Under the pieces are notes generated by a model. That model searched no databases. It worked only from the letters and a program-made list of their open reading frames with translations, and was not told the origin of the DNA. From IMG/VR virus record IMGVR_UViG_3300010151_000010, positions 1-64,000 of that record: a stretch of DNA of 64,000 nucleotides; one strand, written 5' to 3'. The translations under genes and the position numbers were made by a program. This document shows positions 1-64,000 of this stretch, piece after piece. Source of the DNA: a virus (Duplodnaviria; Caudoviricetes). Positions within the stretch are counted from its first letter, which is position 1. Each line of letters opens with the position of its first letter.

Positions 1-1
1 G

Positions 2-94
2 GGCAAAAAAATCAATTGTGAAGATAATTCCCATGAAGAAGGTTGGTCATATTGCGGTAAGAGTGAATGTGTATCATGTGGCGGGGGTTACTGA
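2..94 (+). CDS. 3' end of a small Cys-rich protein (partial)
   Basis: Hand translation GKKINCEDNSHEEGWSYCGKSECVSCGGGY*; open to the window edge. Confidence 0.45.
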   Translation, partial: GKKINCEDNSHEEGWSYCGKSECVSCGGGY

Positions 95-95
95 A

Positions 96-161
96 ATGAC
101 AGCATTCGACAAGGCTTGGATATACTGTGGGTATAGTGAATTAGCCGAAGAGAACTCGTAA
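96..161 (+). CDS. 21-aa micro-ORF or gene remnant beginning MTAFDKAW
   Basis: Hand translation MTAFDKAWIYCGYSELAEENS*; ATG 1 nt after the upstream stop. Confidence 0.35.
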   Translation: MTAFDKAWIYCGYSELAEENS

Positions 162-174
162 GAGAGAGATTGAA

Positions 175-1743
175 ATGCCACAAGTATTCAGCCCCGGTGA
201 AGGAGAGACAAGACCTCTTGACCCCACAGCAGTCGTCTACACCACAGCACAGAAAGTTGCAGACCTACTCGATATGGGGCCGCAAGATGCTGTCGCAGTC
301 AGTGCTGACTCTGAGTCTGATAGAGTATATGTGACGGGCGCCGATTACAGAAATATCGGATTTTCAGTAGGCGATACAATTCTCATTTACAGCGATGCGC
401 AAGCATTGGGAATAGAGAAGACAATTACATCTATTGCCGAAGGAGGGACCAATGGAGTAGCCCTATACTTTACAGGGTCATTCTCAACTTCGGATTACCA
501 AGCGGTAGACGATACATATGTGCAAAATCTGGCATCATTCACCAATGGAAGAACTCGTGGATTAACTAAGGCTAAGGTTGAGGAAGTCATTCTTCGTATG
601 CAGGACCACATAGACAACAGAACTCACAATGCATGGAGACCGTATCTTGTTAATGCGGAATACATCAACTTCGATACTTACAAGCCATATCGTCGTCGAT
701 ACTATACTGACTACGTCGGCACTTCTCCACTTCTCTTCAGAAACGTTCAGCAGATACTTCGATTGGAGTTGTGGCAAGGAGATGACTACCGAGAGATAGG
801 TGCAGCAGAGGCAAGAATCACACTGCCAGACAATGTGCGAGACCTCTCCGGTTCCATAGTCGTTTCACCCGGCAATGGGAGCGTCGGTGTCCTCTCAATC
901 GGCAGTAGCACTGCGAATTGGCGAGCAGACTTCGATAAGGCAACTTCTGCTCAGAATCTGGCTGACCTAATCAATAAAGAAGACAGAGTAGGAAAGACCG
1001 TAGTGGATTTTGCGCCTACATTTATTCTTGAGGGTAATACGGCTAATGTCGCAGTTCACAATGAGTTTCTTGCTTCGGCTAATTCCGATTATGGGACAGG
1101 CATCGTCAAGATAACCAGCATGAGAGATACAAAGGGAGGAGAGAGTTGCACAATCGTTGCCACTGATAGCGACATAGATATTAGTCAGACCAGCAGTTCA
1201 ACGGCTACATTCAGTAATCTCTCTTCTACAACTATTAACGTAGATACTACAAGTGGATTTGCAGAAACGGGTGTTGTCGTCGATGCGAGCGGTGACGTCT
1301 TTCGTTATACAGGGAAAACTGCTACGGCCTTCACCGGATGTGTAATTGTAGTAGGGTCTGCTCTTTCTGATATAGCGGGGATTCTGACTCAACATCAATT
1401 CCAGATAGACCTTCAAGGTGGAAGCACCAGTGGAGACAAAGGCAGACTGAGAGACTGGTGGCTCGACCACGAGATGGGCATCATATACTTCAACAACTCA
1501 TATCCATTCTTTGAGTGGAATGCAATCAAGACATCTTACATCTATGGTGAGCGCTATGTGGATAAAGGCATAGAGGATATCTGCACTAAGTTGGTAGCAA
1601 TTGATTTACTGATGAATGATGACCGTAGCGTTCTCATACCGGAAGGAACACAGAATGTGGACTTGGCATCTAAGATTCAACTCTATCGAGCAGATGTAGA
1701 CCGGGTCTTCACGCGATACATTGAGGTGGTTGTCTTTGGGTGA
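175..1743 (+). CDS. Head-to-tail adaptor (gp6/gp15-like) with inserted beta domains
   Basis: YTTAQKVADLL, EEVILRMQDHIDNRT and C-terminal SYIYG...IEDICTKLVAIDLL resemble adaptor motifs; position upstream of the tail genes. Confidence 0.6.
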   Translation: MPQVFSPGEGETRPLDPTAVVYTTAQKVADLLDMGPQDAVAVSADSESDRVYVTGADYRNIGFSVGDTILIYSDAQALGIEKTITSIAEGGTNGVALYFTGSFSTSDYQAVDDTYVQNLASFTNGRTRGLTKAKVEEVILRMQDHIDNRTHNAWRPYLVNAEYINFDTYKPYRRRYYTDYVGTSPLLFRNVQQILRLELWQGDDYREIGAAEARITLPDNVRDLSGSIVVSPGNGSVGVLSIGSSTANWRADFDKATSAQNLADLINKEDRVGKTVVDFAPTFILEGNTANVAVHNEFLASANSDYGTGIVKITSMRDTKGGESCTIVATDSDIDISQTSSSTATFSNLSSTTINVDTTSGFAETGVVVDASGDVFRYTGKTATAFTGCVIVVGSALSDIAGILTQHQFQIDLQGGSTSGDKGRLRDWWLDHEMGIIYFNNSYPFFEWNAIKTSYIYGERYVDKGIEDICTKLVAIDLLMNDDRSVLIPEGTQNVDLASKIQLYRADVDRVFTRYIEVVVFG

Positions 1744-2041
1744 TGATACCGAAAAAATGGTCTACAATGAGTGGAAAGAAGCGATTGAGAAGGAGTTCAC
1801 TCAAGCAGAGACTCAAGCGGAACTACGTAAGGGCGTTATAGAAGGTTCTACGCAGTATCACGATTTAGTGAAGTCTCAAGAGGAGAATCCTGATATTGTG
1901 GATAGGCGTATGCTAACTGAATCGCCCATATTGACTGAGCAGAAACTTAAGTTCAATGGTAATTCAGTATTACCAGATTGGGACGCTCATGATAAAGCAA
2001 GGAGGAAGAAGAAATGGTTGCCACCTTCAAAGAAGGAATAG
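1721..2041 (+). CDS. Hypothetical protein in the neck region (start uncertain)
   Basis: 106-aa ORF overlapping both neighbours. Confidence 0.55.
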   Translation: MRWLSLGDDTEKMVYNEWKEAIEKEFTQAETQAELRKGVIEGSTQYHDLVKSQEENPDIVDRRMLTESPILTEQKLKFNGNSVLPDWDAHDKARRKKKWLPPSKKE

Positions 2042-2463
2042 ATGTCATTTTGGATGTCCTCAAGGACAATTGGAATAGGGCAAATACGAGCAACTACAAG
2101 CCTATTATCATTGATATAGCCGATGTGACGCCTGAGCGAGGTAAGCGTCTTGACCTTGATAGGTCGGACTATATTCTCGTTTTCGAGACGGCACATAACG
2201 AAGAACTACCTGAGATGCTCTACGATTTTGTCACAACCAGAATCAATATCACGGTGGATATGCGGACTACGAGAAATCGTAGGCAACTTAAGGAGATGGA
2301 AAACGAGTTGAGAAGGTGTATTCACTTGAAGAGAAAGGGCGATGGCGTCAATTTCGATAGGTTAGTATACAAAACACGCACGGATTTGTCCGATAGGAGC
2401 AAGAAATTGTTCAGAATGACCTTCCAGATAGAAGTAGTTATCTTTGCAGAGCCAATCCCATGA
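2014..2463 (+). CDS. Putative tail terminator/completion protein
   Basis: 149 aa; ITVDMRT...E.E.RR pattern and C-terminal beta strand; immediately upstream of the tube gene. Confidence 0.55.
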   Translation: MVATFKEGIDVILDVLKDNWNRANTSNYKPIIIDIADVTPERGKRLDLDRSDYILVFETAHNEELPEMLYDFVTTRINITVDMRTTRNRRQLKEMENELRRCIHLKRKGDGVNFDRLVYKTRTDLSDRSKKLFRMTFQIEVVIFAEPIP

Positions 2464-2477
2464 GGTGAGAGAGAGCC

Positions 2478-4538
2478 ATGCCGTCCACAGTCTACAAGGG
2501 TGATTTAACAGAAGTGACCTTCGGTCACGAGTCTGGCTTGACTTTGAAACATGGTTATGCGGGGTCTAATTTCAAGTTCACAGCATCTTTTGACCCGAAT
2601 GACCCTGCACCCGCTAATGCGCCACATCAGAATCTCACTAAGGATACCAGTGTGATTGTCTTTGATAGCGGTGCGTCGAATACTCCAGTGCATAACGGAA
2701 TCCTTCGTTATCCCAATGGGATGCTTGTGGGTAGTAAAGTGACCTTCTCAATAGCCTCAACCAGTCCTAATTGGAGCACTGATGATGATTATTCTGTAAC
2801 TGGTAGGACATATACCATCATCAAGCAGGAAGTCGCAAATGATACGAACAGCCAAAATAACAACAAGACTGAGATTACAGTCACTCCTGCGTTGAAATCT
2901 GACCATACTACTGCCGACAAAGACTCAAAGACTGGAGATACCATGTATATTCACTCCTTCACTACGCCGACAATAGATGTCAGTATGATTCATAATGATG
3001 CTGCCAATGAATCTGTGGAGCGTGTTCTGACTGACCAATTCGTTGGACTGGTCAGCACCATAGCCCTACCAGAGACTAAAGTTGACCTCAAGCGTTATCA
3101 TGTTGTTGGCCTTGGTCGTGATGTAGCAGTGCAAGTTCCGGGTAGATACCTCAATCAAGGAGGCTCTTTCGAGTGCAACATTCACAATGGTAGATGGTTT
3201 AACTACTGCCTCGGTCAAGAGGTAGTAAAATTACATGCTAACACAAAGGAGACTGGCGGTAACACATACAGTCTTCTTGGTTCAGTTAGTGCAGGCGATA
3301 ATTTCTTGATGTTTGATGGAAACAGTAGTTGGCCTACGATAAATAGCGTGCAACTCGCTCCGGGTGATTACATCATTCTTGACTCTTCGACAGAGATGGT
3401 TGATGTTCAAACATACAGAGATACTGGCGTGGGCACCAGTGTAGACAAGAAAGACGACGCTTGGCCCAATGTAGGAGCCGCACAGATATTCGATAAGGCT
3501 CTCAAAACTGAGGTTAGAAGGATAGCGGCTGTGCAACGAAATGGGGCAGAGTATTCAGTCTGGTTGGACGACTCTCTATTGTATGCCCATGCAAATGATT
3601 TAGTCGTGAAGTTCGCTAAGTATCAAACAGACTCAACTTTCGGCAGTCCTCACAGAGACAGTAGCACTGGCAACCTAACTCAACCCGTCGAGCATCTCTT
3701 CTTCTCTCGAAGCACAATACCATCTTTCTCAATGGAAGTGAGTATCAGAAGGCGCGATGCCGATAGCAATGAGGGAACTACAGATGGTGGAAGTGGCGAT
3801 TCTAAGCAACTTACGCGTGTTTTCCGTGGTTGTAAGGTCAAGGACTTCAGTTTGACCGCTGATACAGATGCTGCTCTAAGACTCACTACAAACTTCGATT
3901 CTGCTCTTTGTTATACCGATACAGGGCGCTTAGAAAGCACAAAAGGAGACAGATACGATACGCACAGGCTCTTTGAGGACACCGCTAATACTGAAGTTGA
4001 ACGGAAGAAGGCAGGTATCGAGAAGGGTACGCAGAAGCCGTTTATGTTCTACAACGGTTCGATAAGCGTAGCAGGAACCACATTAGGGCAGGTAGTATCT
4101 TTCACTTTAAACGGTAAGACTGGAGTTGAGCAATTCTACACTATCAGCGGAGCAAACATAGCAGATGCGGCGACAGACCAAGTGCCTCATGCTGGAACAA
4201 GAAACCCTAAACTCGCTGTGGAAGGTAAGACTGAGTATGACCTTGAGATGGAGATTATCGTGGATGACCCTCTTTTCTACCATAAGGTAAGGAGAGCAGT
4301 AGACCATTTCGACGATACTGATGAGACTGCTCAAACAGATGCAGACATGATACGACTGTCTTTCGTCAAACAGGGCACTGGGGCAGACAGAGAATCTATC
4401 GACATACTAATTGATGACTATTTCATTACGGAGGCACCGCTTCCTATTCCAGAGGATAAGGGGCCAATACGCTCTGCACTCAAGATATTGCCTAAGACCT
4501 TCAAGGTCATTAGCAAGGATACGATACTACACGCGTGA
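2478..4538 (+). CDS. Major tail tube protein with inserted surface domains
   Basis: C-terminal SFSME...FRGCKVKDFSLTAD...FYNGSI...SFTLN...EG..EY tube-like pattern; SD GAGGTGA; synteny. Confidence 0.7.
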   Translation: MPSTVYKGDLTEVTFGHESGLTLKHGYAGSNFKFTASFDPNDPAPANAPHQNLTKDTSVIVFDSGASNTPVHNGILRYPNGMLVGSKVTFSIASTSPNWSTDDDYSVTGRTYTIIKQEVANDTNSQNNNKTEITVTPALKSDHTTADKDSKTGDTMYIHSFTTPTIDVSMIHNDAANESVERVLTDQFVGLVSTIALPETKVDLKRYHVVGLGRDVAVQVPGRYLNQGGSFECNIHNGRWFNYCLGQEVVKLHANTKETGGNTYSLLGSVSAGDNFLMFDGNSSWPTINSVQLAPGDYIILDSSTEMVDVQTYRDTGVGTSVDKKDDAWPNVGAAQIFDKALKTEVRRIAAVQRNGAEYSVWLDDSLLYAHANDLVVKFAKYQTDSTFGSPHRDSSTGNLTQPVEHLFFSRSTIPSFSMEVSIRRRDADSNEGTTDGGSGDSKQLTRVFRGCKVKDFSLTADTDAALRLTTNFDSALCYTDTGRLESTKGDRYDTHRLFEDTANTEVERKKAGIEKGTQKPFMFYNGSISVAGTTLGQVVSFTLNGKTGVEQFYTISGANIADAATDQVPHAGTRNPKLAVEGKTEYDLEMEIIVDDPLFYHKVRRAVDHFDDTDETAQTDADMIRLSFVKQGTGADRESIDILIDDYFITEAPLPIPEDKGPIRSALKILPKTFKVISKDTILHA

Positions 4539-4543
4539 TTACT

Positions 4544-5269
4544 ATGATGCCGTCAGATTTGGAAAGAGTGCAATACTACAATCGTCATACTCATGAGGAG
4601 TATGTCTATTGGCTGCTTGATAGATGTAATGAGCATTTAGAACACTATGGAAAGAAGGTGCCTCTTCAAACTATGATGCTCTTTGTAGGCACGAGAGAAA
4701 GCGTCGATGAGATGGTCTCAAAGAGGCTTGACCGATTTACTCTCGAAGACCCTATCGTGCCTCTCGATACAGAGAAGATTGAGGATTTCAAGCCTAAGCC
4801 TGAGCCAGAAGTGGAGCCTGAGCCTGAAGAGGTCGAAGAGAAGCCTGCATGGGTAGAGGCCGCAGAGGAAGTTCTTGAGGAAGAAGAGGAAGTTCTTGAG
4901 GAAGAAGAGGAAGTTCTTGAGGAAGAAGAGGAAGTTCTTGAGGAAGAGGAAGAGGCTATGATAGTCCCCCCTGAGAGCAACCCATTTGGTGAAGTGGATT
5001 ACCACTCATGGACAGTTCGAGAATTACAGGACGAATGTAGAGAAAGAGGACTTACAATTCGTGGCACCAAGTCAGAAGTCGTTTTGCGTTTGAGGCAACA
5101 CGATGAAGGAATAACAATTACACAGGAAACTGAAAGCGAGACCGAAACCCCCTCGGAAGAGGCTGTTGAGGAAACGTCGGATGCCCCCTCGGAAGAGGCT
5201 GTAACCATGGAAGTGACTGAAAATGACAATAGTGGACAACAAGGAGAATATAGTAGCGAAGAAGAATGA
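4544..5269 (+). CDS. Acidic low-complexity protein with a SAP domain
   Basis: YHSWTVRELQDECRERGLTIRGTKSEVVLRL matches the SAP consensus; Glu-rich repeats; ATG at 4544 preferred to GTG at 4535. Confidence 0.75.
   Translation: MMPSDLERVQYYNRHTHEEYVYWLLDRCNEHLEHYGKKVPLQTMMLFVGTRESVDEMVSKRLDRFTLEDPIVPLDTEKIEDFKPKPEPEVEPEPEEVEEKPAWVEAAEEVLEEEEEVLEEEEEVLEEEEEVLEEEEEAMIVPPESNPFGEVDYHSWTVRELQDECRERGLTIRGTKSEVVLRLRQHDEGITITQETESETETPSEEAVEETSDAPSEEAVTMEVTENDNSGQQGEYSSEEE
4865..4948 (+). repeat. 21-bp coding tandem repeat x4 (EEVLEEE)
   Basis: gaggaagttcttgaggaagaa units at 4865, 4886, 4907 and 4928 (last base of the final unit differs). Confidence 0.95.
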
Positions 5270-5588
5270 ACGAAGACATGAGATTGGCGTAAACCGCGAT
5301 AATCCAGATGAAAAGATGGAGGTGTGGGTGCGCGACATTTCGTTTTTCGACGTTCAAAAAGCCGCCCAGAACCTCTTTCTTGTCGATGGTGACGACGTCA
5401 AACTTGACCTTGAAGGTTATTGGAAATACGCCTTCACCAATTGGATATTGAGAACTAATCCCGAACTCTCACCGGATGACTTAGCCAACGTTAATGCCTA
5501 CGTAGGGCAGCAGTTAGCCGCGCTATTACCAAAGCCAGATGAACTTGCAGAGGTGATGCAGGGGGGTTTTACGAACGCGAACAATTGA
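5223..5588 (+). CDS. Tail assembly chaperone (lambda gpG-like)
   Basis: Lies between tube and tape measure genes; ends at a slippery heptamer. Confidence 0.75.
   Translation: MTIVDNKENIVAKKNERRHEIGVNRDNPDEKMEVWVRDISFFDVQKAAQNLFLVDGDDVKLDLEGYWKYAFTNWILRTNPELSPDDLANVNAYVGQQLAALLPKPDELAEVMQGGFTNANN
5564..5570 (+). promoter_or_regulatory. Programmed -1 ribosomal frameshift site G GGT TTT
   Basis: X XXY YYZ in the frame of the 5223 ORF; the -1 frame reads YEREQLRVQQ into ORF 5585..5863. Confidence 0.85.
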
Positions 5589-5863
5589 GAGTTCAGCAGT
5601 TCCTTAAGAAACGGAAGATAGAATCTATCGAAGATTTTGGACTGCAGGCTCAGTTGTTCGCCTATATCGTGGCGAAACATTACAGCATATCGCTTACAGA
5701 GGTATATCAGATGGATAAGGAGATTTTCACCCAGTCCCTTGCTTGGGCGCTCGCAATCAATGATGAAGAAGACAAGGAAAGGAAAAGACAGCATATGCAA
5801 GACTCTACTGGAAATGAAACCGTGACTCTTGATTATTCATTCTTAGATGGAGAGGATATCTGA
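5585..5863 (+). CDS. Frameshift extension of the tail assembly chaperone (gpT-like)
   Basis: -1 frame relative to the upstream ORF; annotated start is TTG without a clear SD; YIVAKHYSISLTEVYQM is gpT-like. Confidence 0.75.
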   Translation: MRVQQFLKKRKIESIEDFGLQAQLFAYIVAKHYSISLTEVYQMDKEIFTQSLAWALAINDEEDKERKRQHMQDSTGNETVTLDYSFLDGEDI

Positions 5864-6849
5864 TGGCGCTAGGTGCATTACTAAACTCACTTTCTGCAGT
5901 ATCAAGTTCTCTTAGTGGGATAGGCAGTGCTATGAGTGGGCTTGGAGGCATCGCATCGGGTATCGGTGGTGCACTAAAGGGCATCTTCTCTGCTGTAAAA
6001 GGAGTAGCAATCAAGGCATTCACCAAGATTAAGGAGTTTTGGAACGAGCATCTCGCTCCCATTTGGGAGGGATTCAAGAATCTTGTTGCTCCTGTGTTCA
6101 AATTTATTGGGGCTCTTTGGAGAGGACTCGTCAAACTCATGAAAGGGGTTTGGAATGAAATCTTAGTTCCGATATGGGAGATTTTCAAAAATACGTTAGG
6201 GTTCATTTTCAATCTCATAACATTACGGTGGGGGAAAGCCATTGATAATATCAAGAATATCTGGGATATTTTAGTCGGCCGTCTTTCCGCTGTATGGAAC
6301 AAGGTAATCACCCCTATCTGGGGAACTATGAAGAAGGTTGTTGGAGGTGTATTCAACGCTCTTGCTTCTACATGGGGTAAAATCTGGGGAGGTATGAAGA
6401 AGGTTGTCGGAGGTATATTCGACGCTCTTGCTTCTGCATGGGGTAGAGTGATGGGTGTGATGAAGAGCGTTTATGATAAGACGCTTGGTCCGGTATTCTT
6501 GTTCCTCAAAGATGGAGTGGGGGCTATTATTGACGCCTTGATGAACATACTGAAAACGGCTAAGGATATCATAGGTGGCTCATTGGGTAAGGTCTTCAAT
6601 TTTGGTAAATCAATAGTGGGTGGAGGAAAAAATCTCGTTACCGGCGGTGGCGGTGGCGGTGGCGGGAGCACTACAGTAGGTACATCCGTTCAGGGTGGAG
6701 TCACTCAAACATTCAATATGTCAATAGAAATGAGCGGTGTAACAGACCGCTCAGATAAGAGAGCATTGGCTCGTGAAATGAGTGACTTAATTCAAGAGGA
6801 ACTCGCAAGAAACATGGGCGGTGTGACGCAACGTGGTAGGTATGCATAA
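5863..6849 (+). CDS. Short tape measure protein
   Basis: Amphipathic helical repeats with 11/22-residue W/F periodicity; follows the chaperones; Gly-rich linker near the C-terminus. Confidence 0.75.
   Translation: MALGALLNSLSAVSSSLSGIGSAMSGLGGIASGIGGALKGIFSAVKGVAIKAFTKIKEFWNEHLAPIWEGFKNLVAPVFKFIGALWRGLVKLMKGVWNEILVPIWEIFKNTLGFIFNLITLRWGKAIDNIKNIWDILVGRLSAVWNKVITPIWGTMKKVVGGVFNALASTWGKIWGGMKKVVGGIFDALASAWGRVMGVMKSVYDKTLGPVFLFLKDGVGAIIDALMNILKTAKDIIGGSLGKVFNFGKSIVGGGKNLVTGGGGGGGGSTTVGTSVQGGVTQTFNMSIEMSGVTDRSDKRALAREMSDLIQEELARNMGGVTQRGRYA
6316..6447 (+). repeat. 66-bp tandem duplication in the tape measure gene
   Basis: IWGTMKKVVGGVFNALASTWGK and IWGGMKKVVGGIFDALASAWGR, near-identical at DNA level. 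Confidence 0.9.
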
Positions 6850-8024
6850 TGCCTTCTGCTACTCCTATTAGACTCGTGCAAGAGAATGGTAGACTCATTG
6901 AGTTAGATGCTCAAGAGATGGTCCTGACTACAACAAGAAAGGTAGGCGGGTCGCCTATGCCCTTCAGTGGTAGCAAGCGTATAGGATTCGACCTTAACGT
7001 GAACCAAGCGATGATAAACATCAGAGGCATAATAGCCGACGATAGGAGTGCTGGAGCAAGCACGGCAGCATCAGCCGTGATTAACTTCGCAAGAGGCGGT
7101 GGGCTTGGACATAGACACGAAGCATTCGCAACAAGCACTAATCTCACTGCTCTGTTGGGCCAGAAGTTAGAGATAACCGACCTTTCTGGCACCAAGAGAT
7201 ACATCACTTTCACTTCGACGGGTTCTGGTGTCGCAAGGCATAATTCAGGTAATGACGATGTTCTAATCAACCTCTCTGAGGCAGATAGCACCGTTGTCGG
7301 CAATCTCGCCAGTGCTGTTAATACTTGTATCAATGATAGGTTCTCGGCTGCTTTATCGAGCGCAGTTGCACGGACTACAAATCCCGATGGCGATGAAGAT
7401 AATTGGGGCGTTTCCATATCTATGGTAGCGAAAGGAGCAGTTTCCAATAATGGCACGCCGAGATTCATCCCCGATACAGGCGTCACTGGGGGATTCTTTT
7501 CCTCGGAAATCAACCCTTTCTCAGGCGGGTCTACAGGTAAGAAGAAATCGGCAGGCGATAAGGCCATGGACCTCTATGGAATACTCAATAATAGCGTAAC
7601 AAAGGCTGGGAGAGAATTTGTAGGGCTTGCTATGATTATAGGCGGTATTGCTGCTGTTCCAGCCACTGGGGGCTTATCACTTGCTGGCTCACTTGCCGGC
7701 GTAGCAGTTGCGACTACCAAATCCAATGATGAGAACGATTACATCACAGGATTACAGATACCTTACAATTCATCTATCAAAGCGGAGGATGGAGAATTAT
7801 ATACTGCAAGGAACTTTTTCATGCCCACTGGATTATTTGGCGGAGTAAAAGGCTTGGGTAAGACTTCTGAGGGTAACGACTACCCAGCAAGTGTTGCGTT
7901 CGACCAAGGAGATAAGTTCACAGGCATTCAAGGCGCTGTACAAAAATTAGACATTATGTATGATGCCGGAGAGACAGTATACTCGTTCAACATGATATTC
8001 GCCCCAGTGGATAACTTGTTGTGA
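6849..8024 (+). CDS. Putative distal tail/baseplate protein
   Basis: Directly after the tape measure; beta-rich termini; Gly/hydrophobic segment near residues 255-290. Confidence 0.45.
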   Translation: MPSATPIRLVQENGRLIELDAQEMVLTTTRKVGGSPMPFSGSKRIGFDLNVNQAMINIRGIIADDRSAGASTAASAVINFARGGGLGHRHEAFATSTNLTALLGQKLEITDLSGTKRYITFTSTGSGVARHNSGNDDVLINLSEADSTVVGNLASAVNTCINDRFSAALSSAVARTTNPDGDEDNWGVSISMVAKGAVSNNGTPRFIPDTGVTGGFFSSEINPFSGGSTGKKKSAGDKAMDLYGILNNSVTKAGREFVGLAMIIGGIAAVPATGGLSLAGSLAGVAVATTKSNDENDYITGLQIPYNSSIKAEDGELYTARNFFMPTGLFGGVKGLGKTSEGNDYPASVAFDQGDKFTGIQGAVQKLDIMYDAGETVYSFNMIFAPVDNLL

Positions 8025-8028
8025 TGAT

Positions 8029-11000
8029 ATGACTGTGATAGGCCGCTCCAATCATGCGTTCTTCTTTGATGGCGTGAGCGATAGTATCATTATTCCAGAA
8101 GGGCAGTTTACTGCGCTTGGTCATAAGACGCTTGATGGTGCGAGTGATGTAAGAAATATCCTCGATGAATCGCCGCACGGCCATCGTACACTAACTCCTT
8201 CATCTGGTAAGTTCTCCAATTATCTCGTCATCGAGGCTTGGATAATGCCAGATTGTGGCGGCACTGTGATAGAAAAGGAAGGGCAGTTCAAACTCACTGT
8301 AGGCAATGTAGATACTCCCGGCCCTGCAGTATTTGAGGTCTTTCTCAAGGATGGTGTGAGCACTCAAAGATTTCAACTTAGCACCGCTACTAAGCAGAGC
8401 ACCAGATATGAGGGCACTGTTTATCCATCTTCTTCATATGGTGGGATTCATGATTCATACAACAGATTCACAGGTTTAACCTATGATGATGCTACTGACC
8501 TAAATCGTAACCACAGGCCTCTACTTCACGTAGTTGCAGCAGTTAAATCGACGGCGATAGAGTTGTATGTGAATGGGTCGATTGTAGTCAGTAAAGACAT
8601 TAAGGATACCAATTTTACTTTGGCTAAGTCTAATGCTCATGTGTATGTAGGTGGTAAGGGCGGTCAGTTTAGAGGCGTCATCGAAGCCGTGCATCTGAAT
8701 GGAGGACTGAAAAATACTCATATTACTGGCAATACTCCATTACCAGACGGTAGCACTCAACTTCTCTATCGTTTCGAGGAGCCGATTAGTCCCATTGAGG
8801 GAATATACAACATTACCAATATCGCAACGAATGGCACTCAAGTTGGAGGGCAGTCTGTTACTATCTCGCAAATTACTCTCTCTGATGCAGAAGCGACGGC
8901 GCTTGCGAAGAAATTAACGGGGCTATCTACGGTTAGCGGCAATTATGCTTTCACGTCCTCCCCATATAGCAATGGAGATTATGAGATTACGCAGAGCACT
9001 TCTTCTGGAACAACCATGCGAAAGATTCCTCATGTTCCATACAATATACTCGTTAATCCGGGTAGCATCAATCCGAATACTAAGATACCTAATCAGACTC
9101 CTCCAGAGAGACTCAGACTTCATAATATCAATGTGGACACTAATACTTGTCTTGTTTCCAGTATTCATCTTGACTTTGCCGCAACTCCAACAAGCGGTAT
9201 TAGAGGAATGCTTCATACATCCCGTAGCACCGATGTAGACAATCATTTCGTGGTCATAGGTGCAGACTTACTGATAGATAGTGGGACTGGGAAGCCGTAT
9301 CAACCTCCTCACTTCTCTTCTCAGATAGTGGATAGAACGGGGCAGATGGTGATAGATGAGGGGATATTCGAGTCTCATGGCTTCGTGTATTCGAGTCGAA
9401 TGGCTACTACTACCTCCGACCCCGATAATCCCTATGCAGTTGTATGGCCCACTTCATTAGATGCTGCATTTCAAATCGGACATAGTGGGAGACATACGTT
9501 GAACCATGTTGATGGTCATGAGTTCCTTAGAATACTCCCAAGAGCCAACGATGAGATAATCGACCAACAGATAGATGGCTCGGCAGATATAATCGACATT
9601 ATGTATGATGATGCTCAGAAAGGTGTCGATAAGCAGATATCTGTCAATAGCAGGGTAGATGTATACAGAGAGGCTGGAAACTTCAAGATAAACGATGTAG
9701 TTAATTCGAGCACTGTTACAGCCGCCTTCAATTCGTATCACAATACATCTTCACCTCCTGCTGGAAAGAAGAAACTCATAGCCATCGGCGGTCCTAATTT
9801 TGACTTCACTCCATTCATGCTAAAGGGGCCAGTACCAGCATGGAAAGGCACCTTTAATGACGAAACAAGAAAATTCCATCTTCGACCCTCGAAGGAAAGC
9901 AGAGTAGCATTATTGCATGTTCCGCAATTGAGCAGCACCAATGTCAAGTTCGCTCCATATGTTGAGATTCACTACAACGCAGTAGACCTTACTGGAGCAA
10001 GCATGAGTGGAACAACCCAACCCCTATTGATGGTTGAGAAAACCGTTCCTGCTTCCGATGTGGCTACTGGTGGTGGCTCTTACATCTATGATGCCATAAT
10101 CAATGCCATAGGCTCTGGAAAGACTCTCTATTCGCCGGGCGGTTATATTGACATCGCTGCTATCGCAGAACTCTCATTGAATAGTTTAGCCATGCCTCAT
10201 TCTATGATAGGTGATGTAAGTGAGGGATATTCGGCAGACGATGAGTTAGATGATTCCCTTACTCCTTACAGGTTCACTGATGGTGTAGGTGCAGTAAACT
10301 TCACTCCCAGAGCAGATGCTGACTCGATTCAGAATAGTCCACCGAAAGTGATTGTGGAATCAGTAAGTAGCACTGGAACTCATGAGTCGGTATTCAATAG
10401 GATAGCATTGAACAAAGTGGAGCAGAAAGTAAATCTCACAGACAAAGGGTTGTATTCCAGAGTTGAACCACACACAACGGCAGACAGTCCTTCTGCTGGA
10501 GAGTTCGATACTGCTACCGCATCGTCTTCTACGCCGATTCACGAAGTCTTCGATATCATAGACAATATCGAGATAGTAGATTCGCCCACATCAGACACCA
10601 GAATAATCATTCAACCATCTGATAGAAGGAGAACCAATCAACTGACTAACGTCAAGTCATTAGTCTCCACTTCAGATGATGCGAACACAGCCTCGCTCAT
10701 GTATCTCATGAGTCGCGCTCGTGTGAGAAGCATAGAAGAAACTGAGGGAGAAGGGCAGAACTTCACTACCATACGCTGCATTGGTCTTTCTGAAGCAGCA
10801 ACTTCCCGTTCCATCAATGAGATAGGTAGAGGAAGTCCAGACTCTCATATCGTCAAGGAGATAGAGCCGAACTCACCTGTGGTAACAGTCACGCTTGGAG
10901 GACCGGGGCAGGGAGCGATGGACACAAAGCCTACGAATCAGCCAAGTATTCTCGCTCATGAACCATATTCTTCTCGTCGTGCTTTTGCAGCAATGGCCCA

Positions 11001-14000
11001 TAAGTTGGTGGCTAACTTCAGTAATGGAGCCGATGTGCTTCATGTAAAGGCCATCAATAATGAATCTGCAGATATGCAAAGTTGGGGCACTTACGGATTC
11101 CCACGTTATGGTAGGGTGTATCTTGCAGATGGGAGCAGTGGGAAGTATGATTCCAAGAATGGAACGACCTTCACGTTTTCATTAGGTGCGCTGGGTTCGG
11201 GCGACTTCGTCTCATCGAGCGGTGTCGAATATACCTCGATGGCGAGACTGCTCAATGCTACTGGTTTTCTCAAAGGAGAAACGAGTGGAACCCCGACTCT
11301 GGAAGGTATTTTCACTGTATACAATGAACCAGACTTTGGGGAGCAGTCGAGGATAGAGAATGGTAGCACTGTGAATGACCGTATGTTCCAGAGTATGAGT
11401 GATGTTAGCCACGATTACCAATTAGGCACCCAATACGCCAGCACTCGCGCTTTGGCCGAGATACCTTTCTTCTCTCATCAGTTCTTTGACAGTGGGGTGG
11501 GCCCAGATAATGGATTCAAGATTCACATAGACGCCACTCACACTGCTCACACGTGGAACCCAAGTCCAGTAGGGAGACGGCTCAAGGACGTAATGCCAGC
11601 AGACAGGGAGGCTCAATCTGCGTATTCACACGCTTTGGCTAACAGGGAATATATCAACTCGACATTCATCACAAAATGGGATGCGTCTAACAAACGTCTC
11701 TATGTGAACGACATCAATGTGTTCCCGGATGCTACCACATCGACAGGCACTTACAGAGGAGTAACGACAGCATACAGATACAGAAAGGTCTGGCTCGGTA
11801 ACGGAGAGTGGGCTTGGTATAGTGGAGTGAACACAGGTGACAAGTATCTTACCATCGTTGATGCAGAATACGGCCACACAAGTAATTTTCTTGATGGACT
11901 CGATGTAGGCACTCCCGTTTTTGCTGGCGGAATCGGTTTTGATGATACTCTCTCCCCTCTGGCATCAGACGAGTTTACTCCATCGTCTGACTTTGAAGGC
12001 AGAAGCGAGTATTACTACGACGCAGCCAGTGTAAAGACGCAGGGCGGAAATGTGGATTACGGTCTGCGCCAATATGCGAGCGCAGTGGAGTTCAAGGCTG
12101 GTCCGGAAAGTAATCCCCATGCTGCGCACATGGAGACTAAGCGAGCCACCACTACTGTGCTGAGCGCTACAGAATACAGTCTTGGAACCCTATTGAAAGC
12201 GATAGTGATAACCGTACCTGATGAGGACTTCTCAAAATTCCCAAGCCTCGGTTATGATGAGATGCAGAATATGCCCATTGGCACTGGGACATTGCGATAC
12301 TCAGTTCAGTATGATGATGGCACTAATGTGTTCGATTATCAGTATCATGGGCATTTGAAGAAACTCCCGCTATCACCTACAGTAGATATACCTGAGAATG
12401 GCCTTGTTCTCGTATACCTCCAAACCACACCTCTCTATCCAGCATCGCTCAATGGAAAGAAGATTACGCTCGCTAAGAAGTGCAGGGATGTCATTAGTTC
12501 TAACATGACTACCGCACTCACAACCACAAGTCAGATGCACCCGCTATGGAGCGAACTCAATGACAATCTGATGATTGACACGAACATAGTAATCACTGCA
12601 CAAGCGGCGAATAGCAGCGCTCCCTATACCATTGAGATAACCAATCAGACTGGTAAGAACGTCAACGACCTCCACGGTCTCAATGTCAAGAAAGACGACA
12701 TCCTCTACTACAAGACCACTGCTAACGTCATTCACAAGATAGGGACTGTGACTAAGGTCACAGAAGCGCTTGCTAATGACAAGCAGACGATAACGCTGAG
12801 CGCTGCCACACCGATAATTCCAGCCAATGCCAAATTAGCAGTGCGGATAGGCGATTATGAGGACAAGGACGCCATACTCAATGCCAAGTGGCTCAACCCC
12901 TATGCACCGGGTGGATTGCGAAACGGGGATACGGTATGGGCCAATATGTCTTACAACAACCCCCATGCAGTTGAGGGGCTATTCGCAAAGAGCAGGGGAG
13001 TTCTGAATGAAGCGCAGGTATGGAAGGAGTTTAACGGAGGAAAAGGAGATTTGGATACGACTAATCCAAGAGATAGTATACCGCTTGAAAACTTCCTAAT
13101 TGGAAACACCTGCCTTGAAACTGCGAGGAATTACGTACAACACGTGAATAGGACTGTGGAGGAGAACTACAAGGCGCTGGGTCTCACAGCCGCTCAAGCC
13201 CCCACTGTGGCCTACGTAGACCCATATCTGGCTGAAGATGGACACGCACGCGTGCTTTTGTATGATACTGCGCACGATAGGGAGTTTGTAGCCTTCCAAG
13301 ATATTCACATGCAGGTGCAGTCAAGCGCCCAAGCCGCAGAGATAGGTTGGCCGAAGGAAGTCGTGGAAGATGGTGGCACAAGCAGAAGCAGACTCGACAA
13401 GATTACTGCGACATACAACGGCTCTGGTCCAAGCCCATGGACTACGCAGATAGACGTGGCTAACGGATTCCTTTCACAGAATCCCTACATACGAGGTACT
13501 CAACAGTCTAAGTTCATCGAGAGCGCATACGCTCATGACCTTGCTAACAGGCATACGCTTGATTTGCTTGAAAGTAGCACTTATCGTGACTCTCCAATAG
13601 CATCGGGAGTTCTAATTAACAAACCTCTCAATCCTACATATTATTCGGCAGGATACACAGGGGCTATGGTAGTAGATGGTGTTGATGCCACAACTGTCTA
13701 CTCTGTGGGTGATACACTCTTCAGTTCAGTCGGCGCTATTGCGGGTTTAATCACAGCGATTTCGCCTACATCAATCACAGTTGGTGGAGGTATTGCTGTG
13801 CAGTTGGCTAATAACCAGAATCTACAGTCTAACGTTAATTTGACGCTTCCCGATGATGGTAGGAAGATAGCAGGCGCGAGATTGTATGGTAAGGCTCACG
13901 GTCACCATGTCCATACGGGCTATTCGTTCGGTGGAACAGTATCTGGTCTCAGCGTTGATAATAGTGTGACTTCGAGGACTAATGACTCTGTGGCTCTCTA

Positions 14001-17000
14001 CAAGGTTGCAGATGGTTATCACTCATTTACCAGAATACCAGTTGATTCGTTTGATACCTTTACGAATGAACTGGTGAGACTTAGAAACGGAACGACAAAC
14101 TGTTCCTTCCGTGACCCTTCAACATTCTTTGATACTCCAGATGGGACCAGAGTGATTCCCGCTTTCCTTTGTCTAAAAGGAATACGTAGCACGACACTTG
14201 ACTTGTCATCTCACGAAGAGAGTAGACTCCAACATCTGCCTCAGTGGAAGGACATGGACTTCGTTAGGAGGCTTACGATAGACTGCGGTGAGGTTGCTCA
14301 GAAGGATGGAGTAGTCAATACTGAGGCAGCAGCGCAGGAAATTGTGCGATTAATCAACCAACATGCTGCTCTAAACGCTCGTTATACAGATGGTTCCGCG
14401 CACGACCCTGCACCATTCTGGCATACCGATAACAATGACCGAGGAACTCACATGGGGTATATTCGTGCCCATATCGGCAGAGAAGTTCAGGATTTGAACG
14501 GAGATACAGGTTACACGGTAGTGATTCACAGCACAGTGCCCGGCGCTACTGGCAGGAACTTCTGCACATGGCTCGACAATAGCACAGGACAACACCCCTA
14601 TCAACCGCAGTTCCTCATCGGTCATGGTGGAAGGTGGCGTAACTTCTGGGCATTGCCCGAAGAGGGTGAGGGGGAGAATATGCATCCCGCGCCATTGCCT
14701 CTGAATAAGCATGGAAGACCATTTGCCCCAATCACCACATTACAGCAGTATATCACTGCAGAAGAAAGCGGAGAGGAAGTCAGAAGCGTTGCTGAGTTTG
14801 AGGAAGATAGTGTTCTTAGAGCAGTATCTGATACAGTAAGTGGAAAGAATCACAACACAATAAACAATGAATCTTTCTCGCTCAAGGGTTCATCTTCCAC
14901 ACTTGTGAAAGGTCTCAGAGTTGGCAGTAGAGCAACCTCTCGTATCAATTTCGGAGGACTGGTAGCCAGTGGAGTGCCCGGTTGGGCGCCAGATGCTGGG
15001 ATTTGGGGCTTCGGAAAGATTGGAGATACCAAGTTCAATAAGCGATACGGTTCATCTTCGGTGACATCATACAGCAGTCATGTGCCAACTGTAGATAAGT
15101 TGTCTGACGCAATAGGTAGCGGTCAATTATACGGTTTTAGACTCAAGGACAATGTTGGTTCTGAGTCTGGGCTAAGGTTCGTATATCGGAAGATGGGTGA
15201 TTCTTTCGCCAATGAGAACACCACCTTACCTTCAACAATAGAGGAGGAGGTCTGCGTTTTCTTTGATGATAGAGACGTAGCACAAGGCGGATTTACTGTC
15301 GGTAATCACATGCACGGCACAGGAGACGCTACGGGTAGAATGGATTTTGGTGTATTGTCCATAGAATCGAGTTCGTGGAAAGGAGCAAGATGGAGAGGAG
15401 TTCATGCTCCAAGTATTGCTGCTTACGTCGGCACGGCCGTATCGGGCACTAAAATGACGATAACGTTCCCTGCGCCTTTCGATGCTGCATTTTCTGATGA
15501 TAAATTAGGATATTTGGGCTTCCCAAGAGAAAACGGTCTGATACAGATTTCGGATATTGACGGCGATGGCGACGCTGATGTTGGTCTGACTCTCTCATAC
15601 ACAAGAAGGGATGGTAATGTATTCTACGGTATCACAGGTTTACCAAGTTGGACTGATACGAATTATCTCATCACTCCTGTATTGAATTGGACTACTCTTG
15701 TCACTGACGAACTTATGGCTGCCGTAACTGCCGCCGCAATAAACGCTGGAAGGGAAGTAAATACCGAAGATGGGCATATCTTCGATTGTACTGAGATGTA
15801 TGCGGCAGACGGGCGAACTTTCGGTGAATGGGGCGTCAGCGAAAATGCTGTGCGCATTCGGGCATACAATACTCAGAAGCCGGTAATTCCTCTAAATGAG
15901 GCGTTTTCTGCTACTCTTCATCGTGACTTTGGCATTCAAGCGGCTCATCTTGAGTTCGGAGAGGTCAAAAAGGTTACAAGACCCACAGGTACTGCTGACT
16001 GGGACTTCGATACCGGGTCGAATTATGCCACATCTCGTGCAGTCACAGACGCATTGATAGATGATAGCAGAGGCATAGACTGCGGCTACATCCCCTATAC
16101 CCTCTTGCAGATTCGTTCCTTTGCACGTGGTCCTCATGCTAATACTGCAACACCTAATTTGGTCGATTCTAAGAATACTCCAGTCAATATCAATGAATGG
16201 AGAGAGAATCTCAAGGGTATACGATATACGAGGTCGTCCGGCGACCATATCTTACCGCATATTGATACTCCACATTCTGTGCTAAATATGGGTTGGACTG
16301 CTATTCCTACTACGCCTAATCTGGTAACAGATTACGCTGCTGGATATCCAATAGGTTGGACAGATGCAATAGCGATAGACACAGGAAATTCTGCCAATAT
16401 AGCAGTAGGAGACATAGTCGCTACGAATAATGGTAAGGTGGTAGGAGAGGTCACTGTAGTAAACGGCACTGCTTCATTCACAATAGGTGGAGGAACTCAG
16501 ACGAGTTTGCCTGATGGCAGTATCATAAACAAGAGATTGACTGGTTCTGCTGGTGGAGTAGGTTGGCTTACAAGCGCAACACTCGGCGCTGCCATGTTCC
16601 ACTTTATGATACCCGCTGGAAATGATTCGGGTAATATCCCATCATTCGGAGAGAAAAAGAAAGTATGGTTGAATGAGAAGGATTCTCTTTTCGCTGAGAG
16701 TAAGAGGGGAGCGACCAGTTCAACCGTGCTTTCTTGGGACATCGAAAACGCTGAAGGTAACATAACAAGAGACGCACCATATTGGAATAATCTTCTATCA
16801 CTTAGCAATAACAGAGATTTCGATGGACTGCGCTCCATAGGTAGTGTCTTCTCAGAACCGGTTGTATATTTCAGAGGGGGAAAAAGCAGCAGCGACCACA
16901 GCGTGCCTCTTTACTTCGGAGGCGGATTCAGTGGCGTTACGCTCGATGTGAATGACGGCACTAATAATGACTACTCCACATTCTACACACATCCATACGC

Positions 17001-20000
17001 TAATGGTCCAACGGGAGTGGCTGGTATACAGAACGCTAACGAGATATCTACCAGTTTCGCTATGATGGACTGCAATGCTATGTTTGCCTTCTTCCCCGGT
17101 GCGGCTCTCTGCAACCAACACAGAGGTAGTATCAATCCACCAGCATTCAATCGAGACAACATACTCTCACCAGATTTGGGTAGAGGGGGCTCACTTTACG
17201 CCAGCACAGGGGAGATAAAGGCCAAACCAGTTCCTCTCGTATTACGATTCACTCATCCTACAGCACGTTATGAAGACCATGTTGATGGAGTAGATATCGA
17301 CAACAAGACGACATATATCATCTTTGGACCGGGGCAGGCATTCCCATTCACACAGGAAGTCGCAGATGCTGCTTCGGGCCACAACACACTGGAGCCTTTC
17401 TCTGGTAGAATCATCTATACTGGTAATTCTTGGGCAAGCGTGCCCTCTTTAGGCGGTTCTAACAATAAGTTCCCGAACTCGATAGTCAATGACCAAGGAA
17501 AGTATAGACCGCACTCAAAATCATACTACAATGCTACTGCTGGCTTCCATTGGAAAGCGATGGTGAATTGGGAGACTCCTGCTGGATATTGTTGGAAGAA
17601 CTCGGCTAACAGTGGTAGTGCGGGCCTGTTCCAGAGGCCGGAGCATGGTAGGATGTATGGTCAGTTATTGAATGACGACTCAATACACAATGCAGAGGAT
17701 TTCGAGCAAGTGCATCCTAAAATGCATGTTCCACTTATCGGTTACGGCATTACGATGGGTGCCGATACGGTATTCCATATGGATGGGGGTTTCCACGCAG
17801 GTGGGTCTTGGTTAGATAATCAGTTTACGTTTAATCCAGTTCATCCAAAGAAGAATACTCGGATTACTGGTGGTAATTCATCAAGCACATGGACAAGAGA
17901 TAACCAGATTCATCCTACTGCTTTCAGAGTCGCTGGACCCTTGATGGCTACAATACAGGATTATATCGGTAGTAGCACAGATTTCTCAATTGGAAACACC
18001 AAGAACGAATACATCCTGATAGATGGGACAAGATGTCAGAATGGAGAAGAACTCGCAACTGTAGTAGGAGCAGCCATCAACGCTTTCCCCGGTGCTGGAG
18101 CACTCAAGAGTATGGGAGGCACTCACATGCCTTCTATGGGTAATGCAATGCGACAAGACCGCTATGGATGGGTAGATTTAGGCACTGTTGGCTCTTACAA
18201 TCATAGCACCTATCCGCAATATGTCGAAAGCGCCGTAAATGCCAGCCAAACACTATTGGAACAGATTCCCGCTTCGGGTTGGCTGAGAGTCAATACCGAT
18301 GATGACAGTGAAGGGGATTCTGTGGACCCCGGTTGGGCGGTGTATCACTCTCGTGACGTAATTGCTTCAGGAGGTGATTGGAAAGTAAGATTCCATCTTG
18401 CACCTAATGCGATAAGAGGCCAGACTGTATTTGAGTATGATACTACATGGGCTAATCACAAAGCAAGCAATGCAAATAGCAATCCTACGACTTTGAGTGG
18501 TAATCTGTATGTTTGGAGTAAAGCCGGAATAATGCAATTCAACAACGAAGATGTAAGTGCACGAGACCACATGACGCAAGTTCACTTCTCAGGCATAGTT
18601 GATGCAATAGACAGGACGAGGCCAGTAGGTGTGGCCGGTTGGCATGGAGAGCGGTATTCATATCTCAATAGTCTCAAGATAAGCACCAGCGTAACGAAGA
18701 ATGATTCGACTACTACAGCAACCGGATATGCTGCTGGATTAGGAGCATATCATTCAATGCTGGGATTCTCACCATACGGCTCTGCTGGTTCCGTTATGAG
18801 CACATACGGCACAGTTCCAGTAGTTGCTCCTATGCGACATAGTCCCGAAAGCACTCCTACCATCAATGGCGCAGGAGATAACCTTGATACTTACATCACG
18901 AAGGCAAGTCTGTATACAAATTATACATTAGATGCTAATGGGCGAACACCTGCTAATGGACAAGGCTACTTCAAGGACACAGATACTACGGATAACTCAA
19001 ACCAATGGGCAAAACCCACAAATTACGAGATATCAACCACTTTACCAAAGGAACTCTCATTGCCACAGGGATTGTATAGTAATGCATTCCTTGTAGTCAG
19101 TTACAACTCTGAAAGTTCTTTGATAGCGAAGTTCGATAGAGATGCAATTACGGCCACAGGTGATTGGTTACATGTTAAGGGCGAAGGAACTGACCCCATC
19201 CATTATGCTGGAACTACACTATGGGATGAAAGATTCCACGGTCAAGACCGCTTTATTGCACCTGCAAACGCTGGTCCTAATGTCGAGGCTCTAATTGTAG
19301 ATAACACAACTGTTCCAACGATAGCAAATGCTCTCGCAGACAATTCCTCTGATGCTCCATTTAATGGCGATGTCGGGACATATTTCCACGGTGCAGTATC
19401 AGATGACCTCAATCTCAAGAACGCAACACCCGGACGTGCTAAGACTGGTGATTTACTCTTCGATTTAGACTACTCTGTTGGTTCTGTGCTTCTTGAAAGT
19501 GAAGATGCAGAACGTAATGTATCTGATAACCATCAAGATATGGACGGCACTGGATATTCCTATACTGCAAGCGGGAACTATCCTAACGAGTATTGGATGG
19601 GTGACGTGAATGCATTTGACATGTATAAAAACTCAGCAGCAAAAAACTTCTCAGTCGAACACATAGTTTGGAAAAGAATGGATGGCGGCAATCTCAGTTT
19701 ACCCACTATCAACGCACGAGGCCTTGGTGCAGTGCCGTGGATGACGAGGGTGAAGAATAACACAGCCTACACTACAGGAGAAAAATTGTATGGGAATGTT
19801 AGATTTACTTTCGAGACAACAAATAGCGCTATGTTACCTGTGTTACAAGCGCAGGAACTTGCACACCCTGAGTTGATGAGGAAACACCCATACAAGATGG
19901 GGAATGTGCTTACTATACCGAATGAAGAGATACAATTCCAGAGTATTACTGTAACAGATGATGCGGGGCAAACACACAAGATAGAGGGTGGTAGTCCGCT

Positions 20001-23000
20001 GGGGACTATCATACGTGGCTTCCGCACGCCGGAAAATCGTGGCGTGGAAGGCAACGGACCAGCACTCGCTAACTCTGGAAAGACTCCTAATCTCAAAGTG
20101 CAACTACCGAATCCCGATTCCATACCGGGAAATATCGTAGTGCGCTCAGGATTCGACCCACTGCAAGCCTATCAGAACGAAACTATGGGAACAGGAGGTA
20201 TGATACACCCAGATTTAGGTGCCGACACAATAGGCCATCTTTTCGATAACAGTGTAGTGGGGCCAAGAAAAGGACCGACATACGAAGACCATAATTGGGA
20301 GAGAATAGACCCCATAACATTCGATTCTGAAGTAGGAGCATGGGTAAATAACGAGCCACTACATACGTCCTACGAATTACATGATAGGACTCTATTCTTC
20401 CATGTCTGTAAGATGGGACACAGTCACACTCATCGTTATCCGACTATTTACAGTCATACTAACGGTGTGGTAAACGATAGTGTATCGGTTACACAAACAC
20501 TTGGTGCAAATAATTGGAATGCTGAGACTGGCGTTCTTACAATAGACGGGGCACTGAATACTGAGGTTTTCAATGCAGGATTTGGAACGAAAGAGGCGAA
20601 GGACGGAAGAAAGTTCCTCAGAGTGTATAATCCCATAACGGATGAAGGAGTTGTTTGCTCATATCTTGCTGAAAATGATACAACCATGGAGATTGTAGGA
20701 GATGTTGATTTTACTGCCTTTATGGCGGAAAACACAACTACTGCTCTGAAAGTTGTTCCATCTTACTATATACCCGGTGGAAGCACGCGTTTCTTTGCGT
20801 CAAGACGCTTACGTGACCATGCTGAAGTATCTGGAAATTCCCCAGATATGGCCCATACGCGCTATTTTGCCAGTGATACGATAGCATACAATGCATACAG
20901 TAAACCAAAGATGACGCCTATGCCATATCCCAGAATGGGACATCACTTCATCACGCCCACAATGCCTATGCTGCCCGGACACTGGGCTCATCCTGCATAT
21001 CAGAGTCTGTATAATCGTCATCTTGCTGATTACAACATGAGTGTTGGATTCACAGATTCCGCTCGTTTCGACGAACACACCACTGCAATTAACAAGAAAT
21101 CGGGTATCAACAATTCTATGGTAACGCAATATGGCGGAACAGAAAGCACGTCACTGCAAGACAATACTCATCCAATGGATGCTGAAATCAACTTCAGTGG
21201 CATAAACGCAGCACCTTCTGGCCCAAGCGATATTCATGGTGGAGCATTCACTTTGATGTTTGAAACAGGCTTGAAGTATGACGGTTACGGTGTTTTGGCC
21301 TCTGCTGGTTCATTAGCGGGCGCAGTGAACAAAGCGGGCGGACATAGCATCGTTCTCGAAGCCGCAGCCAACTACACACTCGCAAAGCACTTCCCCGACC
21401 CTGCTGAAGTTGGAGCCTATCAAATCATCATACAACCAAATCTGTTCAATAACCAACTTGTTGGTTTCCACAACAACATCACTACAGAACTTACCAGTCA
21501 GCAAGTAAACACGGTAATAGGCATCAATGAGAGCACTGCAAAAGGCGGGCTAACATTAGTTTTGGCAAAAGCCACACAAGCAGATGTGCGTGGTTGTGAG
21601 GTATTCATCAACGAAGCCATGCTCGATGTTAATCCTGATTTCGGTAGTCAATTCACGAATACGCCTCCACTAATGCTTCATAATGCACATGGAATACAGA
21701 TGACGGAGTCTCCCGCATTTACAAGAAGAGGGTTTCCTTACTCAACTATGTTCTCAGACTCTTCGCCGGGTCACACATTACACATACCATGGTGGAGTAT
21801 ACTTCACAAGAACGGAGTGCCCGCGTCTAACTTCCGAAAACTATCGCAATATGCACCAGATGATTACTTCATGTATTCAAGAAATGGGTTTGGAAGTATA
21901 GGCAATCAACAAACTATCAATGGATATACCTCAACATACCTCGACATATACTCCAAACTACAACAAATTGTCAGTCTCAATCCAAAATGCATTGTTGAAT
22001 CCTTCAATACAGGTGGGACAATTACCGTAGACAATGCAAATCTATTCCCATTAACCTCTCATTACGCTCAGGAGATTGAATACACGGCAAAGAATGGGGA
22101 TATCTATTCTAAACCGTATACAAAGAGAAGCGGTAATGATGCTGCAAATGTGAATGTGCCTAATACCATCTATTTGGCTGCTAAATCAGGTGCAGATAAT
22201 TTCTGGGATAACATATACGATGGTGCAGAACTACGATTGTCGCATTCATACAATACATTATCTGCAAGTAAACTACTTACAGATAGAAAGAAGAGTGTAT
22301 TTGCGAATATACTACCAGATATAGTGAATGGTAATCGTGATACATATTCATCTCATATACCAGATGCTTTCTTATGTATGTGGCATCCTAATTTAGGAAG
22401 GCCAAATACATATTTTTCAGATAGTCGAACTACTTGGGGAAGTGTTGCTGTGGATAAAGCATCATATAATTCAATGCCAGAACACTTTGAGACTATACAT
22501 TATCATGATTTTACACATGCTATGAGTGCTGGACCATTTGACTTCCTAATTATGACACCTAACATATCGAAGACAGGAGAAACAGTTGCTGCTACAACTG
22601 GCACTGACCACCAAGCAGGAGGAACCGATGTAATGTTGAGCGGTTTCTGGCCTTGTGGGAGTCGTGGCGGCCCTCATGTCAGCAAACTTGACCTTTTCAG
22701 TTATGCAAGCGCATCTTGGAATGTGCACAATCACAGCGATGGAAATCCCAATTTCACTTCCAGCGACCTTCGAGAATGGGTAGATAGCGATGATGACGGC
22801 AGTTATTCTGTCTCTTCAGGCATTACAACGGCCGCTATGGGGTCTTCTCGAAGAAAACCGTATGGCTACCGTAACGCTATACGTCAAGCCTGTAACAGGC
22901 CTACATACGGTCTCAGTCCGACCAGAGCAGTCTATGAGGCAAGCCCAACAGGGTCGGGCATTAAAACCCTTGATTATGACGCTGGACCACTGGTTCAGAC

Positions 23001-24867
23001 TGAAACTGCGACATGGACTTATGCAGGCGGTTCGGGACTTTCCAATGCGACTCATCCTACCACATATGTTGGAATTATGGAAAGACAGACCAATTTCACA
23101 GGAATGCTGGCTCAAGACCAAGCGGACTGGCAAGTGCGTTATAGCGACGGTAGAAGGATGACCAGACCCTTTGGGACTCCTGTGAGAACACTAACCAATA
23201 ACGCAGGAACTCAAAGAGACTGGTGGGGAGATGAAGTGGCTATGGACAAAACAAGCCTATCTGAGGCCTCTCAGTATTATCTGGTGGATTGGTGGGGCAA
23301 CGAGCGCGGAGAGGACGTAAGGCGTGCTCCAGTGCGTGGATTCGGCATCAGACCGGCATGGGACTGTGGTGACGCTTATGAGAACGACAGAAGGAATAGC
23401 AGAAGCCCATATCGGAGAATCTGGAATAACGCTAAACCGATTTTCAATATGAAGGGCGTGGCTGACTTATCTAACGGCAATGTGAGCGTGACGACTACGA
23501 TACCGAGATTTGGTGGCACAAACAACGATGTGAATCTACACGCAACTAATACAGGTCATGATTTGGTAGATGTATTTGCGCCAACTCACTCTATGCGTGT
23601 AGGAGATATGGGTAATGGTCGCGGTGTGCGTTATCCAACGCGATTTAATGAGGATGTGCTTACTGAACTTTCGGCTCCTATCCATAAAACGGGTGTAGTC
23701 TTGAGTCATAATACTGCTGAACCTCTCTTCGGAGATGGTTTGCTGAGACCCCGTAACGCTATACTGCAAGCCGATGAAGTCAAGAGGGGGATTAGTGCTA
23801 AATTAGCGATAGACAGTAATGGGTTACTGAAGCCAGAGGCTGTCGCAAGTGATAGAATTGAAGAGTTTGTAGGCGTTTCTCCTCACAAGGATGCAATATC
23901 GAGAACAAGTCCCAGAATTGGAATAGACGCCGAAGTGACTGAAGGAATAGAGCAAAACCACATTGCTATCAATACTGAGGCGCATAGTCTTCATACAGAC
24001 AGAAATGTAGGTCAGCGGGTCATTCTACACGGTGGATTCCAAGTTGGCACTAACACGATAGCCGACGTTGATTATACAGGTGGCGCATTTGGAAGGCAGA
24101 ATAATGGCTCTCCAGTAAGTGCAGTGCATCGCTATTCTCACACTAATGCATTCAGACCCTATGGCGGTTCCTATGTGTTAGATGCAAGTAATTATGCTGG
24201 GTTATTTGATGATACGAATTGGGGAGTGGCTTCATTGACGGGAAGTAATGATACGAGCAATCCATATCAAGATGCAGATGACTACACCTCAAAATCAGTG
24301 AGAAACAACGAAAAAGACAAGAATGTAAAGTTCTTACTTCGACCAATTAGAACCTTAGACTCTAAACATACAGAGGTATATCGCATTCATAATTCAATTG
24401 TTACTGGCACTCCTCAATACGACCAGAATTACCTTTTTGCATCGTCTGGTGGAAAATATGGTCTCTTTACGTATGAAGTTAGTAATGGAAGAGCAGCCAC
24501 TGGGAATCTGGCATCTGGAAGAAGCCTACCGGACGGCAATGGACCCTACTTGCCAGTATTCGTATTCGACCCCACAGGGGCTTTCACGACACCAACGAGT
24601 TTCGGTCCTAAACTACCCGGAACAGAAGTTTCTGGATTCGACAAGGAGAGTCTAAACTCAACAGTGAGTAGATTAGTCATTTCTGATAATACGCTACAAC
24701 ATCATCGTTCCGATGCTCCAAGAAGGCGGCAAGAAGAAGATACAGATGACGAAATGAAGCGAATGGACTTCTCTGTTAAGCCAAGATTTAGTCAAGCGTT
24801 GCATTCTAAGGGGCACAAAGGGGACATTTCATTTAGCATCACGGACCATAGTGGGGATGGAGCATGA
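8029..24867 (+). CDS. Giant 5612-aa virion/tail-tip protein with an N-terminal LamG/ConA-like domain
   Basis: Uninterrupted 16.8-kb ORF; FFFDGVSDSI, IEAWIMP, HVVA...LYVNG, YVGG...FRGVIEAVHL, LLYRFEE LamG motifs; located in the tail operon. Confidence 0.75.
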   Translation: MTVIGRSNHAFFFDGVSDSIIIPEGQFTALGHKTLDGASDVRNILDESPHGHRTLTPSSGKFSNYLVIEAWIMPDCGGTVIEKEGQFKLTVGNVDTPGPAVFEVFLKDGVSTQRFQLSTATKQSTRYEGTVYPSSSYGGIHDSYNRFTGLTYDDATDLNRNHRPLLHVVAAVKSTAIELYVNGSIVVSKDIKDTNFTLAKSNAHVYVGGKGGQFRGVIEAVHLNGGLKNTHITGNTPLPDGSTQLLYRFEEPISPIEGIYNITNIATNGTQVGGQSVTISQITLSDAEATALAKKLTGLSTVSGNYAFTSSPYSNGDYEITQSTSSGTTMRKIPHVPYNILVNPGSINPNTKIPNQTPPERLRLHNINVDTNTCLVSSIHLDFAATPTSGIRGMLHTSRSTDVDNHFVVIGADLLIDSGTGKPYQPPHFSSQIVDRTGQMVIDEGIFESHGFVYSSRMATTTSDPDNPYAVVWPTSLDAAFQIGHSGRHTLNHVDGHEFLRILPRANDEIIDQQIDGSADIIDIMYDDAQKGVDKQISVNSRVDVYREAGNFKINDVVNSSTVTAAFNSYHNTSSPPAGKKKLIAIGGPNFDFTPFMLKGPVPAWKGTFNDETRKFHLRPSKESRVALLHVPQLSSTNVKFAPYVEIHYNAVDLTGASMSGTTQPLLMVEKTVPASDVATGGGSYIYDAIINAIGSGKTLYSPGGYIDIAAIAELSLNSLAMPHSMIGDVSEGYSADDELDDSLTPYRFTDGVGAVNFTPRADADSIQNSPPKVIVESVSSTGTHESVFNRIALNKVEQKVNLTDKGLYSRVEPHTTADSPSAGEFDTATASSSTPIHEVFDIIDNIEIVDSPTSDTRIIIQPSDRRRTNQLTNVKSLVSTSDDANTASLMYLMSRARVRSIEETEGEGQNFTTIRCIGLSEAATSRSINEIGRGSPDSHIVKEIEPNSPVVTVTLGGPGQGAMDTKPTNQPSILAHEPYSSRRAFAAMAHKLVANFSNGADVLHVKAINNESADMQSWGTYGFPRYGRVYLADGSSGKYDSKNGTTFTFSLGALGSGDFVSSSGVEYTSMARLLNATGFLKGETSGTPTLEGIFTVYNEPDFGEQSRIENGSTVNDRMFQSMSDVSHDYQLGTQYASTRALAEIPFFSHQFFDSGVGPDNGFKIHIDATHTAHTWNPSPVGRRLKDVMPADREAQSAYSHALANREYINSTFITKWDASNKRLYVNDINVFPDATTSTGTYRGVTTAYRYRKVWLGNGEWAWYSGVNTGDKYLTIVDAEYGHTSNFLDGLDVGTPVFAGGIGFDDTLSPLASDEFTPSSDFEGRSEYYYDAASVKTQGGNVDYGLRQYASAVEFKAGPESNPHAAHMETKRATTTVLSATEYSLGTLLKAIVITVPDEDFSKFPSLGYDEMQNMPIGTGTLRYSVQYDDGTNVFDYQYHGHLKKLPLSPTVDIPENGLVLVYLQTTPLYPASLNGKKITLAKKCRDVISSNMTTALTTTSQMHPLWSELNDNLMIDTNIVITAQAANSSAPYTIEITNQTGKNVNDLHGLNVKKDDILYYKTTANVIHKIGTVTKVTEALANDKQTITLSAATPIIPANAKLAVRIGDYEDKDAILNAKWLNPYAPGGLRNGDTVWANMSYNNPHAVEGLFAKSRGVLNEAQVWKEFNGGKGDLDTTNPRDSIPLENFLIGNTCLETARNYVQHVNRTVEENYKALGLTAAQAPTVAYVDPYLAEDGHARVLLYDTAHDREFVAFQDIHMQVQSSAQAAEIGWPKEVVEDGGTSRSRLDKITATYNGSGPSPWTTQIDVANGFLSQNPYIRGTQQSKFIESAYAHDLANRHTLDLLESSTYRDSPIASGVLINKPLNPTYYSAGYTGAMVVDGVDATTVYSVGDTLFSSVGAIAGLITAISPTSITVGGGIAVQLANNQNLQSNVNLTLPDDGRKIAGARLYGKAHGHHVHTGYSFGGTVSGLSVDNSVTSRTNDSVALYKVADGYHSFTRIPVDSFDTFTNELVRLRNGTTNCSFRDPSTFFDTPDGTRVIPAFLCLKGIRSTTLDLSSHEESRLQHLPQWKDMDFVRRLTIDCGEVAQKDGVVNTEAAAQEIVRLINQHAALNARYTDGSAHDPAPFWHTDNNDRGTHMGYIRAHIGREVQDLNGDTGYTVVIHSTVPGATGRNFCTWLDNSTGQHPYQPQFLIGHGGRWRNFWALPEEGEGENMHPAPLPLNKHGRPFAPITTLQQYITAEESGEEVRSVAEFEEDSVLRAVSDTVSGKNHNTINNESFSLKGSSSTLVKGLRVGSRATSRINFGGLVASGVPGWAPDAGIWGFGKIGDTKFNKRYGSSSVTSYSSHVPTVDKLSDAIGSGQLYGFRLKDNVGSESGLRFVYRKMGDSFANENTTLPSTIEEEVCVFFDDRDVAQGGFTVGNHMHGTGDATGRMDFGVLSIESSSWKGARWRGVHAPSIAAYVGTAVSGTKMTITFPAPFDAAFSDDKLGYLGFPRENGLIQISDIDGDGDADVGLTLSYTRRDGNVFYGITGLPSWTDTNYLITPVLNWTTLVTDELMAAVTAAAINAGREVNTEDGHIFDCTEMYAADGRTFGEWGVSENAVRIRAYNTQKPVIPLNEAFSATLHRDFGIQAAHLEFGEVKKVTRPTGTADWDFDTGSNYATSRAVTDALIDDSRGIDCGYIPYTLLQIRSFARGPHANTATPNLVDSKNTPVNINEWRENLKGIRYTRSSGDHILPHIDTPHSVLNMGWTAIPTTPNLVTDYAAGYPIGWTDAIAIDTGNSANIAVGDIVATNNGKVVGEVTVVNGTASFTIGGGTQTSLPDGSIINKRLTGSAGGVGWLTSATLGAAMFHFMIPAGNDSGNIPSFGEKKKVWLNEKDSLFAESKRGATSSTVLSWDIENAEGNITRDAPYWNNLLSLSNNRDFDGLRSIGSVFSEPVVYFRGGKSSSDHSVPLYFGGGFSGVTLDVNDGTNNDYSTFYTHPYANGPTGVAGIQNANEISTSFAMMDCNAMFAFFPGAALCNQHRGSINPPAFNRDNILSPDLGRGGSLYASTGEIKAKPVPLVLRFTHPTARYEDHVDGVDIDNKTTYIIFGPGQAFPFTQEVADAASGHNTLEPFSGRIIYTGNSWASVPSLGGSNNKFPNSIVNDQGKYRPHSKSYYNATAGFHWKAMVNWETPAGYCWKNSANSGSAGLFQRPEHGRMYGQLLNDDSIHNAEDFEQVHPKMHVPLIGYGITMGADTVFHMDGGFHAGGSWLDNQFTFNPVHPKKNTRITGGNSSSTWTRDNQIHPTAFRVAGPLMATIQDYIGSSTDFSIGNTKNEYILIDGTRCQNGEELATVVGAAINAFPGAGALKSMGGTHMPSMGNAMRQDRYGWVDLGTVGSYNHSTYPQYVESAVNASQTLLEQIPASGWLRVNTDDDSEGDSVDPGWAVYHSRDVIASGGDWKVRFHLAPNAIRGQTVFEYDTTWANHKASNANSNPTTLSGNLYVWSKAGIMQFNNEDVSARDHMTQVHFSGIVDAIDRTRPVGVAGWHGERYSYLNSLKISTSVTKNDSTTTATGYAAGLGAYHSMLGFSPYGSAGSVMSTYGTVPVVAPMRHSPESTPTINGAGDNLDTYITKASLYTNYTLDANGRTPANGQGYFKDTDTTDNSNQWAKPTNYEISTTLPKELSLPQGLYSNAFLVVSYNSESSLIAKFDRDAITATGDWLHVKGEGTDPIHYAGTTLWDERFHGQDRFIAPANAGPNVEALIVDNTTVPTIANALADNSSDAPFNGDVGTYFHGAVSDDLNLKNATPGRAKTGDLLFDLDYSVGSVLLESEDAERNVSDNHQDMDGTGYSYTASGNYPNEYWMGDVNAFDMYKNSAAKNFSVEHIVWKRMDGGNLSLPTINARGLGAVPWMTRVKNNTAYTTGEKLYGNVRFTFETTNSAMLPVLQAQELAHPELMRKHPYKMGNVLTIPNEEIQFQSITVTDDAGQTHKIEGGSPLGTIIRGFRTPENRGVEGNGPALANSGKTPNLKVQLPNPDSIPGNIVVRSGFDPLQAYQNETMGTGGMIHPDLGADTIGHLFDNSVVGPRKGPTYEDHNWERIDPITFDSEVGAWVNNEPLHTSYELHDRTLFFHVCKMGHSHTHRYPTIYSHTNGVVNDSVSVTQTLGANNWNAETGVLTIDGALNTEVFNAGFGTKEAKDGRKFLRVYNPITDEGVVCSYLAENDTTMEIVGDVDFTAFMAENTTTALKVVPSYYIPGGSTRFFASRRLRDHAEVSGNSPDMAHTRYFASDTIAYNAYSKPKMTPMPYPRMGHHFITPTMPMLPGHWAHPAYQSLYNRHLADYNMSVGFTDSARFDEHTTAINKKSGINNSMVTQYGGTESTSLQDNTHPMDAEINFSGINAAPSGPSDIHGGAFTLMFETGLKYDGYGVLASAGSLAGAVNKAGGHSIVLEAAANYTLAKHFPDPAEVGAYQIIIQPNLFNNQLVGFHNNITTELTSQQVNTVIGINESTAKGGLTLVLAKATQADVRGCEVFINEAMLDVNPDFGSQFTNTPPLMLHNAHGIQMTESPAFTRRGFPYSTMFSDSSPGHTLHIPWWSILHKNGVPASNFRKLSQYAPDDYFMYSRNGFGSIGNQQTINGYTSTYLDIYSKLQQIVSLNPKCIVESFNTGGTITVDNANLFPLTSHYAQEIEYTAKNGDIYSKPYTKRSGNDAANVNVPNTIYLAAKSGADNFWDNIYDGAELRLSHSYNTLSASKLLTDRKKSVFANILPDIVNGNRDTYSSHIPDAFLCMWHPNLGRPNTYFSDSRTTWGSVAVDKASYNSMPEHFETIHYHDFTHAMSAGPFDFLIMTPNISKTGETVAATTGTDHQAGGTDVMLSGFWPCGSRGGPHVSKLDLFSYASASWNVHNHSDGNPNFTSSDLREWVDSDDDGSYSVSSGITTAAMGSSRRKPYGYRNAIRQACNRPTYGLSPTRAVYEASPTGSGIKTLDYDAGPLVQTETATWTYAGGSGLSNATHPTTYVGIMERQTNFTGMLAQDQADWQVRYSDGRRMTRPFGTPVRTLTNNAGTQRDWWGDEVAMDKTSLSEASQYYLVDWWGNERGEDVRRAPVRGFGIRPAWDCGDAYENDRRNSRSPYRRIWNNAKPIFNMKGVADLSNGNVSVTTTIPRFGGTNNDVNLHATNTGHDLVDVFAPTHSMRVGDMGNGRGVRYPTRFNEDVLTELSAPIHKTGVVLSHNTAEPLFGDGLLRPRNAILQADEVKRGISAKLAIDSNGLLKPEAVASDRIEEFVGVSPHKDAISRTSPRIGIDAEVTEGIEQNHIAINTEAHSLHTDRNVGQRVILHGGFQVGTNTIADVDYTGGAFGRQNNGSPVSAVHRYSHTNAFRPYGGSYVLDASNYAGLFDDTNWGVASLTGSNDTSNPYQDADDYTSKSVRNNEKDKNVKFLLRPIRTLDSKHTEVYRIHNSIVTGTPQYDQNYLFASSGGKYGLFTYEVSNGRAATGNLASGRSLPDGNGPYLPVFVFDPTGAFTTPTSFGPKLPGTEVSGFDKESLNSTVSRLVISDNTLQHHRSDAPRRRQEEDTDDEMKRMDFSVKPRFSQALHSKGHKGDISFSITDHSGDGA

Positions 24868-26309
24868 CGCTAATACAATCTTCCGTTGGTCGTTTCGATA
24901 CCACTCTTACTTCAGTAATGAACGATGTTAGACAGCCCGTATTCGTAGATAACGCAGTTCATTATGCTAAGATTCAGCCTCAAAGTAGCAATAAGAGCAA
25001 AATTACAATTGAGACAAGGAATGCTCAGAACTACGATTTAGCGACAGAAAAGACCTACACATTTGTAGAATCAGAATCTGGTATGCATATCACTCATAAC
25101 GAAACAGATGGGCATTCATTGAAAGGCACTATCTGGACAGGAAAAGGGAAAGACACGCCTACATCTCTGATGTATGGTGTGAATAAGCCGTCGAATAGAA
25201 TCATAGGAGGTAGTAATGAAAGTACGACTTCTGGAGTAAGGGTGAATGTAAGGAACCTGAAAGGTAACACATTGAAGGATTTAGGATTCAATGAAGAAAC
25301 ACTGCGCTTTGGTCAAATTATAGATGTGGGGTTGAGAACAACGGATTTGGCAATGAAACTGGGTAATTCTATCACTGGCACCGTCACTGCTGTGACGATA
25401 GGCGATTCGCCTACAATAGCGAACTTGGGTAAAAATAGAAGAAAGGTAAGCAATACGTATCTTGCTGCAGATTTCAATGGTGTTAATCTGCTATCTGCAT
25501 TGAGATTCATCTCTCGTCATGATAACAGGATTTCGATATTCAATCGCTATGGCGCGCTACAATACGTGCCATTCAACTTTTCAAACGGAATTAAACAACT
25601 AAACCCGCAATTTAGAAGTGGAAGTGAAGATAAGAGTCCAGTGGAAAATACAGAGAATCGAATTACTGTTCAAGGCGAGGCCATTGCTCTGAATGAGAAA
25701 TTGATACTCACTATGGACGATGGCGCAAGACAGCAGGGTAAGTTCGATACGGACATTCTCGAAAACACCACACCAATATACGATGCGTCGATAAGCAGTG
25801 TGCAGAGTGCAAAGAAGGTCGCAAGACAGATATTGAAGGCAAACTCAATTATGAGAGGGGCTATTGTAACAAATGGACATCCAGATGCTTGGGATTTGAG
25901 ACCGGGTAGTGTAGTTGAATACGGCAACAATATGTATGTAGTAATGGAATCAAAGCATAAGTTGAGCGATAGGATGAGTGATTTCACATTCTTAACATTA
26001 GATACTGGCATAGAGGGCGTATTGCAGAGTATCACGAAAGGCAGCATCTCAAGAGGCTCAATTGAGAATCCAGATAAGAGTAGTCAGATTGTGGATGAGA
26101 ATCTTTCCTTCTTTGATTCATTGGATGTTTTCATAACGCCGATAATCACATTAAGACAAGTGTCGTCTTCTGGCCTCATAATTGGAAAAAATGCAAATAG
26201 AAGAGGGGTTGGAGGCGCAAACACCATCAATGATGGCATTACAACATATACCATCAAGCCTACAGGCTTGAACAAGAGTGCCGTAGTAATCATGCGAGGT
26301 GAAAGTTAA
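24864..26309 (+). CDS. Putative baseplate hub/Tal-like protein
   Basis: LLSALRFISR..FNRYG, NRITVQG, A..VARQIL, G.P...LRPG.VV hub-like pattern. Confidence 0.55.
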   Translation: MTLIQSSVGRFDTTLTSVMNDVRQPVFVDNAVHYAKIQPQSSNKSKITIETRNAQNYDLATEKTYTFVESESGMHITHNETDGHSLKGTIWTGKGKDTPTSLMYGVNKPSNRIIGGSNESTTSGVRVNVRNLKGNTLKDLGFNEETLRFGQIIDVGLRTTDLAMKLGNSITGTVTAVTIGDSPTIANLGKNRRKVSNTYLAADFNGVNLLSALRFISRHDNRISIFNRYGALQYVPFNFSNGIKQLNPQFRSGSEDKSPVENTENRITVQGEAIALNEKLILTMDDGARQQGKFDTDILENTTPIYDASISSVQSAKKVARQILKANSIMRGAIVTNGHPDAWDLRPGSVVEYGNNMYVVMESKHKLSDRMSDFTFLTLDTGIEGVLQSITKGSISRGSIENPDKSSQIVDENLSFFDSLDVFITPIITLRQVSSSGLIIGKNANRRGVGGANTINDGITTYTIKPTGLNKSAVVIMRGES

Positions 26310-26653
26310 TGCCAGCGAACGACCATTTGAAGAGATTGATGATTGATACGATTGCATCGAACATCAATGAGATGGTAATAGGATTCGATGGTACTCCGGC
26401 AACATCCAGTGATGGCTCTGCAGGTCGTCCTGCCGTTACCATCATTCCAACGGTAAAAGTGATTGATAATGCGACGCTTCTTGTCGAAGGAACACTCAGC
26501 ACAGCCGATACATTCGATGAGACTTTGAAGGAAGTCTATGTCCAGTTACGCGGAGCGAGCGGTTTCACACCCATCACAAGGCATGTTTTCAGGCCAATAG
26601 TGAAAAGTGCAAATAACGAAATGAAGATTCAATTAGTAGTAGAGGTGAAGTGA
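26309..26653 (+). CDS. Small baseplate/fibre-attachment protein
   Basis: 114 aa; IG.DGT, KEV.V, TRHVF.P..KS pattern; precedes the fibre genes. Confidence 0.5.
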   Translation: MPANDHLKRLMIDTIASNINEMVIGFDGTPATSSDGSAGRPAVTIIPTVKVIDNATLLVEGTLSTADTFDETLKEVYVQLRGASGFTPITRHVFRPIVKSANNEMKIQLVVEVK

Positions 26654-26657
26654 GTAA

Positions 26658-29093
26658 ATGGGCGATAATGCGAAATCTGGACATACAACGGGTCTAACAG
26701 ATGGAGACTACATACTCTCTCCATCTTTTACTAATCTCTATGAGGGGCTTCATGGTAATGGAATCTTAGCATTAGAAGACGGGGCAGTAGGAGACGGTGA
26801 TAGAAATACACCTGCGGATATGCCCGGCGCTATTTCTGCTTCAACCAATGTATTGACGATTAAGGGTGGGTATGCTGTCATTGATGGCATCGTAGTAGCA
26901 TTCGGAGGAGGGTACGATAGCAATGCACCCGATGATTATACAGTAACGCTTGAAGATAGTCGTATAGAGGGGAACCAATCTGCCTTAACAACTGGTCAGT
27001 CTGTCCTTTTGGTAGTCTATGTCTGCTCTGATGGAGGTAGTACGAAGAAGAACATCTATGTAGAAATGGGCACTCCTGTGTCAAGCGGTTATCCTGTAAC
27101 TCCAGAAGGATTCCTTTCCGACCCCAATAGTTCACTCGTGTCTAAGCAAACTACGGTTCTTGGGATAGTGAAATGTGTTTATTCCAGTGGCACAGGCGAT
27201 TTGGATATGACTACAGCCGGAGGAGAGATACTCGATAGGCGAACATTCCTTCGTCCATCGCCAATTTACATGACTCCCGTAAGCACAGGCGCAGTAGGAG
27301 CCACTGTTACGGATTCAAATCGCGTTGATATGCATACTGACTTAGATGGTATTCACGGAGGTGGAGATGAAAATGGCGCACTGACTAACAGCGAGTTAGG
27401 CGCTCTATGGATGTCTTACAGTAATGCTGGGGATAACGTGCTTTACTTCAGCGGTAAGCAGGGCGGTGCACGAAGGTCATACAGACTCGGTCCAGACAAA
27501 CTCAGCACGAGCAATGCTTCGCAGACTTTCAGATTCGATGGGCCAAACTTCTTTCATGCTACGCCTACTGGTAACATCACACTAACGCCAAGTGGCACAT
27601 TTCCTCCAAGTCATACGGTGACAGTAAACAACGCTGCTTCTGCTACTCACAATATAGCATTCGACCCGTCTGGTATCAATTCCACCGTTGGTCCTGCGTC
27701 AGCAGCAGTATTTGCATACAACGGCAGCGCATGGGTCAAGATATTCGCATCAAGTAGTAGTTCGAGCGCTTCGGGTGGCTCTACTGGTGATGTTCAATAT
27801 AATGATGGGTCAAGCGGATTCTCTGGCGAAGGGGTATTCACCTACAATGCTGGAACGAACACTCTTACTGTAGGCGTAGTATCAACAGCAGGCCTCATTA
27901 GTGCGCCTACGGGTGTGCAATTTGGCACTGGCACGGCTACTAATCCGGGTTCAGCAACTACGCTATGGCGCGATTCCGATGATTCAAGATTATACTTCAA
28001 TACCTCAAAGGTGCTTCTTGATGGGGATTCCATAGCCACCAATTTGAATGCTCTTTCTGCTGCTGCTGTGGATGTCGCCGCCGATTCGATTGGATTCATT
28101 GACGCTAACGACTCAAATAATTCCAAGAAAGAATCTATCGCTGATTTGGCTACTGCTATGGCTGGCACAGGCATTTCAGCATCCAGTGGTGTTTTGAATC
28201 TCGATGCCGCCCAAACGGGCATTACGTCAATAGGTCCAGCGAGTGGAACGCTTACTGTAAGCGACGACCTCACAGTCACTGGTGATTTAATTGTCAGTGG
28301 AGCGACTACTACATTGAACGTGGCTACGATAGACGTGGCGGATAAAAACATCAATCTCGGTAGTGGCTTAGGAAACGACGCTGCCGTAGATGGAGGAGGT
28401 ATCACTCTTGAATCATCGAGTGGCACTGGGGATAAGACGATAGCATGGGTTGATGCCAATGATGCTTGGACATTCAATCAGCATATTTACCCAAGTGCAG
28501 ATAGTGCGCTGAACTTAGGTTCTAACACCATCAGATTCGCCACTGGGTATCTCGATGCACTTACTACTGGCACCATCACTGGAAGCGGAGATGTTACAAT
28601 CGACACGAATGTGCTCAAAGTAGATACTGCCGGAGATAAAGTCGGTATACTCCAAGCCTCCCCAGAGGCCACATTCCAAGTAAAGGAGACTGGTTTTGGA
28701 TACGGTAGTGGGACTCTTGCAGCAGGTTCTAACAATGGCTCCACAGTAGTCAATGATGGGACTTCATCTACTGGAATCGTACTCTTTCATAGTCAGAAGT
28801 TCAGAGCAGGAAAACTGCTTGTCGAAGTGGCTAATGAGGGAGATGACCCTGATTTCTCTACTGGTAGAATATACGAAACTGCAGAAATGGTCATCACACA
28901 CAATGGGCGGTCAAATGCGGCTGCTACAGAAGCATATCTCACTACATATGGCGTAGTTACAAGCGGCGGAGGCACACTCCAAGGCGCATATAACGTCGCT
29001 ATCGTGAGTGGAAATGTTGAATTACAGGTTACACCTACGGTGAGCAGCGATGACATCACCGTGCGCGTCTCTTGGCAAGCAATGACAATATGA
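26658..29093 (+). CDS. Tail fibre protein 1 (proximal)
   Basis: G/S/T-rich; GDVQYN, LTVTGDLIVSG and GGGITL fibre modules; C-terminal FRAGKLLVEV domain. Confidence 0.7.
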   Translation: MGDNAKSGHTTGLTDGDYILSPSFTNLYEGLHGNGILALEDGAVGDGDRNTPADMPGAISASTNVLTIKGGYAVIDGIVVAFGGGYDSNAPDDYTVTLEDSRIEGNQSALTTGQSVLLVVYVCSDGGSTKKNIYVEMGTPVSSGYPVTPEGFLSDPNSSLVSKQTTVLGIVKCVYSSGTGDLDMTTAGGEILDRRTFLRPSPIYMTPVSTGAVGATVTDSNRVDMHTDLDGIHGGGDENGALTNSELGALWMSYSNAGDNVLYFSGKQGGARRSYRLGPDKLSTSNASQTFRFDGPNFFHATPTGNITLTPSGTFPPSHTVTVNNAASATHNIAFDPSGINSTVGPASAAVFAYNGSAWVKIFASSSSSSASGGSTGDVQYNDGSSGFSGEGVFTYNAGTNTLTVGVVSTAGLISAPTGVQFGTGTATNPGSATTLWRDSDDSRLYFNTSKVLLDGDSIATNLNALSAAAVDVAADSIGFIDANDSNNSKKESIADLATAMAGTGISASSGVLNLDAAQTGITSIGPASGTLTVSDDLTVTGDLIVSGATTTLNVATIDVADKNINLGSGLGNDAAVDGGGITLESSSGTGDKTIAWVDANDAWTFNQHIYPSADSALNLGSNTIRFATGYLDALTTGTITGSGDVTIDTNVLKVDTAGDKVGILQASPEATFQVKETGFGYGSGTLAAGSNNGSTVVNDGTSSTGIVLFHSQKFRAGKLLVEVANEGDDPDFSTGRIYETAEMVITHNGRSNAAATEAYLTTYGVVTSGGGTLQGAYNVAIVSGNVELQVTPTVSSDDITVRVSWQAMTI

Positions 29094-29105
29094 GAGGGAT
29101 AGAAA

Positions 29106-32100
29106 ATGGGCACGATAAAAGATTTCAGAGTAAAGCAAGGATTGGTAGTAGAAGACGGGGATGTGACGCTTGCGAGCGACCATACTGTAAAAGCGGGGAT
29201 ATTCGATACGAATGTCGCTGCAGCCGGTGTTACGCTTACAGGCACGACACTTGCAGCAGATGGCTCAAATACCAATATCGACATCAATATCACCCCGAAA
29301 GGGTCTGGAGAAGTGAATATCACTAAGGTAGACATTGACGCTGGCACGATAGATGGTGCGACGATAGCCACATCGGATGTTACAGTTGGCTCTGGAAAAA
29401 CGCTCGATGTTTCCGGCGGAACTCTTACTCTGGCTAATAATCAGATTAGTGGTGATAAAGTCGAAGGAGGAACAATCGCTGCTACTACAATTACTGCACT
29501 TACAACTGCTGGGATTACAGCGACTTCTAACATAGATATCGGCGCTTACAATTTCAGAGCAGCGAGTATTACTGCAGATGGATTGACTTCTGGTCGAGTT
29601 CCATTTGCTTCCACTAATGGTTTATTGACTGATGATGCCGATTTCGCTTTCGCTACTGATACGCTAACAGTCACTAAACTCGGCGCTTACGAACAAGCGG
29701 GTGCAGTTGATTTCTCCGATGAAGCAATGACTAATGTGAACATCGACAGCGGTGCGATAGATGGCACGGCTATCGGTGCAAATAGTGCTTCTACGGCGGT
29801 ATTCTCTTCAGTTGATATCAACGCTGGCACGATAGATGACACAGATATTGGGCAGTCGACTGCAAGGTCAGGAGCATTCACGACACTCAGTGCGACCGGC
29901 GCTGTTACTACTGGCACTGCTGGCAGTGGCGTAGACGTCACATTCCATTCAGCCACTTCTGGCGACCACATGTTGTGGGATGCTAGTGAAGAGCAATTGA
30001 AAATTATCGGTACTTCAGGTCAAGTTGCACTGGATATTGATACAGGTAACTTCACAGTTGGTGCTTACGGATTAACTGATGGTGGTGCAGCAACTATCGC
30101 CTCAATGGCTGGTAATTGGACTAATGCAGGTAGAACTGTGGCCGATGCGGGCACTCTTACAACCGTAGATATCAATGGGGGCTCGATTGATAATACGTCA
30201 ATTGGCACTTCTACAAGGGCTTCGGGTAAGTTTACTTCACTCCTTGCCACCAGCACTGCAAAGTTTACTGCGAGTCAATCAATTACAACAACCGGAAAAG
30301 TCTCAGTTAAAAATGCTGATGAGGATAACCCCGCAATAGAAACCAACACTCAATTTCAAGTCAATGGGCCTGCTTTATCTGGTTCCGATGCTACTACCAG
30401 CATGAATTATGCGGAAGCCCGTATTCATACAGATATTGGTAACGACGATGTTGCTGGAACTACTTACAACGGAATAGGTAATGCCTTGCTCTTAGACCAA
30501 GCAGAAAATATCCATGTTGGTCAAGGAATAGTATACACCCAAGGTCGAAGCGGCACAGGAAACTCTTGGGCTGTGGGAAGACAAGCCAACAGAGCGGGTG
30601 GAAATAGCGAAATTCAAACCAATGTATTCCATATCGGATATAAGGCTAAGGATTATGATAACGTCGCAAGCAGCACCGACAATCCTCTCAATGTTGGAAA
30701 TTATCTAATGACTCTGGACACTAGCGGCACGGCTAAGTTCAAAGGAGATATTATTCTTGATGATGGTGGTAGTCTCAAAGAACGGAGCGGAACTGCGGCT
30801 CTTACTTTTGATGCTTCGGGGAATATAACCAAGATAGGTCAAGACTCTCCGAGCGATACCCATGTCTTGACTTGGGACAACAGCGCTGGATATGCTGTTT
30901 GGTCTGCTTCTGCTTCAGGCGCAGACGGAATGGGTAGCGGATTTGTCTTAGAAGATGGGGACGGCACAGAAGTCACAATTGATGAAGACAAAGAAGTGAA
31001 GTTCATTGATGGTAATGGATTAAAAATCAATTGGACTGATACATCAACAGGCTCTGACGGAGACCCATACGACCTAACTTTCTCTTTGGACATTGACGGA
31101 ATGACCGACATCGGTGCAGGACTTGCGAGTGGTGATTTATTCATAGTCGATGATGGCGCAGGTGGAACCAACCGAAAGACAACAGTGGACAGGATTGCTA
31201 CGCTATTCGCTGGCGATGGTATTACTGCTTCCAGTGGCGTGATAAGCGTAGATGCCGCACAAACAAAGGCTACCAGTAGTATGACCAGTAGCACTTCACG
31301 CACAATTACGACTCCTTTACTGAGTATTGAGAGTAGCACGAGCACTAAACCTGTGGTTCAAATTAAGAATACTACTAACGACCAAGATGGTCCTTCTGAA
31401 CTGCGCTTTGTAAAGGATAAGGGAGCAGCAGGTGCCGCAGGAGATGTAGCAGGTGCAATTACCTTTTACTCCGACGATGCTGCACAAAATAACCAAGCCT
31501 TTGGAAAGATACAGACAAAGACGACAGCAGCAACTGCTGGTTCAGAAACCGGCGAGATAGGTCTCAGTGTAGCGACATCCACAAGTGGCGCTCTCGCTGA
31601 AGTGCTTGTAGTCACAGGTGGCGCAACTGCCGCAACATCGACTGTTGATGTGAAGGGTCATCTCATCGTGCGCGGGACAACGACCACGGTGAACAGCACT
31701 ACGATTGACGTAGCCGATACTAACATTACTCTTGGAAACGGTGTCGGAAATGATGCGGCAATAGATGGTGGTGGAATTACTCTTGAATCAAGCGGAGATG
31801 ATAAGACATTCATCTGGGTGGATGGAACCGACTCATGGACTTCTAACAATCACATGAACTTGACTTCCATCACCACTCCTGCATACAAGATTGCTGGCAC
31901 ATCAGTTCTCAACGCTACCACACTTGGCATAAATGTAGTTAATTCGACTCTTACCAAAGTGGCCGCACTTAATGAAGGTAGCATCACATCGGGCTTCGGC
32001 ACAATTAACACAGGCTCGTCTAATATCACAACTTCGGGCACTCTTGCTGGAGGGGCAATTACAGGAACCAGTCTGGCGGTTTCGGGCACAATTACTGGAG

Positions 32101-32615
32101 ATACTTCGCTTACTCTCGATTCTACTACACTCACAACCGCCGAGTTAGGAGTCTTAGATGGTCTTACAGTAGGGACTGTGGCAGCGAGTAAGGCTCTAAC
32201 TGTAGACGCCAGCAGAGATGTAGCCACAATTAGAAATCTAACTTCCGATGGACAAGTGCAAGGTGCCACACTCAGCGCCGATGCAGTAGCCATCATTGAT
32301 ACAGCAAGAGGTAGTGGAGCATCAATTTCTGGCGAAACATCTCTCATGAACATCGCCAAGGCAACATACCGAGCGGCTAAAGTCTTGTATCATATTAAGA
32401 AGGACGATAGTGCAGATACAGATGCGGGTGAGATACTCATCACATACAACGGCACAGATGCCTTCCTAACTCACTATGCGGAAATCAGCACAGGTTCTGC
32501 AGTAATCGGAACTTGGGATGCTACAGTCAATAGTGCTAATATCGAAGTGAGATTTACTCCTACTGCAGACGGGGCGCATACATACAGTCTCTGCACAACA
32601 CAACTCATAACCTGA
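29106..32615 (+). CDS. Tail fibre protein 2
   Basis: N-terminal KDFRVKQGL; repeated INxGxIDxTxIG units; C-terminal YRAAKVLYHI domain. Confidence 0.75.
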   Translation: MGTIKDFRVKQGLVVEDGDVTLASDHTVKAGIFDTNVAAAGVTLTGTTLAADGSNTNIDINITPKGSGEVNITKVDIDAGTIDGATIATSDVTVGSGKTLDVSGGTLTLANNQISGDKVEGGTIAATTITALTTAGITATSNIDIGAYNFRAASITADGLTSGRVPFASTNGLLTDDADFAFATDTLTVTKLGAYEQAGAVDFSDEAMTNVNIDSGAIDGTAIGANSASTAVFSSVDINAGTIDDTDIGQSTARSGAFTTLSATGAVTTGTAGSGVDVTFHSATSGDHMLWDASEEQLKIIGTSGQVALDIDTGNFTVGAYGLTDGGAATIASMAGNWTNAGRTVADAGTLTTVDINGGSIDNTSIGTSTRASGKFTSLLATSTAKFTASQSITTTGKVSVKNADEDNPAIETNTQFQVNGPALSGSDATTSMNYAEARIHTDIGNDDVAGTTYNGIGNALLLDQAENIHVGQGIVYTQGRSGTGNSWAVGRQANRAGGNSEIQTNVFHIGYKAKDYDNVASSTDNPLNVGNYLMTLDTSGTAKFKGDIILDDGGSLKERSGTAALTFDASGNITKIGQDSPSDTHVLTWDNSAGYAVWSASASGADGMGSGFVLEDGDGTEVTIDEDKEVKFIDGNGLKINWTDTSTGSDGDPYDLTFSLDIDGMTDIGAGLASGDLFIVDDGAGGTNRKTTVDRIATLFAGDGITASSGVISVDAAQTKATSSMTSSTSRTITTPLLSIESSTSTKPVVQIKNTTNDQDGPSELRFVKDKGAAGAAGDVAGAITFYSDDAAQNNQAFGKIQTKTTAATAGSETGEIGLSVATSTSGALAEVLVVTGGATAATSTVDVKGHLIVRGTTTTVNSTTIDVADTNITLGNGVGNDAAIDGGGITLESSGDDKTFIWVDGTDSWTSNNHMNLTSITTPAYKIAGTSVLNATTLGINVVNSTLTKVAALNEGSITSGFGTINTGSSNITTSGTLAGGAITGTSLAVSGTITGDTSLTLDSTTLTTAELGVLDGLTVGTVAASKALTVDASRDVATIRNLTSDGQVQGATLSADAVAIIDTARGSGASISGETSLMNIAKATYRAAKVLYHIKKDDSADTDAGEILITYNGTDAFLTHYAEISTGSAVIGTWDATVNSANIEVRFTPTADGAHTYSLCTTQLIT

Positions 32616-32640
32616 TGGACAGTGAAATTATGGTGATAAC

Positions 32641-35382
32641 TTGGGAACGAATAAGGATTTTGTAGTAAAGAAAGGATTAGTAGTAACCGAAGACATTGAA
32701 CTCGGTCATGCTACTGATACCACGATAGCGCGCTCCAGTGCTGGAGCAATAACCATTGAAGGGGTAGCAGTCCCCACTGTATCATCCACTTCCACACTCA
32801 CGAACAAGACACTTACAGCGCCCGTCATCAACATAGGTTCTGATGCAGAAGGGGACATTTACTACCGTACTTCTGGTGGCGCATTTACTCGTTTGGCAAG
32901 AGGGTCTGATAATCAGACTCTAATGATGAATGGTAATGTCCCTAATTGGGAAACAGTAAGTGGCGGTGGTAGTGGCGATGTAGAGAAGGTAGGAACACCA
33001 GTAAATAACCAAGTTGGAGTTTGGACTGGTGATGGGACTATTGAAGGAGATGCCAAATTAACATGGGATGGAACAGAACAACTTGAACTAACTGATTCTG
33101 ATGCAGGTTCAGGATGGGGGCCAATTCTCAGTCTTTACCACGATTCAGCATCACCACTTGCTAATGACGGGCTTGGAAACATAAGATTCTATGGTAAGGA
33201 CAGCGTAGGGAATAAAGAAGAATATGCTCGTATTCGGGCTAAGATAGCAGATGAATCATCGGGTACAGAAGATGTACAGTTGAAGTTTGGAACAGTTAAT
33301 GCGGGTACTTTCGATGAAGATATGCTTGTTCTTTCTGAGGGTGGAGTTTCAGGAACAGTAATCAAAGATGAAGACAATTTGGCTTCCAATTCTGCTACTC
33401 ATCTTGCTACTCAACAATCAATCAAAGCGTATGTTGATGCTAACGCAGGTGGCGGTGGTGCTTCTGCTCTTGATGGCCTGTCCGATGTGGCGGATAGTAC
33501 CGATGCAAACTTAACAGAGAGCATAGTAGTGGGGAACGCTGTTGGTTCTGTTGCGAGTGGGACATGGGATAGGGTCTATTACCTGACCGCACTTGGTTCA
33601 GGCGCGGCGGCGAATATCACCACAGGCGACGGTATAACAGCCATCGGAAGGAACGCAGGGAGAGCCATAACAACCGGCTCCGATTCTGTATTCATTGGCT
33701 CAGGGGCTGGGTCTAATTCGGATGGTACATCGGGTGTTACTACAGCAACTCACAATTATATTATCGGGAACGCAGGTTCAGGACCAATGACCGGCAGTAA
33801 GAATGTAATCATGGGTGCAACCGCAGGTTATGACCTAACCTCGGGTCATTCAAATGTGATGTTAGGATATAGAGCCGCCGCTAATCAGACAACGGGCAAC
33901 TCTATGGTGGCTATCGGCCATGATGCACTTTACACAGGAACAGGTCAGAACTTTATGACCGCAGTAGGTCATAGTGCTGGATATAGCCATACAGGAACAG
34001 AAGGTGTCTTGATTGGTTCAGATGCAGGGAGAGAGTCAGGTAGTGGAAATGGTGCTGTTCATATCGGCAGACAAGCGGGCTACTACGCTACAGGAAACGA
34101 CAATGTGTCGGTTGGCCGCACCGCTATGTTTGGGACAAATGGTTCGGCAACAGGGACTAACAATGTGGCGATGGGAAGAGGCGCACTTTACACCTACACT
34201 TCGGCATCAGGCTCAACAGCAATAGGACATAATACTCTGTATAACCTCACCTCGGGAGGATATAACGTCGCTGTAGGTTATCAGACCATGTATAATGCTT
34301 CGGATGGGGAGAAGAACACCTGCGTTGGGTATCAGGCCATGTATAATCACGGAGGAAACTATAACGTCGCACTTGGCTACAGGACGTTATACGGAGCCAG
34401 CGAAGCATCATCCACAGGTGGCTACAATGTCGCCATAGGCGAGGAAGCCATGAAGAACAACACATCAGGAGGGGCAAGTGTCTGCATCGGTTGGGAGGCT
34501 GGTAAGGCTATAACAAGCGGTGGCTCCAACATCGCAATAGGTCGTGCGGCAGGTTGGAGCATGACTGACCCAAACTACAACATCTTCATTGGCGAGTTCG
34601 CAGGTAAGTTGGTGACTACCAATAATTACTGCGTCGCGGTGGGTCACTTCTCACAAGACGGTATGACAGGTAGTAACAATGTGAGTATGGGAGTTAATAC
34701 TCTTGGTGGTACTGGGGCTGGAGAACACAACACAGCAATTGGAAATCACGCTGGTCATGCAACGTCGAGTGGGACAAGAAATATCTTCCTCGGACAGTAT
34801 GCCGGGAGTGGAGTCACTTCGGGTGATAACAATGTGGTTATAGGTAAAGCAGATGTGACGGCAGATGCAGACGACCAACTCTCAATTTCTTCGGGTGATG
34901 GTAGCCCTATTTGGATTACAGGTGACTCAGCAGGTAAAGTCACAATGAATGATGTATCGCCAGCAGAATACAATACTTGGGCGCAATTCTTCTATCAACG
35001 AGATGATGTAGGAACAGGCACAGTCAATATAACTTTACCTACTCAATCAGGGGCTGATTCAACTGCGGCGGGTTATCCAATGCCGGTAGCAGGGGTAGTT
35101 AAAGCAATATCATTTCAGTCTTCGGGTGTTTCTCTTAGTGGTTCAGATGCACAAACATGGAGAGTTAGAGTAAATGGTTCAAGTAGTGCGGGTGATTATG
35201 AAGATTTTACTTTTTCTCCGGCAGACATGGCTAATCCAAGCGGGACTAATTTTGTTTATACTAAGACAAGATTAGAATTAAGTGTGGATGCAAACGACTT
35301 ATTACAAATTAGAAGACAGGCTGTTGCTGGTTCCGTATCATACGGAGATGTGAACTGTATAGTATATGTTGATTTTAGTTGA
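32641..35382 (+). CDS. Tail fibre/adhesin 3 with YadA-head-like repeats (TTG start)
   Basis: N-terminal KDFVVKKGL; many N(V/T)A(I/V)GxxA repeats; SD GGTGA before TTG. Confidence 0.75.
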   Translation: MGTNKDFVVKKGLVVTEDIELGHATDTTIARSSAGAITIEGVAVPTVSSTSTLTNKTLTAPVINIGSDAEGDIYYRTSGGAFTRLARGSDNQTLMMNGNVPNWETVSGGGSGDVEKVGTPVNNQVGVWTGDGTIEGDAKLTWDGTEQLELTDSDAGSGWGPILSLYHDSASPLANDGLGNIRFYGKDSVGNKEEYARIRAKIADESSGTEDVQLKFGTVNAGTFDEDMLVLSEGGVSGTVIKDEDNLASNSATHLATQQSIKAYVDANAGGGGASALDGLSDVADSTDANLTESIVVGNAVGSVASGTWDRVYYLTALGSGAAANITTGDGITAIGRNAGRAITTGSDSVFIGSGAGSNSDGTSGVTTATHNYIIGNAGSGPMTGSKNVIMGATAGYDLTSGHSNVMLGYRAAANQTTGNSMVAIGHDALYTGTGQNFMTAVGHSAGYSHTGTEGVLIGSDAGRESGSGNGAVHIGRQAGYYATGNDNVSVGRTAMFGTNGSATGTNNVAMGRGALYTYTSASGSTAIGHNTLYNLTSGGYNVAVGYQTMYNASDGEKNTCVGYQAMYNHGGNYNVALGYRTLYGASEASSTGGYNVAIGEEAMKNNTSGGASVCIGWEAGKAITSGGSNIAIGRAAGWSMTDPNYNIFIGEFAGKLVTTNNYCVAVGHFSQDGMTGSNNVSMGVNTLGGTGAGEHNTAIGNHAGHATSSGTRNIFLGQYAGSGVTSGDNNVVIGKADVTADADDQLSISSGDGSPIWITGDSAGKVTMNDVSPAEYNTWAQFFYQRDDVGTGTVNITLPTQSGADSTAAGYPMPVAGVVKAISFQSSGVSLSGSDAQTWRVRVNGSSSAGDYEDFTFSPADMANPSGTNFVYTKTRLELSVDANDLLQIRRQAVAGSVSYGDVNCIVYVDFS

Positions 35383-35392
35383 AGGTGATTAA

Positions 35393-35602
35393 ATGGAATG
35401 GGATGAATTAAGAGATATTAGAACACAAAAACTGTTGCGTATGGACAGGTATCAATTATCAATACGATACGATGCGCTTACAGACGCACAGAAAACAGAA
35501 CTACAACAATATAGAACAGACCTTCTTACATTACCACAAAATTATAACACACCTCAAGAGGCGTATGATAACATTCCCACCAAACCCACTTGGTTTGATT
35601 AA
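35393..35602 (+). CDS. Tail fibre assembly chaperone
   Basis: W..LR..R...L...D...YR..L..LPQ...P.KP.W signature. Confidence 0.8.
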   Translation: MEWDELRDIRTQKLLRMDRYQLSIRYDALTDAQKTELQQYRTDLLTLPQNYNTPQEAYDNIPTKPTWFD

Positions 35603-35614
35603 GGAGGAAAAGAA

Positions 35615-35941
35615 ATGGCACTAAGAATAGAATACGAAACAGCATACGGAATAACTTGTGAATACGCGCATTGTGTGGTAATTGACGCTAGATGTAATAG
35701 AGATACAAAACGCTCTATTGTTGACGGCGAAGATGTTGAGATAAAGACATTCCCAATAAATTACAGTGGAAAAATATACGCGAGTGAATCTGCGTATGGT
35801 GATGGGGCTTCACCCATTGGCGGATTTAATGGTCGCTTTGAATTAGATGCTACTGGTGCTAAGACACAATACAACATAGTAAAACAATGCTACAATCACT
35901 TGAAGACCAAAGATGGTTTTACTGACGGTGTGGATTGCTGA
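35615..35941 (+). CDS. Fibre-associated small protein
   Basis: MAL...YET.YGI ... CYNHLKT...DC pattern; last gene of the + arm. Confidence 0.55.
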   Translation: MALRIEYETAYGITCEYAHCVVIDARCNRDTKRSIVDGEDVEIKTFPINYSGKIYASESAYGDGASPIGGFNGRFELDATGAKTQYNIVKQCYNHLKTKDGFTDGVDC

Positions 35942-36208
35942 TTACTCATCCATCAATTCGCGGGCTTTCTGCACGCTGAACCGAATCTTCTGCGTGCTTG
36001 GTAAATACCAAAATGTCTCCTTTTCTAAGCCGAAGGTTTCTTCCACTCTTTGACATAGTTCGTAGCGCGAGTTTACACGCAAGTCATCGTCTATCTCAAG
36101 ACCGAGAACGGTGCCTGTTTCCTCGTCTGTATATTGGATTTTCTTATCCAGCCAAACATAGACATTACCCATTAACGAGATAAGGCGGCGAGCCAACCAC
36201 TGAAACAC
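35942..36208 (-). CDS. Hypothetical protein
   Basis: 88-aa ORF whose stop abuts the stop of the + arm. Confidence 0.6.
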   Translation of the reverse strand: MFQWLARRLISLMGNVYVWLDKKIQYTDEETGTVLGLEIDDDLRVNSRYELCQRVEETFGLEKETFWYLPSTQKIRFSVQKARELMDE

Positions 36209-36234
36209 GGTGTGAAAAATACACCGCTTCTATA

Positions 36235-36438
36235 CTAACTTTTCTTCTTAAATGCAGTGTCTTGCCAAATATGACCGCATTCTTTGCACTGCCACAATTG
36301 GATTTGTTTTGCCCTACCTGTGGCTTGAGTATTGGAATAGCCCGAATATCGAGCCATGAGAGAGTGGGGGATATGCTTGTGTTCGCAATTGCGACAGTGG
36401 ACTTTCAGTCTATCCATTAAACGGCCCAATCGTGCCAC
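36235..36438 (-). CDS. Zinc-ribbon protein (TFS C-terminal-like ending)
   Basis: CRNC...WQCKECGHIWQD. Confidence 0.6.
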   Translation of the reverse strand: MARLGRLMDRLKVHCRNCEHKHIPHSLMARYSGYSNTQATGRAKQIQLWQCKECGHIWQDTAFKKKS

Positions 36439-36548
36439 GCCCTAATTACTTCATGTGTAGGAATCCATTTTTTACATTTCATACATCTTGAGTAATGAAA
36501 ATCATCTATTCCCCAATCTTTCTTTATGCAATCACAATAATCACTCAT
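36417..36548 (-). CDS. 43-aa Cys-rich microprotein
   Basis: Hand translation MSDYCDC...RCMKCKKWIP...; not in the ORF track. Confidence 0.4.
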   Translation of the reverse strand: MSDYCDCIKKDWGIDDFHYSRCMKCKKWIPTHEVIRAWHDWAV

Positions 36549-36690
36549 TGTAATCCCACTCCCAATCTCTCATTCCATATGCATAAGAAAATATCTTATC
36601 CATTGCGAGTCCTACATACCACATTCCGTAAACTAAGGCGAAAGATAACACTCCCAACAACGCAAGTTCTGTTATCCAATATAGCAACAT
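36541..36690 (-). CDS. 49-aa single-pass membrane microprotein
   Basis: Hand translation MLLYWITELALLGVLSFALVYGMWYVGLAM...; ATG directly follows the upstream TGA. Confidence 0.55.
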   Translation of the reverse strand: MLLYWITELALLGVLSFALVYGMWYVGLAMDKIFSYAYGMRDWEWDYNE

Positions 36691-36939
36691 TCACTCACTT
36701 TCCTTCAATTTTAGTAGCAATTTACGGGTTTCTTTCATGTATATTCTCGCTCTCTCGGTTATGACTCGGCGGGTGATGTTATTCCACAAAGCACCACATT
36801 CATTACAACTAATAACTGTTGATTTGTATTCTTCTATATCTGAATCTTCAACAAGATATTCTTTAACCATTTCAGAAGCACAATTGAAACAATTATCCAT
36901 GCCCTCATCAATGTTATTCTCAACATACAGATATTTCAT
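36691..36939 (-). CDS. Zinc-ribbon protein with MKYLYVENNIDEG leader
   Basis: CFNC...CNECG; its 5' end is the 47-bp repeat. Confidence 0.65.
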   Translation of the reverse strand: MKYLYVENNIDEGMDNCFNCASEMVKEYLVEDSDIEEYKSTVISCNECGALWNNITRRVITERARIYMKETRKLLLKLKESE

Positions 36940-36948
36940 TCACTCACC
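36902..36948. repeat. 47-bp direct repeat, copy 1
   Basis: ccctcatcaatgttattctcaacatacagatatttcattcactcacc, identical to 37254-37300. Confidence 0.95.
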
Positions 36949-37196
36949 TCCACGTATTCAGGTGGCTTTACACTCTTACCAAAGCACCAACAGTTGTGTT
37001 TTTCGGTGTGGTCATCGTTATTGTCTTCCATCCAATGAGTTATCCCCATGAATTGATATGGTGCATTGAGATTATGACCACAAGCAGGGCAAGGATGATA
37101 ATTATGCAAAACCCAATGGCTTGTGGTAGGCTCGGTTACATGGCCGCACATACAACCATATACGATTATGTTGCTTCTTTCTTCTTCATCACTCAT
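36936..37196 (-). CDS. Cys/His-rich zinc-binding protein
   Basis: CMCG...CPACG...H.C.C; start MSDEEE in an ATGA overlap. Confidence 0.6.
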   Translation of the reverse strand: MSDEEERSNIIVYGCMCGHVTEPTTSHWVLHNYHPCPACGHNLNAPYQFMGITHWMEDNNDDHTEKHNCWCFGKSVKPPEYVEVSE

Positions 37197-37291
37197 GCAT
37201 ACCAACCTTCCTTAAATCTATTCAATTCCTTTAGCGAAGTGAAGGTTCGTATCCCCTCATCAATGTTATTCTCAACATACAGATATTTCAT
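37193..37291 (-). CDS. 32-aa microprotein with MKYLYVENNIDEG leader
   Basis: Hand translation MKYLYVENNIDEGIRTFTSLKELNRFKEGWYA*; coupled to both neighbours. Confidence 0.5.
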   Translation of the reverse strand: MKYLYVENNIDEGIRTFTSLKELNRFKEGWYA

Positions 37292-37300
37292 TCACTCACC
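37254..37300. repeat. 47-bp direct repeat, copy 2
   Basis: Identical to 36902-36948; contains the chaperonin stop, an SD and a start codon. Confidence 0.95.
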
Positions 37301-38824
37301 CCTCTTGGCAATCATGTCGTCAATCTTGAGGATTGAGGTTGTGACTTCGGTTGCGCTCAGAACTGCTTGTCTAACCAACGATACAGGCTCCATCACGTTA
37401 TTGTCTAACATCGAGACGATGCCCTCATGCTCTAAATCCGGCCCCATATCAGTCACCCCGTCTTGTATAGAGTGTCTGAGTGCAAGGATGCAGTCGAGGG
37501 GGTCTTGGCCCCCATTCTCCGCTATCGTGGCTGGAATTATCTCCAACGAGTCAGCAAATGCTTCTATCGCCATCTGCGCTCTTCCCGACACTGAAGCGGC
37601 TTCGGAACGAAGATGGGATGCCATAGCCGCGTATGTGCTACCGCCTCCCGGCACTACACTGTCGCCATTCTTCACCAATGATACTACACCGAGCGCATCA
37701 TCAAATCCTCGCTCTATCTCATCGAGTGTAGTGGTGGTTGCACCTCGCAATACAAGCGTGGATTGGTCTGAATCAACCACTCCTTGCACGAAAATGTAAT
37801 TCACATCATAATGTCGCTCTTTGTGGACCTTTGCCTGTGCGGCGCATTCTATGTCCGAAGGGGTCTGAGCCACTGAAAGGCCAAGAGTCGCTGAGAGCGC
37901 ACGCATTGTGCTTTGTGGGAGGTTTCTGATAGTATGGACATTGTTCTTTCGCAGATAGTTTACTACGCTGTCTAACGCACCGTCTCTTACAAAGACCAAA
38001 CCTCCTTCCGGTAAGTGTTCGCTTATCTGTTTCGCTTGCTCCAACACTCCTTCATTGGTGGATGATTTGAATTGTGTATATCCCTGCATATCTAATTGGA
38101 CAGTCACATTGTCTTCTGTCTTCTGTGGCTCAAGCCCTCCATTCAAAAGGACAATGTGTAAATCTCCATTTATCTCGTCTTCAATGACCAAATCTTTATT
38201 GATGATTGCTCCATTGAAGAGATACGAGTCTTTCAGGCTCCCGCCCGGAAGACATAGGACTCTTACTTTCTCGGCATCTCCTGCCTTCTCCACCGCCGAG
38301 ACGCACAGATGCGCTACGGTATCGAGCGCTGCATCAACAGTCTTTCCGGTTATCGCCGTCTTTGCGACTGCGTATTCGGCATGGCTGTTTGTTTCTAAGT
38401 GACTATCACTCACATACGAGTGTTCTGTATTCTTCAAAGCAATTTCATTCATTAGGTAATCCACTGCCATAGTAGCAGCATCGTTGTAGCCTTTACATAC
38501 AACATTAGGGTGAAGCCCTTTATTCAGAAGCGCCGCACTGTTAGTCAACAATTCACCAGCAAGCACAACGGCTGTGGTAGTGCCGTCGTAGCACAGGCTT
38601 TCCTGTGTTTGCGAACACTCGATTATCATCTTCCCAGCGGGATGACTTACGTCGAGTTCACGGAGAATTGTTGCTCCGTCGTTGGTCACGATGGTGTTCC
38701 CACCATCGTCAACCAGCAATTTGTCGCGCCCAAGCGGCCCAAGCGTGGTCTTCACCGTTTTCACAATCGTCTTTACTGCCTCTATGTTGCTTCTTAATGT
38801 CGTTTCACTATCTCCTTCTGTCAT
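37292..38824 (-). CDS. ths: Group II chaperonin (thermosome subunit)
   Basis: TLGPLGRDK, TNDGATIL, DGTTT, VVPGGG, AFADSLEIIP, ILKIDD motifs. Confidence 0.95.
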   Translation of the reverse strand: MTEGDSETTLRSNIEAVKTIVKTVKTTLGPLGRDKLLVDDGGNTIVTNDGATILRELDVSHPAGKMIIECSQTQESLCYDGTTTAVVLAGELLTNSAALLNKGLHPNVVCKGYNDAATMAVDYLMNEIALKNTEHSYVSDSHLETNSHAEYAVAKTAITGKTVDAALDTVAHLCVSAVEKAGDAEKVRVLCLPGGSLKDSYLFNGAIINKDLVIEDEINGDLHIVLLNGGLEPQKTEDNVTVQLDMQGYTQFKSSTNEGVLEQAKQISEHLPEGGLVFVRDGALDSVVNYLRKNNVHTIRNLPQSTMRALSATLGLSVAQTPSDIECAAQAKVHKERHYDVNYIFVQGVVDSDQSTLVLRGATTTTLDEIERGFDDALGVVSLVKNGDSVVPGGGSTYAAMASHLRSEAASVSGRAQMAIEAFADSLEIIPATIAENGGQDPLDCILALRHSIQDGVTDMGPDLEHEGIVSMLDNNVMEPVSLVRQAVLSATEVTTSILKIDDMIAKRGE

Positions 38825-38994
38825 TTTTCTTCCCCCTGTAATCTTTCTAAGTCCTCTTCAAAGCACTCTTGAGTGCAATATCCTACTGTAAATCCAATCT
38901 CACTATTTGATGGCTTGTCGCAAACCCAACAGAAAAACAATATGTTGGCTCCTTCGGGAATAACTTCGTGTAGTAGGAATCCTTCATCATCCAT
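38821..38994 (-). CDS. 57-aa zinc-finger microprotein
   Basis: Hand translation ...CWVCDKP...GYCTQEC...; ATGA overlap with the chaperonin start. Confidence 0.6.
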   Translation of the reverse strand: MDDEGFLLHEVIPEGANILFFCWVCDKPSNSEIGFTVGYCTQECFEEDLERLQGEEK

Positions 38995-39272
38995 TATTCC
39001 TCTTCCTCCGATGGGTAGTCTTTTTTGATGGGGTTGGCATCTTCCGCTTCGGCTAATATCTCATATGTCTCCTTCAATGTAGCCGGTTTTCGCAAATACG
39101 GATAGCCTACTTCTTCTGCAAGTTTAGATGCTACCCTACTTATGTCGTATAGATTTCTTCCACCCTGTATCATGCTGAACAATATGTCTAATGCTCGCTT
39201 GAGTTTGTAGTTCTCGTCGTCTGTCGTATCGTCTATTTCGGGCAATTCGCCTCTTGGTTTGTATTCTACCAT
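38994..39272 (-). CDS. Hypothetical protein
   Basis: 92-aa ORF in the coupled operon. Confidence 0.6.
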   Translation of the reverse strand: MVEYKPRGELPEIDDTTDDENYKLKRALDILFSMIQGGRNLYDISRVASKLAEEVGYPYLRKPATLKETYEILAEAEDANPIKKDYPSEEEE

Positions 39273-39874
39273 CCTATCTCAACCTCCACTATGTCTCCGG
39301 TCTCAAATGACCTTGACTTCAATACACCATTGTCTTTCCCATACTTGTATAGGTCATACGTTAGTTTGGCGTCTTTGAGGCAGTAATCACATACTTCCTC
39401 ATATTTTCCTTCTCTCCAGCCTATGGGCGCATCAACGCTTTTCATGCTCTTGCTTTCTCCCAAATTGTGAGTGGAGAGTGATTGAAGAGATGACTCAAGT
39501 TTACCGTATGATAACGACGCCTTCTGAAAGAGTAGTTTAGTATCAATCACATTCTCAGATTTCTGCATTACATCTCCTATCGCCCAGCAGTCGAGTGACT
39601 GCTTGAGGACAGGAAAGTCGAATCCGATAATGTTGTGACCGAGCATTTTTCCGCCTTTCGTGACGTGGTCGCTTATGTGGTCGCCAAGAACCCTTGGATG
39701 AAGGTCATGTGTTTCACACCCGTCGAGAGTCACGTCTGCTTTCGTGAAGATGTGTCCTTCCGTTCCATTCCATGTGGCTACGACTGATGTGTCGAAGAGG
39801 GCTTTGTTATCCCAACCGCCAATCTCCCATGAGTAATTGCTCGTCTCTATGTCTAATGCCATTATGTCCGTCAT
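39266..39874 (-). CDS. DEDDy 3'-5' exonuclease (RNase H-like fold)
   Basis: ALDIET, GHNIIGFD, YCLKD; start MTDIMAL at 39874. Confidence 0.85.
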   Translation of the reverse strand: MTDIMALDIETSNYSWEIGGWDNKALFDTSVVATWNGTEGHIFTKADVTLDGCETHDLHPRVLGDHISDHVTKGGKMLGHNIIGFDFPVLKQSLDCWAIGDVMQKSENVIDTKLLFQKASLSYGKLESSLQSLSTHNLGESKSMKSVDAPIGWREGKYEEVCDYCLKDAKLTYDLYKYGKDNGVLKSRSFETGDIVEVEIGW

Positions 39875-40005
39875 TCCTGCATCATCTCCCTTGGGTATGC
39901 TGCACACATACATAGTTCGAGTTCATACTCTCCATCAACATTTTGGTAGCATACTACACCGCGCCCTTTGCATTCGACGCACTTCTTATGCTTTCTTACT
40001 GACAT
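39871..40005 (-). CDS. 44-aa microprotein with CxxCxGxG motif
   Basis: Hand translation MSVRKHKKCVECKGRG...LCMC...; ATGA overlap with the exonuclease. Confidence 0.55.
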   Translation of the reverse strand: MSVRKHKKCVECKGRGVVCYQNVDGEYELELCMCAAYPREMMQE

Positions 40006-41398
40006 TCTTGAACTCCTCCTTCAGTCGCACATACCCTGTAGTGCCATCTTTAGCATTATCATACAATTTCACTGCCCATTTCGCATAGTGAGCGTAGCCT
40101 GTGCCACGAGTGACTCCTGTTTGTGATAGGTAAGCGCCAATTACTCCGTTCTTTTTGCGCCATCCGTCGCCCTTGTTCCCAAGTTCCACAGACTCGGTGG
40201 CTTGGTAAGCCACTATCCACTTGTTCCTTTGTGTTGCTCTTTCAGCCACTTTCGGTCCAATCTCGACTTCACCTTCAAGCCACTGTATGAGATTCTTGAA
40301 TAGGTCATACAGAATCTCCGTTGCCATATCCACGTGGTCGCCCGTCACAATCCATTCATTATCCAGCATAGCCATGTGCGTCGATAGGATAGCCGTGTAG
40401 TTCTCCATAGCGGGTATGAAGGATGCCACTACATCGCTGATGCCCGGTCCTAATCCATCCATCAATTCGTAGTAGTCGTCTATCGAACCAGCAAGTGCGG
40501 CATAGAATGTTCCCTCATCTGCACTGAACATCTCAGTCATACAATCCTGTAATATGGTTTCTTGCTCCGCTCTCGACATGGCATCCCATTCAACGAAGGA
40601 GGTTTCCGTGAGTTCAAGCACCTTGTCTCTTAATCTCTTTTCCAATGAGACGAAGTATTCCACTATCTCATCGTAAGACACTTTCATTTTAGGCACGCTT
40701 TTGTAGCACTTTTCCGCTCTCATTTGACTGACGTTTTTCCTTCTATCCATGCTCCAATTCGACCAATATAGCAGAACTCGTTGGAAGATTCCTTTCGTCA
40801 ACACATATTCCTTGACGCCAGCAGGTGGATATGTGGTAATCCACAGTGATACCAGCGATTCAGTTTCGATTCGTCCTTGTTTAGTATGCTTGACGAGGAC
40901 GTTATTGTTGCTTCCAACCGGATTACACGCCGATTGAAGATACAGAACCGTCTCTTGGCTATGCTTGTTTGGATTGAGGATGATTGAACCCTCATCGAAG
41001 TTCAACGCCTTTCGTCCGTTCAAGAAGCCTTCTTTTAATTCGACTTCCTTGTTTCCATCCACCAATGTTTCCTCGAACCCGCCTATCAATCCTGCGTCAG
41101 TTCCTGTGGTATAGAGGTCGGTGGGAATCCCCACGTCCTTCAATACGTCACCTACAAACTCCCATGCGATTGACTTACCCGTTCTGCTTGACTGAATCCA
41201 AAACGAATGCACACGTGGGTCCAAGTGGGTTGCCCCCCAAGGTATACGCACGTATGGCACTGCTAATTGGCCCTGCACAAAGAAGAACGATAGCATCGCT
41301 GGTATATCGTTGTCCATTGATATGTTCCCAAAGTGCTTGACGTAGCCGTCAAACACGGAGAACTTCTTCACTGCTTCATATTCACTTGCTTTCTTCAT
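39986..41398 (-). CDS. MCM-like AAA+ ATPase, putative replicative helicase
   Basis: Walker A SRTGKS, TTGTDAGLIG, Walker B LNFDE, arginine-finger-like GIFQR. Confidence 0.7.
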   Translation of the reverse strand: MKKASEYEAVKKFSVFDGYVKHFGNISMDNDIPAMLSFFFVQGQLAVPYVRIPWGATHLDPRVHSFWIQSSRTGKSIAWEFVGDVLKDVGIPTDLYTTGTDAGLIGGFEETLVDGNKEVELKEGFLNGRKALNFDEGSIILNPNKHSQETVLYLQSACNPVGSNNNVLVKHTKQGRIETESLVSLWITTYPPAGVKEYVLTKGIFQRVLLYWSNWSMDRRKNVSQMRAEKCYKSVPKMKVSYDEIVEYFVSLEKRLRDKVLELTETSFVEWDAMSRAEQETILQDCMTEMFSADEGTFYAALAGSIDDYYELMDGLGPGISDVVASFIPAMENYTAILSTHMAMLDNEWIVTGDHVDMATEILYDLFKNLIQWLEGEVEIGPKVAERATQRNKWIVAYQATESVELGNKGDGWRKKNGVIGAYLSQTGVTRGTGYAHYAKWAVKLYDNAKDGTTGYVRLKEEFKNVSKKA

Positions 41399-41502
41399 TT
41401 TCTTTTCTCTCCCCTTTTCTCCTGTCCGAGTATTCCTTCGTCCCGTCTATACACTCGTATTTAATTCTCCCTGTTTAGACATTACTTCGGAATAATCGTA
41501 TT

Positions 41503-41525
41503 TACTATCTTCGTTTAAATACCAA
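41503..41525 (-). promoter_or_regulatory. Conserved 23-bp TATA-containing element, copy 1
   Basis: TTGGTATTTAAACGAAGATAGTA on -, upstream of the helicase. Confidence 0.8.
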
Positions 41526-41526
41526 A

Positions 41527-42207
41527 TCAATTGAACACCTTCCTTTCGACGTGAACAGGAGATTCGCTAGTTAATGCCTTGATGATTTTCTTTGCTGACT
41601 TGTCGCCCAACCCTTTCACCTTCTTGAGTGAGTCTAAGAAAAGCATCTCTTCAATAGAGCCACATTCCTTGAGTAATCTATCAGCCATGACTGAACCTAT
41701 GCCGGGTATGCACAGAAGTATGTCCTTCCGCACATCGTTTGTGCTGACCCTACGTATTCCCTGTGCGCCATGTTGAGACGCTGGCTTGTGGAGTTTGTTG
41801 TGTAGTTTCACCACGAATGAGGCGGCTTCACTGACGTTTGGAGTAAACAAGACTTGGCAGTCAAAATCTGCCATAGTGCGCGCTATGAGTCCTACCATCT
41901 TACTTTGGATGCGGCTGTATGAATGCTTCTTGTTCATTTTGACGTAGGCTGATATACTGCCGTGTATCAATAAGAAGAAGCGTTCGTAATTAGCATCCAT
42001 GTTATCCAATTGCTTCCACAGGTGTCCGGTGTCGCAAGAATGGAGGAAGTCGCTAACCGATTTGGCTTCGATGCACGCCGCACCTAACAGGTAGTCGCCA
42101 ACCACAAGCGTCTTTCTTTCAACACACAAGCCTGCATTTTCGGCCTTGCGTATCACGGATTCGCATAATTTGCCTCTCTCGTTGGTGTCTATGAATAAGT
42201 CAGTCAT
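41527..42207 (-). CDS. xpf: XPF/ERCC4 structure-specific nuclease with tandem HhH
   Basis: IDTNE, GDY, IEAKSVSDF, IPGIG, VKGLG; start MTDLFID. Confidence 0.9.
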   Translation of the reverse strand: MTDLFIDTNERGKLCESVIRKAENAGLCVERKTLVVGDYLLGAACIEAKSVSDFLHSCDTGHLWKQLDNMDANYERFFLLIHGSISAYVKMNKKHSYSRIQSKMVGLIARTMADFDCQVLFTPNVSEAASFVVKLHNKLHKPASQHGAQGIRRVSTNDVRKDILLCIPGIGSVMADRLLKECGSIEEMLFLDSLKKVKGLGDKSAKKIIKALTSESPVHVERKVFN

Positions 42208-42211
42208 CCGT

Positions 42212-42427
42212 TCACCTCCTGTGCATCGCACACATATTCTTTTTTGATTCGGGAAGACGTCTAAGTTTGCACCTCTTCCCTTTCGCAGTTAAGGCGATGC
42301 AACGGTCTTCATCCTTTGGATAATTGAAACAAGGCTGACATAATTTTCTGAATGAGTATTTTCCATTCACTTTTCTTTGGGGGTTCCTATGGCTTAACTT
42401 GGCGCCACATTCACTACACTCTCTCAT
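42212..42427 (-). CDS. Double zinc-finger small protein
   Basis: CSEC...CQPC plus CIALTAKGKRC...CAMH. Confidence 0.65.
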   Translation of the reverse strand: MRECSECGAKLSHRNPQRKVNGKYSFRKLCQPCFNYPKDEDRCIALTAKGKRCKLRRLPESKKNMCAMHRR

Positions 42428-43527
42428 AGCAAATCCTCCGCAGTTCCATCGTAATACTTGCATTTACCTGCACACAGGCCTTCTTGCATCAAAGTTTCAC
42501 AACGTGCGTGAGCATAACCCTTGAACACTATGCTCTCGACTTGGGTTCTCGTTATGTTTTCGTTCCAATCGACCCATCCTTGCTCCGAGCATATCTGCAC
42601 AATCTGCTCAACGTGCTTCGGCAAGTCTTCTTTCGGCACATTATCAATCGGAAAGAACCAACGAAGCCTGTCTGCGAGATAGGACGCGAGATGGTATCTC
42701 GCTCTATGTGTTGGATTACCGGCTCCAAGAGCCGCTTGGACTATACAAGGCAGAACTTTGATTGAGCCTAACGAGACTGTGGGTAAATCAGATACATTCT
42801 TTCGCTCTTTCTTGCTAAAGGCATTATTCTTCTTAGGCAGAATGAGTTTGAGTGGTTTGCTTCCTTGAGCGATGTAGCCACGTCTGTAATCCTGTGCTAT
42901 TTCGTAAATAGTCTCGAAATCTAAGGACATGAGTTCATCACTTTCAATCGGTATAACCCAACACCCTCTCTTTGCGTTGTAGGAGTTAGGGATGCGTATC
43001 ATTCCCGCAAGGTCGAATGCAACAGTAGGGTCGTTGCATGAGAGGTTGAGGTTATCATGCCAGCGCTTCATTAGCCTCCTTCCGGCACTTTTGATTCTCG
43101 TCACCTCCAATCCGTCTATTGGTAGGAATGTTTCAGATAAAGGAATATAGATGTGAAATCCACCTCCTGTGAAGAAGATGTAGTGTTGGTAGCCATTGTC
43201 CAACAGATGTTTGTGAAGCCGTTGCACTTGTTCCTGCATGAAGGAGAAATCAACATCAACACCTCCATTCTTGAAGTCCTTGCAGTCGAAGTCCATTACA
43301 AAGTGTCTGACTATTGCAGTATTGTATTCGACTCTATGGTGCTTGGGTGCTTGGGTGCTTCGATACCCATATGCGGTATGATACGCATTACCAGACCCGT
43401 TCTTTCCTTTCCAATACTTCTCCAACGCTTCCCAATCGCGGACGATATAACGCCCACCATGCTTACCGCTCGAACTCACTTCGAGGACTTCTCTTGGGAA
43501 GTCGCGTATCAATGACGCAAACGCCAT
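42424..43527 (-). CDS. Archaeo-eukaryotic primase, PriS fused to the PriL Fe-S domain
   Basis: MDFD, TGGGFH, IRIPNSYN, then LPCI...H.ARY.LASY...RCETL...LC...C. Confidence 0.88.
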   Translation of the reverse strand: MAFASLIRDFPREVLEVSSSGKHGGRYIVRDWEALEKYWKGKNGSGNAYHTAYGYRSTQAPKHHRVEYNTAIVRHFVMDFDCKDFKNGGVDVDFSFMQEQVQRLHKHLLDNGYQHYIFFTGGGFHIYIPLSETFLPIDGLEVTRIKSAGRRLMKRWHDNLNLSCNDPTVAFDLAGMIRIPNSYNAKRGCWVIPIESDELMSLDFETIYEIAQDYRRGYIAQGSKPLKLILPKKNNAFSKKERKNVSDLPTVSLGSIKVLPCIVQAALGAGNPTHRARYHLASYLADRLRWFFPIDNVPKEDLPKHVEQIVQICSEQGWVDWNENITRTQVESIVFKGYAHARCETLMQEGLCAGKCKYYDGTAEDLL

Positions 43528-43528
43528 A

Positions 43529-43870
43529 TTACTCAGCCATATCCTTGTATCTTCGATGGATTTTTACTGCTAAGGACGCTGGCCCTTCGGGAAACAAGTT
43601 CTTCTCAGTATACGTAAATGCGCGCTTGTCTATCACAACGTCAAGAACGTGAAAATACGGAACTTCTGCGTTCTCTTCGGTGTAATAATCAAGCGTCATC
43701 TGCTTGGTTAATTGGGCCTTGAAATCTCCCGTTCCCAACATACCGTAAGTTACATTCACTTCCATATTCTTATCCTCTCCCTTCAACATCTCAGACAAAA
43801 TGTTTGCCGTTCTATTTACTTTTTCTTTCAGTTCACTCTTCTTCATTCTCATATTCGTTTCCTCCTTCAT
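43529..43870 (-). CDS. Hypothetical protein with a PIP-like motif
   Basis: QMTLDYY; within the replication operon; start uncertain. Confidence 0.6.
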   Translation of the reverse strand: MKEETNMRMKKSELKEKVNRTANILSEMLKGEDKNMEVNVTYGMLGTGDFKAQLTKQMTLDYYTEENAEVPYFHVLDVVIDKRAFTYTEKNLFPEGPASLAVKIHRRYKDMAE

Positions 43871-44939
43871 TCATTCCCCAAGCCGGACACAGTTCCATAA
43901 ACGAACAGTAAGAGCAATTTGTCATTGTCTCTCCATTAGGTGTTCTCCATTCTCGTATTTTAGGTTCAAATGAATCATATAGGTGCCCTTTCACAAGGTT
44001 CTGTATTTTTCTCATCGCAGTTCGAGGGGCGAATTGTGTCTTTCGTGTTCCGGTTTCTTCTAATTCCCATTCTGCTCTATCGCCTCCGTTCACATATCCT
44101 CTTGGGAACTCCCAAGCCCAATGTGTGATAGGAAGGAAATCACTGTATTCTCCTTCTTCAAGCATCATTCTGTAAATCTGCATTTCCACTCTCATCTTAG
44201 TGGCAGTCTTCTTCTCTCGCCATTTACCTGTCTTAAGTTCCATCAGTATGAATCCGCCCTCTCCATCCGAGAAGATGGTATCAATGAATCCTCGGAGATG
44301 GACAGGATATTTTTCGCCATCCACTTCCACCATAACGACGCCGTGCGCTGATACTTCGTTTCCTACAGGCATCCAATCCATCATATCCATATCAGGAGTG
44401 GAGCAGACGAGAAATCTATCCCACTGCCAATCAAACCATTTTCGTATGACTACTTCTTCTCCAAATTGATATGGGAGTGGAGGTGTAGGTATCACTTGCC
44501 ACAGAATATCCTTCGCAAGCATTTTCTTCCCTTCTTTTAGCAAGGCGCTGGCGACCTCAAGCGGAGTGCTATCGTCCGTTTTCTGATTCTGCGGACACGT
44601 CTCGTCGTAGCGATTGTGGTTCAGATTGTTGCAGATACATTCTGGCTCATGGGGAGGCTCATCCACGTTATCCCAGAAATACTCGACTATGCTATGCACG
44701 TTCGTTCCACGAATCATATCGTCGTTTTCTGGCTCGGAGAGGCGATAGATGTGCTTGAGTTTGTATTGATGAGGACACCAATCATAGTCGTTGATAGACG
44801 ATTTACTTGCCCTCAGTATCATATCCTTCATGTCGGGTGTCCAATTATAGCACGACCTGTTGTATGATTCAAGCAGTTTCGGCGTATGCGCTTCAGTGCG
44901 CCGCTCGAAGAAAGCCTCTTCATTCGGATTAAACTTCAT
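43833..44939 (-). CDS. Cas4/AddB-like PD-(D/E)XK exonuclease with Fe-S staple
   Basis: S.SSI..Y.WCP, GTNVH, LRGFID, ELKTG, QIY, CSYCSFMELCP. Confidence 0.88.
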   Translation of the reverse strand: MKFNPNEEAFFERRTEAHTPKLLESYNRSCYNWTPDMKDMILRASKSSINDYDWCPHQYKLKHIYRLSEPENDDMIRGTNVHSIVEYFWDNVDEPPHEPECICNNLNHNRYDETCPQNQKTDDSTPLEVASALLKEGKKMLAKDILWQVIPTPPLPYQFGEEVVIRKWFDWQWDRFLVCSTPDMDMMDWMPVGNEVSAHGVVMVEVDGEKYPVHLRGFIDTIFSDGEGGFILMELKTGKWREKKTATKMRVEMQIYRMMLEEGEYSDFLPITHWAWEFPRGYVNGGDRAEWELEETGTRKTQFAPRTAMRKIQNLVKGHLYDSFEPKIREWRTPNGETMTNCSYCSFMELCPAWGMNEGGNEYENEEE

Positions 44940-45061
44940 TCAGAACACCCCTCACATCTCATATTGGTGAATGGTTTTCGACAGTTTGGACAAGTAGGCG
45001 CTCCATTTACCATATAGGTCGTAGTAAACCCATGCCATCCACATACACATTGCGATAACAT
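44936..45061 (-). CDS. 41-aa zinc-ribbon microprotein
   Basis: CVCG...CPNC...CEGC; SD GGTGAT before ATG at 45061. Confidence 0.6.
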   Translation of the reverse strand: MLSQCVCGWHGFTTTYMVNGAPTCPNCRKPFTNMRCEGCSE

Positions 45062-45066
45062 TTCAA

Positions 45067-47460
45067 TCACCAATGGGTCTTGGGTTTTTGTCTCCCAATT
45101 GCCTCTCCAATATCCCAATCCAAAACCCGATATATGTTCTCAATTTTCTTTTCGATGAACTTCTGAACACACACGGCATAATCAATTTGGAAATCCTTGA
45201 CTTCATCTGCATCCCTAAATCCAACGACAAGAGTCGGAGGCATATCTTTGGGAGTTTGTAATACGTAGCACCACTGTGGGCTTTCTCCGACCCTAAAGGG
45301 ATTTTTAGGGTTGATGTGGTCATTGTAGTAATATGCCCCTCTTACAGCCATAGGCGGCGTTCTCTTGTATTCTGCCTTGCCTATTTTTCCATACGGTGAA
45401 AGCGCATCCCACGTCCAATTTCCTGCAAGAACGTCAAGTGATATTTCTCTAATCATCTTCGTGACTTCTTCTTCGTCTGCTCCTGTTCCGACTAAATCGA
45501 ATATCTTTCCTTGTATCGTCTTTGTGAGTGGAGATACGCTGGACGCTTTGTATGAGAATCCTGTCACCTTCAATTGCCCTTTCTTTTCGGGAGGCCAAAT
45601 CATAAATCCGAAGTTTTGATTTTTCACATCAGCGGTTAGCCAATAGTCGAAGTAGGCTTCTAACTCAATTTCCATCATGGGAAGTTCGTATCGAGTCCTA
45701 ATGATTTTGTTGAGGTTCTTGAGGTGAGCGTCTATCTCATCGAATGGAATCTGAATATAACCGGAATCGGTGTGGCCTGCGAGAGCCGCATAACCAGCCT
45801 TCTCGCTTTCCAGCAGAAGGGTGTTGATACACTCTCTTCCGTAGTAGGTAATAGTGCGACCCACATCGGGGTCTATCCATCCACCACTCACTTTCTTCTG
45901 AGACATATAGCCATAGATTGCGTTGGTTGCGACTTTGACAGCAGTCTGCAATAAATCCCATTTGAGTTTCTCGTCTTCGCTCTTTGCCGCCTTCATCTTC
46001 TTCTTGTAGTCTTGTCGTAATTCAAGCATACCCCAAATGATTGCAGGAATGACGCCTATGCCCGATGCCTCCTTTCTCCAATGCGTTCCGTTTCCAACGC
46101 TTCGGATTCCGTCGCCACCATTTTTCTGCTTTGTTGTCGGGCATAGATTCGCGTTATACGCTATTAGCGGGTACATGGACTTGAAGTCAATACAAGCGAC
46201 TCCTTCGTGTCGTCCACCAACGGTTTCCGGCACGTCTGCACCATCATATTGGTCGCGTTGGTGGTAGTGAGTGGTGAGAGCCTTTATGTCGGTATGGCGA
46301 GAGATACGCCCTCTTACAAAACGAGATACGTTACAGGTACTTTTGAAGACGACTCCACATTCTTTCTGCATAGCCAAATGGTAAGGTATCGCATTCACCT
46401 TTTCAGCACAATGCCTCAATAGTGTAGTGTCGCGCACACAGTAATCAACGAACTCATCGAAGTTCTCAACCCACCATGTAAATACATCAGCATCCATTTT
46501 CTTTCCCTGCTCACCTAACTCTTTGGCTAACTCTAAATCTTCTGCGATGGTTGCGAGTTTCTTGTTTCTGAATGTTCCACGTCCATTCTTCTGCCAAACT
46601 GCCTCCAATCCGCTTCCTGTATTCCACGCGAGCGCAGTGTCGTAAACGAGCCTTCCCAAAATTGGTTGAGCATTATCGTGGTAGCCATCCTTTTTACGCG
46701 GTCTTACTGTCTGCCCCAATGGACTGAGTTTGTCTGCTTTATTTCCTAAGCGTTCAACGAGTTTAGGCAAGTCGGCCCAATAGATGGCGTGGGCGATGAG
46801 AATGTCAGGGTTGCACTTATTCAAGTGCTTAAGAAAAGCGTCGAGCATTTTCTGTTCGCTTCCATAGAGGTATCTATCATACCCTCCTTCTCTTTCGATG
46901 TAGTCTATGGTGCAACCTTTCTCTCCTTCTTTCCAAGCGAATATCAATGGGCGGTTTCCCATAGTGTCGTCAATCGCAATCATGGTGATTGCCCCTTCAT
47001 GTTGACACCCTTCGGGTTGCCATTCCATATCGAAATACCAAATCCTCGGATGAAAGTCCGGTATGTCTTTGTTATCGGGGTAAGCATGAATCATCAATTG
47101 GTCTGCGTAAGGCATATCTGCCTCATAAGTCTGAATCTCACTCTTAATGTCGTAAAGGTGTATGGGATTAGGCACGTCGAGACGTATCAATGATGCTTTA
47201 TCTATCCCTTTCGCCTTAATGTCCGAGCGTACCCTAACGCCCGGATAGCGTGCAGTCAAACGAGACAATTTCTTCGGATGGGTGTTCTCCGCCACCCAAC
47301 AATGTGGGGGAATCCAAAGCGGGTTGTCAATGTCGGAGTTTTCGTTGGGATTTATCGCGTGTTCGATTACTTCCCCATCTGCTCTTCTATATCGGTAGTA
47401 AACGTGTGGATAACCAACGCCTTCCCACTCGTCATCGGGATAATAATAGTCGATTATCAT
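45067..47460 (-). CDS. polB: Family B DNA polymerase
   Basis: ExoI FDME, ExoIII YCVRD, DFKSMYP, KVATNAIYG, GHTDS; start MIIDYYY at 47460. Confidence 0.95.
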   Translation of the reverse strand: MIIDYYYPDDEWEGVGYPHVYYRYRRADGEVIEHAINPNENSDIDNPLWIPPHCWVAENTHPKKLSRLTARYPGVRVRSDIKAKGIDKASLIRLDVPNPIHLYDIKSEIQTYEADMPYADQLMIHAYPDNKDIPDFHPRIWYFDMEWQPEGCQHEGAITMIAIDDTMGNRPLIFAWKEGEKGCTIDYIEREGGYDRYLYGSEQKMLDAFLKHLNKCNPDILIAHAIYWADLPKLVERLGNKADKLSPLGQTVRPRKKDGYHDNAQPILGRLVYDTALAWNTGSGLEAVWQKNGRGTFRNKKLATIAEDLELAKELGEQGKKMDADVFTWWVENFDEFVDYCVRDTTLLRHCAEKVNAIPYHLAMQKECGVVFKSTCNVSRFVRGRISRHTDIKALTTHYHQRDQYDGADVPETVGGRHEGVACIDFKSMYPLIAYNANLCPTTKQKNGGDGIRSVGNGTHWRKEASGIGVIPAIIWGMLELRQDYKKKMKAAKSEDEKLKWDLLQTAVKVATNAIYGYMSQKKVSGGWIDPDVGRTITYYGRECINTLLLESEKAGYAALAGHTDSGYIQIPFDEIDAHLKNLNKIIRTRYELPMMEIELEAYFDYWLTADVKNQNFGFMIWPPEKKGQLKVTGFSYKASSVSPLTKTIQGKIFDLVGTGADEEEVTKMIREISLDVLAGNWTWDALSPYGKIGKAEYKRTPPMAVRGAYYYNDHINPKNPFRVGESPQWCYVLQTPKDMPPTLVVGFRDADEVKDFQIDYAVCVQKFIEKKIENIYRVLDWDIGEAIGRQKPKTHW

Positions 47461-47555
47461 TGAGCACACTTCCTACACAATAGTATCTGATTTTTGTTAG
47501 ACCACAAAGGCCCAAACTTGTGGCACTTACCACAACGTCCGATTTCCTTACTCAT
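47457..47555 (-). CDS. 32-aa C4 zinc-finger microprotein
   Basis: Hand translation MSKEIGRCGKCHK...LCRKCAQ*; ATGA overlap with polB. Confidence 0.55.
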   Translation of the reverse strand: MSKEIGRCGKCHKFGPLWSNKNQILLCRKCAQ

Positions 47556-47561
47556 GCTGGC

Positions 47562-48341
47562 TCACTCCTGCTGGTCTATGATTATCAGTAATCTCTTCAA
47601 GTTTGTTTCGGTCTGCTCTATCACAAGCCCACTCGCATCACCGAAGTGAAAACGACACGTAGTGCCGCCATCCACTAAGCCAAGGCAAGGGAGCAACCAT
47701 GGACCGAAGTTAGACTTCACAGTCTTGATACCTTTCTTCTCAAGAGTCACATCAGTGACTGTGCTTGACGCGAATATCTTAGCATCATGAGTCTTACCCG
47801 CAGACGCAGAAATCTCTTCGTTCTCAACGTCCATTGTGACACTATAATCGGCCCCATATTTCGTCACGATGTTCTTCAATGAAGCGAGTTTGAGTATCTC
47901 GCTCATCTTCGTTCTCCCATGCACCGTGTAGGTATCAGCGCCAAACGTCTTCCACTTATTCCCCTTAGCCTCCTTCACGAGTTTGGCGTAGGTCTTGACC
48001 AATTGTTGGCTTTTGCTATCCGTCACAGGAAGCGACAGTTTGAATGAGCCGCTCGCCAAATATAGCGTGCTTCCGTTCTTCACTTGTTTTATCGTCACAT
48101 CTCCACTGCACTTCTTCAAGAATGCACAGGCTTTAGTGAGGTCTGAGAAAGTAAGTGGGCCTGCCTTTGCTTTAGCGTCAGGGTAGGCGCGAGATACATT
48201 GAGGAAGAAGGTCTGATAGCCTGCGCTATAACCGATAGCGTTTGGCGTCTCAAAGACGTTGATTACTAAATCACTAATCACGTCACTGAACTGCCCTACG
48301 TGGGCAAGCCACTCCTTGCTATCAAGCGTTATCTGCGCCAT
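47562..48341 (-). CDS. Divergent sliding clamp (PCNA-like)
   Basis: 259 aa; two-domain beta/alpha pattern; next to polB and in the same module as RFC; no strong motif. Confidence 0.55.
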   Translation of the reverse strand: MAQITLDSKEWLAHVGQFSDVISDLVINVFETPNAIGYSAGYQTFFLNVSRAYPDAKAKAGPLTFSDLTKACAFLKKCSGDVTIKQVKNGSTLYLASGSFKLSLPVTDSKSQQLVKTYAKLVKEAKGNKWKTFGADTYTVHGRTKMSEILKLASLKNIVTKYGADYSVTMDVENEEISASAGKTHDAKIFASSTVTDVTLEKKGIKTVKSNFGPWLLPCLGLVDGGTTCRFHFGDASGLVIEQTETNLKRLLIIIDQQE

Positions 48342-48642
48342 CTGCGTTCACCCCATGATATTCTTCAAGAAGCGCATCGAGTTTAGGAGTAGTGCTACCC
48401 GACCTCGTCAGTCGTCTTCCACTACAATACTCAGACAGTTTTGATGCGAGCGTTTGCTCTCTCGTTCGTAGTCGCTGAATATAGATGACCGCATCCATGA
48501 GTTCGTGTTGCAGATGCTCCAACCACTCATCATGCGTGAGGTCATCACGCTCCATTGTGAGGCCACCGTATTTGTCGGTGGCTTGCACCTTCTTCGCTCT
48601 TGCTTGTATGATTGCGCACACTTCGTCTTCCACTTTGCTCAT
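48322..48642 (-). CDS. MazG-like all-alpha nucleotide pyrophosphohydrolase-like protein
   Basis: KYG..T.ERDDL...EWLEHLQHELMDAVIY. Confidence 0.55.
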   Translation of the reverse strand: MSKVEDEVCAIIQARAKKVQATDKYGGLTMERDDLTHDEWLEHLQHELMDAVIYIQRLRTREQTLASKLSEYCSGRRLTRSGSTTPKLDALLEEYHGVNADGADNA

Positions 48643-48658
48643 TCGTTCACCAACCAAT

Positions 48659-49375
48659 TCACAGCCGCTCAAGTTCCGGCAGACCCATGAAGTTAGGCTC
48701 CTCGCCCTGTCTCGTTGTTAGGATAGTTCTCCGTTGCCCTTGTAGCGTGGCGTCAGTCTTGCTCTTCTCAAAGGCGGCTGTGAATGTTTCGCCTACAACC
48801 TTCCCGTCCTCAACCTCGTCCTTGCGACGACAGTGAACAATTTGGAACATATATCCAGCACTGCTCTTCTCCCATGCAGGCGCGCCATCGCTCTCAACTA
48901 TCTTACCGCCTTTACCGTATACGTCCTTCATGTGTGTCTCCCAAAAGACTCTCACGCCTCTCTTCACCAAAGCACGACAGACGGCAGTTAATTGGTGGAA
49001 TCGGGTGACTCTAATCGCCCAATCCCATTGTTGTTGCACTCTTTCGTTAGAGCCTGCACCACGATTGTCTGCGGCCTCTATACCATCCTTAGAGAGTCCT
49101 AAGTCCTGTATTCTCATACAGTTAGTTGCTACGCTATCCCATAGGTCTATGCCGGTAATTAGAACGCCCCACAAATCCTCGTGCTTCTCCATAGCGAACT
49201 GCATGATTTTCATCGTTCGGTCATGGGTAGCAGGGTAGTCGTAGGCAGTCCTCTCTCCCTTGAGATATACCCAAGGTTCCCAACACTTGATGCCCTCATT
49301 GTTTGGATAGTATGCTGACTTGGTAGCGGAGCCACCATTGTCGAAATCAACCACCCAAAACTGCTTCGCGCTCAT
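48659..49375 (-). CDS. RecA/Sak4-like ATPase, C-terminal part without Walker A
   Basis: VVDFDNG, VLITGID, VFWETH, FEKSK; own SD GAGGTGA. Confidence 0.6.
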   Translation of the reverse strand: MSAKQFWVVDFDNGGSATKSAYYPNNEGIKCWEPWVYLKGERTAYDYPATHDRTMKIMQFAMEKHEDLWGVLITGIDLWDSVATNCMRIQDLGLSKDGIEAADNRGAGSNERVQQQWDWAIRVTRFHQLTAVCRALVKRGVRVFWETHMKDVYGKGGKIVESDGAPAWEKSSAGYMFQIVHCRRKDEVEDGKVVGETFTAAFEKSKTDATLQGQRRTILTTRQGEEPNFMGLPELERL

Positions 49376-49644
49376 GCCTTCACCTCATCAAACTCGACAA
49401 GAGTAGTTTGTCTGCCCTTCCCCTTATGCTTGTCGCAGTATCGCTGATAGAAGTCGAATATGATGGCACTCTTGCCCGTATTCTCCTTCCCCACTAACGC
49501 CATGAAGATGTGAGTCTTCGGTTTGTTAGCATTCACGTCTGCGAGTTCTGCACGTAGTTCCGCAAATGGGTCGGTGTTAGCAGCCTTGCTTGCCGACTTC
49601 TTCTCTTCCTGTGCTGCCTTTGTCTGTCCGAATCCCGCCATCAT
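49372..49644 (-). CDS. RecA/Sak4-like ATPase, N-terminal part with Walker A and PIP-like tail
   Basis: FMALVGKENTGKS; C-terminal QTTLVEF. Confidence 0.65.
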   Translation of the reverse strand: MMAGFGQTKAAQEEKKSASKAANTDPFAELRAELADVNANKPKTHIFMALVGKENTGKSAIIFDFYQRYCDKHKGKGRQTTLVEFDEVKA

Positions 49645-49919
49645 TCACCACCATCCGTATCGTCTTCGACCGTTGAGAACATTCGATTCAGTTCTCCTAT
49701 GTCTCCCTTTAATTGGGTCATTGTTTGGTCAATCGTGTTAGCGAATCGCTCAAACGAGCGTAGGTAAGCCAACCTACGAGAATGCTCTTTCTCCATTAGG
49801 GTGGCTCGCGCAAATAGTTCATCATACCGAGCGATGGTGTCATTTAACTCCATCTTAAACTTGGTCAATTCTTCCTTCAATTCATCCTTAGTCATGTCTT
49901 TTTCTTTTTTCGTTGTCAT
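49641..49919 (-). CDS. Coiled-coil protein
   Basis: Heptad-rich; start MTTKKE. Confidence 0.6.
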   Translation of the reverse strand: MTTKKEKDMTKDELKEELTKFKMELNDTIARYDELFARATLMEKEHSRRLAYLRSFERFANTIDQTMTQLKGDIGELNRMFSTVEDDTDGGE

Positions 49920-49933
49920 TTTTTTCTCTCCAT

Positions 49934-51277
49934 TCAATCGAATTGCGTTAAGTCGGTGTCTCCACCGCCCACTCGTCTTGTGGACCTTCTGTTGTCTGCA
50001 TAGACGCCCCATACTGTAATTTGTGGGAGTCTATTGCCGTCTTGCACCCTCATCTTTAATCTTCCATGAATGAGAACTGTGCTTTTCTCCGCGAAGCCCC
50101 ATAGTTCATCGTCCACGTCTATGAAGTGGAAGGGATGCGTTAAGTCGTGGCACGCGCCGCTTACCCAACATGGAATCTCGCCTCTATTCTTCGTTCCATA
50201 GGTGTCTTCGAGCGACCGTGATGTAATGGAGAGGCTAAAGTTCCTCCCCGTCTCATCCCACTCGGATTCCCTGCCCTCAGTGGACATTCTCGTGACTCTT
50301 CCCTTCACGATTATGTCTGGACCGATTGTGCCGTCGTTTCCATCTCGCCCTTTGAAGTGCCTCTTTCGTGAATCGAAGGCTTCTTCAAGTTCATGTAGCG
50401 GAACATACAAGTCATCTATTAGTTCCTCATCTGTCCATAATTTGAATGGGTTGAGAAGGCTTCTTTCGCTTTCTGGACACCACTCGTTTGTGTATGTCAT
50501 AGTTTCCGAGAAATTGAAGTTCGTTCCAAGCACGTCTTGGAATGCCTCGTTCTTCGATGTAGGTAGTCTCACCTGTATCTCCACAGGCACGCCAACGTGT
50601 ATTGGTAAGTGTGCGTTAGTGCCGGTCAAGTCCACTCGCCAAGGCTTTATCTCGCCTTGATTCAAGAATGCTCCCTTCTCGTTGCCCAAGAAGCGGTAAT
50701 ATCGCCCCATTCTTACACATGGATATGGTCGTCCTGCCTTCGATAATAGACATAGCCACTCATCTCCGACCTTGAAGCCCATAGTAGGCTCTTCCTCAGA
50801 AGTTTCCTCAGTCACTATCTGCTTGAGATTCGTGCTGATACACCATACGTCTCCTTCGACGTAGTAATGCCCCACGAGGCCAGACGAAAGTGCTTCGTTA
50901 GCGTCATCTGTCCATCTTTGTGTAGCGTTCCTAACTGCCCATCCGTTCCTGTCGTTCATCTTGTCTTCAACACCGAGCCATTCACCAACGAAGGTAAGCG
51001 TCTCTCCGCCTCCGCCGCTCACATTGGACTTTCGGTCCTCCATGAACATCATCTCGCTCCAATCAATCAGAAGGTCTGTGTCCTCTTTTTGCCAATCGTC
51101 GCAACCGTATGTTGTGGCTATGTGCTTAGTGTAGGCCGCTACGACCTTCTCGACGCTCTCGCCGGTCCTTTCGGCCTGCATTTTGAAGCGTTCCATGACC
51201 TCGGAAGGCCACTCCTTCTGTTCCTTCTCCGTTTTACTAAACGGATTCTTGCTATCTGTCTTCTTTTCTTCATTCAT
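49934..51277 (-). CDS. Putative RPA/SSB-like OB-fold protein
   Basis: C-terminal IIVKGRVTRM...IPCWV...VLIHGRLK...ITVWGVY; flexible tail ending DLTQFD; next to RFC. Confidence 0.55.
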   Translation of the reverse strand: MNEEKKTDSKNPFSKTEKEQKEWPSEVMERFKMQAERTGESVEKVVAAYTKHIATTYGCDDWQKEDTDLLIDWSEMMFMEDRKSNVSGGGGETLTFVGEWLGVEDKMNDRNGWAVRNATQRWTDDANEALSSGLVGHYYVEGDVWCISTNLKQIVTEETSEEEPTMGFKVGDEWLCLLSKAGRPYPCVRMGRYYRFLGNEKGAFLNQGEIKPWRVDLTGTNAHLPIHVGVPVEIQVRLPTSKNEAFQDVLGTNFNFSETMTYTNEWCPESERSLLNPFKLWTDEELIDDLYVPLHELEEAFDSRKRHFKGRDGNDGTIGPDIIVKGRVTRMSTEGRESEWDETGRNFSLSITSRSLEDTYGTKNRGEIPCWVSGACHDLTHPFHFIDVDDELWGFAEKSTVLIHGRLKMRVQDGNRLPQITVWGVYADNRRSTRRVGGGDTDLTQFD

Positions 51278-52250
51278 TTTTCTTCACCTTTTCTCTCATT
51301 TTAGCCACCGCATAATCGCAGTAGGAGTAGTCATCGCCGGGCCATGTGTATCTATGCGTCATCACGTCGCCGTATGCCGCCATTATATCCCATATAGAAT
51401 CGAGGTTATCCTCTTCATCAAAGTAATCGTATATGTTCAGATAGAAGTTCCTCATTACTTGATGTAAGGAACGCCCGTTCTTGAGCATCTCATGGAAGTT
51501 ATTGCGCACTTTCCACCACTCGTCTCCTATGGCGTGGGCAATCGCATCCTCACCCATTGTTTCCTCTAAGCGCGATAGTCTCTCTCCTAATTGCTCTATA
51601 TCAATTGAATCGAGGAACATGATAGATGCACGCATATCACCGTTCATGAGTTCAATCAGATTCTGAAGTTTCTCGACTAATTTCCTTCTTTCATCTGTCG
51701 AATACTCAGCACGAATCTCAAGCAGACATTCATGGGGTAGCACTGAGAGTAGTCTCATCGCTCCCGGTCCTGCTGGCACAGGCGTAAACGCATACGCTTT
51801 GCATCGTGAGCGTATGGCTGGGCGTATCTTCTCTAATTCGTTGCACGTCATTATGACCATCGCATTGTGACTATACTTCTCTATCAATTGTCTCATAGCG
51901 TCTTGCGCGCTTGGTGTGAGGCCGTCTGCCTCATCGAGTAGGATGATTTTTCTCGGCGTTCCGAGAGGTTTGCTACGCATCGCAGACTTGAGTTCGTTGC
52001 GAATGAAGTCTATGCCCCTATCGTCGCTGGCGTTGCTCTCGATGAAGTTCATATCATTAAACCAATCATCGAGCAGTGTTCGCGCTATGACATGAGCCGA
52101 ACTCGTCTTACCCGTTCCCGGAGGCCCATAGAAGAGAAGGGCTTGAGGCCAATCATATGTATCGGCCCACCCATTTACGTCTGCAACGAGTTCGTCCAAC
52201 CCAACCAATTCGGTCAGGGTTTTCGGTATCGCCATTTCTGCGAGGTCCAT
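51270..52250 (-). CDS. rfcS: Replication factor C small subunit (clamp loader)
   Basis: GPPGTGKT, NASDDRGID, LDEAD, IRSRC. Confidence 0.93.
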   Translation of the reverse strand: MDLAEMAIPKTLTELVGLDELVADVNGWADTYDWPQALLFYGPPGTGKTSSAHVIARTLLDDWFNDMNFIESNASDDRGIDFIRNELKSAMRSKPLGTPRKIILLDEADGLTPSAQDAMRQLIEKYSHNAMVIMTCNELEKIRPAIRSRCKAYAFTPVPAGPGAMRLLSVLPHECLLEIRAEYSTDERRKLVEKLQNLIELMNGDMRASIMFLDSIDIEQLGERLSRLEETMGEDAIAHAIGDEWWKVRNNFHEMLKNGRSLHQVMRNFYLNIYDYFDEEDNLDSIWDIMAAYGDVMTHRYTWPGDDYSYCDYAVAKMREKVKKNE

Positions 52251-52259
52251 GATTCTCTA

Positions 52260-52282
52260 TACTATCTTCGTTTAAATACCAA
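52260..52282 (-). promoter_or_regulatory. Conserved 23-bp element, copy 2
   Basis: Exact copy; TATTTAAA begins 28 nt upstream of the RFC ATG. Confidence 0.85.
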
Positions 52283-52700
52283 AGGCATTTTCAAGCATCT
52301 CTTTTTCATTATCGAATGACTCAATCCAATTAAGGAAATCCGCGTCATTTGCAGATTTGCGCGGAATGGGATTTGCAGTGACCCATTCCATCATATTCAA
52401 TCCCGCCCTATCTGTTATCGCTTCGCTCCATTGGCGATTCAAGAGATGAAACCACTTCTCTATCTCTTCGCGCTCTTCGTATTTCTCCTTGAGTTCAATA
52501 CCGAAAGGTGCGAGAAATATCTCCACACATTGTAATTGACTGCCCGTTCCCGTTTTGAATAAAGAGCGCCAGCATATCCTTCTTCTCACACGATAACCCC
52601 ATCGAGCGTCAGCCCTCTTTTCGACCCACGTTCTAAAGCGTATCTCCGTTAGGATGATGCCCAACCCCATCCATTCCTCGCGTCTGTCGTTAGTTTGCAT
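52272..52700 (-). CDS. Hypothetical protein, possibly degenerate LAGLIDADG fold
   Basis: WMGLGIILTEIRFRTWVEK...WGYRVRRRI helix followed by a basic beta hairpin. Confidence 0.45.
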   Translation of the reverse strand: MQTNDRREEWMGLGIILTEIRFRTWVEKRADARWGYRVRRRICWRSLFKTGTGSQLQCVEIFLAPFGIELKEKYEEREEIEKWFHLLNRQWSEAITDRAGLNMMEWVTANPIPRKSANDADFLNWIESFDNEKEMLENAFGI

Positions 52701-53949
52701 CTATGCCCACCAAATCCACATACTGCGTCAAGTCAGATATACCCATATCACTCATCACCTCAACGAGAGATGGCTCGCTCAGTGTGTTTGTCCTCCTATC
52801 CACAAAAGGAGAACTCACGCCTAAGACGATGCAAACATCATCGGAGATTTCTCGCCACGACTTTGCTTCTTCTGTATTAGAGCCAATCATTCTTTCTATG
52901 TTGAATATCACTGCCGCTCGTTCTGAGGGTATTTGAACCGTGAGTAGTCCAACATCAATGTATTCGTCTCCATCAAGTGCGTGTAATTTCACGTATAGCG
53001 CATCGCCAGATTTGTATGATGCTATGCGTAGTTTACTGATATGTGATTGCCTTACGAGAATATACCCTCCATATTCCGTTGGAGAGAATGCTCCTGTATT
53101 TGGAAACCTTATCGTGCCTTCTCGCTTGACTATGCTTTCCCAAGAGGGTATCATCTCAGGCCACGCTATGTCTGCATCTTCATGTGAGTCAGCATATTTG
53201 ACGAGTCGCTCTTTGAGAGGAAGGGTTGGGTATTCGGGATATGCTATATCGGTAATTGTCTTTCCTACTTTTTCTATAATTATGTTTTTATCTTCGTCGT
53301 ATTCGACTGTGACTGTGCCGCTCGGTATCGCTTGAAATGTATCTAAGGCAACCGTTGTATATTCATTCCAAGCCTTCCATTTACGCTTACGTAATCCAGC
53401 AGTCGGCTTCTCATACCACCGTTTAGGGTCGAGAAGGGCATCTGTATTCCCATATAAGGAGGTGATTATTTCAGAATCTGTGAGGAAAGACCGGCTGTTA
53501 GTTATCGTTTCGTGCGGCACTTTGGGATTGAGAGACTTGAGAAAACGCAAGGAAGAGATAGGCATTCGTTTGCCTAAGACGCTATCCCAAAATAGGTGCG
53601 CATCTATTCCATCCATCTGCTTGCTTAGGGAAAGGAACGAGAATGAGGTTGTGGTGGTCGCATTCCTAACGCGGAGTGCTTCTTCTAACGACCACTCGCT
53701 TGAATTAGAGGCACTGCTTTCAGACGCAAGTAAAATCGGTATACTGCTCGCCTCTAAGGACATAAGGACTTCGTATGGAACGCCTAATTCGTTAGCCACT
53801 TTGAAAACTAATTGTCTTTCGGTCAAGGTTTTATCGGGAAACAAAAGAGCATATGCTTGTCTTGCTTCAGCCTCGTTCAGCGTTAGCGTTAGTTTGGAAT
53901 CGCCTAAGCGTATGCGTTCGCATACAATTGCTAACTCACTGAAGCGCAT
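52690..53949 (-). CDS. Degenerate ATP-dependent DNA ligase-like protein
   Basis: MRFSELAIVCERI ligase-like N-terminus; OB-like C-terminus (LDGDEYIDVG); no KxDG found. Confidence 0.55.
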   Translation of the reverse strand: MRFSELAIVCERIRLGDSKLTLTLNEAEARQAYALLFPDKTLTERQLVFKVANELGVPYEVLMSLEASSIPILLASESSASNSSEWSLEEALRVRNATTTTSFSFLSLSKQMDGIDAHLFWDSVLGKRMPISSLRFLKSLNPKVPHETITNSRSFLTDSEIITSLYGNTDALLDPKRWYEKPTAGLRKRKWKAWNEYTTVALDTFQAIPSGTVTVEYDEDKNIIIEKVGKTITDIAYPEYPTLPLKERLVKYADSHEDADIAWPEMIPSWESIVKREGTIRFPNTGAFSPTEYGGYILVRQSHISKLRIASYKSGDALYVKLHALDGDEYIDVGLLTVQIPSERAAVIFNIERMIGSNTEEAKSWREISDDVCIVLGVSSPFVDRRTNTLSEPSLVEVMSDMGISDLTQYVDLVGIDAN

Positions 53950-54256
53950 CGTCTATCAAATGCGGAACGGAAGACGCCCACTTATTGGGGTTTGGCTTTG
54001 TTTTTTCCCCGAATATCCTCATGGTTGCTTTCTCCACGTCCTTGATGCTTACCTTCGTGTTATGTTGCTTGCGCGTCATTAGGAATATACAATCAATTAA
54101 CAGGCATTTGTTTGTTCTCCTATTGGAGTAGTGAGAGTTATTTCGCACTTGGTTATACAATGTATACGCCGCATTGACTTGAGAAGGCTTCAAGCCCAAT
54201 TCCATACCTAACGAGTAAATCGAGGCTTCCATAAACTTAGACTCATGGATTTCCAT
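53936..54256 (-). CDS. Stand-alone TFB/TFIIB cyclin-repeat protein
   Basis: SLGMELGL...V..A..LY...R......DCIFL..R.....SIKDV resembles one TFB core repeat. Confidence 0.6.
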   Translation of the reverse strand: MEIHESKFMEASIYSLGMELGLKPSQVNAAYTLYNQVRNNSHYSNRRTNKCLLIDCIFLMTRKQHNTKVSIKDVEKATMRIFGEKTKPNPNKWASSVPHLIDDALQ

Positions 54257-54260
54257 TTAA

Positions 54261-54575
54261 TCACCTATCGTTGATGAAGGTGTATGCTACGAGACTCCAC
54301 ATTTCGTTGTATAGTGCTTTCAATTGCTTATCCTTAACTGAGTTTTTGAAATTGGTATAACCTGTTTCTTTCAATCTATTCTTCACTGCTTCTCCGACTT
54401 CTTCTCTCGGTATGTATGCCCTATATGGGTAATCTGCTAAGGAGTCCTTGAAGTAGTCGCATTTTGGAAATACGTTAGTAAGGTGAGTTAATTTTCTTGC
54501 TCTCACTAACAGTGTTTCATCATCATTGTAGTTCTTCACTATACTCAACCAACCATCATTCAATCCTATCCACAT
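54261..54575 (-). CDS. Phage-type hypothetical protein
   Basis: MWI...G.LSIV, LLVRAR, DYPYRA, Y.NFK pattern. Confidence 0.7.
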   Translation of the reverse strand: MWIGLNDGWLSIVKNYNDDETLLVRARKLTHLTNVFPKCDYFKDSLADYPYRAYIPREEVGEAVKNRLKETGYTNFKNSVKDKQLKALYNEMWSLVAYTFINDR

Positions 54576-54600
54576 TCTTCTCTATCTCCTATACCCTCTA

Positions 54601-54623
54601 TACTATCTTCGTTTAAATACCAA
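54601..54623 (-). promoter_or_regulatory. Conserved 23-bp element, copy 3
   Basis: Exact copy in the intergenic region upstream of 54575. Confidence 0.85.
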
Positions 54624-54647
54624 ACATCTGAGCGGCGGCGAAGCCAA

Positions 54648-55325
54648 TCAATCTAAGCGACGGTGGAGCGAGTCAATTCGACGACCCATCACATCTCTTG
54701 TCTGTTTATCTCTCAAAACTGAAAGGGCTTGTTCCATAGCATCTGAGCCACCGTAAGCATCGTAAGACTGTCCAAGTTCTTTATCACCCATACTTCCAAA
54801 CACGTCTTCTGTAAATGGTGGCTTCCAACGCATAGTGTCTAACTCACCTACTGTGTCTCCCCATGCTTGCCCCTTTTCGCCTCCCTGCGCTCTATATGGG
54901 CCAGAACCGCCCACGTCCACATAGGTAGGAGTACCATCGGGTCGCATTAACACATTATCCATATTCGCCCCTAATACGTCCCAATTTGCTATGAGGGCTT
55001 GAGGAACAAAACCTTCCTGTAATACTCCAATATCCTTCCTGTTAGAGAGCGAGGGCTGTCTTGCCCCACTCTCAAACTCAGTGAGCATTAACGGCATTCC
55101 TCTCTCATCTCTTTGCAGCGATGCTTTAGGTACACCCACTCCCAATTCGTGGAGATACCTATTGAAATCGAACTCGTTATCAATGTGTTTAGCGTGAGCG
55201 CCGCGCTTCACAACCACTTTCTCCCCCGAAGGGAGGGTCATTTGCACTGCTCCTGTGGAGCCGCCTAAGTATCGAGGGTCACTTGCTTGAAGATGTTCCC
55301 ATGCCTTCGCTAAAGGGTCCATCAT
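54648..55325 (-). CDS. Atypical kinase-like protein (PI3/4K, HipA or actin-fragmin kinase-like)
   Basis: LGGSTG, VVK, NE, LGVGVP, ANWD, DN, YVDVG motifs. Confidence 0.65.
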   Translation of the reverse strand: MMDPLAKAWEHLQASDPRYLGGSTGAVQMTLPSGEKVVVKRGAHAKHIDNEFDFNRYLHELGVGVPKASLQRDERGMPLMLTEFESGARQPSLSNRKDIGVLQEGFVPQALIANWDVLGANMDNVLMRPDGTPTYVDVGGSGPYRAQGGEKGQAWGDTVGELDTMRWKPPFTEDVFGSMGDKELGQSYDAYGGSDAMEQALSVLRDKQTRDVMGRRIDSLHRRLD

Positions 55326-56083
55326 TTATGCACCGTTGGGTTAATCGGAGTCTCGCCGTCATTATAGATATACTTGTCCTTAACTTCCGGCTTTTCCTCG
55401 CTGAATAATACATATTGATGCTCTCTTCTTCCTTTCTTACAATGGAAAGAAATTGCCGCTTTTTTGATGATTTTGAGTTCTTCACCCAACAACAACAATC
55501 TGCCAGCAGAACCTCTTGGCACGTCTTGCCATGCCCATTCGAGGATTTGTGCCTTAGTCGTCGGGGTTCCCCTCATCTCTAAGAACTTCGTGAGAGTTTT
55601 GAATCTCTTTTCCTGCATCGGCGTTAGAGGTTTTTTCGGCGTTTCGTCTATTAGACTTGAACTTGGTATAGGTATGTCTGCATTCTCGAATGCCTTGCTG
55701 ATTCGAGAGTTCACGATAGCGAGTTTTTCTGAGAACTTCTTTTCCATGCTATCCACGAGAGCGATTTTCTCATCAAAAATCTGCTCCACCTTTTTCTCGA
55801 CTGCTTCCGTAAGTAAATTAAGCGCGTGAGTTTCTATGTCTCTCACTATCGTATTTTGCTCTCCCTGTTGGATTTCAACATTAAGTTCAATCGCTCCTAT
55901 TTTGTCTTCTATTTCTCTCAATCTCTTGTATGCGTCTTTGCTCATATCATCACTTCTTTTCTTTATTTGTCTGTGTAGGTTCTTTACTCTCGGACTGCAC
56001 TCATCGCACGTCCAGCGTTGAGACGTAAATGATATAGCACGAAATGGTTTCTCGCATTTTCGACACGTTCTTATATATGACAT
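55322..56083 (-). CDS. Zn-finger, coiled-coil and putative winged-HTH protein
   Basis: CRKC...CDEC; heptads; C-terminal TKAQIL...SAGRLL...K.I.K. Confidence 0.6.
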   Translation of the reverse strand: MSYIRTCRKCEKPFRAISFTSQRWTCDECSPRVKNLHRQIKKRSDDMSKDAYKRLREIEDKIGAIELNVEIQQGEQNTIVRDIETHALNLLTEAVEKKVEQIFDEKIALVDSMEKKFSEKLAIVNSRISKAFENADIPIPSSSLIDETPKKPLTPMQEKRFKTLTKFLEMRGTPTTKAQILEWAWQDVPRGSAGRLLLLGEELKIIKKAAISFHCKKGRREHQYVLFSEEKPEVKDKYIYNDGETPINPTVHK

Positions 56084-56104
56084 ATATCCACCAACCTATT
56101 TTAA

Positions 56105-56821
56105 CTAATCATTCATAGAATCGAGTATTCCACTCCACATAGTATATCCAACGTCGTCATATTCGTCTTCCGCCTTCTGTATCATAGATTCGACTTTCTC
56201 AATCTGTTTTACTTGCTTCTTCTCAAGTAAAGACTCTAATTCATTCTTCGCATCTTTCTTCACCTTCTTGTTATTCATGCAATCAGGGCAGGTCATGCGC
56301 AGTTTACCTCGTCCTTTCTGCTCTTTCTCTTGCTTACACTTCTTACAGGTATAAGCCCGTATAACAGGGTCGTAGTTCTTCAACGCCGAGACTCTTGCGA
56401 TTTCGTTGCGTTGCTTCAATTGGCATACAGGGCATCTCGTAGCAAGTTTACCTCGTCCTTTCTTAGTTCCTAAAGCGGTTTCGCAATCAATGCAAGTGCC
56501 TTGTTCACGAATAATCGGTCTGAATGTCTTGACTCGATATTCAGCATTTTGCTTCTTCTTGAGTTTGGTCCGGCATTCTTCACACCGCTTGATTGTGCGC
56601 CCTTTTCCTTTCTGTGTAATTTCAGTATCGCAGTCTTCGTTCTCACAAATGCGCTTTCGCACTACGCGAGGTTTAGGCTTCCTCATTTGCTTCCTGTATT
56701 TCTTCAAGCATGATTCTTTGGCGCACATACTCGGTGCGCGTCCACGTTTCACTTCGTAAGTGAAGGATTCGTCGCAGATTTTGCATGATAAACTCAACCC
56801 CCATACTGATTCCTTATCCAT
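56105..56821 (-). CDS. Basic protein with four tandem zinc-finger repeats
   Basis: Four Cx2-4C...G(R/K)...Cx2-4C units. Confidence 0.75.
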   Translation of the reverse strand: MDKESVWGLSLSCKICDESFTYEVKRGRAPSMCAKESCLKKYRKQMRKPKPRVVRKRICENEDCDTEITQKGKGRTIKRCEECRTKLKKKQNAEYRVKTFRPIIREQGTCIDCETALGTKKGRGKLATRCPVCQLKQRNEIARVSALKNYDPVIRAYTCKKCKQEKEQKGRGKLRMTCPDCMNNKKVKKDAKNELESLLEKKQVKQIEKVESMIQKAEDEYDDVGYTMWSGILDSMND

Positions 56822-56825
56822 ACAC

Positions 56826-57074
56826 TCACCGCCTCCGCTTTCTTATGTCGTCTATATATTCGAGTATCGCAGCCACTCCAGCAAAGCACCAAAACCAATC
56901 GCTATCAATATCTGAATAGCCTGTCACATTCGACAGGCTTCCAATTACTATGACTAAACCTGCTACGAGCATTCCTTCGTGTCGTATGATTCTCGGCGCT
57001 AACGCCTGTATATCTTCAACCGTTAATTCGCCATCATCATTAAAGTCGAGAAGGGCCGTAATTTTCTTTTTCAT
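56826..57074 (-). CDS. Small membrane protein with an EF-hand-like loop
   Basis: DFNDDGELTVED followed by two hydrophobic helices and a basic tail. Confidence 0.65.
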   Translation of the reverse strand: MKKKITALLDFNDDGELTVEDIQALAPRIIRHEGMLVAGLVIVIGSLSNVTGYSDIDSDWFWCFAGVAAILEYIDDIRKRRR

Positions 57075-57075
57075 A

Positions 57076-57237
57076 TTACTCTTCCTCCCCACAACTACAT
57101 ACAGCAATTTCATATTCACTATACCGATGACCTTCATCTATTATATCTCCACACTTATCACACTCTTCTGTACGAAAAACCCAATCAGGTAAATCATCTT
57201 CAGGATGCCATGTGCTTCTATCAGGAACTGAACGCAT
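57076..57237 (-). CDS. Zinc-ribbon microprotein
   Basis: CDKCG...CSCG; start MRSVPD. Confidence 0.55.
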   Translation of the reverse strand: MRSVPDRSTWHPEDDLPDWVFRTEECDKCGDIIDEGHRYSEYEIAVCSCGEEE

Positions 57238-57242
57238 TATAC

Positions 57243-57536
57243 TCACTCCAACATTTCCATCAAGTCCTCGATATTGGACTTCTGCCAACCTAATGTTCCA
57301 CCTTCTGTTATGCACTCAGCACTACATCGGGTGCAAAGGAGGTGGACATTCCCAATCTCCCACATATCTGAGTTCACTGTCGTTAGAGTCCATACGTGAC
57401 CCTCGTCTCGACAGACTTCCAGATACTTCTGTATGTCTCTTTGCTTCATGAGGTCGCTTAATTTACTCGCAAGTGCTTGTCGTTCATCTGTTAGTTTTGC
57501 TATTTCTTCATCGTATTTTTTTGCCATGTTTCTCAT
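57243..57536 (-). CDS. Coiled-coil plus Zn-binding protein
   Basis: C...GH.W...CTRC. Confidence 0.65.
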   Translation of the reverse strand: MRNMAKKYDEEIAKLTDERQALASKLSDLMKQRDIQKYLEVCRDEGHVWTLTTVNSDMWEIGNVHLLCTRCSAECITEGGTLGWQKSNIEDLMEMLE

Positions 57537-57544
57537 TCTCCTAT

Positions 57545-57567
57545 TACTATCTTCGTTTAAATACCAA
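57545..57567 (-). promoter_or_regulatory. Conserved 23-bp element, copy 4
   Basis: Exact copy; TATTTAAA begins 27 nt upstream of ATG 57536. Confidence 0.85.
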
Positions 57568-57934
57568 GATTGAGATATGTTCTCAAATAGAGAGGACTAT
57601 CATCACGTGCGCGAACGGGCGTGCGTTTTGTATAGATGCCGAGTTTCTTTGGTTTCGCTTTAACCTCGCTCGCTTTATCCACGTTCTTATCAACATACCA
57701 CTGCTCTCGCAGTTTATTTCTTCGCTCAAGTTCAGATGTGCAGTCCTCACATCTCGGTAATTTCTGATACAGACCTTGGGATTCACTCATGTAAGCGTCA
57801 CTCCAGCCTGCTTCTTTCTTTGCATTTTTACATAGGCTGCCGCCTTCCCATAGAGGATGAAAACCCCCCATGTATATGTGAATACGAGTCGGTGTCTTAG
57901 CCATATGCTCACCCTTAATCGTTTCCGCCACCAT
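57557..57934 (-). CDS. Hypothetical Zn-binding protein
   Basis: H...LC...CEDC; stop lies inside the promoter-like motif. Confidence 0.55.
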   Translation of the reverse strand: MVAETIKGEHMAKTPTRIHIYMGGFHPLWEGGSLCKNAKKEAGWSDAYMSESQGLYQKLPRCEDCTSELERRNKLREQWYVDKNVDKASEVKAKPKKLGIYTKRTPVRARDDSPLYLRTYLNLGI

Positions 57935-58601
57935 CTATTGTCTCATTTTCATCCTCAAACACTTCTTCATCGGCCAAGTCACTCTTTGAGAGGAACTGAT
58001 TGTGGTTATACTTGTAGCCATACTTGTAGCCACGCTTGTTATTTGATTCATCTAAGACAGGCATATCATCCTCTTCTATTGGTGAGGGTTCGACAAGCGT
58101 TGAATTGATTGGCTCAAACGTTCTGTTAATATGCGATTCTCCCGTTTCAAGTTCGCGTTCTATTCTTTCGAGGTAGTCTGATGGGGTGTGTTGTCCTTCA
58201 CCGTTAGGCCATCGCTTTAGCACGAGCGAAAGAATGAAGACATTATTTTCCGACTTAGTCCTCCTGTTATTCCTCTCAAAGGTAGTAACTCTTCTTTCCG
58301 TTTTGTAATTATAACCCCACATATAGTTGCGGCTAACGTATACGTTGCCTTTTTGTTCCAAACGAAGACATATATGGAGTGATTTAGGATGCGTAGGTAT
58401 CACGGGATGGCGTGGCAATTTCTTTCCATTGAGTGCGTTATTCACTTTGTGTATGTGTGATTCCTCATTCCCGAAGGCGGTCTGTTTTTGCGCCATAAGC
58501 CCTATGAACTCAGCGATTTCTTCTCGCGTTCCGCCAATACGAACTGAGTTGTGCATCTGCGGGTAGGCTATATGAGGAATGAAGTGATTATAGTGTTTCA
58601 T
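57915..58601 (-). CDS. Hypothetical protein with an acidic tail
   Basis: 228-aa coupled ORF. Confidence 0.6.
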   Translation of the reverse strand: MKHYNHFIPHIAYPQMHNSVRIGGTREEIAEFIGLMAQKQTAFGNEESHIHKVNNALNGKKLPRHPVIPTHPKSLHICLRLEQKGNVYVSRNYMWGYNYKTERRVTTFERNNRRTKSENNVFILSLVLKRWPNGEGQHTPSDYLERIERELETGESHINRTFEPINSTLVEPSPIEEDDMPVLDESNNKRGYKYGYKYNHNQFLSKSDLADEEVFEDENETIDGGGND

Positions 58602-58828
58602 TTGCTCTTCTCCTTGTAATCAACGTGGTCTTTTGGTAATTTATGCGCTCTTCTATCCATCATGTTCTGTATCAATACTGATACGGACTTAACCGCCTTA
58701 TCAAATCTCTCGCTTGATACCTTGTCTGGACACATGGAAGAGTGTAGTTTCCGAAGGTTTATCTCGTCCGTTAAGACGCGCAAGATTTCATACTCTGCAT
58801 GACTAACGCTCGCCGCTCTTCCTCTCAT
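58598..58828 (-). CDS. Hypothetical protein
   Basis: Coupled ORF; start MRGRAAS preferred. Confidence 0.55.
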   Translation of the reverse strand: MRGRAASVSHAEYEILRVLTDEINLRKLHSSMCPDKVSSERFDKAVKSVSVLIQNMMDRRAHKLPKDHVDYKEKSK

Positions 58829-59075
58829 CCTTCTCCCTCTTCTCTTGCATGGCCTCAATCATCTCCTTCAATACCACAATCATCTCCTTTGTTTGCGGTA
58901 GTGTGAGTCTAACTCCGTGTCGAGTGAAATGAGGTGGAGTCTTGGACATATTCATGATGCGCATATCTATCCAATCCTTGCCGTAGTATTCGATGGAGCG
59001 CAGGTGAATAACTCCCTTGTTGTCCTTCCACTTACCTTCCATGCTCGGACTCTTCCACGCTATCTCGTCACTCAT
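58803..59075 (-). CDS. PC4/Sub1-like ssDNA-binding protein
   Basis: IEYYGKDWIDMR...TRHGVRL matches the PC4 F.G..YIDIR...TKKGISL pattern. Confidence 0.75.
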   Translation of the reverse strand: MSDEIAWKSPSMEGKWKDNKGVIHLRSIEYYGKDWIDMRIMNMSKTPPHFTRHGVRLTLPQTKEMIVVLKEMIEAMQEKREKDERKSGER

Positions 59076-59181
59076 GTTTCTCACTCCAAGTTACTCTCGT
59101 CACGTATACGCCTGTATCAATCTCAATCATATCTTCATGATACCACGCCTTTGCTTTCCAGCAGTATTTCCGTTCACTCAT
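59068..59181 (-). CDS. 37-aa microprotein
   Basis: Hand translation MSERKYCWKAKAWY...; fills the gap with overlaps at both ends. Confidence 0.4.
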   Translation of the reverse strand: MSERKYCWKAKAWYHEDMIEIDTGVYVTRVTWSEKHE

Positions 59182-59360
59182 CCCAACTTCCTCCAATCCG
59201 CTAGGTAGCAACTGCGCTTACAGTATTGATAGGTTTGGGGAATCGTGGGTGGAATCAGCCCCTTGTCGTGTAGCATAAGGGTAACGGATGAGTCATCAAC
59301 AATCCTGTACCAAGCGGTGCTTTCATAGCCGCAGTGAGAACACTTTACATCGTCACTCAT
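59178..59360 (-). CDS. Zinc-finger (CxxC...YCxxxC) microprotein
   Basis: CSHCG...YCKRSC. Confidence 0.55.
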   Translation of the reverse strand: MSDDVKCSHCGYESTAWYRIVDDSSVTLMLHDKGLIPPTIPQTYQYCKRSCYLADWRKLG

Positions 59361-59387
59361 TTTATCTCCGCCTTCTTTATTAGTCAT

Positions 59388-59690
59388 TCACATTTCCTCC
59401 CCTTTCAATAAACAAGCGATATATGATAATGCCTCATCCATTTCGATTGGCTCATGGTTACACCATTGGGCTTTATCCCATACCGTACACATGAGTTTAC
59501 GCAATCGTTTGATTTCTGCTAAGAGAAGTGGTGCGTCTGCTATGAGTCGTGCGTCTGCACCAAACTTCAACTCAAGGTCAAGTCCTTGCTCTCCGAATCT
59601 CACCGCATGGTGTGGATTATCTGCACCCATCTTGTAAGTAGTCCACTGGTCGGCAGGTGTGTGTCCTGTATATTTGTCTGTATCAATCAT
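59388..59690 (-). CDS. MIDxDKY-family protein A
   Basis: MIDTDKYTGHT...LIADAPLLLAEIKRLRK. Confidence 0.7.
   Translation of the reverse strand: MIDTDKYTGHTPADQWTTYKMGADNPHHAVRFGEQGLDLELKFGADARLIADAPLLLAEIKRLRKLMCTVWDKAQWCNHEPIEMDEALSYIACLLKGEEM
59496..59547. repeat. 52-bp internal block shared with 63057-63108 (49/52) and partly with about 62477-62523
   Basis: Direct comparison; encodes LIADAPLLLAEIKRLRK on -. Confidence 0.9.
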
Positions 59691-59851
59691 TCCTCTTCAC
59701 CTCCTTGACATTCTTCGCACAAGCCTTGCTTGTTCATGTCCTCCAATGGGTAAGCGAGGGAACACCCTAAGCAATAGCCCATGAGTATTCCTTTCTTTAC
59801 TCCCTCGATGTAGTCTTCGTCGTGTCCTTCGTATTTGTCTAAGTCAATCAT
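59687..59851 (-). CDS. MIDxDKY-family microprotein B (leader fused to a Zn finger)
   Basis: Hand translation MIDLDKYEGHDEDY...CLGC...LCEECQGGEEE*. Confidence 0.6.
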   Translation of the reverse strand: MIDLDKYEGHDEDYIEGVKKGILMGYCLGCSLAYPLEDMNKQGLCEECQGGEEE

Positions 59852-59853
59852 TC

Positions 59854-60171
59854 TCAACACCAACCCTCTTTTTCTAATCTATCTATGTCAAGCACTTCGG
59901 ATTTCTCTTCGCACTCCATACAACAGTCTGTTCCACCATAACCAGTGCGAGTGTGTTTAGGCTTCGCTCCATTCATTATGGCTTGTTCTCTGTTACATAT
60001 ATCTCTAGGAGTAAAGAACCTACCCACATAGCCACCACAACCGCAAAAATATGGTTTCTCACAAAAGGGACACGATGACATTTCTTCATCACATTTTATG
60101 CACCAATAGACTTTCTTAGGTTCTTCTTTAGGTTCTTCTTTAGGTTCTTCTTTCTTCTTCCAAAATCTCAT
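59854..60171 (-). CDS. Cys-rich protein with KEEP x3 repeat
   Basis: Several CxxC; 12-bp tandem repeat near the 5' end. Confidence 0.6.
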   Translation of the reverse strand: MRFWKKKEEPKEEPKEEPKKVYWCIKCDEEMSSCPFCEKPYFCGCGGYVGRFFTPRDICNREQAIMNGAKPKHTRTGYGGTDCCMECEEKSEVLDIDRLEKEGWC

Positions 60172-60175
60172 TCAA

Positions 60176-60448
60176 TCACCATTCCTCGCATAGAATTGTT
60201 GCCGAATCCTCGCCACCCTCGTTCTCATATATGAAATAGCGACCATATTCGTCACACCAATCATACCCAGCAGCACGAAGGACATGCCCACTCACAATAG
60301 TGACCCCTAACACATCAGCAATTTCTTGACATATTTTGTATTCTTTCTTAACCGACACCTCACCTAATTTGTCATCGCATCTAACCTCGTTGAGATATGA
60401 TTGCGCGGTTATCTTCAACAACCGTATCAATTCACCCTTTGTCGCCAT
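60176..60448 (-). CDS. Hypothetical protein
   Basis: SD GGTGAT before ATG. Confidence 0.6.
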   Translation of the reverse strand: MATKGELIRLLKITAQSYLNEVRCDDKLGEVSVKKEYKICQEIADVLGVTIVSGHVLRAAGYDWCDEYGRYFIYENEGGEDSATILCEEW

Positions 60449-60452
60449 TCAA

Positions 60453-60767
60453 TCACCGTTCCTCAGTTGTCTTTTGTTGTTGAGGGCAACACTCATGATT
60501 ACCACAACCACAACACTCATCCAAACAGCATTCGCGTTGTTTGCGTTCTTCTTCATCTCCTAGCATCTCTCTTATTTTCTCGATTACTTTGGTCAGGTAG
60601 TAAATCTGAACATACACTTTCTCATCTTGAAGTTGCCATAATGGGGTGTCTAACTCAGCGAGCAATTCCTCATAACCCTCATCGGTGAGAAGGTACTCTA
60701 TGACTTGATTATCTTCAAAGCGGAAGCGTCTTGACCGACCGAACGAAGTTTCATCAGCCCTACTCAT
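60453..60767 (-). CDS. Hypothetical protein with a Cys-cluster tail
   Basis: ECCLDECCGCGNHECC. Confidence 0.6.
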   Translation of the reverse strand: MSRADETSFGRSRRFRFEDNQVIEYLLTDEGYEELLAELDTPLWQLQDEKVYVQIYYLTKVIEKIREMLGDEEERKQRECCLDECCGCGNHECCPQQQKTTEER

Positions 60768-62209
60768 TCCTCTTCCCCCTTCATCACAGCGTAGTCGAAC
60801 GGAGCAAGGAGCGAGATAATCTCGTCCAATACTTCATCTCGTCTATCGTCGTTCAATAATTCCCCACCATCATCCCTATGTGTTAAGGCCACTATATCAC
60901 TCATTACCTTATGATAGGTTTCTAACTCAGTGAAAATCTTGGGGAGATTTCTCAACACGTGCCACGCTTGCGGCTCGGTATTTTCTTTGTGATACAACCT
61001 CACCTCCACTTCTGGTTTTGGGAACCACCTATGCAAATCTTGATGGTAATCATGGCCGACGCTGAACGCTCCGCTATCGTATGTGTCTAAGGATGGTAAA
61101 TCGAAGGAAAATCCATCAGCATTTTTCTCTATATCTAACTGACGCGAGTTAGATGATGATGAAAACCACACCTCTATGATTAGAGAGTCGAGCAAATCAC
61201 CAAATCCTTCATAATTGAGGTAGGCAATTGCTTCTGATTGGATTCGCTCGTATTCCCTCTTATACTCCTTGAACATTGGTGTCTTTCGATAGAGATTGTA
61301 AATCTGAGTGTGATTCATTTGGTCGATGCCGTATTTCTTCTTAACAGAATACATGGGATGGAGGTCGTTCCACCACGCTTGAAATATCCTATCCGGTGAG
61401 GTGTAATAATTTTGGAACTTCGTTTTGAATAAGACTGTTGTAATGTGTCTATCTTTCTTACTTTCACTTTCGTTAATTTGAATTAACACGTTCCTTAAGT
61501 CATCGTGAGCCTTCACGACAAAATCAGAAGCGATAGTGTCTGCAATCATTTCTATTAGACCTACTACGCCGTCATTCAAATTATCCGCCGCCCATTGTTC
61601 GGCAGTAAAGAGGCCCGTCAGTAAATGCCCCGTATCTTCTGATGTTATGTTCTCATATCCACTTGCTCCAAGAGAGATTGCCGCAGTATAGTGTGGGGAA
61701 TTAACTTCTATTCCTACTTCTTCCAATTTACTAAGGGATATCTGCCTTCTTTTAGGGCGCACTATGTGGAGTTTATTGTCTTCTATGAATTGATTACTTG
61801 CGTTTAGTATTTCCAATGCACTGTATCTCCCTGTTCCTACATTCCCAAACGATAGGGCAGACGGGCATGTTACCTCATCCATGTGAAGATTATTATGTGC
61901 AGATGGCAACAGGCTTACACCCTTCTCTCCATCCCATAGTCTCTCTTGCGTTTGATGCACGGCGTTGAACTTCTCCGCCAATATAGGAATCATATCAATG
62001 AACTTATTGAATCCACCTTCGCTATCGAAGTATAGACCAGCACGCCTGCCGGTAATTAGATTAAGTGGATGCAAAACTACATCGTTGCATAAAGCCTTAT
62101 TTCGAGGCTTAGAGCATGACTTATCGGTAAATGCTAATCCACTTGGAGCCACTGAAAGGAAGGCTCGTATGGCTTCCCATTCGTCATCGCTAAGAGTATT
62201 CATTTTCAT
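60764..62209 (-). CDS. Hypothetical protein
   Basis: 481-aa ORF; no motif recognised. Confidence 0.7.
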   Translation of the reverse strand: MKMNTLSDDEWEAIRAFLSVAPSGLAFTDKSCSKPRNKALCNDVVLHPLNLITGRRAGLYFDSEGGFNKFIDMIPILAEKFNAVHQTQERLWDGEKGVSLLPSAHNNLHMDEVTCPSALSFGNVGTGRYSALEILNASNQFIEDNKLHIVRPKRRQISLSKLEEVGIEVNSPHYTAAISLGASGYENITSEDTGHLLTGLFTAEQWAADNLNDGVVGLIEMIADTIASDFVVKAHDDLRNVLIQINESESKKDRHITTVLFKTKFQNYYTSPDRIFQAWWNDLHPMYSVKKKYGIDQMNHTQIYNLYRKTPMFKEYKREYERIQSEAIAYLNYEGFGDLLDSLIIEVWFSSSSNSRQLDIEKNADGFSFDLPSLDTYDSGAFSVGHDYHQDLHRWFPKPEVEVRLYHKENTEPQAWHVLRNLPKIFTELETYHKVMSDIVALTHRDDGGELLNDDRRDEVLDEIISLLAPFDYAVMKGEEE

Positions 62210-62235
62210 TCCTCTTCATCTCCTTTATCCCTTCT

Positions 62236-62661
62236 TCATATCCGCGGACTGTAACCTAACACTTCTTCAATCAATTCTTCGTGAGTTAAGTTAATACATC
62301 TGTCAATAATTTGCTCACCCGTTGCAGGTGCAATTGATTGTCCTACAATCGCTTCCTTGAGTTCCATGTATTTCTCACGGAACTCGGTCAGTTGCTTGAC
62401 TTCTGCGTGTAGGTCTAAGCATTTACAATCTTCAAAAGCATACTCCAAGACTGAAAAAGTATTCTCCAAGACTGAACGCAACCGCTTCACTTCTTCAAGG
62501 AGAAGTGGTGAGTCTGCTATGAGGGAAGAGTCATTACCGGAAATGTTGGTAGCCACGATTGTTTTACCCACTACAACATCAGTCGTGCGATAATCATTCG
62601 CTTTTGCTACAACCCTCCACGGCCCTTCCGTGTGTCCTTTGTATTTGTCTAAGTCAATCAT
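62236..62661 (-). CDS. MIDxDKY-family protein C
   Basis: MIDLDKYKGHTEGPW...LIADSPLLLEEVKRLR; SD GGAGGTGA; start 62661. Confidence 0.7.
   Translation of the reverse strand: MIDLDKYKGHTEGPWRVVAKANDYRTTDVVVGKTIVATNISGNDSSLIADSPLLLEEVKRLRSVLENTFSVLEYAFEDCKCLDLHAEVKQLTEFREKYMELKEAIVGQSIAPATGEQIIDRCINLTHEELIEEVLGYSPRI
62617..62661. repeat. 45-bp gene-leader block identical to 63243-63287
   Basis: ccacggcccttccgtgtgtcctttgtatttgtctaagtcaatcat; partial copies at 59822-59851 and 59659-59690. Confidence 0.95.
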
Positions 62662-62921
62662 CCCGTCACCTCCACGCCATTGACGCTGAAACATTCCGTA
62701 ATCTGCTCAATGGTTGGTAGGTCGTCGTCGTCGTCGCTAGAAGACCAACGTATAGCATGAATGTCCTCAATAAGTATATCAATATCCCCACTCTCTTGCG
62801 AACCTAACTCCCTGTAATTTGCACTAAACCAACCTATACGGCCATCACTCATAGTGAACTTGTATTGCCTGAAATATGTGATGTCAATTATCTCATTGTA
62901 CAAATCGTATTCTATTTTCAT
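62658..62921 (-). CDS. Hypothetical acidic protein
   Basis: 87-aa coupled ORF. Confidence 0.6.
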   Translation of the reverse strand: MKIEYDLYNEIIDITYFRQYKFTMSDGRIGWFSANYRELGSQESGDIDILIEDIHAIRWSSSDDDDDLPTIEQITECFSVNGVEVTG

Positions 62922-63293
62922 TCAATCACCATCTCCGTATTTGTATGGTTCATCTTCCCACCCAATATCTTCATCAATTGCTTCATACATTTCTTTGTCA
63001 TAGTGGGAAATGTAATCACCCAACCTGCACCAATCATCTTCCCACTTCTTGATTGCTTTACGCAATCGCTTGATTTCTGCAAGGAGAAGTGGTGCGTCTG
63101 CTATGAGTTTGAGGTCAGGGTTCATTGTGAGGTTAGGGTCGCCATTCGGCCTAGTTATTAACACTATGAACTCATCTCGGTCAGGGTCGTTCCGTTCATG
63201 GATAGCCGCAAGTGTCCAACCATCATCATCGGTATTGTATTCCCACGGCCCTTCCGTGTGTCCTTTGTATTTGTCTAAGTCAATCATTTTCAT
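62922..63293 (-). CDS. MIDxDKY-family protein D
   Basis: MIDLDKYKGHTEGPW...LIADAPLLLAEIKRLRK. Confidence 0.7.
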   Translation of the reverse strand: MKMIDLDKYKGHTEGPWEYNTDDDGWTLAAIHERNDPDRDEFIVLITRPNGDPNLTMNPDLKLIADAPLLLAEIKRLRKAIKKWEDDWCRLGDYISHYDKEMYEAIDEDIGWEDEPYKYGDGD

Positions 63294-63994
63294 TCCTCTT
63301 CATCTCTTGACTCTTCGCAGTAAGTTCCCCATAACCAAGGCGGAACTCTTACTTCATTGATTGAAGAGCCTACACCTACGCCTATTTTGCCCGCATCCAA
63401 ATATGCTACCATCTCTTCTCGGCTCAAGGCAATATAGCACCTTTCTTTGGCCCTAAACCGCATGAAGTATCTATCTCCCATCAGTAAGTGGTAGTCGTCG
63501 GGGTCAATCACTATCTGCTCGCCTGTGTTTGGGTTGAGTGCTTTGTAGCCCCATATTTCGATGGACTTAGTCTCGCCATCATCGAGAAGAATCTCCCTAT
63601 TTTCGATATATTCCGGCCACAGATTTTCCAGCCCCATATCCATAAGCAAAGTTCCATCCTTGTCGGCCCATCCTTTAGCGACCTCTCTCTTCATTGTGAC
63701 CTCTTGGAGGTAAGCCTCTTCTGCCGTTTCCGGTAGCGGTAGTATAGCCACATCGTCATCCAATACGGTGACTCCCGCATCCCACATCAACGTCTTCATT
63801 CTATCGTGATTCTCTCTCACTTCATCGCTCTCTATCATGGATTGTAGTCGCCACTTGTTTTCTGTTTCCTTGATATATGTCAGCCCACTTCCTTCGGGCA
63901 TCCATAGACCGCCTACACTCATTTGTGCAAAGTGTTCCTTCGCCCATTCTATCAGTTCTTTCGTTGGTTTCCATTGTTCATTCATTTCATTCAT
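63290..63994 (-). CDS. Hypothetical protein
   Basis: 234-aa ORF ending EEE* in an ATGA overlap. Confidence 0.65.
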   Translation of the reverse strand: MNEMNEQWKPTKELIEWAKEHFAQMSVGGLWMPEGSGLTYIKETENKWRLQSMIESDEVRENHDRMKTLMWDAGVTVLDDDVAILPLPETAEEAYLQEVTMKREVAKGWADKDGTLLMDMGLENLWPEYIENREILLDDGETKSIEIWGYKALNPNTGEQIVIDPDDYHLLMGDRYFMRFRAKERCYIALSREEMVAYLDAGKIGVGVGSSINEVRVPPWLWGTYCEESRDEEE

Positions 63995-64000
63995 CTCCTT

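Follow-up and report, generated by a model that had tools for sequence, protein, structure and literature searches.

A letter-perfect 23-bp repeat as a probable lineage-specific promoter class in a magrovirus-like genome

Introduction

In the virus record IMGVR_UViG_3300010151_000010, a 23-bp sequence is found unchanged ahead of several gene blocks, which raises the question of what function could keep such a sequence constant. An initial reading of the first 64,000 nt of the record (the window) proposed a virus-specific promoter class recognized by a viral factor, with iterons or recombination sites as alternatives.

Magroviruses are abundant ocean viruses of Marine Group II/Poseidoniales. 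Their hosts have never been cultured, and the literature searched contains no paper joining magroviruses and promoters, or Poseidoniales, promoters, and TATA boxes. The genes of the present record include those for a thermosome, a family B polymerase, RFC, an ERCC4 nuclease, a PD-(D/E)XK nuclease, a primase-like protein, an SNF2 helicase, and an ATP-dependent ligase, together with tape-measure and tail matches. In the available text of PMC5434244, magroviruses combine a tailed-virus structural module with a near-complete archaeal-type replication set, and group A members also carry a thermosome subunit and an SNF2 helicase. Set against this description, the record appears magrovirus-like in gene content, and on that content it probably represents an uncultured ocean virus infecting archaea, presumably marine Poseidoniales.

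Sequence and copy number of the element

The 23-mer, TTGGTATTTAAACGAAGATAGTA, has four exact matches in the window, all on the minus strand (41503-41525, 52260-52282, 54601-54623, and 57545-57567), as first reported. Sites with one to three mismatches are absent from the window, and 100 dinucleotide shuffles gave no matches. The whole record (78,777 b) extends the count to seven, again all exact and on the minus strand, with the additional copies at 66586, 71632, and 72945; a control with the motif read backwards had no matches. The element is sharply bounded: the whole-record mismatch spectrum has seven sites at zero, none at one to six, and a background beginning at seven, while sites with nine or fewer mismatches numbered 21-44 on one strand of 20 mononucleotide shuffles, resembling the true background.

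Each copy consists of 4 bp (TTGG), a TATA-like box TATTTAAA at motif positions 5-12, and a further 11 bp. The identity over 11 bp beyond the box that was noted originally is therefore confirmed, with 4 bp before the box in addition. On both strands of the whole record, the 8-mer TATTTAAA is confined to the seven motif copies (in the window, minus strand, at 41514-41521, 52271-52278, 54612-54619, and 57556-57563). Three of the seven copies (57545, 66586, and 72945) also share a 15-nt extension beyond the motif, ATAGGAGAATGAGAA (57530-57544, minus strand, for the first of these), which spans the putative transcription start and a GGAG.

Genes behind the copies

The distribution of the copies follows gene organization. 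All seven are co-directional with genes and lie at ORF boundaries of the replication/early arm (~36-78.7 kb, minus strand), in agreement with the original description of them as upstream of gene blocks; summed from the ORF model, inter-ORF DNA makes up only ~1.0-1.3 kb of this 42.8-kb arm. The copy at 41503-41525 is between the ERCC4 nuclease gene and a 470-aa P-loop gene (39986-41398, minus strand; 49-80% identity in 15 loci), which opens the last of the motif-headed blocks and has its ATG 104 nt past the motif end. The copy at 52260-52282 heads the RFC small-subunit (clamp-loader) gene (51270-52250, minus strand; AAA, 8.9e-21; DNA_pol3_delta2, 3.6e-14), with the first base of the box 28 nt before the ATG. 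The copy at 54601-54623 heads a block of 104-aa, 106-aa cyclin-box, 419-aa, and 142-aa genes; the ATG is 25 nt past the motif end and the leader contains GGAG. The copy at 57545-57567 heads a 97-aa gene (57243-57536), whose first ATG is 27 nt past the first base of the box. The 27-28 nt spacing originally noted for two copies is thus exact for 52260 and 57545; at the other two window copies the distances are 44 and 123 nt. At 52260 and 57545 the upstream ORF terminates inside the motif, which supplies its final codons, GGT ATT, and its stop, TAA.

Conservation in close relatives

Exact copies of the 23-mer are also found in a 102-kb relative (nine) and a 33.8-kb relative (two), with none at one to three mismatches in either. 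All nine in the 102-kb relative are upstream of, and oriented with, genes. Seven motif pairs are orthologous between the record and this relative, with no changes in 161 bases, whereas their alignable 100-nt flanks differ by ~4% (44/1000 positions, summed) and the genome blocks as a whole are 72-96% identical. Substitutions are present 3-5 nt past the motif end (copies at 27806 and 44293).

Lineage-specific versions in distant relatives

A further 32, more distant loci were found through the RFC gene (RFC identity 31-59%). In 14-15 of these, a lineage-specific, box-containing word of 20-25 bp is repeated on the gene strand, always with one copy just upstream of RFC: a box-containing 16-mer 25-70 nt before that gene recurs two to four more times on the same strand. 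No opposite-strand copies of the repeated word were found among the 32 loci, and the more distant L053-L059 have no such repeat. The words differ lineage by lineage, with boxes including TATATAAA, TATAAAAG, TACTTAAA, and TTATAATA, preceded by TTGAC, TTCAC, AATCC, or GAACCC.

Despite the changed sequence, the place of the motif is retained before the RFC, 470-aa, 104-aa, and 97-aa genes. The relative's own version is present at the junction of the ERCC4 and 470-aa genes in L033, L042, L043, L045, and L046; in front of the orthologous 104-aa gene in L029, L031, L033, and L037; and in front of the orthologous 97-aa gene in L029, L031, and L037. The copies of a genome change together: L040 and L041 share 92.1% overall identity but not the bases that precede the box, with ...TTTCCGATATAAAGG in all three L040 copies and ...TCATATAAAGG in all three L041 copies (two as CTTCCTCA..., one as CTTTCTCA...). 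The element is private to its lineage, and relatives have their own versions.

Box-to-ATG geometry

Distances from the first base of the box to the ATG were collected for 61 copies in 17 records, 60 of them with a downstream ORF; since many of the copies are orthologues, the 60 cannot be counted as independent. Twenty-five of the 60 fall at 26-30 nt and 18 at 27-28 nt, as against 3.9% and 1.6%, respectively, of 6000 random same-strand positions. Only two distances are shorter, both to upstream in-frame ATGs. For RFC alone, the distance is 27-30 nt in eight differing lineage versions. This pile-up of start codons 26-30 nt past the box is archaeal leaderless geometry, and is indirect evidence for transcription starting ~24-28 nt downstream of the box, as at archaeal TBP/TFB-dependent core promoters.

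Probable function as a promoter

From sequence, placement, conservation, and ATG geometry, it can be inferred that the 23-mer probably forms the core of a class of promoters used by the host archaeal RNA polymerase, heading operon-like replication and early blocks. Its behavior as a promoter class is supported by the box, the co-orientation with genes, the place at the head of operons, the conserved positions, and the ATG pile-up. Under this interpretation, the copies would split the replication/early arm into operon-like blocks. TBP would bind the box, and transcription would begin ~26-28 nt after its first base, or 8-10 nt past the motif end. The mRNA of some genes (RFC and the 97-aa gene) would then have no leader or almost none, and that of others a 10-100 nt leader carrying GGAG.

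Some observations fit a basal promoter less well. In model archaea, a purine-rich BRE is found directly upstream of the box. The TTGG of the 23-mer is not of this type, in keeping with the original observation, although the consensus is that of model archaea and may not be the host's. Letter-perfect identity over 23 bp also exceeds basal promoter needs, and counts against a plain promoter, as does the lack of such a repeat in L053-L059. The only RNA runs located, which have small shares and are stored as contigs, reveal no transcription starts. Because the flanks are letter-perfect within a genome yet vary from lineage to lineage, they would have to be constrained by more than TBP: contacts with host TFB or polymerase, a viral or host regulator, or homogenization of copies by recombination. 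In favor of the host enzyme, Pfam gave no match to an RNA polymerase, TFB, or TBP family in the ORFs scanned.

Comparison with known repeat promoters

The best reading, by analogy, is that the element is a further case of the intergenic-repeat promoters already known from the salt-lake archaeal virus HF2. In the available text of PMC8707807, the HF2 repeats are promoters by experiment, with a TATA box at -26 and mapped start sites; they are active in a host that has no viral genes, and they keep their positions across the genus. HF2 and the present, probably archaeal, virus are both tailed, with two gene arms that face inward, and in both a strongly conserved repeat with an AT-rich box is gene-oriented, confined to gene boundaries, and found nowhere else in the genome. 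In both, the repeat heads early-middle blocks including that for family B polymerase, and relatives retain it in sequence and position. The best cultured matches to the PolB of the record include HF1 and HF2, at ~24% identity. The differences are also considerable. The HF2 repeats are 58 and 29 bp long rather than 23 bp, with apparently unrelated sequences; class I repeats are identity blocks with variable positions, whereas the copies here are letter-perfect; the conserved gamma block of HF2 includes the start, whereas the perfect block here ends ~8-10 nt before the presumed start; and the late-class repeat is not seen in this record. HF2 has a haloarchaeal host; the present virus has a presumed marine Poseidoniales host. 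By eye, the short HF2 strings quoted in PMC8707807 are unlike the 23-mer.

A second parallel is with SIRV2 and other archaeal viruses, for which a consensus regulatory sequence of early genes is described (available text of Bhoobalan-Chitty et al., 2024, PMC11065993); SIRV1 and SIRV2 have a GTC element after the TATA box (PMC5569661, in part). As far as these sources go, the likeness is in a highly similar promoter sequence before many early genes that are themselves different, and in a virus-specific element right after the TATA box. The SIRV promoters differ in having a canonical purine-rich BRE and TTTAWATA, where TTGG precedes the box here, and in serving mostly single small genes at genome ends rather than multi-gene replication blocks.

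Candidate viral readers

As a refinement of the promoter interpretation, the virus may encode a factor that reads the flanks and thereby favors these promoters, sets their timing, or silences them. This is possible, if doubtful. It would suit copies that are uniform within a genome and different between lineages, as in L040 and L041, and the HF2 authors propose viral factors for their repeats (PMC8707807, available text). However, the HF2 promoters fire without viral genes by the same account, and homogenization can also give uniformity. Of the original prediction, then, the lineage-private, promoter-like class stands well on box, orientation, position, and ATG pile-up, and recognition by a viral factor much less so.

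One candidate is the 106-aa protein (53936-54256, minus strand), a single cyclin-box protein with weak likeness to the TFIIB/TFB repeat and a possible reader or modulator. Its gene sits in a motif-headed block, with gene order retained in relatives. PF00382 is matched by five of the 13 members of its family (best E 0.0018), but the record's own member has no Pfam match; in a search of the family profile against PDB, TFIIB accounted for five of seven matches (E 0.29-0.69). The predicted structure (pLDDT 88.9) is a single five-helix domain, with fold matches to cyclin C (Z 9.7, rmsd 4.1, 104 aligned) and to Pyrococcus TFB 1ais_B (Z 8.2, rmsd 3.7, 94 aligned); these Z values are in the range rated uncertain for helical models, and Foldseek gave E values of 0.13 and above. 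The full TFB layout (N-terminal zinc ribbon, B-reader/linker, and two cyclin repeats) is absent from the protein. Judging from this model it may at most be a fragment-like TFB relative, not a full TFB. The TFB-like protein of the original prediction gains some support from family similarity and fold.

Another candidate DNA binder is a 238-aa protein (56105-56821, minus strand) with four zinc-ribbon-plus-helix modules and basic GKGR loops, for which a fold search returned no usable match. A 253-aa zinc-ribbon/coiled-coil protein could also be considered. For the LAGLIDADG-like protein first suggested, Pfam scans gave no LAGLIDADG family match. Of 33 loci searched by tblastn, the cyclin-box gene was seen in only 13 and the zinc-ribbon protein in seven, fewer than the motif-bearing loci. 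Moreover, the candidate genes are themselves behind motif copies, and their products therefore cannot be required for a first round of firing.

The first cyclin repeat of TFIIB contacts DNA downstream of the box. In a more specific version, the element would be a composite of a TATA box and a lineage-private downstream element, with the viral 106-aa protein docking on TBP as a “mini-TFB” and reading the latter. Reader and element would then co-evolve by lineage, which would account for the joint change of all copies within a genome; even so, this version is rather unlikely.

Other possible functions

The copies could conceivably be binding sites only, such as operators like mycobacteriophage stoperators or other protein sites, without promoter function. 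All-or-none conservation and a single orientation relative to transcription would suit a dedicated site. The AT-rich 8-mer core unique to the copies argues against it, as does the location of every copy before a gene start at a promoter-like distance; the 23-mer, as read from its sequence, also has no internal palindrome or direct repeat. This reading is accordingly judged improbable.

A main role as recombination sites for cassette exchange, origin iterons, or packaging signals is more improbable still. One non-homologous cassette between the record and the 102-kb relative does end within 2 nt of one of the copies (at reverse-complement position 7122, where the alignment picks up again, against 7124 for the first base of the motif), but only one or two of ~20 alignment breaks are near copies. 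Recombination, one of the alternatives offered originally, may be a side role, on the strength of this one boundary. The PeSL (promoter-early stem-loop) elements of T4-type phages are likewise repeated promoters bordering small accessory cassettes, and the cassette swap here resembles them in ending at a motif copy. Unlike in PeSLs, a stem-loop is not a constant partner of the copies: z-scores for the 70-nt upstream flanks of the seven are +1.29, +0.14, +0.04, -2.18, -0.81, +0.60, and -2.97, below -2 in only two, and no constant hairpin was found beside them. The iteron alternative, also part of the original prediction, fits poorly with copies dispersed over 31 kb, one per gene boundary or block, at gaps of 1.3-10.8 kb, where iterons would be grouped in a non-coding region of a few hundred bp. 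The divergent control region of the 102-kb relative has its own tandem GCGGTATGC cluster, apart from the motif, and this is a better origin candidate.

T7-type promoters are ~23 bp long, near-identical, multi-copy, in one orientation, and private to a phage lineage, and require a phage-encoded single-subunit RNA polymerase. The 23-mer has this likeness in length, letter-perfect identity, copy number, and orientation, and a T7- or N4-like polymerase might lie within the giant 5612-aa ORF of the virion module (8029-24867), which has no Pfam, PHROG, or PDB match. There is very little to recommend this, however: the element has a TATA-type box, with a pile-up of ATGs at 27-28 nt that fits archaeal TBP-dependent geometry across lineages with differing word lengths; none of the ORFs scanned matched an RNA polymerase family; and the large gene behind the 71632 copy resembles a PEP-utilising dikinase, not a polymerase. 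According to PMC5569661, archaeal viruses depend on the host RNA polymerase, and none is known to encode its own.

A bacterial sigma-70-type promoter (-35 as TTGGTA or TTGACT) and a bacterial host can hardly be entertained: relatives' words do start with TTGACT (five of six matches to the -35 consensus) and GGAG-type ribosome sites are in use, but a consensus scan of the minus strand gave 22 sites against 25.6 expected, with no window copy among them, there is no -10 hexamer at 16-18 nt, a start at such spacing would follow the RFC ATG, and the gene content is of archaeal type (thermosome, 9.6e-116; RFC; family B polymerase; ERCC4).

Implications

If the 23-mer is a promoter class of the host polymerase, the repeated signal would provide a ready map of early and replication operons in these viruses, and a marker for early and accessory genes in related contigs. 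Future genetic work in these archaea would also have in it a strong candidate for a promoter part. The joint, lineage-wise change of copies makes the question of what reads the flanks a concrete one, with testable candidate proteins. Should the 106-aa protein indeed be such a reader, the virus could use it to favor its replication operons at the expense of host genes, or to switch them off, and the archaeal pre-initiation complex would have been taken over by a stripped-down general factor.

Genome context

Structural genes, with tape-measure, tail-tube and tail-spike matches, occupy the plus strand from 1 to 36 kb. A single 5612-aa ORF in this module (window 8029-24867, plus strand) has in none of its parts a Pfam match of note, a PHROG or a PDB sequence match; elsewhere in the structural arm, a 21-nt tandem repeat of 4-5 units (4856-4960, plus strand) lies within the gene for a SAP-domain protein. 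The minus-strand arm, 36-78.7 kb of the 78,777-base virus record, encodes a thermosome subunit (match 9.6e-116), ERCC4 and PD-(D/E)XK nucleases, a family B polymerase, the clamp-loader small subunit (RFC; 51270-52250), a primase-like protein, an SNF2 helicase, an ATP-dependent ligase and a dikinase/phosphatase pair. A thermosome, an SNF2 helicase and an archaeal-type replication set are described for magrovirus group A (PMC5434244), and by this likeness in gene content the virus may be called magrovirus-like. The best cultured matches to its polymerase are HF1/HF2-type haloviruses, at ~24% identity. A thermosome search of genome contigs returned two loci from Methanomicrobiaceae and a 31-kb contig, binned as bacterial but probably viral (50% identity); Poseidoniales genomes were absent from the matches to this query.

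The minus-strand arm has other repeats as well. A 50-nt direct repeat (98% identity; 36899-36948 and 37251-37300, 352 nt apart) flanks an 86-aa gene beside the thermosome gene and duplicates a ribosome site, ATG and first codons. Three to four small paralogous genes of the early region (59496-59851, 62473-62661 and 63057-63287, minus strand; 100, 152 and 123 aa) have common 45-52-nt stretches at 64-100% identity, and form a small expanded gene family.

Copies and placement of the 23-mer

The exact 23-mer TTGGTATTTAAACGAAGATAGTA occurs four times in the window, at 41503, 52260, 54601 and 57545, all on the minus strand, as in the original prediction; the whole record adds three more (66586, 71632 and 72945), for seven copies, every one on that strand. 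Its layout is TTGG-TATTTAAA-CGAAGATAGTA, where the TATA-like box TATTTAAA is absent from the rest of the record on either strand. Versions with one to three mismatches are found neither in the window nor among 100 shuffles, and over the whole record a site is either perfect (seven cases) or differs at seven or more positions, the level of chance background, with nothing at one to six mismatches. Identity ends sharply on both sides in an alignment of the four window copies, although 15 further downstream bases are common to three of the seven. Runs of eight A/T bases are genuinely depleted (111 vs. 425 in shuffles), a depletion that coding constraint alone could explain.

The minus-strand arm is tightly packed, mostly with 4-nt gene overlaps and GGAG-type ribosome sites, and in the ORF model its inter-ORF DNA sums to ~1.0-1.3 kb of 42.8 kb. 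All seven copies lie at ORF boundaries, co-oriented with the genes, and divide the arm into blocks. At two of them the last codons of the upstream ORF (GGT ATT TAA) fall within the motif. From motif end to the next ATG there are 8, 8, 9, 19, 25, 25 and 104 nt, a variation that argues against a translation signal. The longest of these distances is the unusually long leader (41399-41502) of a gene for a 470-aa P-loop protein with a TGKS motif (39986-41398, minus strand), a protein conserved better than RFC, with 49-80% identity across 15 related loci and 67-80% across 11 of those; part of the leader, ATTCCGA, recurs in one distant relative (L033). Just upstream of the 72945 copy, at record 72968-73037 on the minus strand, a 12-bp hairpin with a U-run (z -2.97) may be the terminator of the block before it.

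Close relatives

Elsewhere in IMG/VR just two contigs contain the exact 23-mer: a complete 102-kb genome with nine copies and a 33.8-kb fragment with two, in each case all on one strand and with no versions at one to three mismatches. The 102-kb genome matches this record in blocks of 72-96% identity and contains orthologues of all seven copies. Over these seven pairs there is no change in 161 bases, where ~7 would be predicted from flank divergence: the alignable 100-nt flanks differ at ~4% of positions (44/1000, summed), and substitutions are present as close as 3-5 nt beyond the motif end (copies at 27806 and 44293). An unchanged motif between diverged flanks is genuine, if modest, evidence of constraint.

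The first copy in the 102-kb genome lies in the divergent region between its two arms, close behind some ten clustered GCGGTATGC repeats (5340-5760) that are likely a replication origin.

Distant relatives

For a wider comparison 26 RFC proteins were aligned and 80 loci fetched, 33 of them with an RFC of 31-59% identity; 32 were examined, the exception being L039, whose RFC is truncated where the locus begins. In 14-15 of the 32 (L034 is doubtful), a 16-mer with an AT-rich box begins 25-70 nt before RFC and has two to four more copies on the same strand, with none on the opposite strand. Each lineage has its own word, including TTGACTATATAAACCGAGATTGAA, TTGACTATATAAACTGG, GCTTTCCGATATAAAGGAACAA, TTCACTACTTAAAGCAG, ATGATATATAAACCAAYTAAGAAATG and GTATTTAAACTRACTAAGAAA; further ones exist. 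In a 30-nt frame, copies are 74-93% alike within a record vs. 23-75% between lineages. Gene order is kept, and the lineage word precedes RFC, the 470-aa P-loop gene after ERCC4, a 104-aa gene and a 97-aa gene, as it does here. With its own word before the same genes in each lineage, the element is thus conserved in position while its sequence drifts, and the copies of one genome drift together. The expectation that the motif would keep its place relative to genes in related genomes was therefore borne out, for a changed sequence. Two loci, L040 and L041, share 92.1% overall identity, yet their copies differ right before the box: ...TTTCCGATATAAAGG in all three of L040, and ...TCATATAAAGG in the three of L041, where two copies have CTTCCTCA... 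and the third CTTTCTCA... In the most distant loci (L053-L059) no repeated box-containing word was found before RFC.

Distance to start codons

Distances were taken from the first base of the box to the first ATG opening an ORF of 40 aa or longer, for 61 copies in 17 records chosen for having a repeated box-containing word; 60 of the copies have such an ORF behind them. The distance is 26-30 nt for 25/60 copies vs. 234/6000 (3.9%) random same-strand positions, and 27-28 nt for 18/60 vs. 96/6000 (1.6%), many of the 60 being mutually orthologous, so that the effective number is smaller. Only two distances are shorter (14 and 22 nt), both to upstream in-frame ATGs within conserved words. For RFC by itself, eight lineage versions place the start codon 27-30 nt from the box although the bases between differ. 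If transcription began ~26-27 nt from the box and messages were leaderless, such a lower limit with a pile-up of ATGs at it would be expected; the spacing agrees with archaeal TBP geometry as reported for the halovirus HF2, in which the TATA begins at -26 (PMC8707807).

Two seawater metatranscriptome runs from one study contain 0.07 and 0.05 of the sampled words, and yield six and seven contig pieces on 40001-60000, in a contig form that carries no start or end information. One RNA contig ends inside the 57545 copy (aligned 57518-57560), a repeated word being a place where contig breaks are expected, so that this end carries no weight.

Possible readers

No Pfam match to RNA polymerase, TFB or TBP was found in the scanned ORFs, and archaeal viruses are reported to depend on host RNA polymerase (review, PMC5569661); the box is therefore most economically taken as read by TBP and the host polymerase. 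This leaves the flanks to be explained. For a LAGLIDADG-like protein, earlier named as a possible reader, the scanned ORFs gave no Pfam match; two other proteins are candidates.

The first, of 106 aa (53936-54256, minus strand), is encoded second in the gene block behind the 54601 copy, with homologues in 13 of the 33 loci, in the same place. Its confident model is a single cyclin-box fold (pLDDT 88.9) matching almost exclusively other cyclin-box folds (cyclin C, Z 9.7; Pyrococcus TFB 1ais_B, Z 8.2; TFIIB, Z 8.0-8.3); no Foldseek E value is below 0.13. Similarity to the TFIIB repeat is weak and seen for the family: five of seven PDB matches to the family profile are TFIIB (E 0.29-0.69), and five of the 13 family members match the Pfam TFIIB repeat (best E 0.0018), the window's own member having no match. 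With one repeat and neither zinc ribbon nor linker, it falls short of a full TFB; TFB homologues are reported for some other archaeal viruses (PMC13700489). A complex prediction for the family with Thermoplasma TBP as stand-in scored 0.19 (mark 0.32), which counts neither way on binding.

The second candidate, of 238 aa (56105-56821, minus strand), has four zinc-ribbon-plus-helix modules with basic loops, and is confined to the clade nearest this virus (7/33 loci). A fold search with its model (pLDDT 79.4, pTM 0.36) gave no usable match (probabilities at most 0.20, query-normalised TM-scores below 0.15). The adjoining gene (55322-56083, minus strand) encodes another zinc protein, of 253 aa and likewise a possible reader, with a zinc ribbon at its N-terminus, a coiled coil, and a C-terminal region resembling a winged helix by eye.

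Possible functions

Comparison with relatives gives good support to the promoter part of the original proposal, and the placement, the box and the ATG pile-up agree with it; recognition by a viral factor, the other part, is possible. The copies might instead be recombination sites. A small-gene cassette between two of them (record ~71655-72693) is replaced in the 102-kb relative by unrelated genes (14492-16243), and homology restarts 2 nt before the downstream copy; the majority of breaks, however, are elsewhere than at copies. A role as operators only would leave unexplained why the AT box is unique to the copies and why their distances resemble those of promoters. As an unlikely further possibility, the element might be served by the virus's own RNA polymerase, perhaps within the giant 5612-aa ORF, but none was found in the scanned ORFs, and the box-to-ATG geometry speaks against it. 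The 810-aa ORF behind the 71632 copy has no Pfam, PHROG or PDB match and is placed by the Atlas near PEP-utilising enzymes, and so does not look like a polymerase. Iterons, also raised at the outset, are unlikely, the copies being dispersed and the 102-kb relative offering a better origin candidate; a PeSL-type cassette does not fit, since upstream hairpins are not constant; and a bacterial sigma-70 promoter is not supported, a scan giving no enrichment and not listing the copies.

The closest known case is that of the HF2 intergenic repeats of classes I and II, for which reporter assays, primer extension and scanning mutagenesis established promoter function (PMC8707807). Throughout the genus these repeats keep both sequence and position, and they stand before early-middle blocks, including that of the polymerase gene; the authors suspect viral regulators, yet activity was seen without any viral gene (PMC8707807). 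Further examples are the SIRV2 early-gene consensus (PMC11065993) and the rudiviral GTC element (PMC5569661). In the literature searched no paper pairs "magrovirus" with "promoter", and in two magrovirus papers the terms promoter, TATA, motif and repeat do not appear. By analogy, the 23-mer would belong with the viral promoter elements of the HF2 and SIRV2 type, in a different virus group; the observation itself is confirmed and extended.
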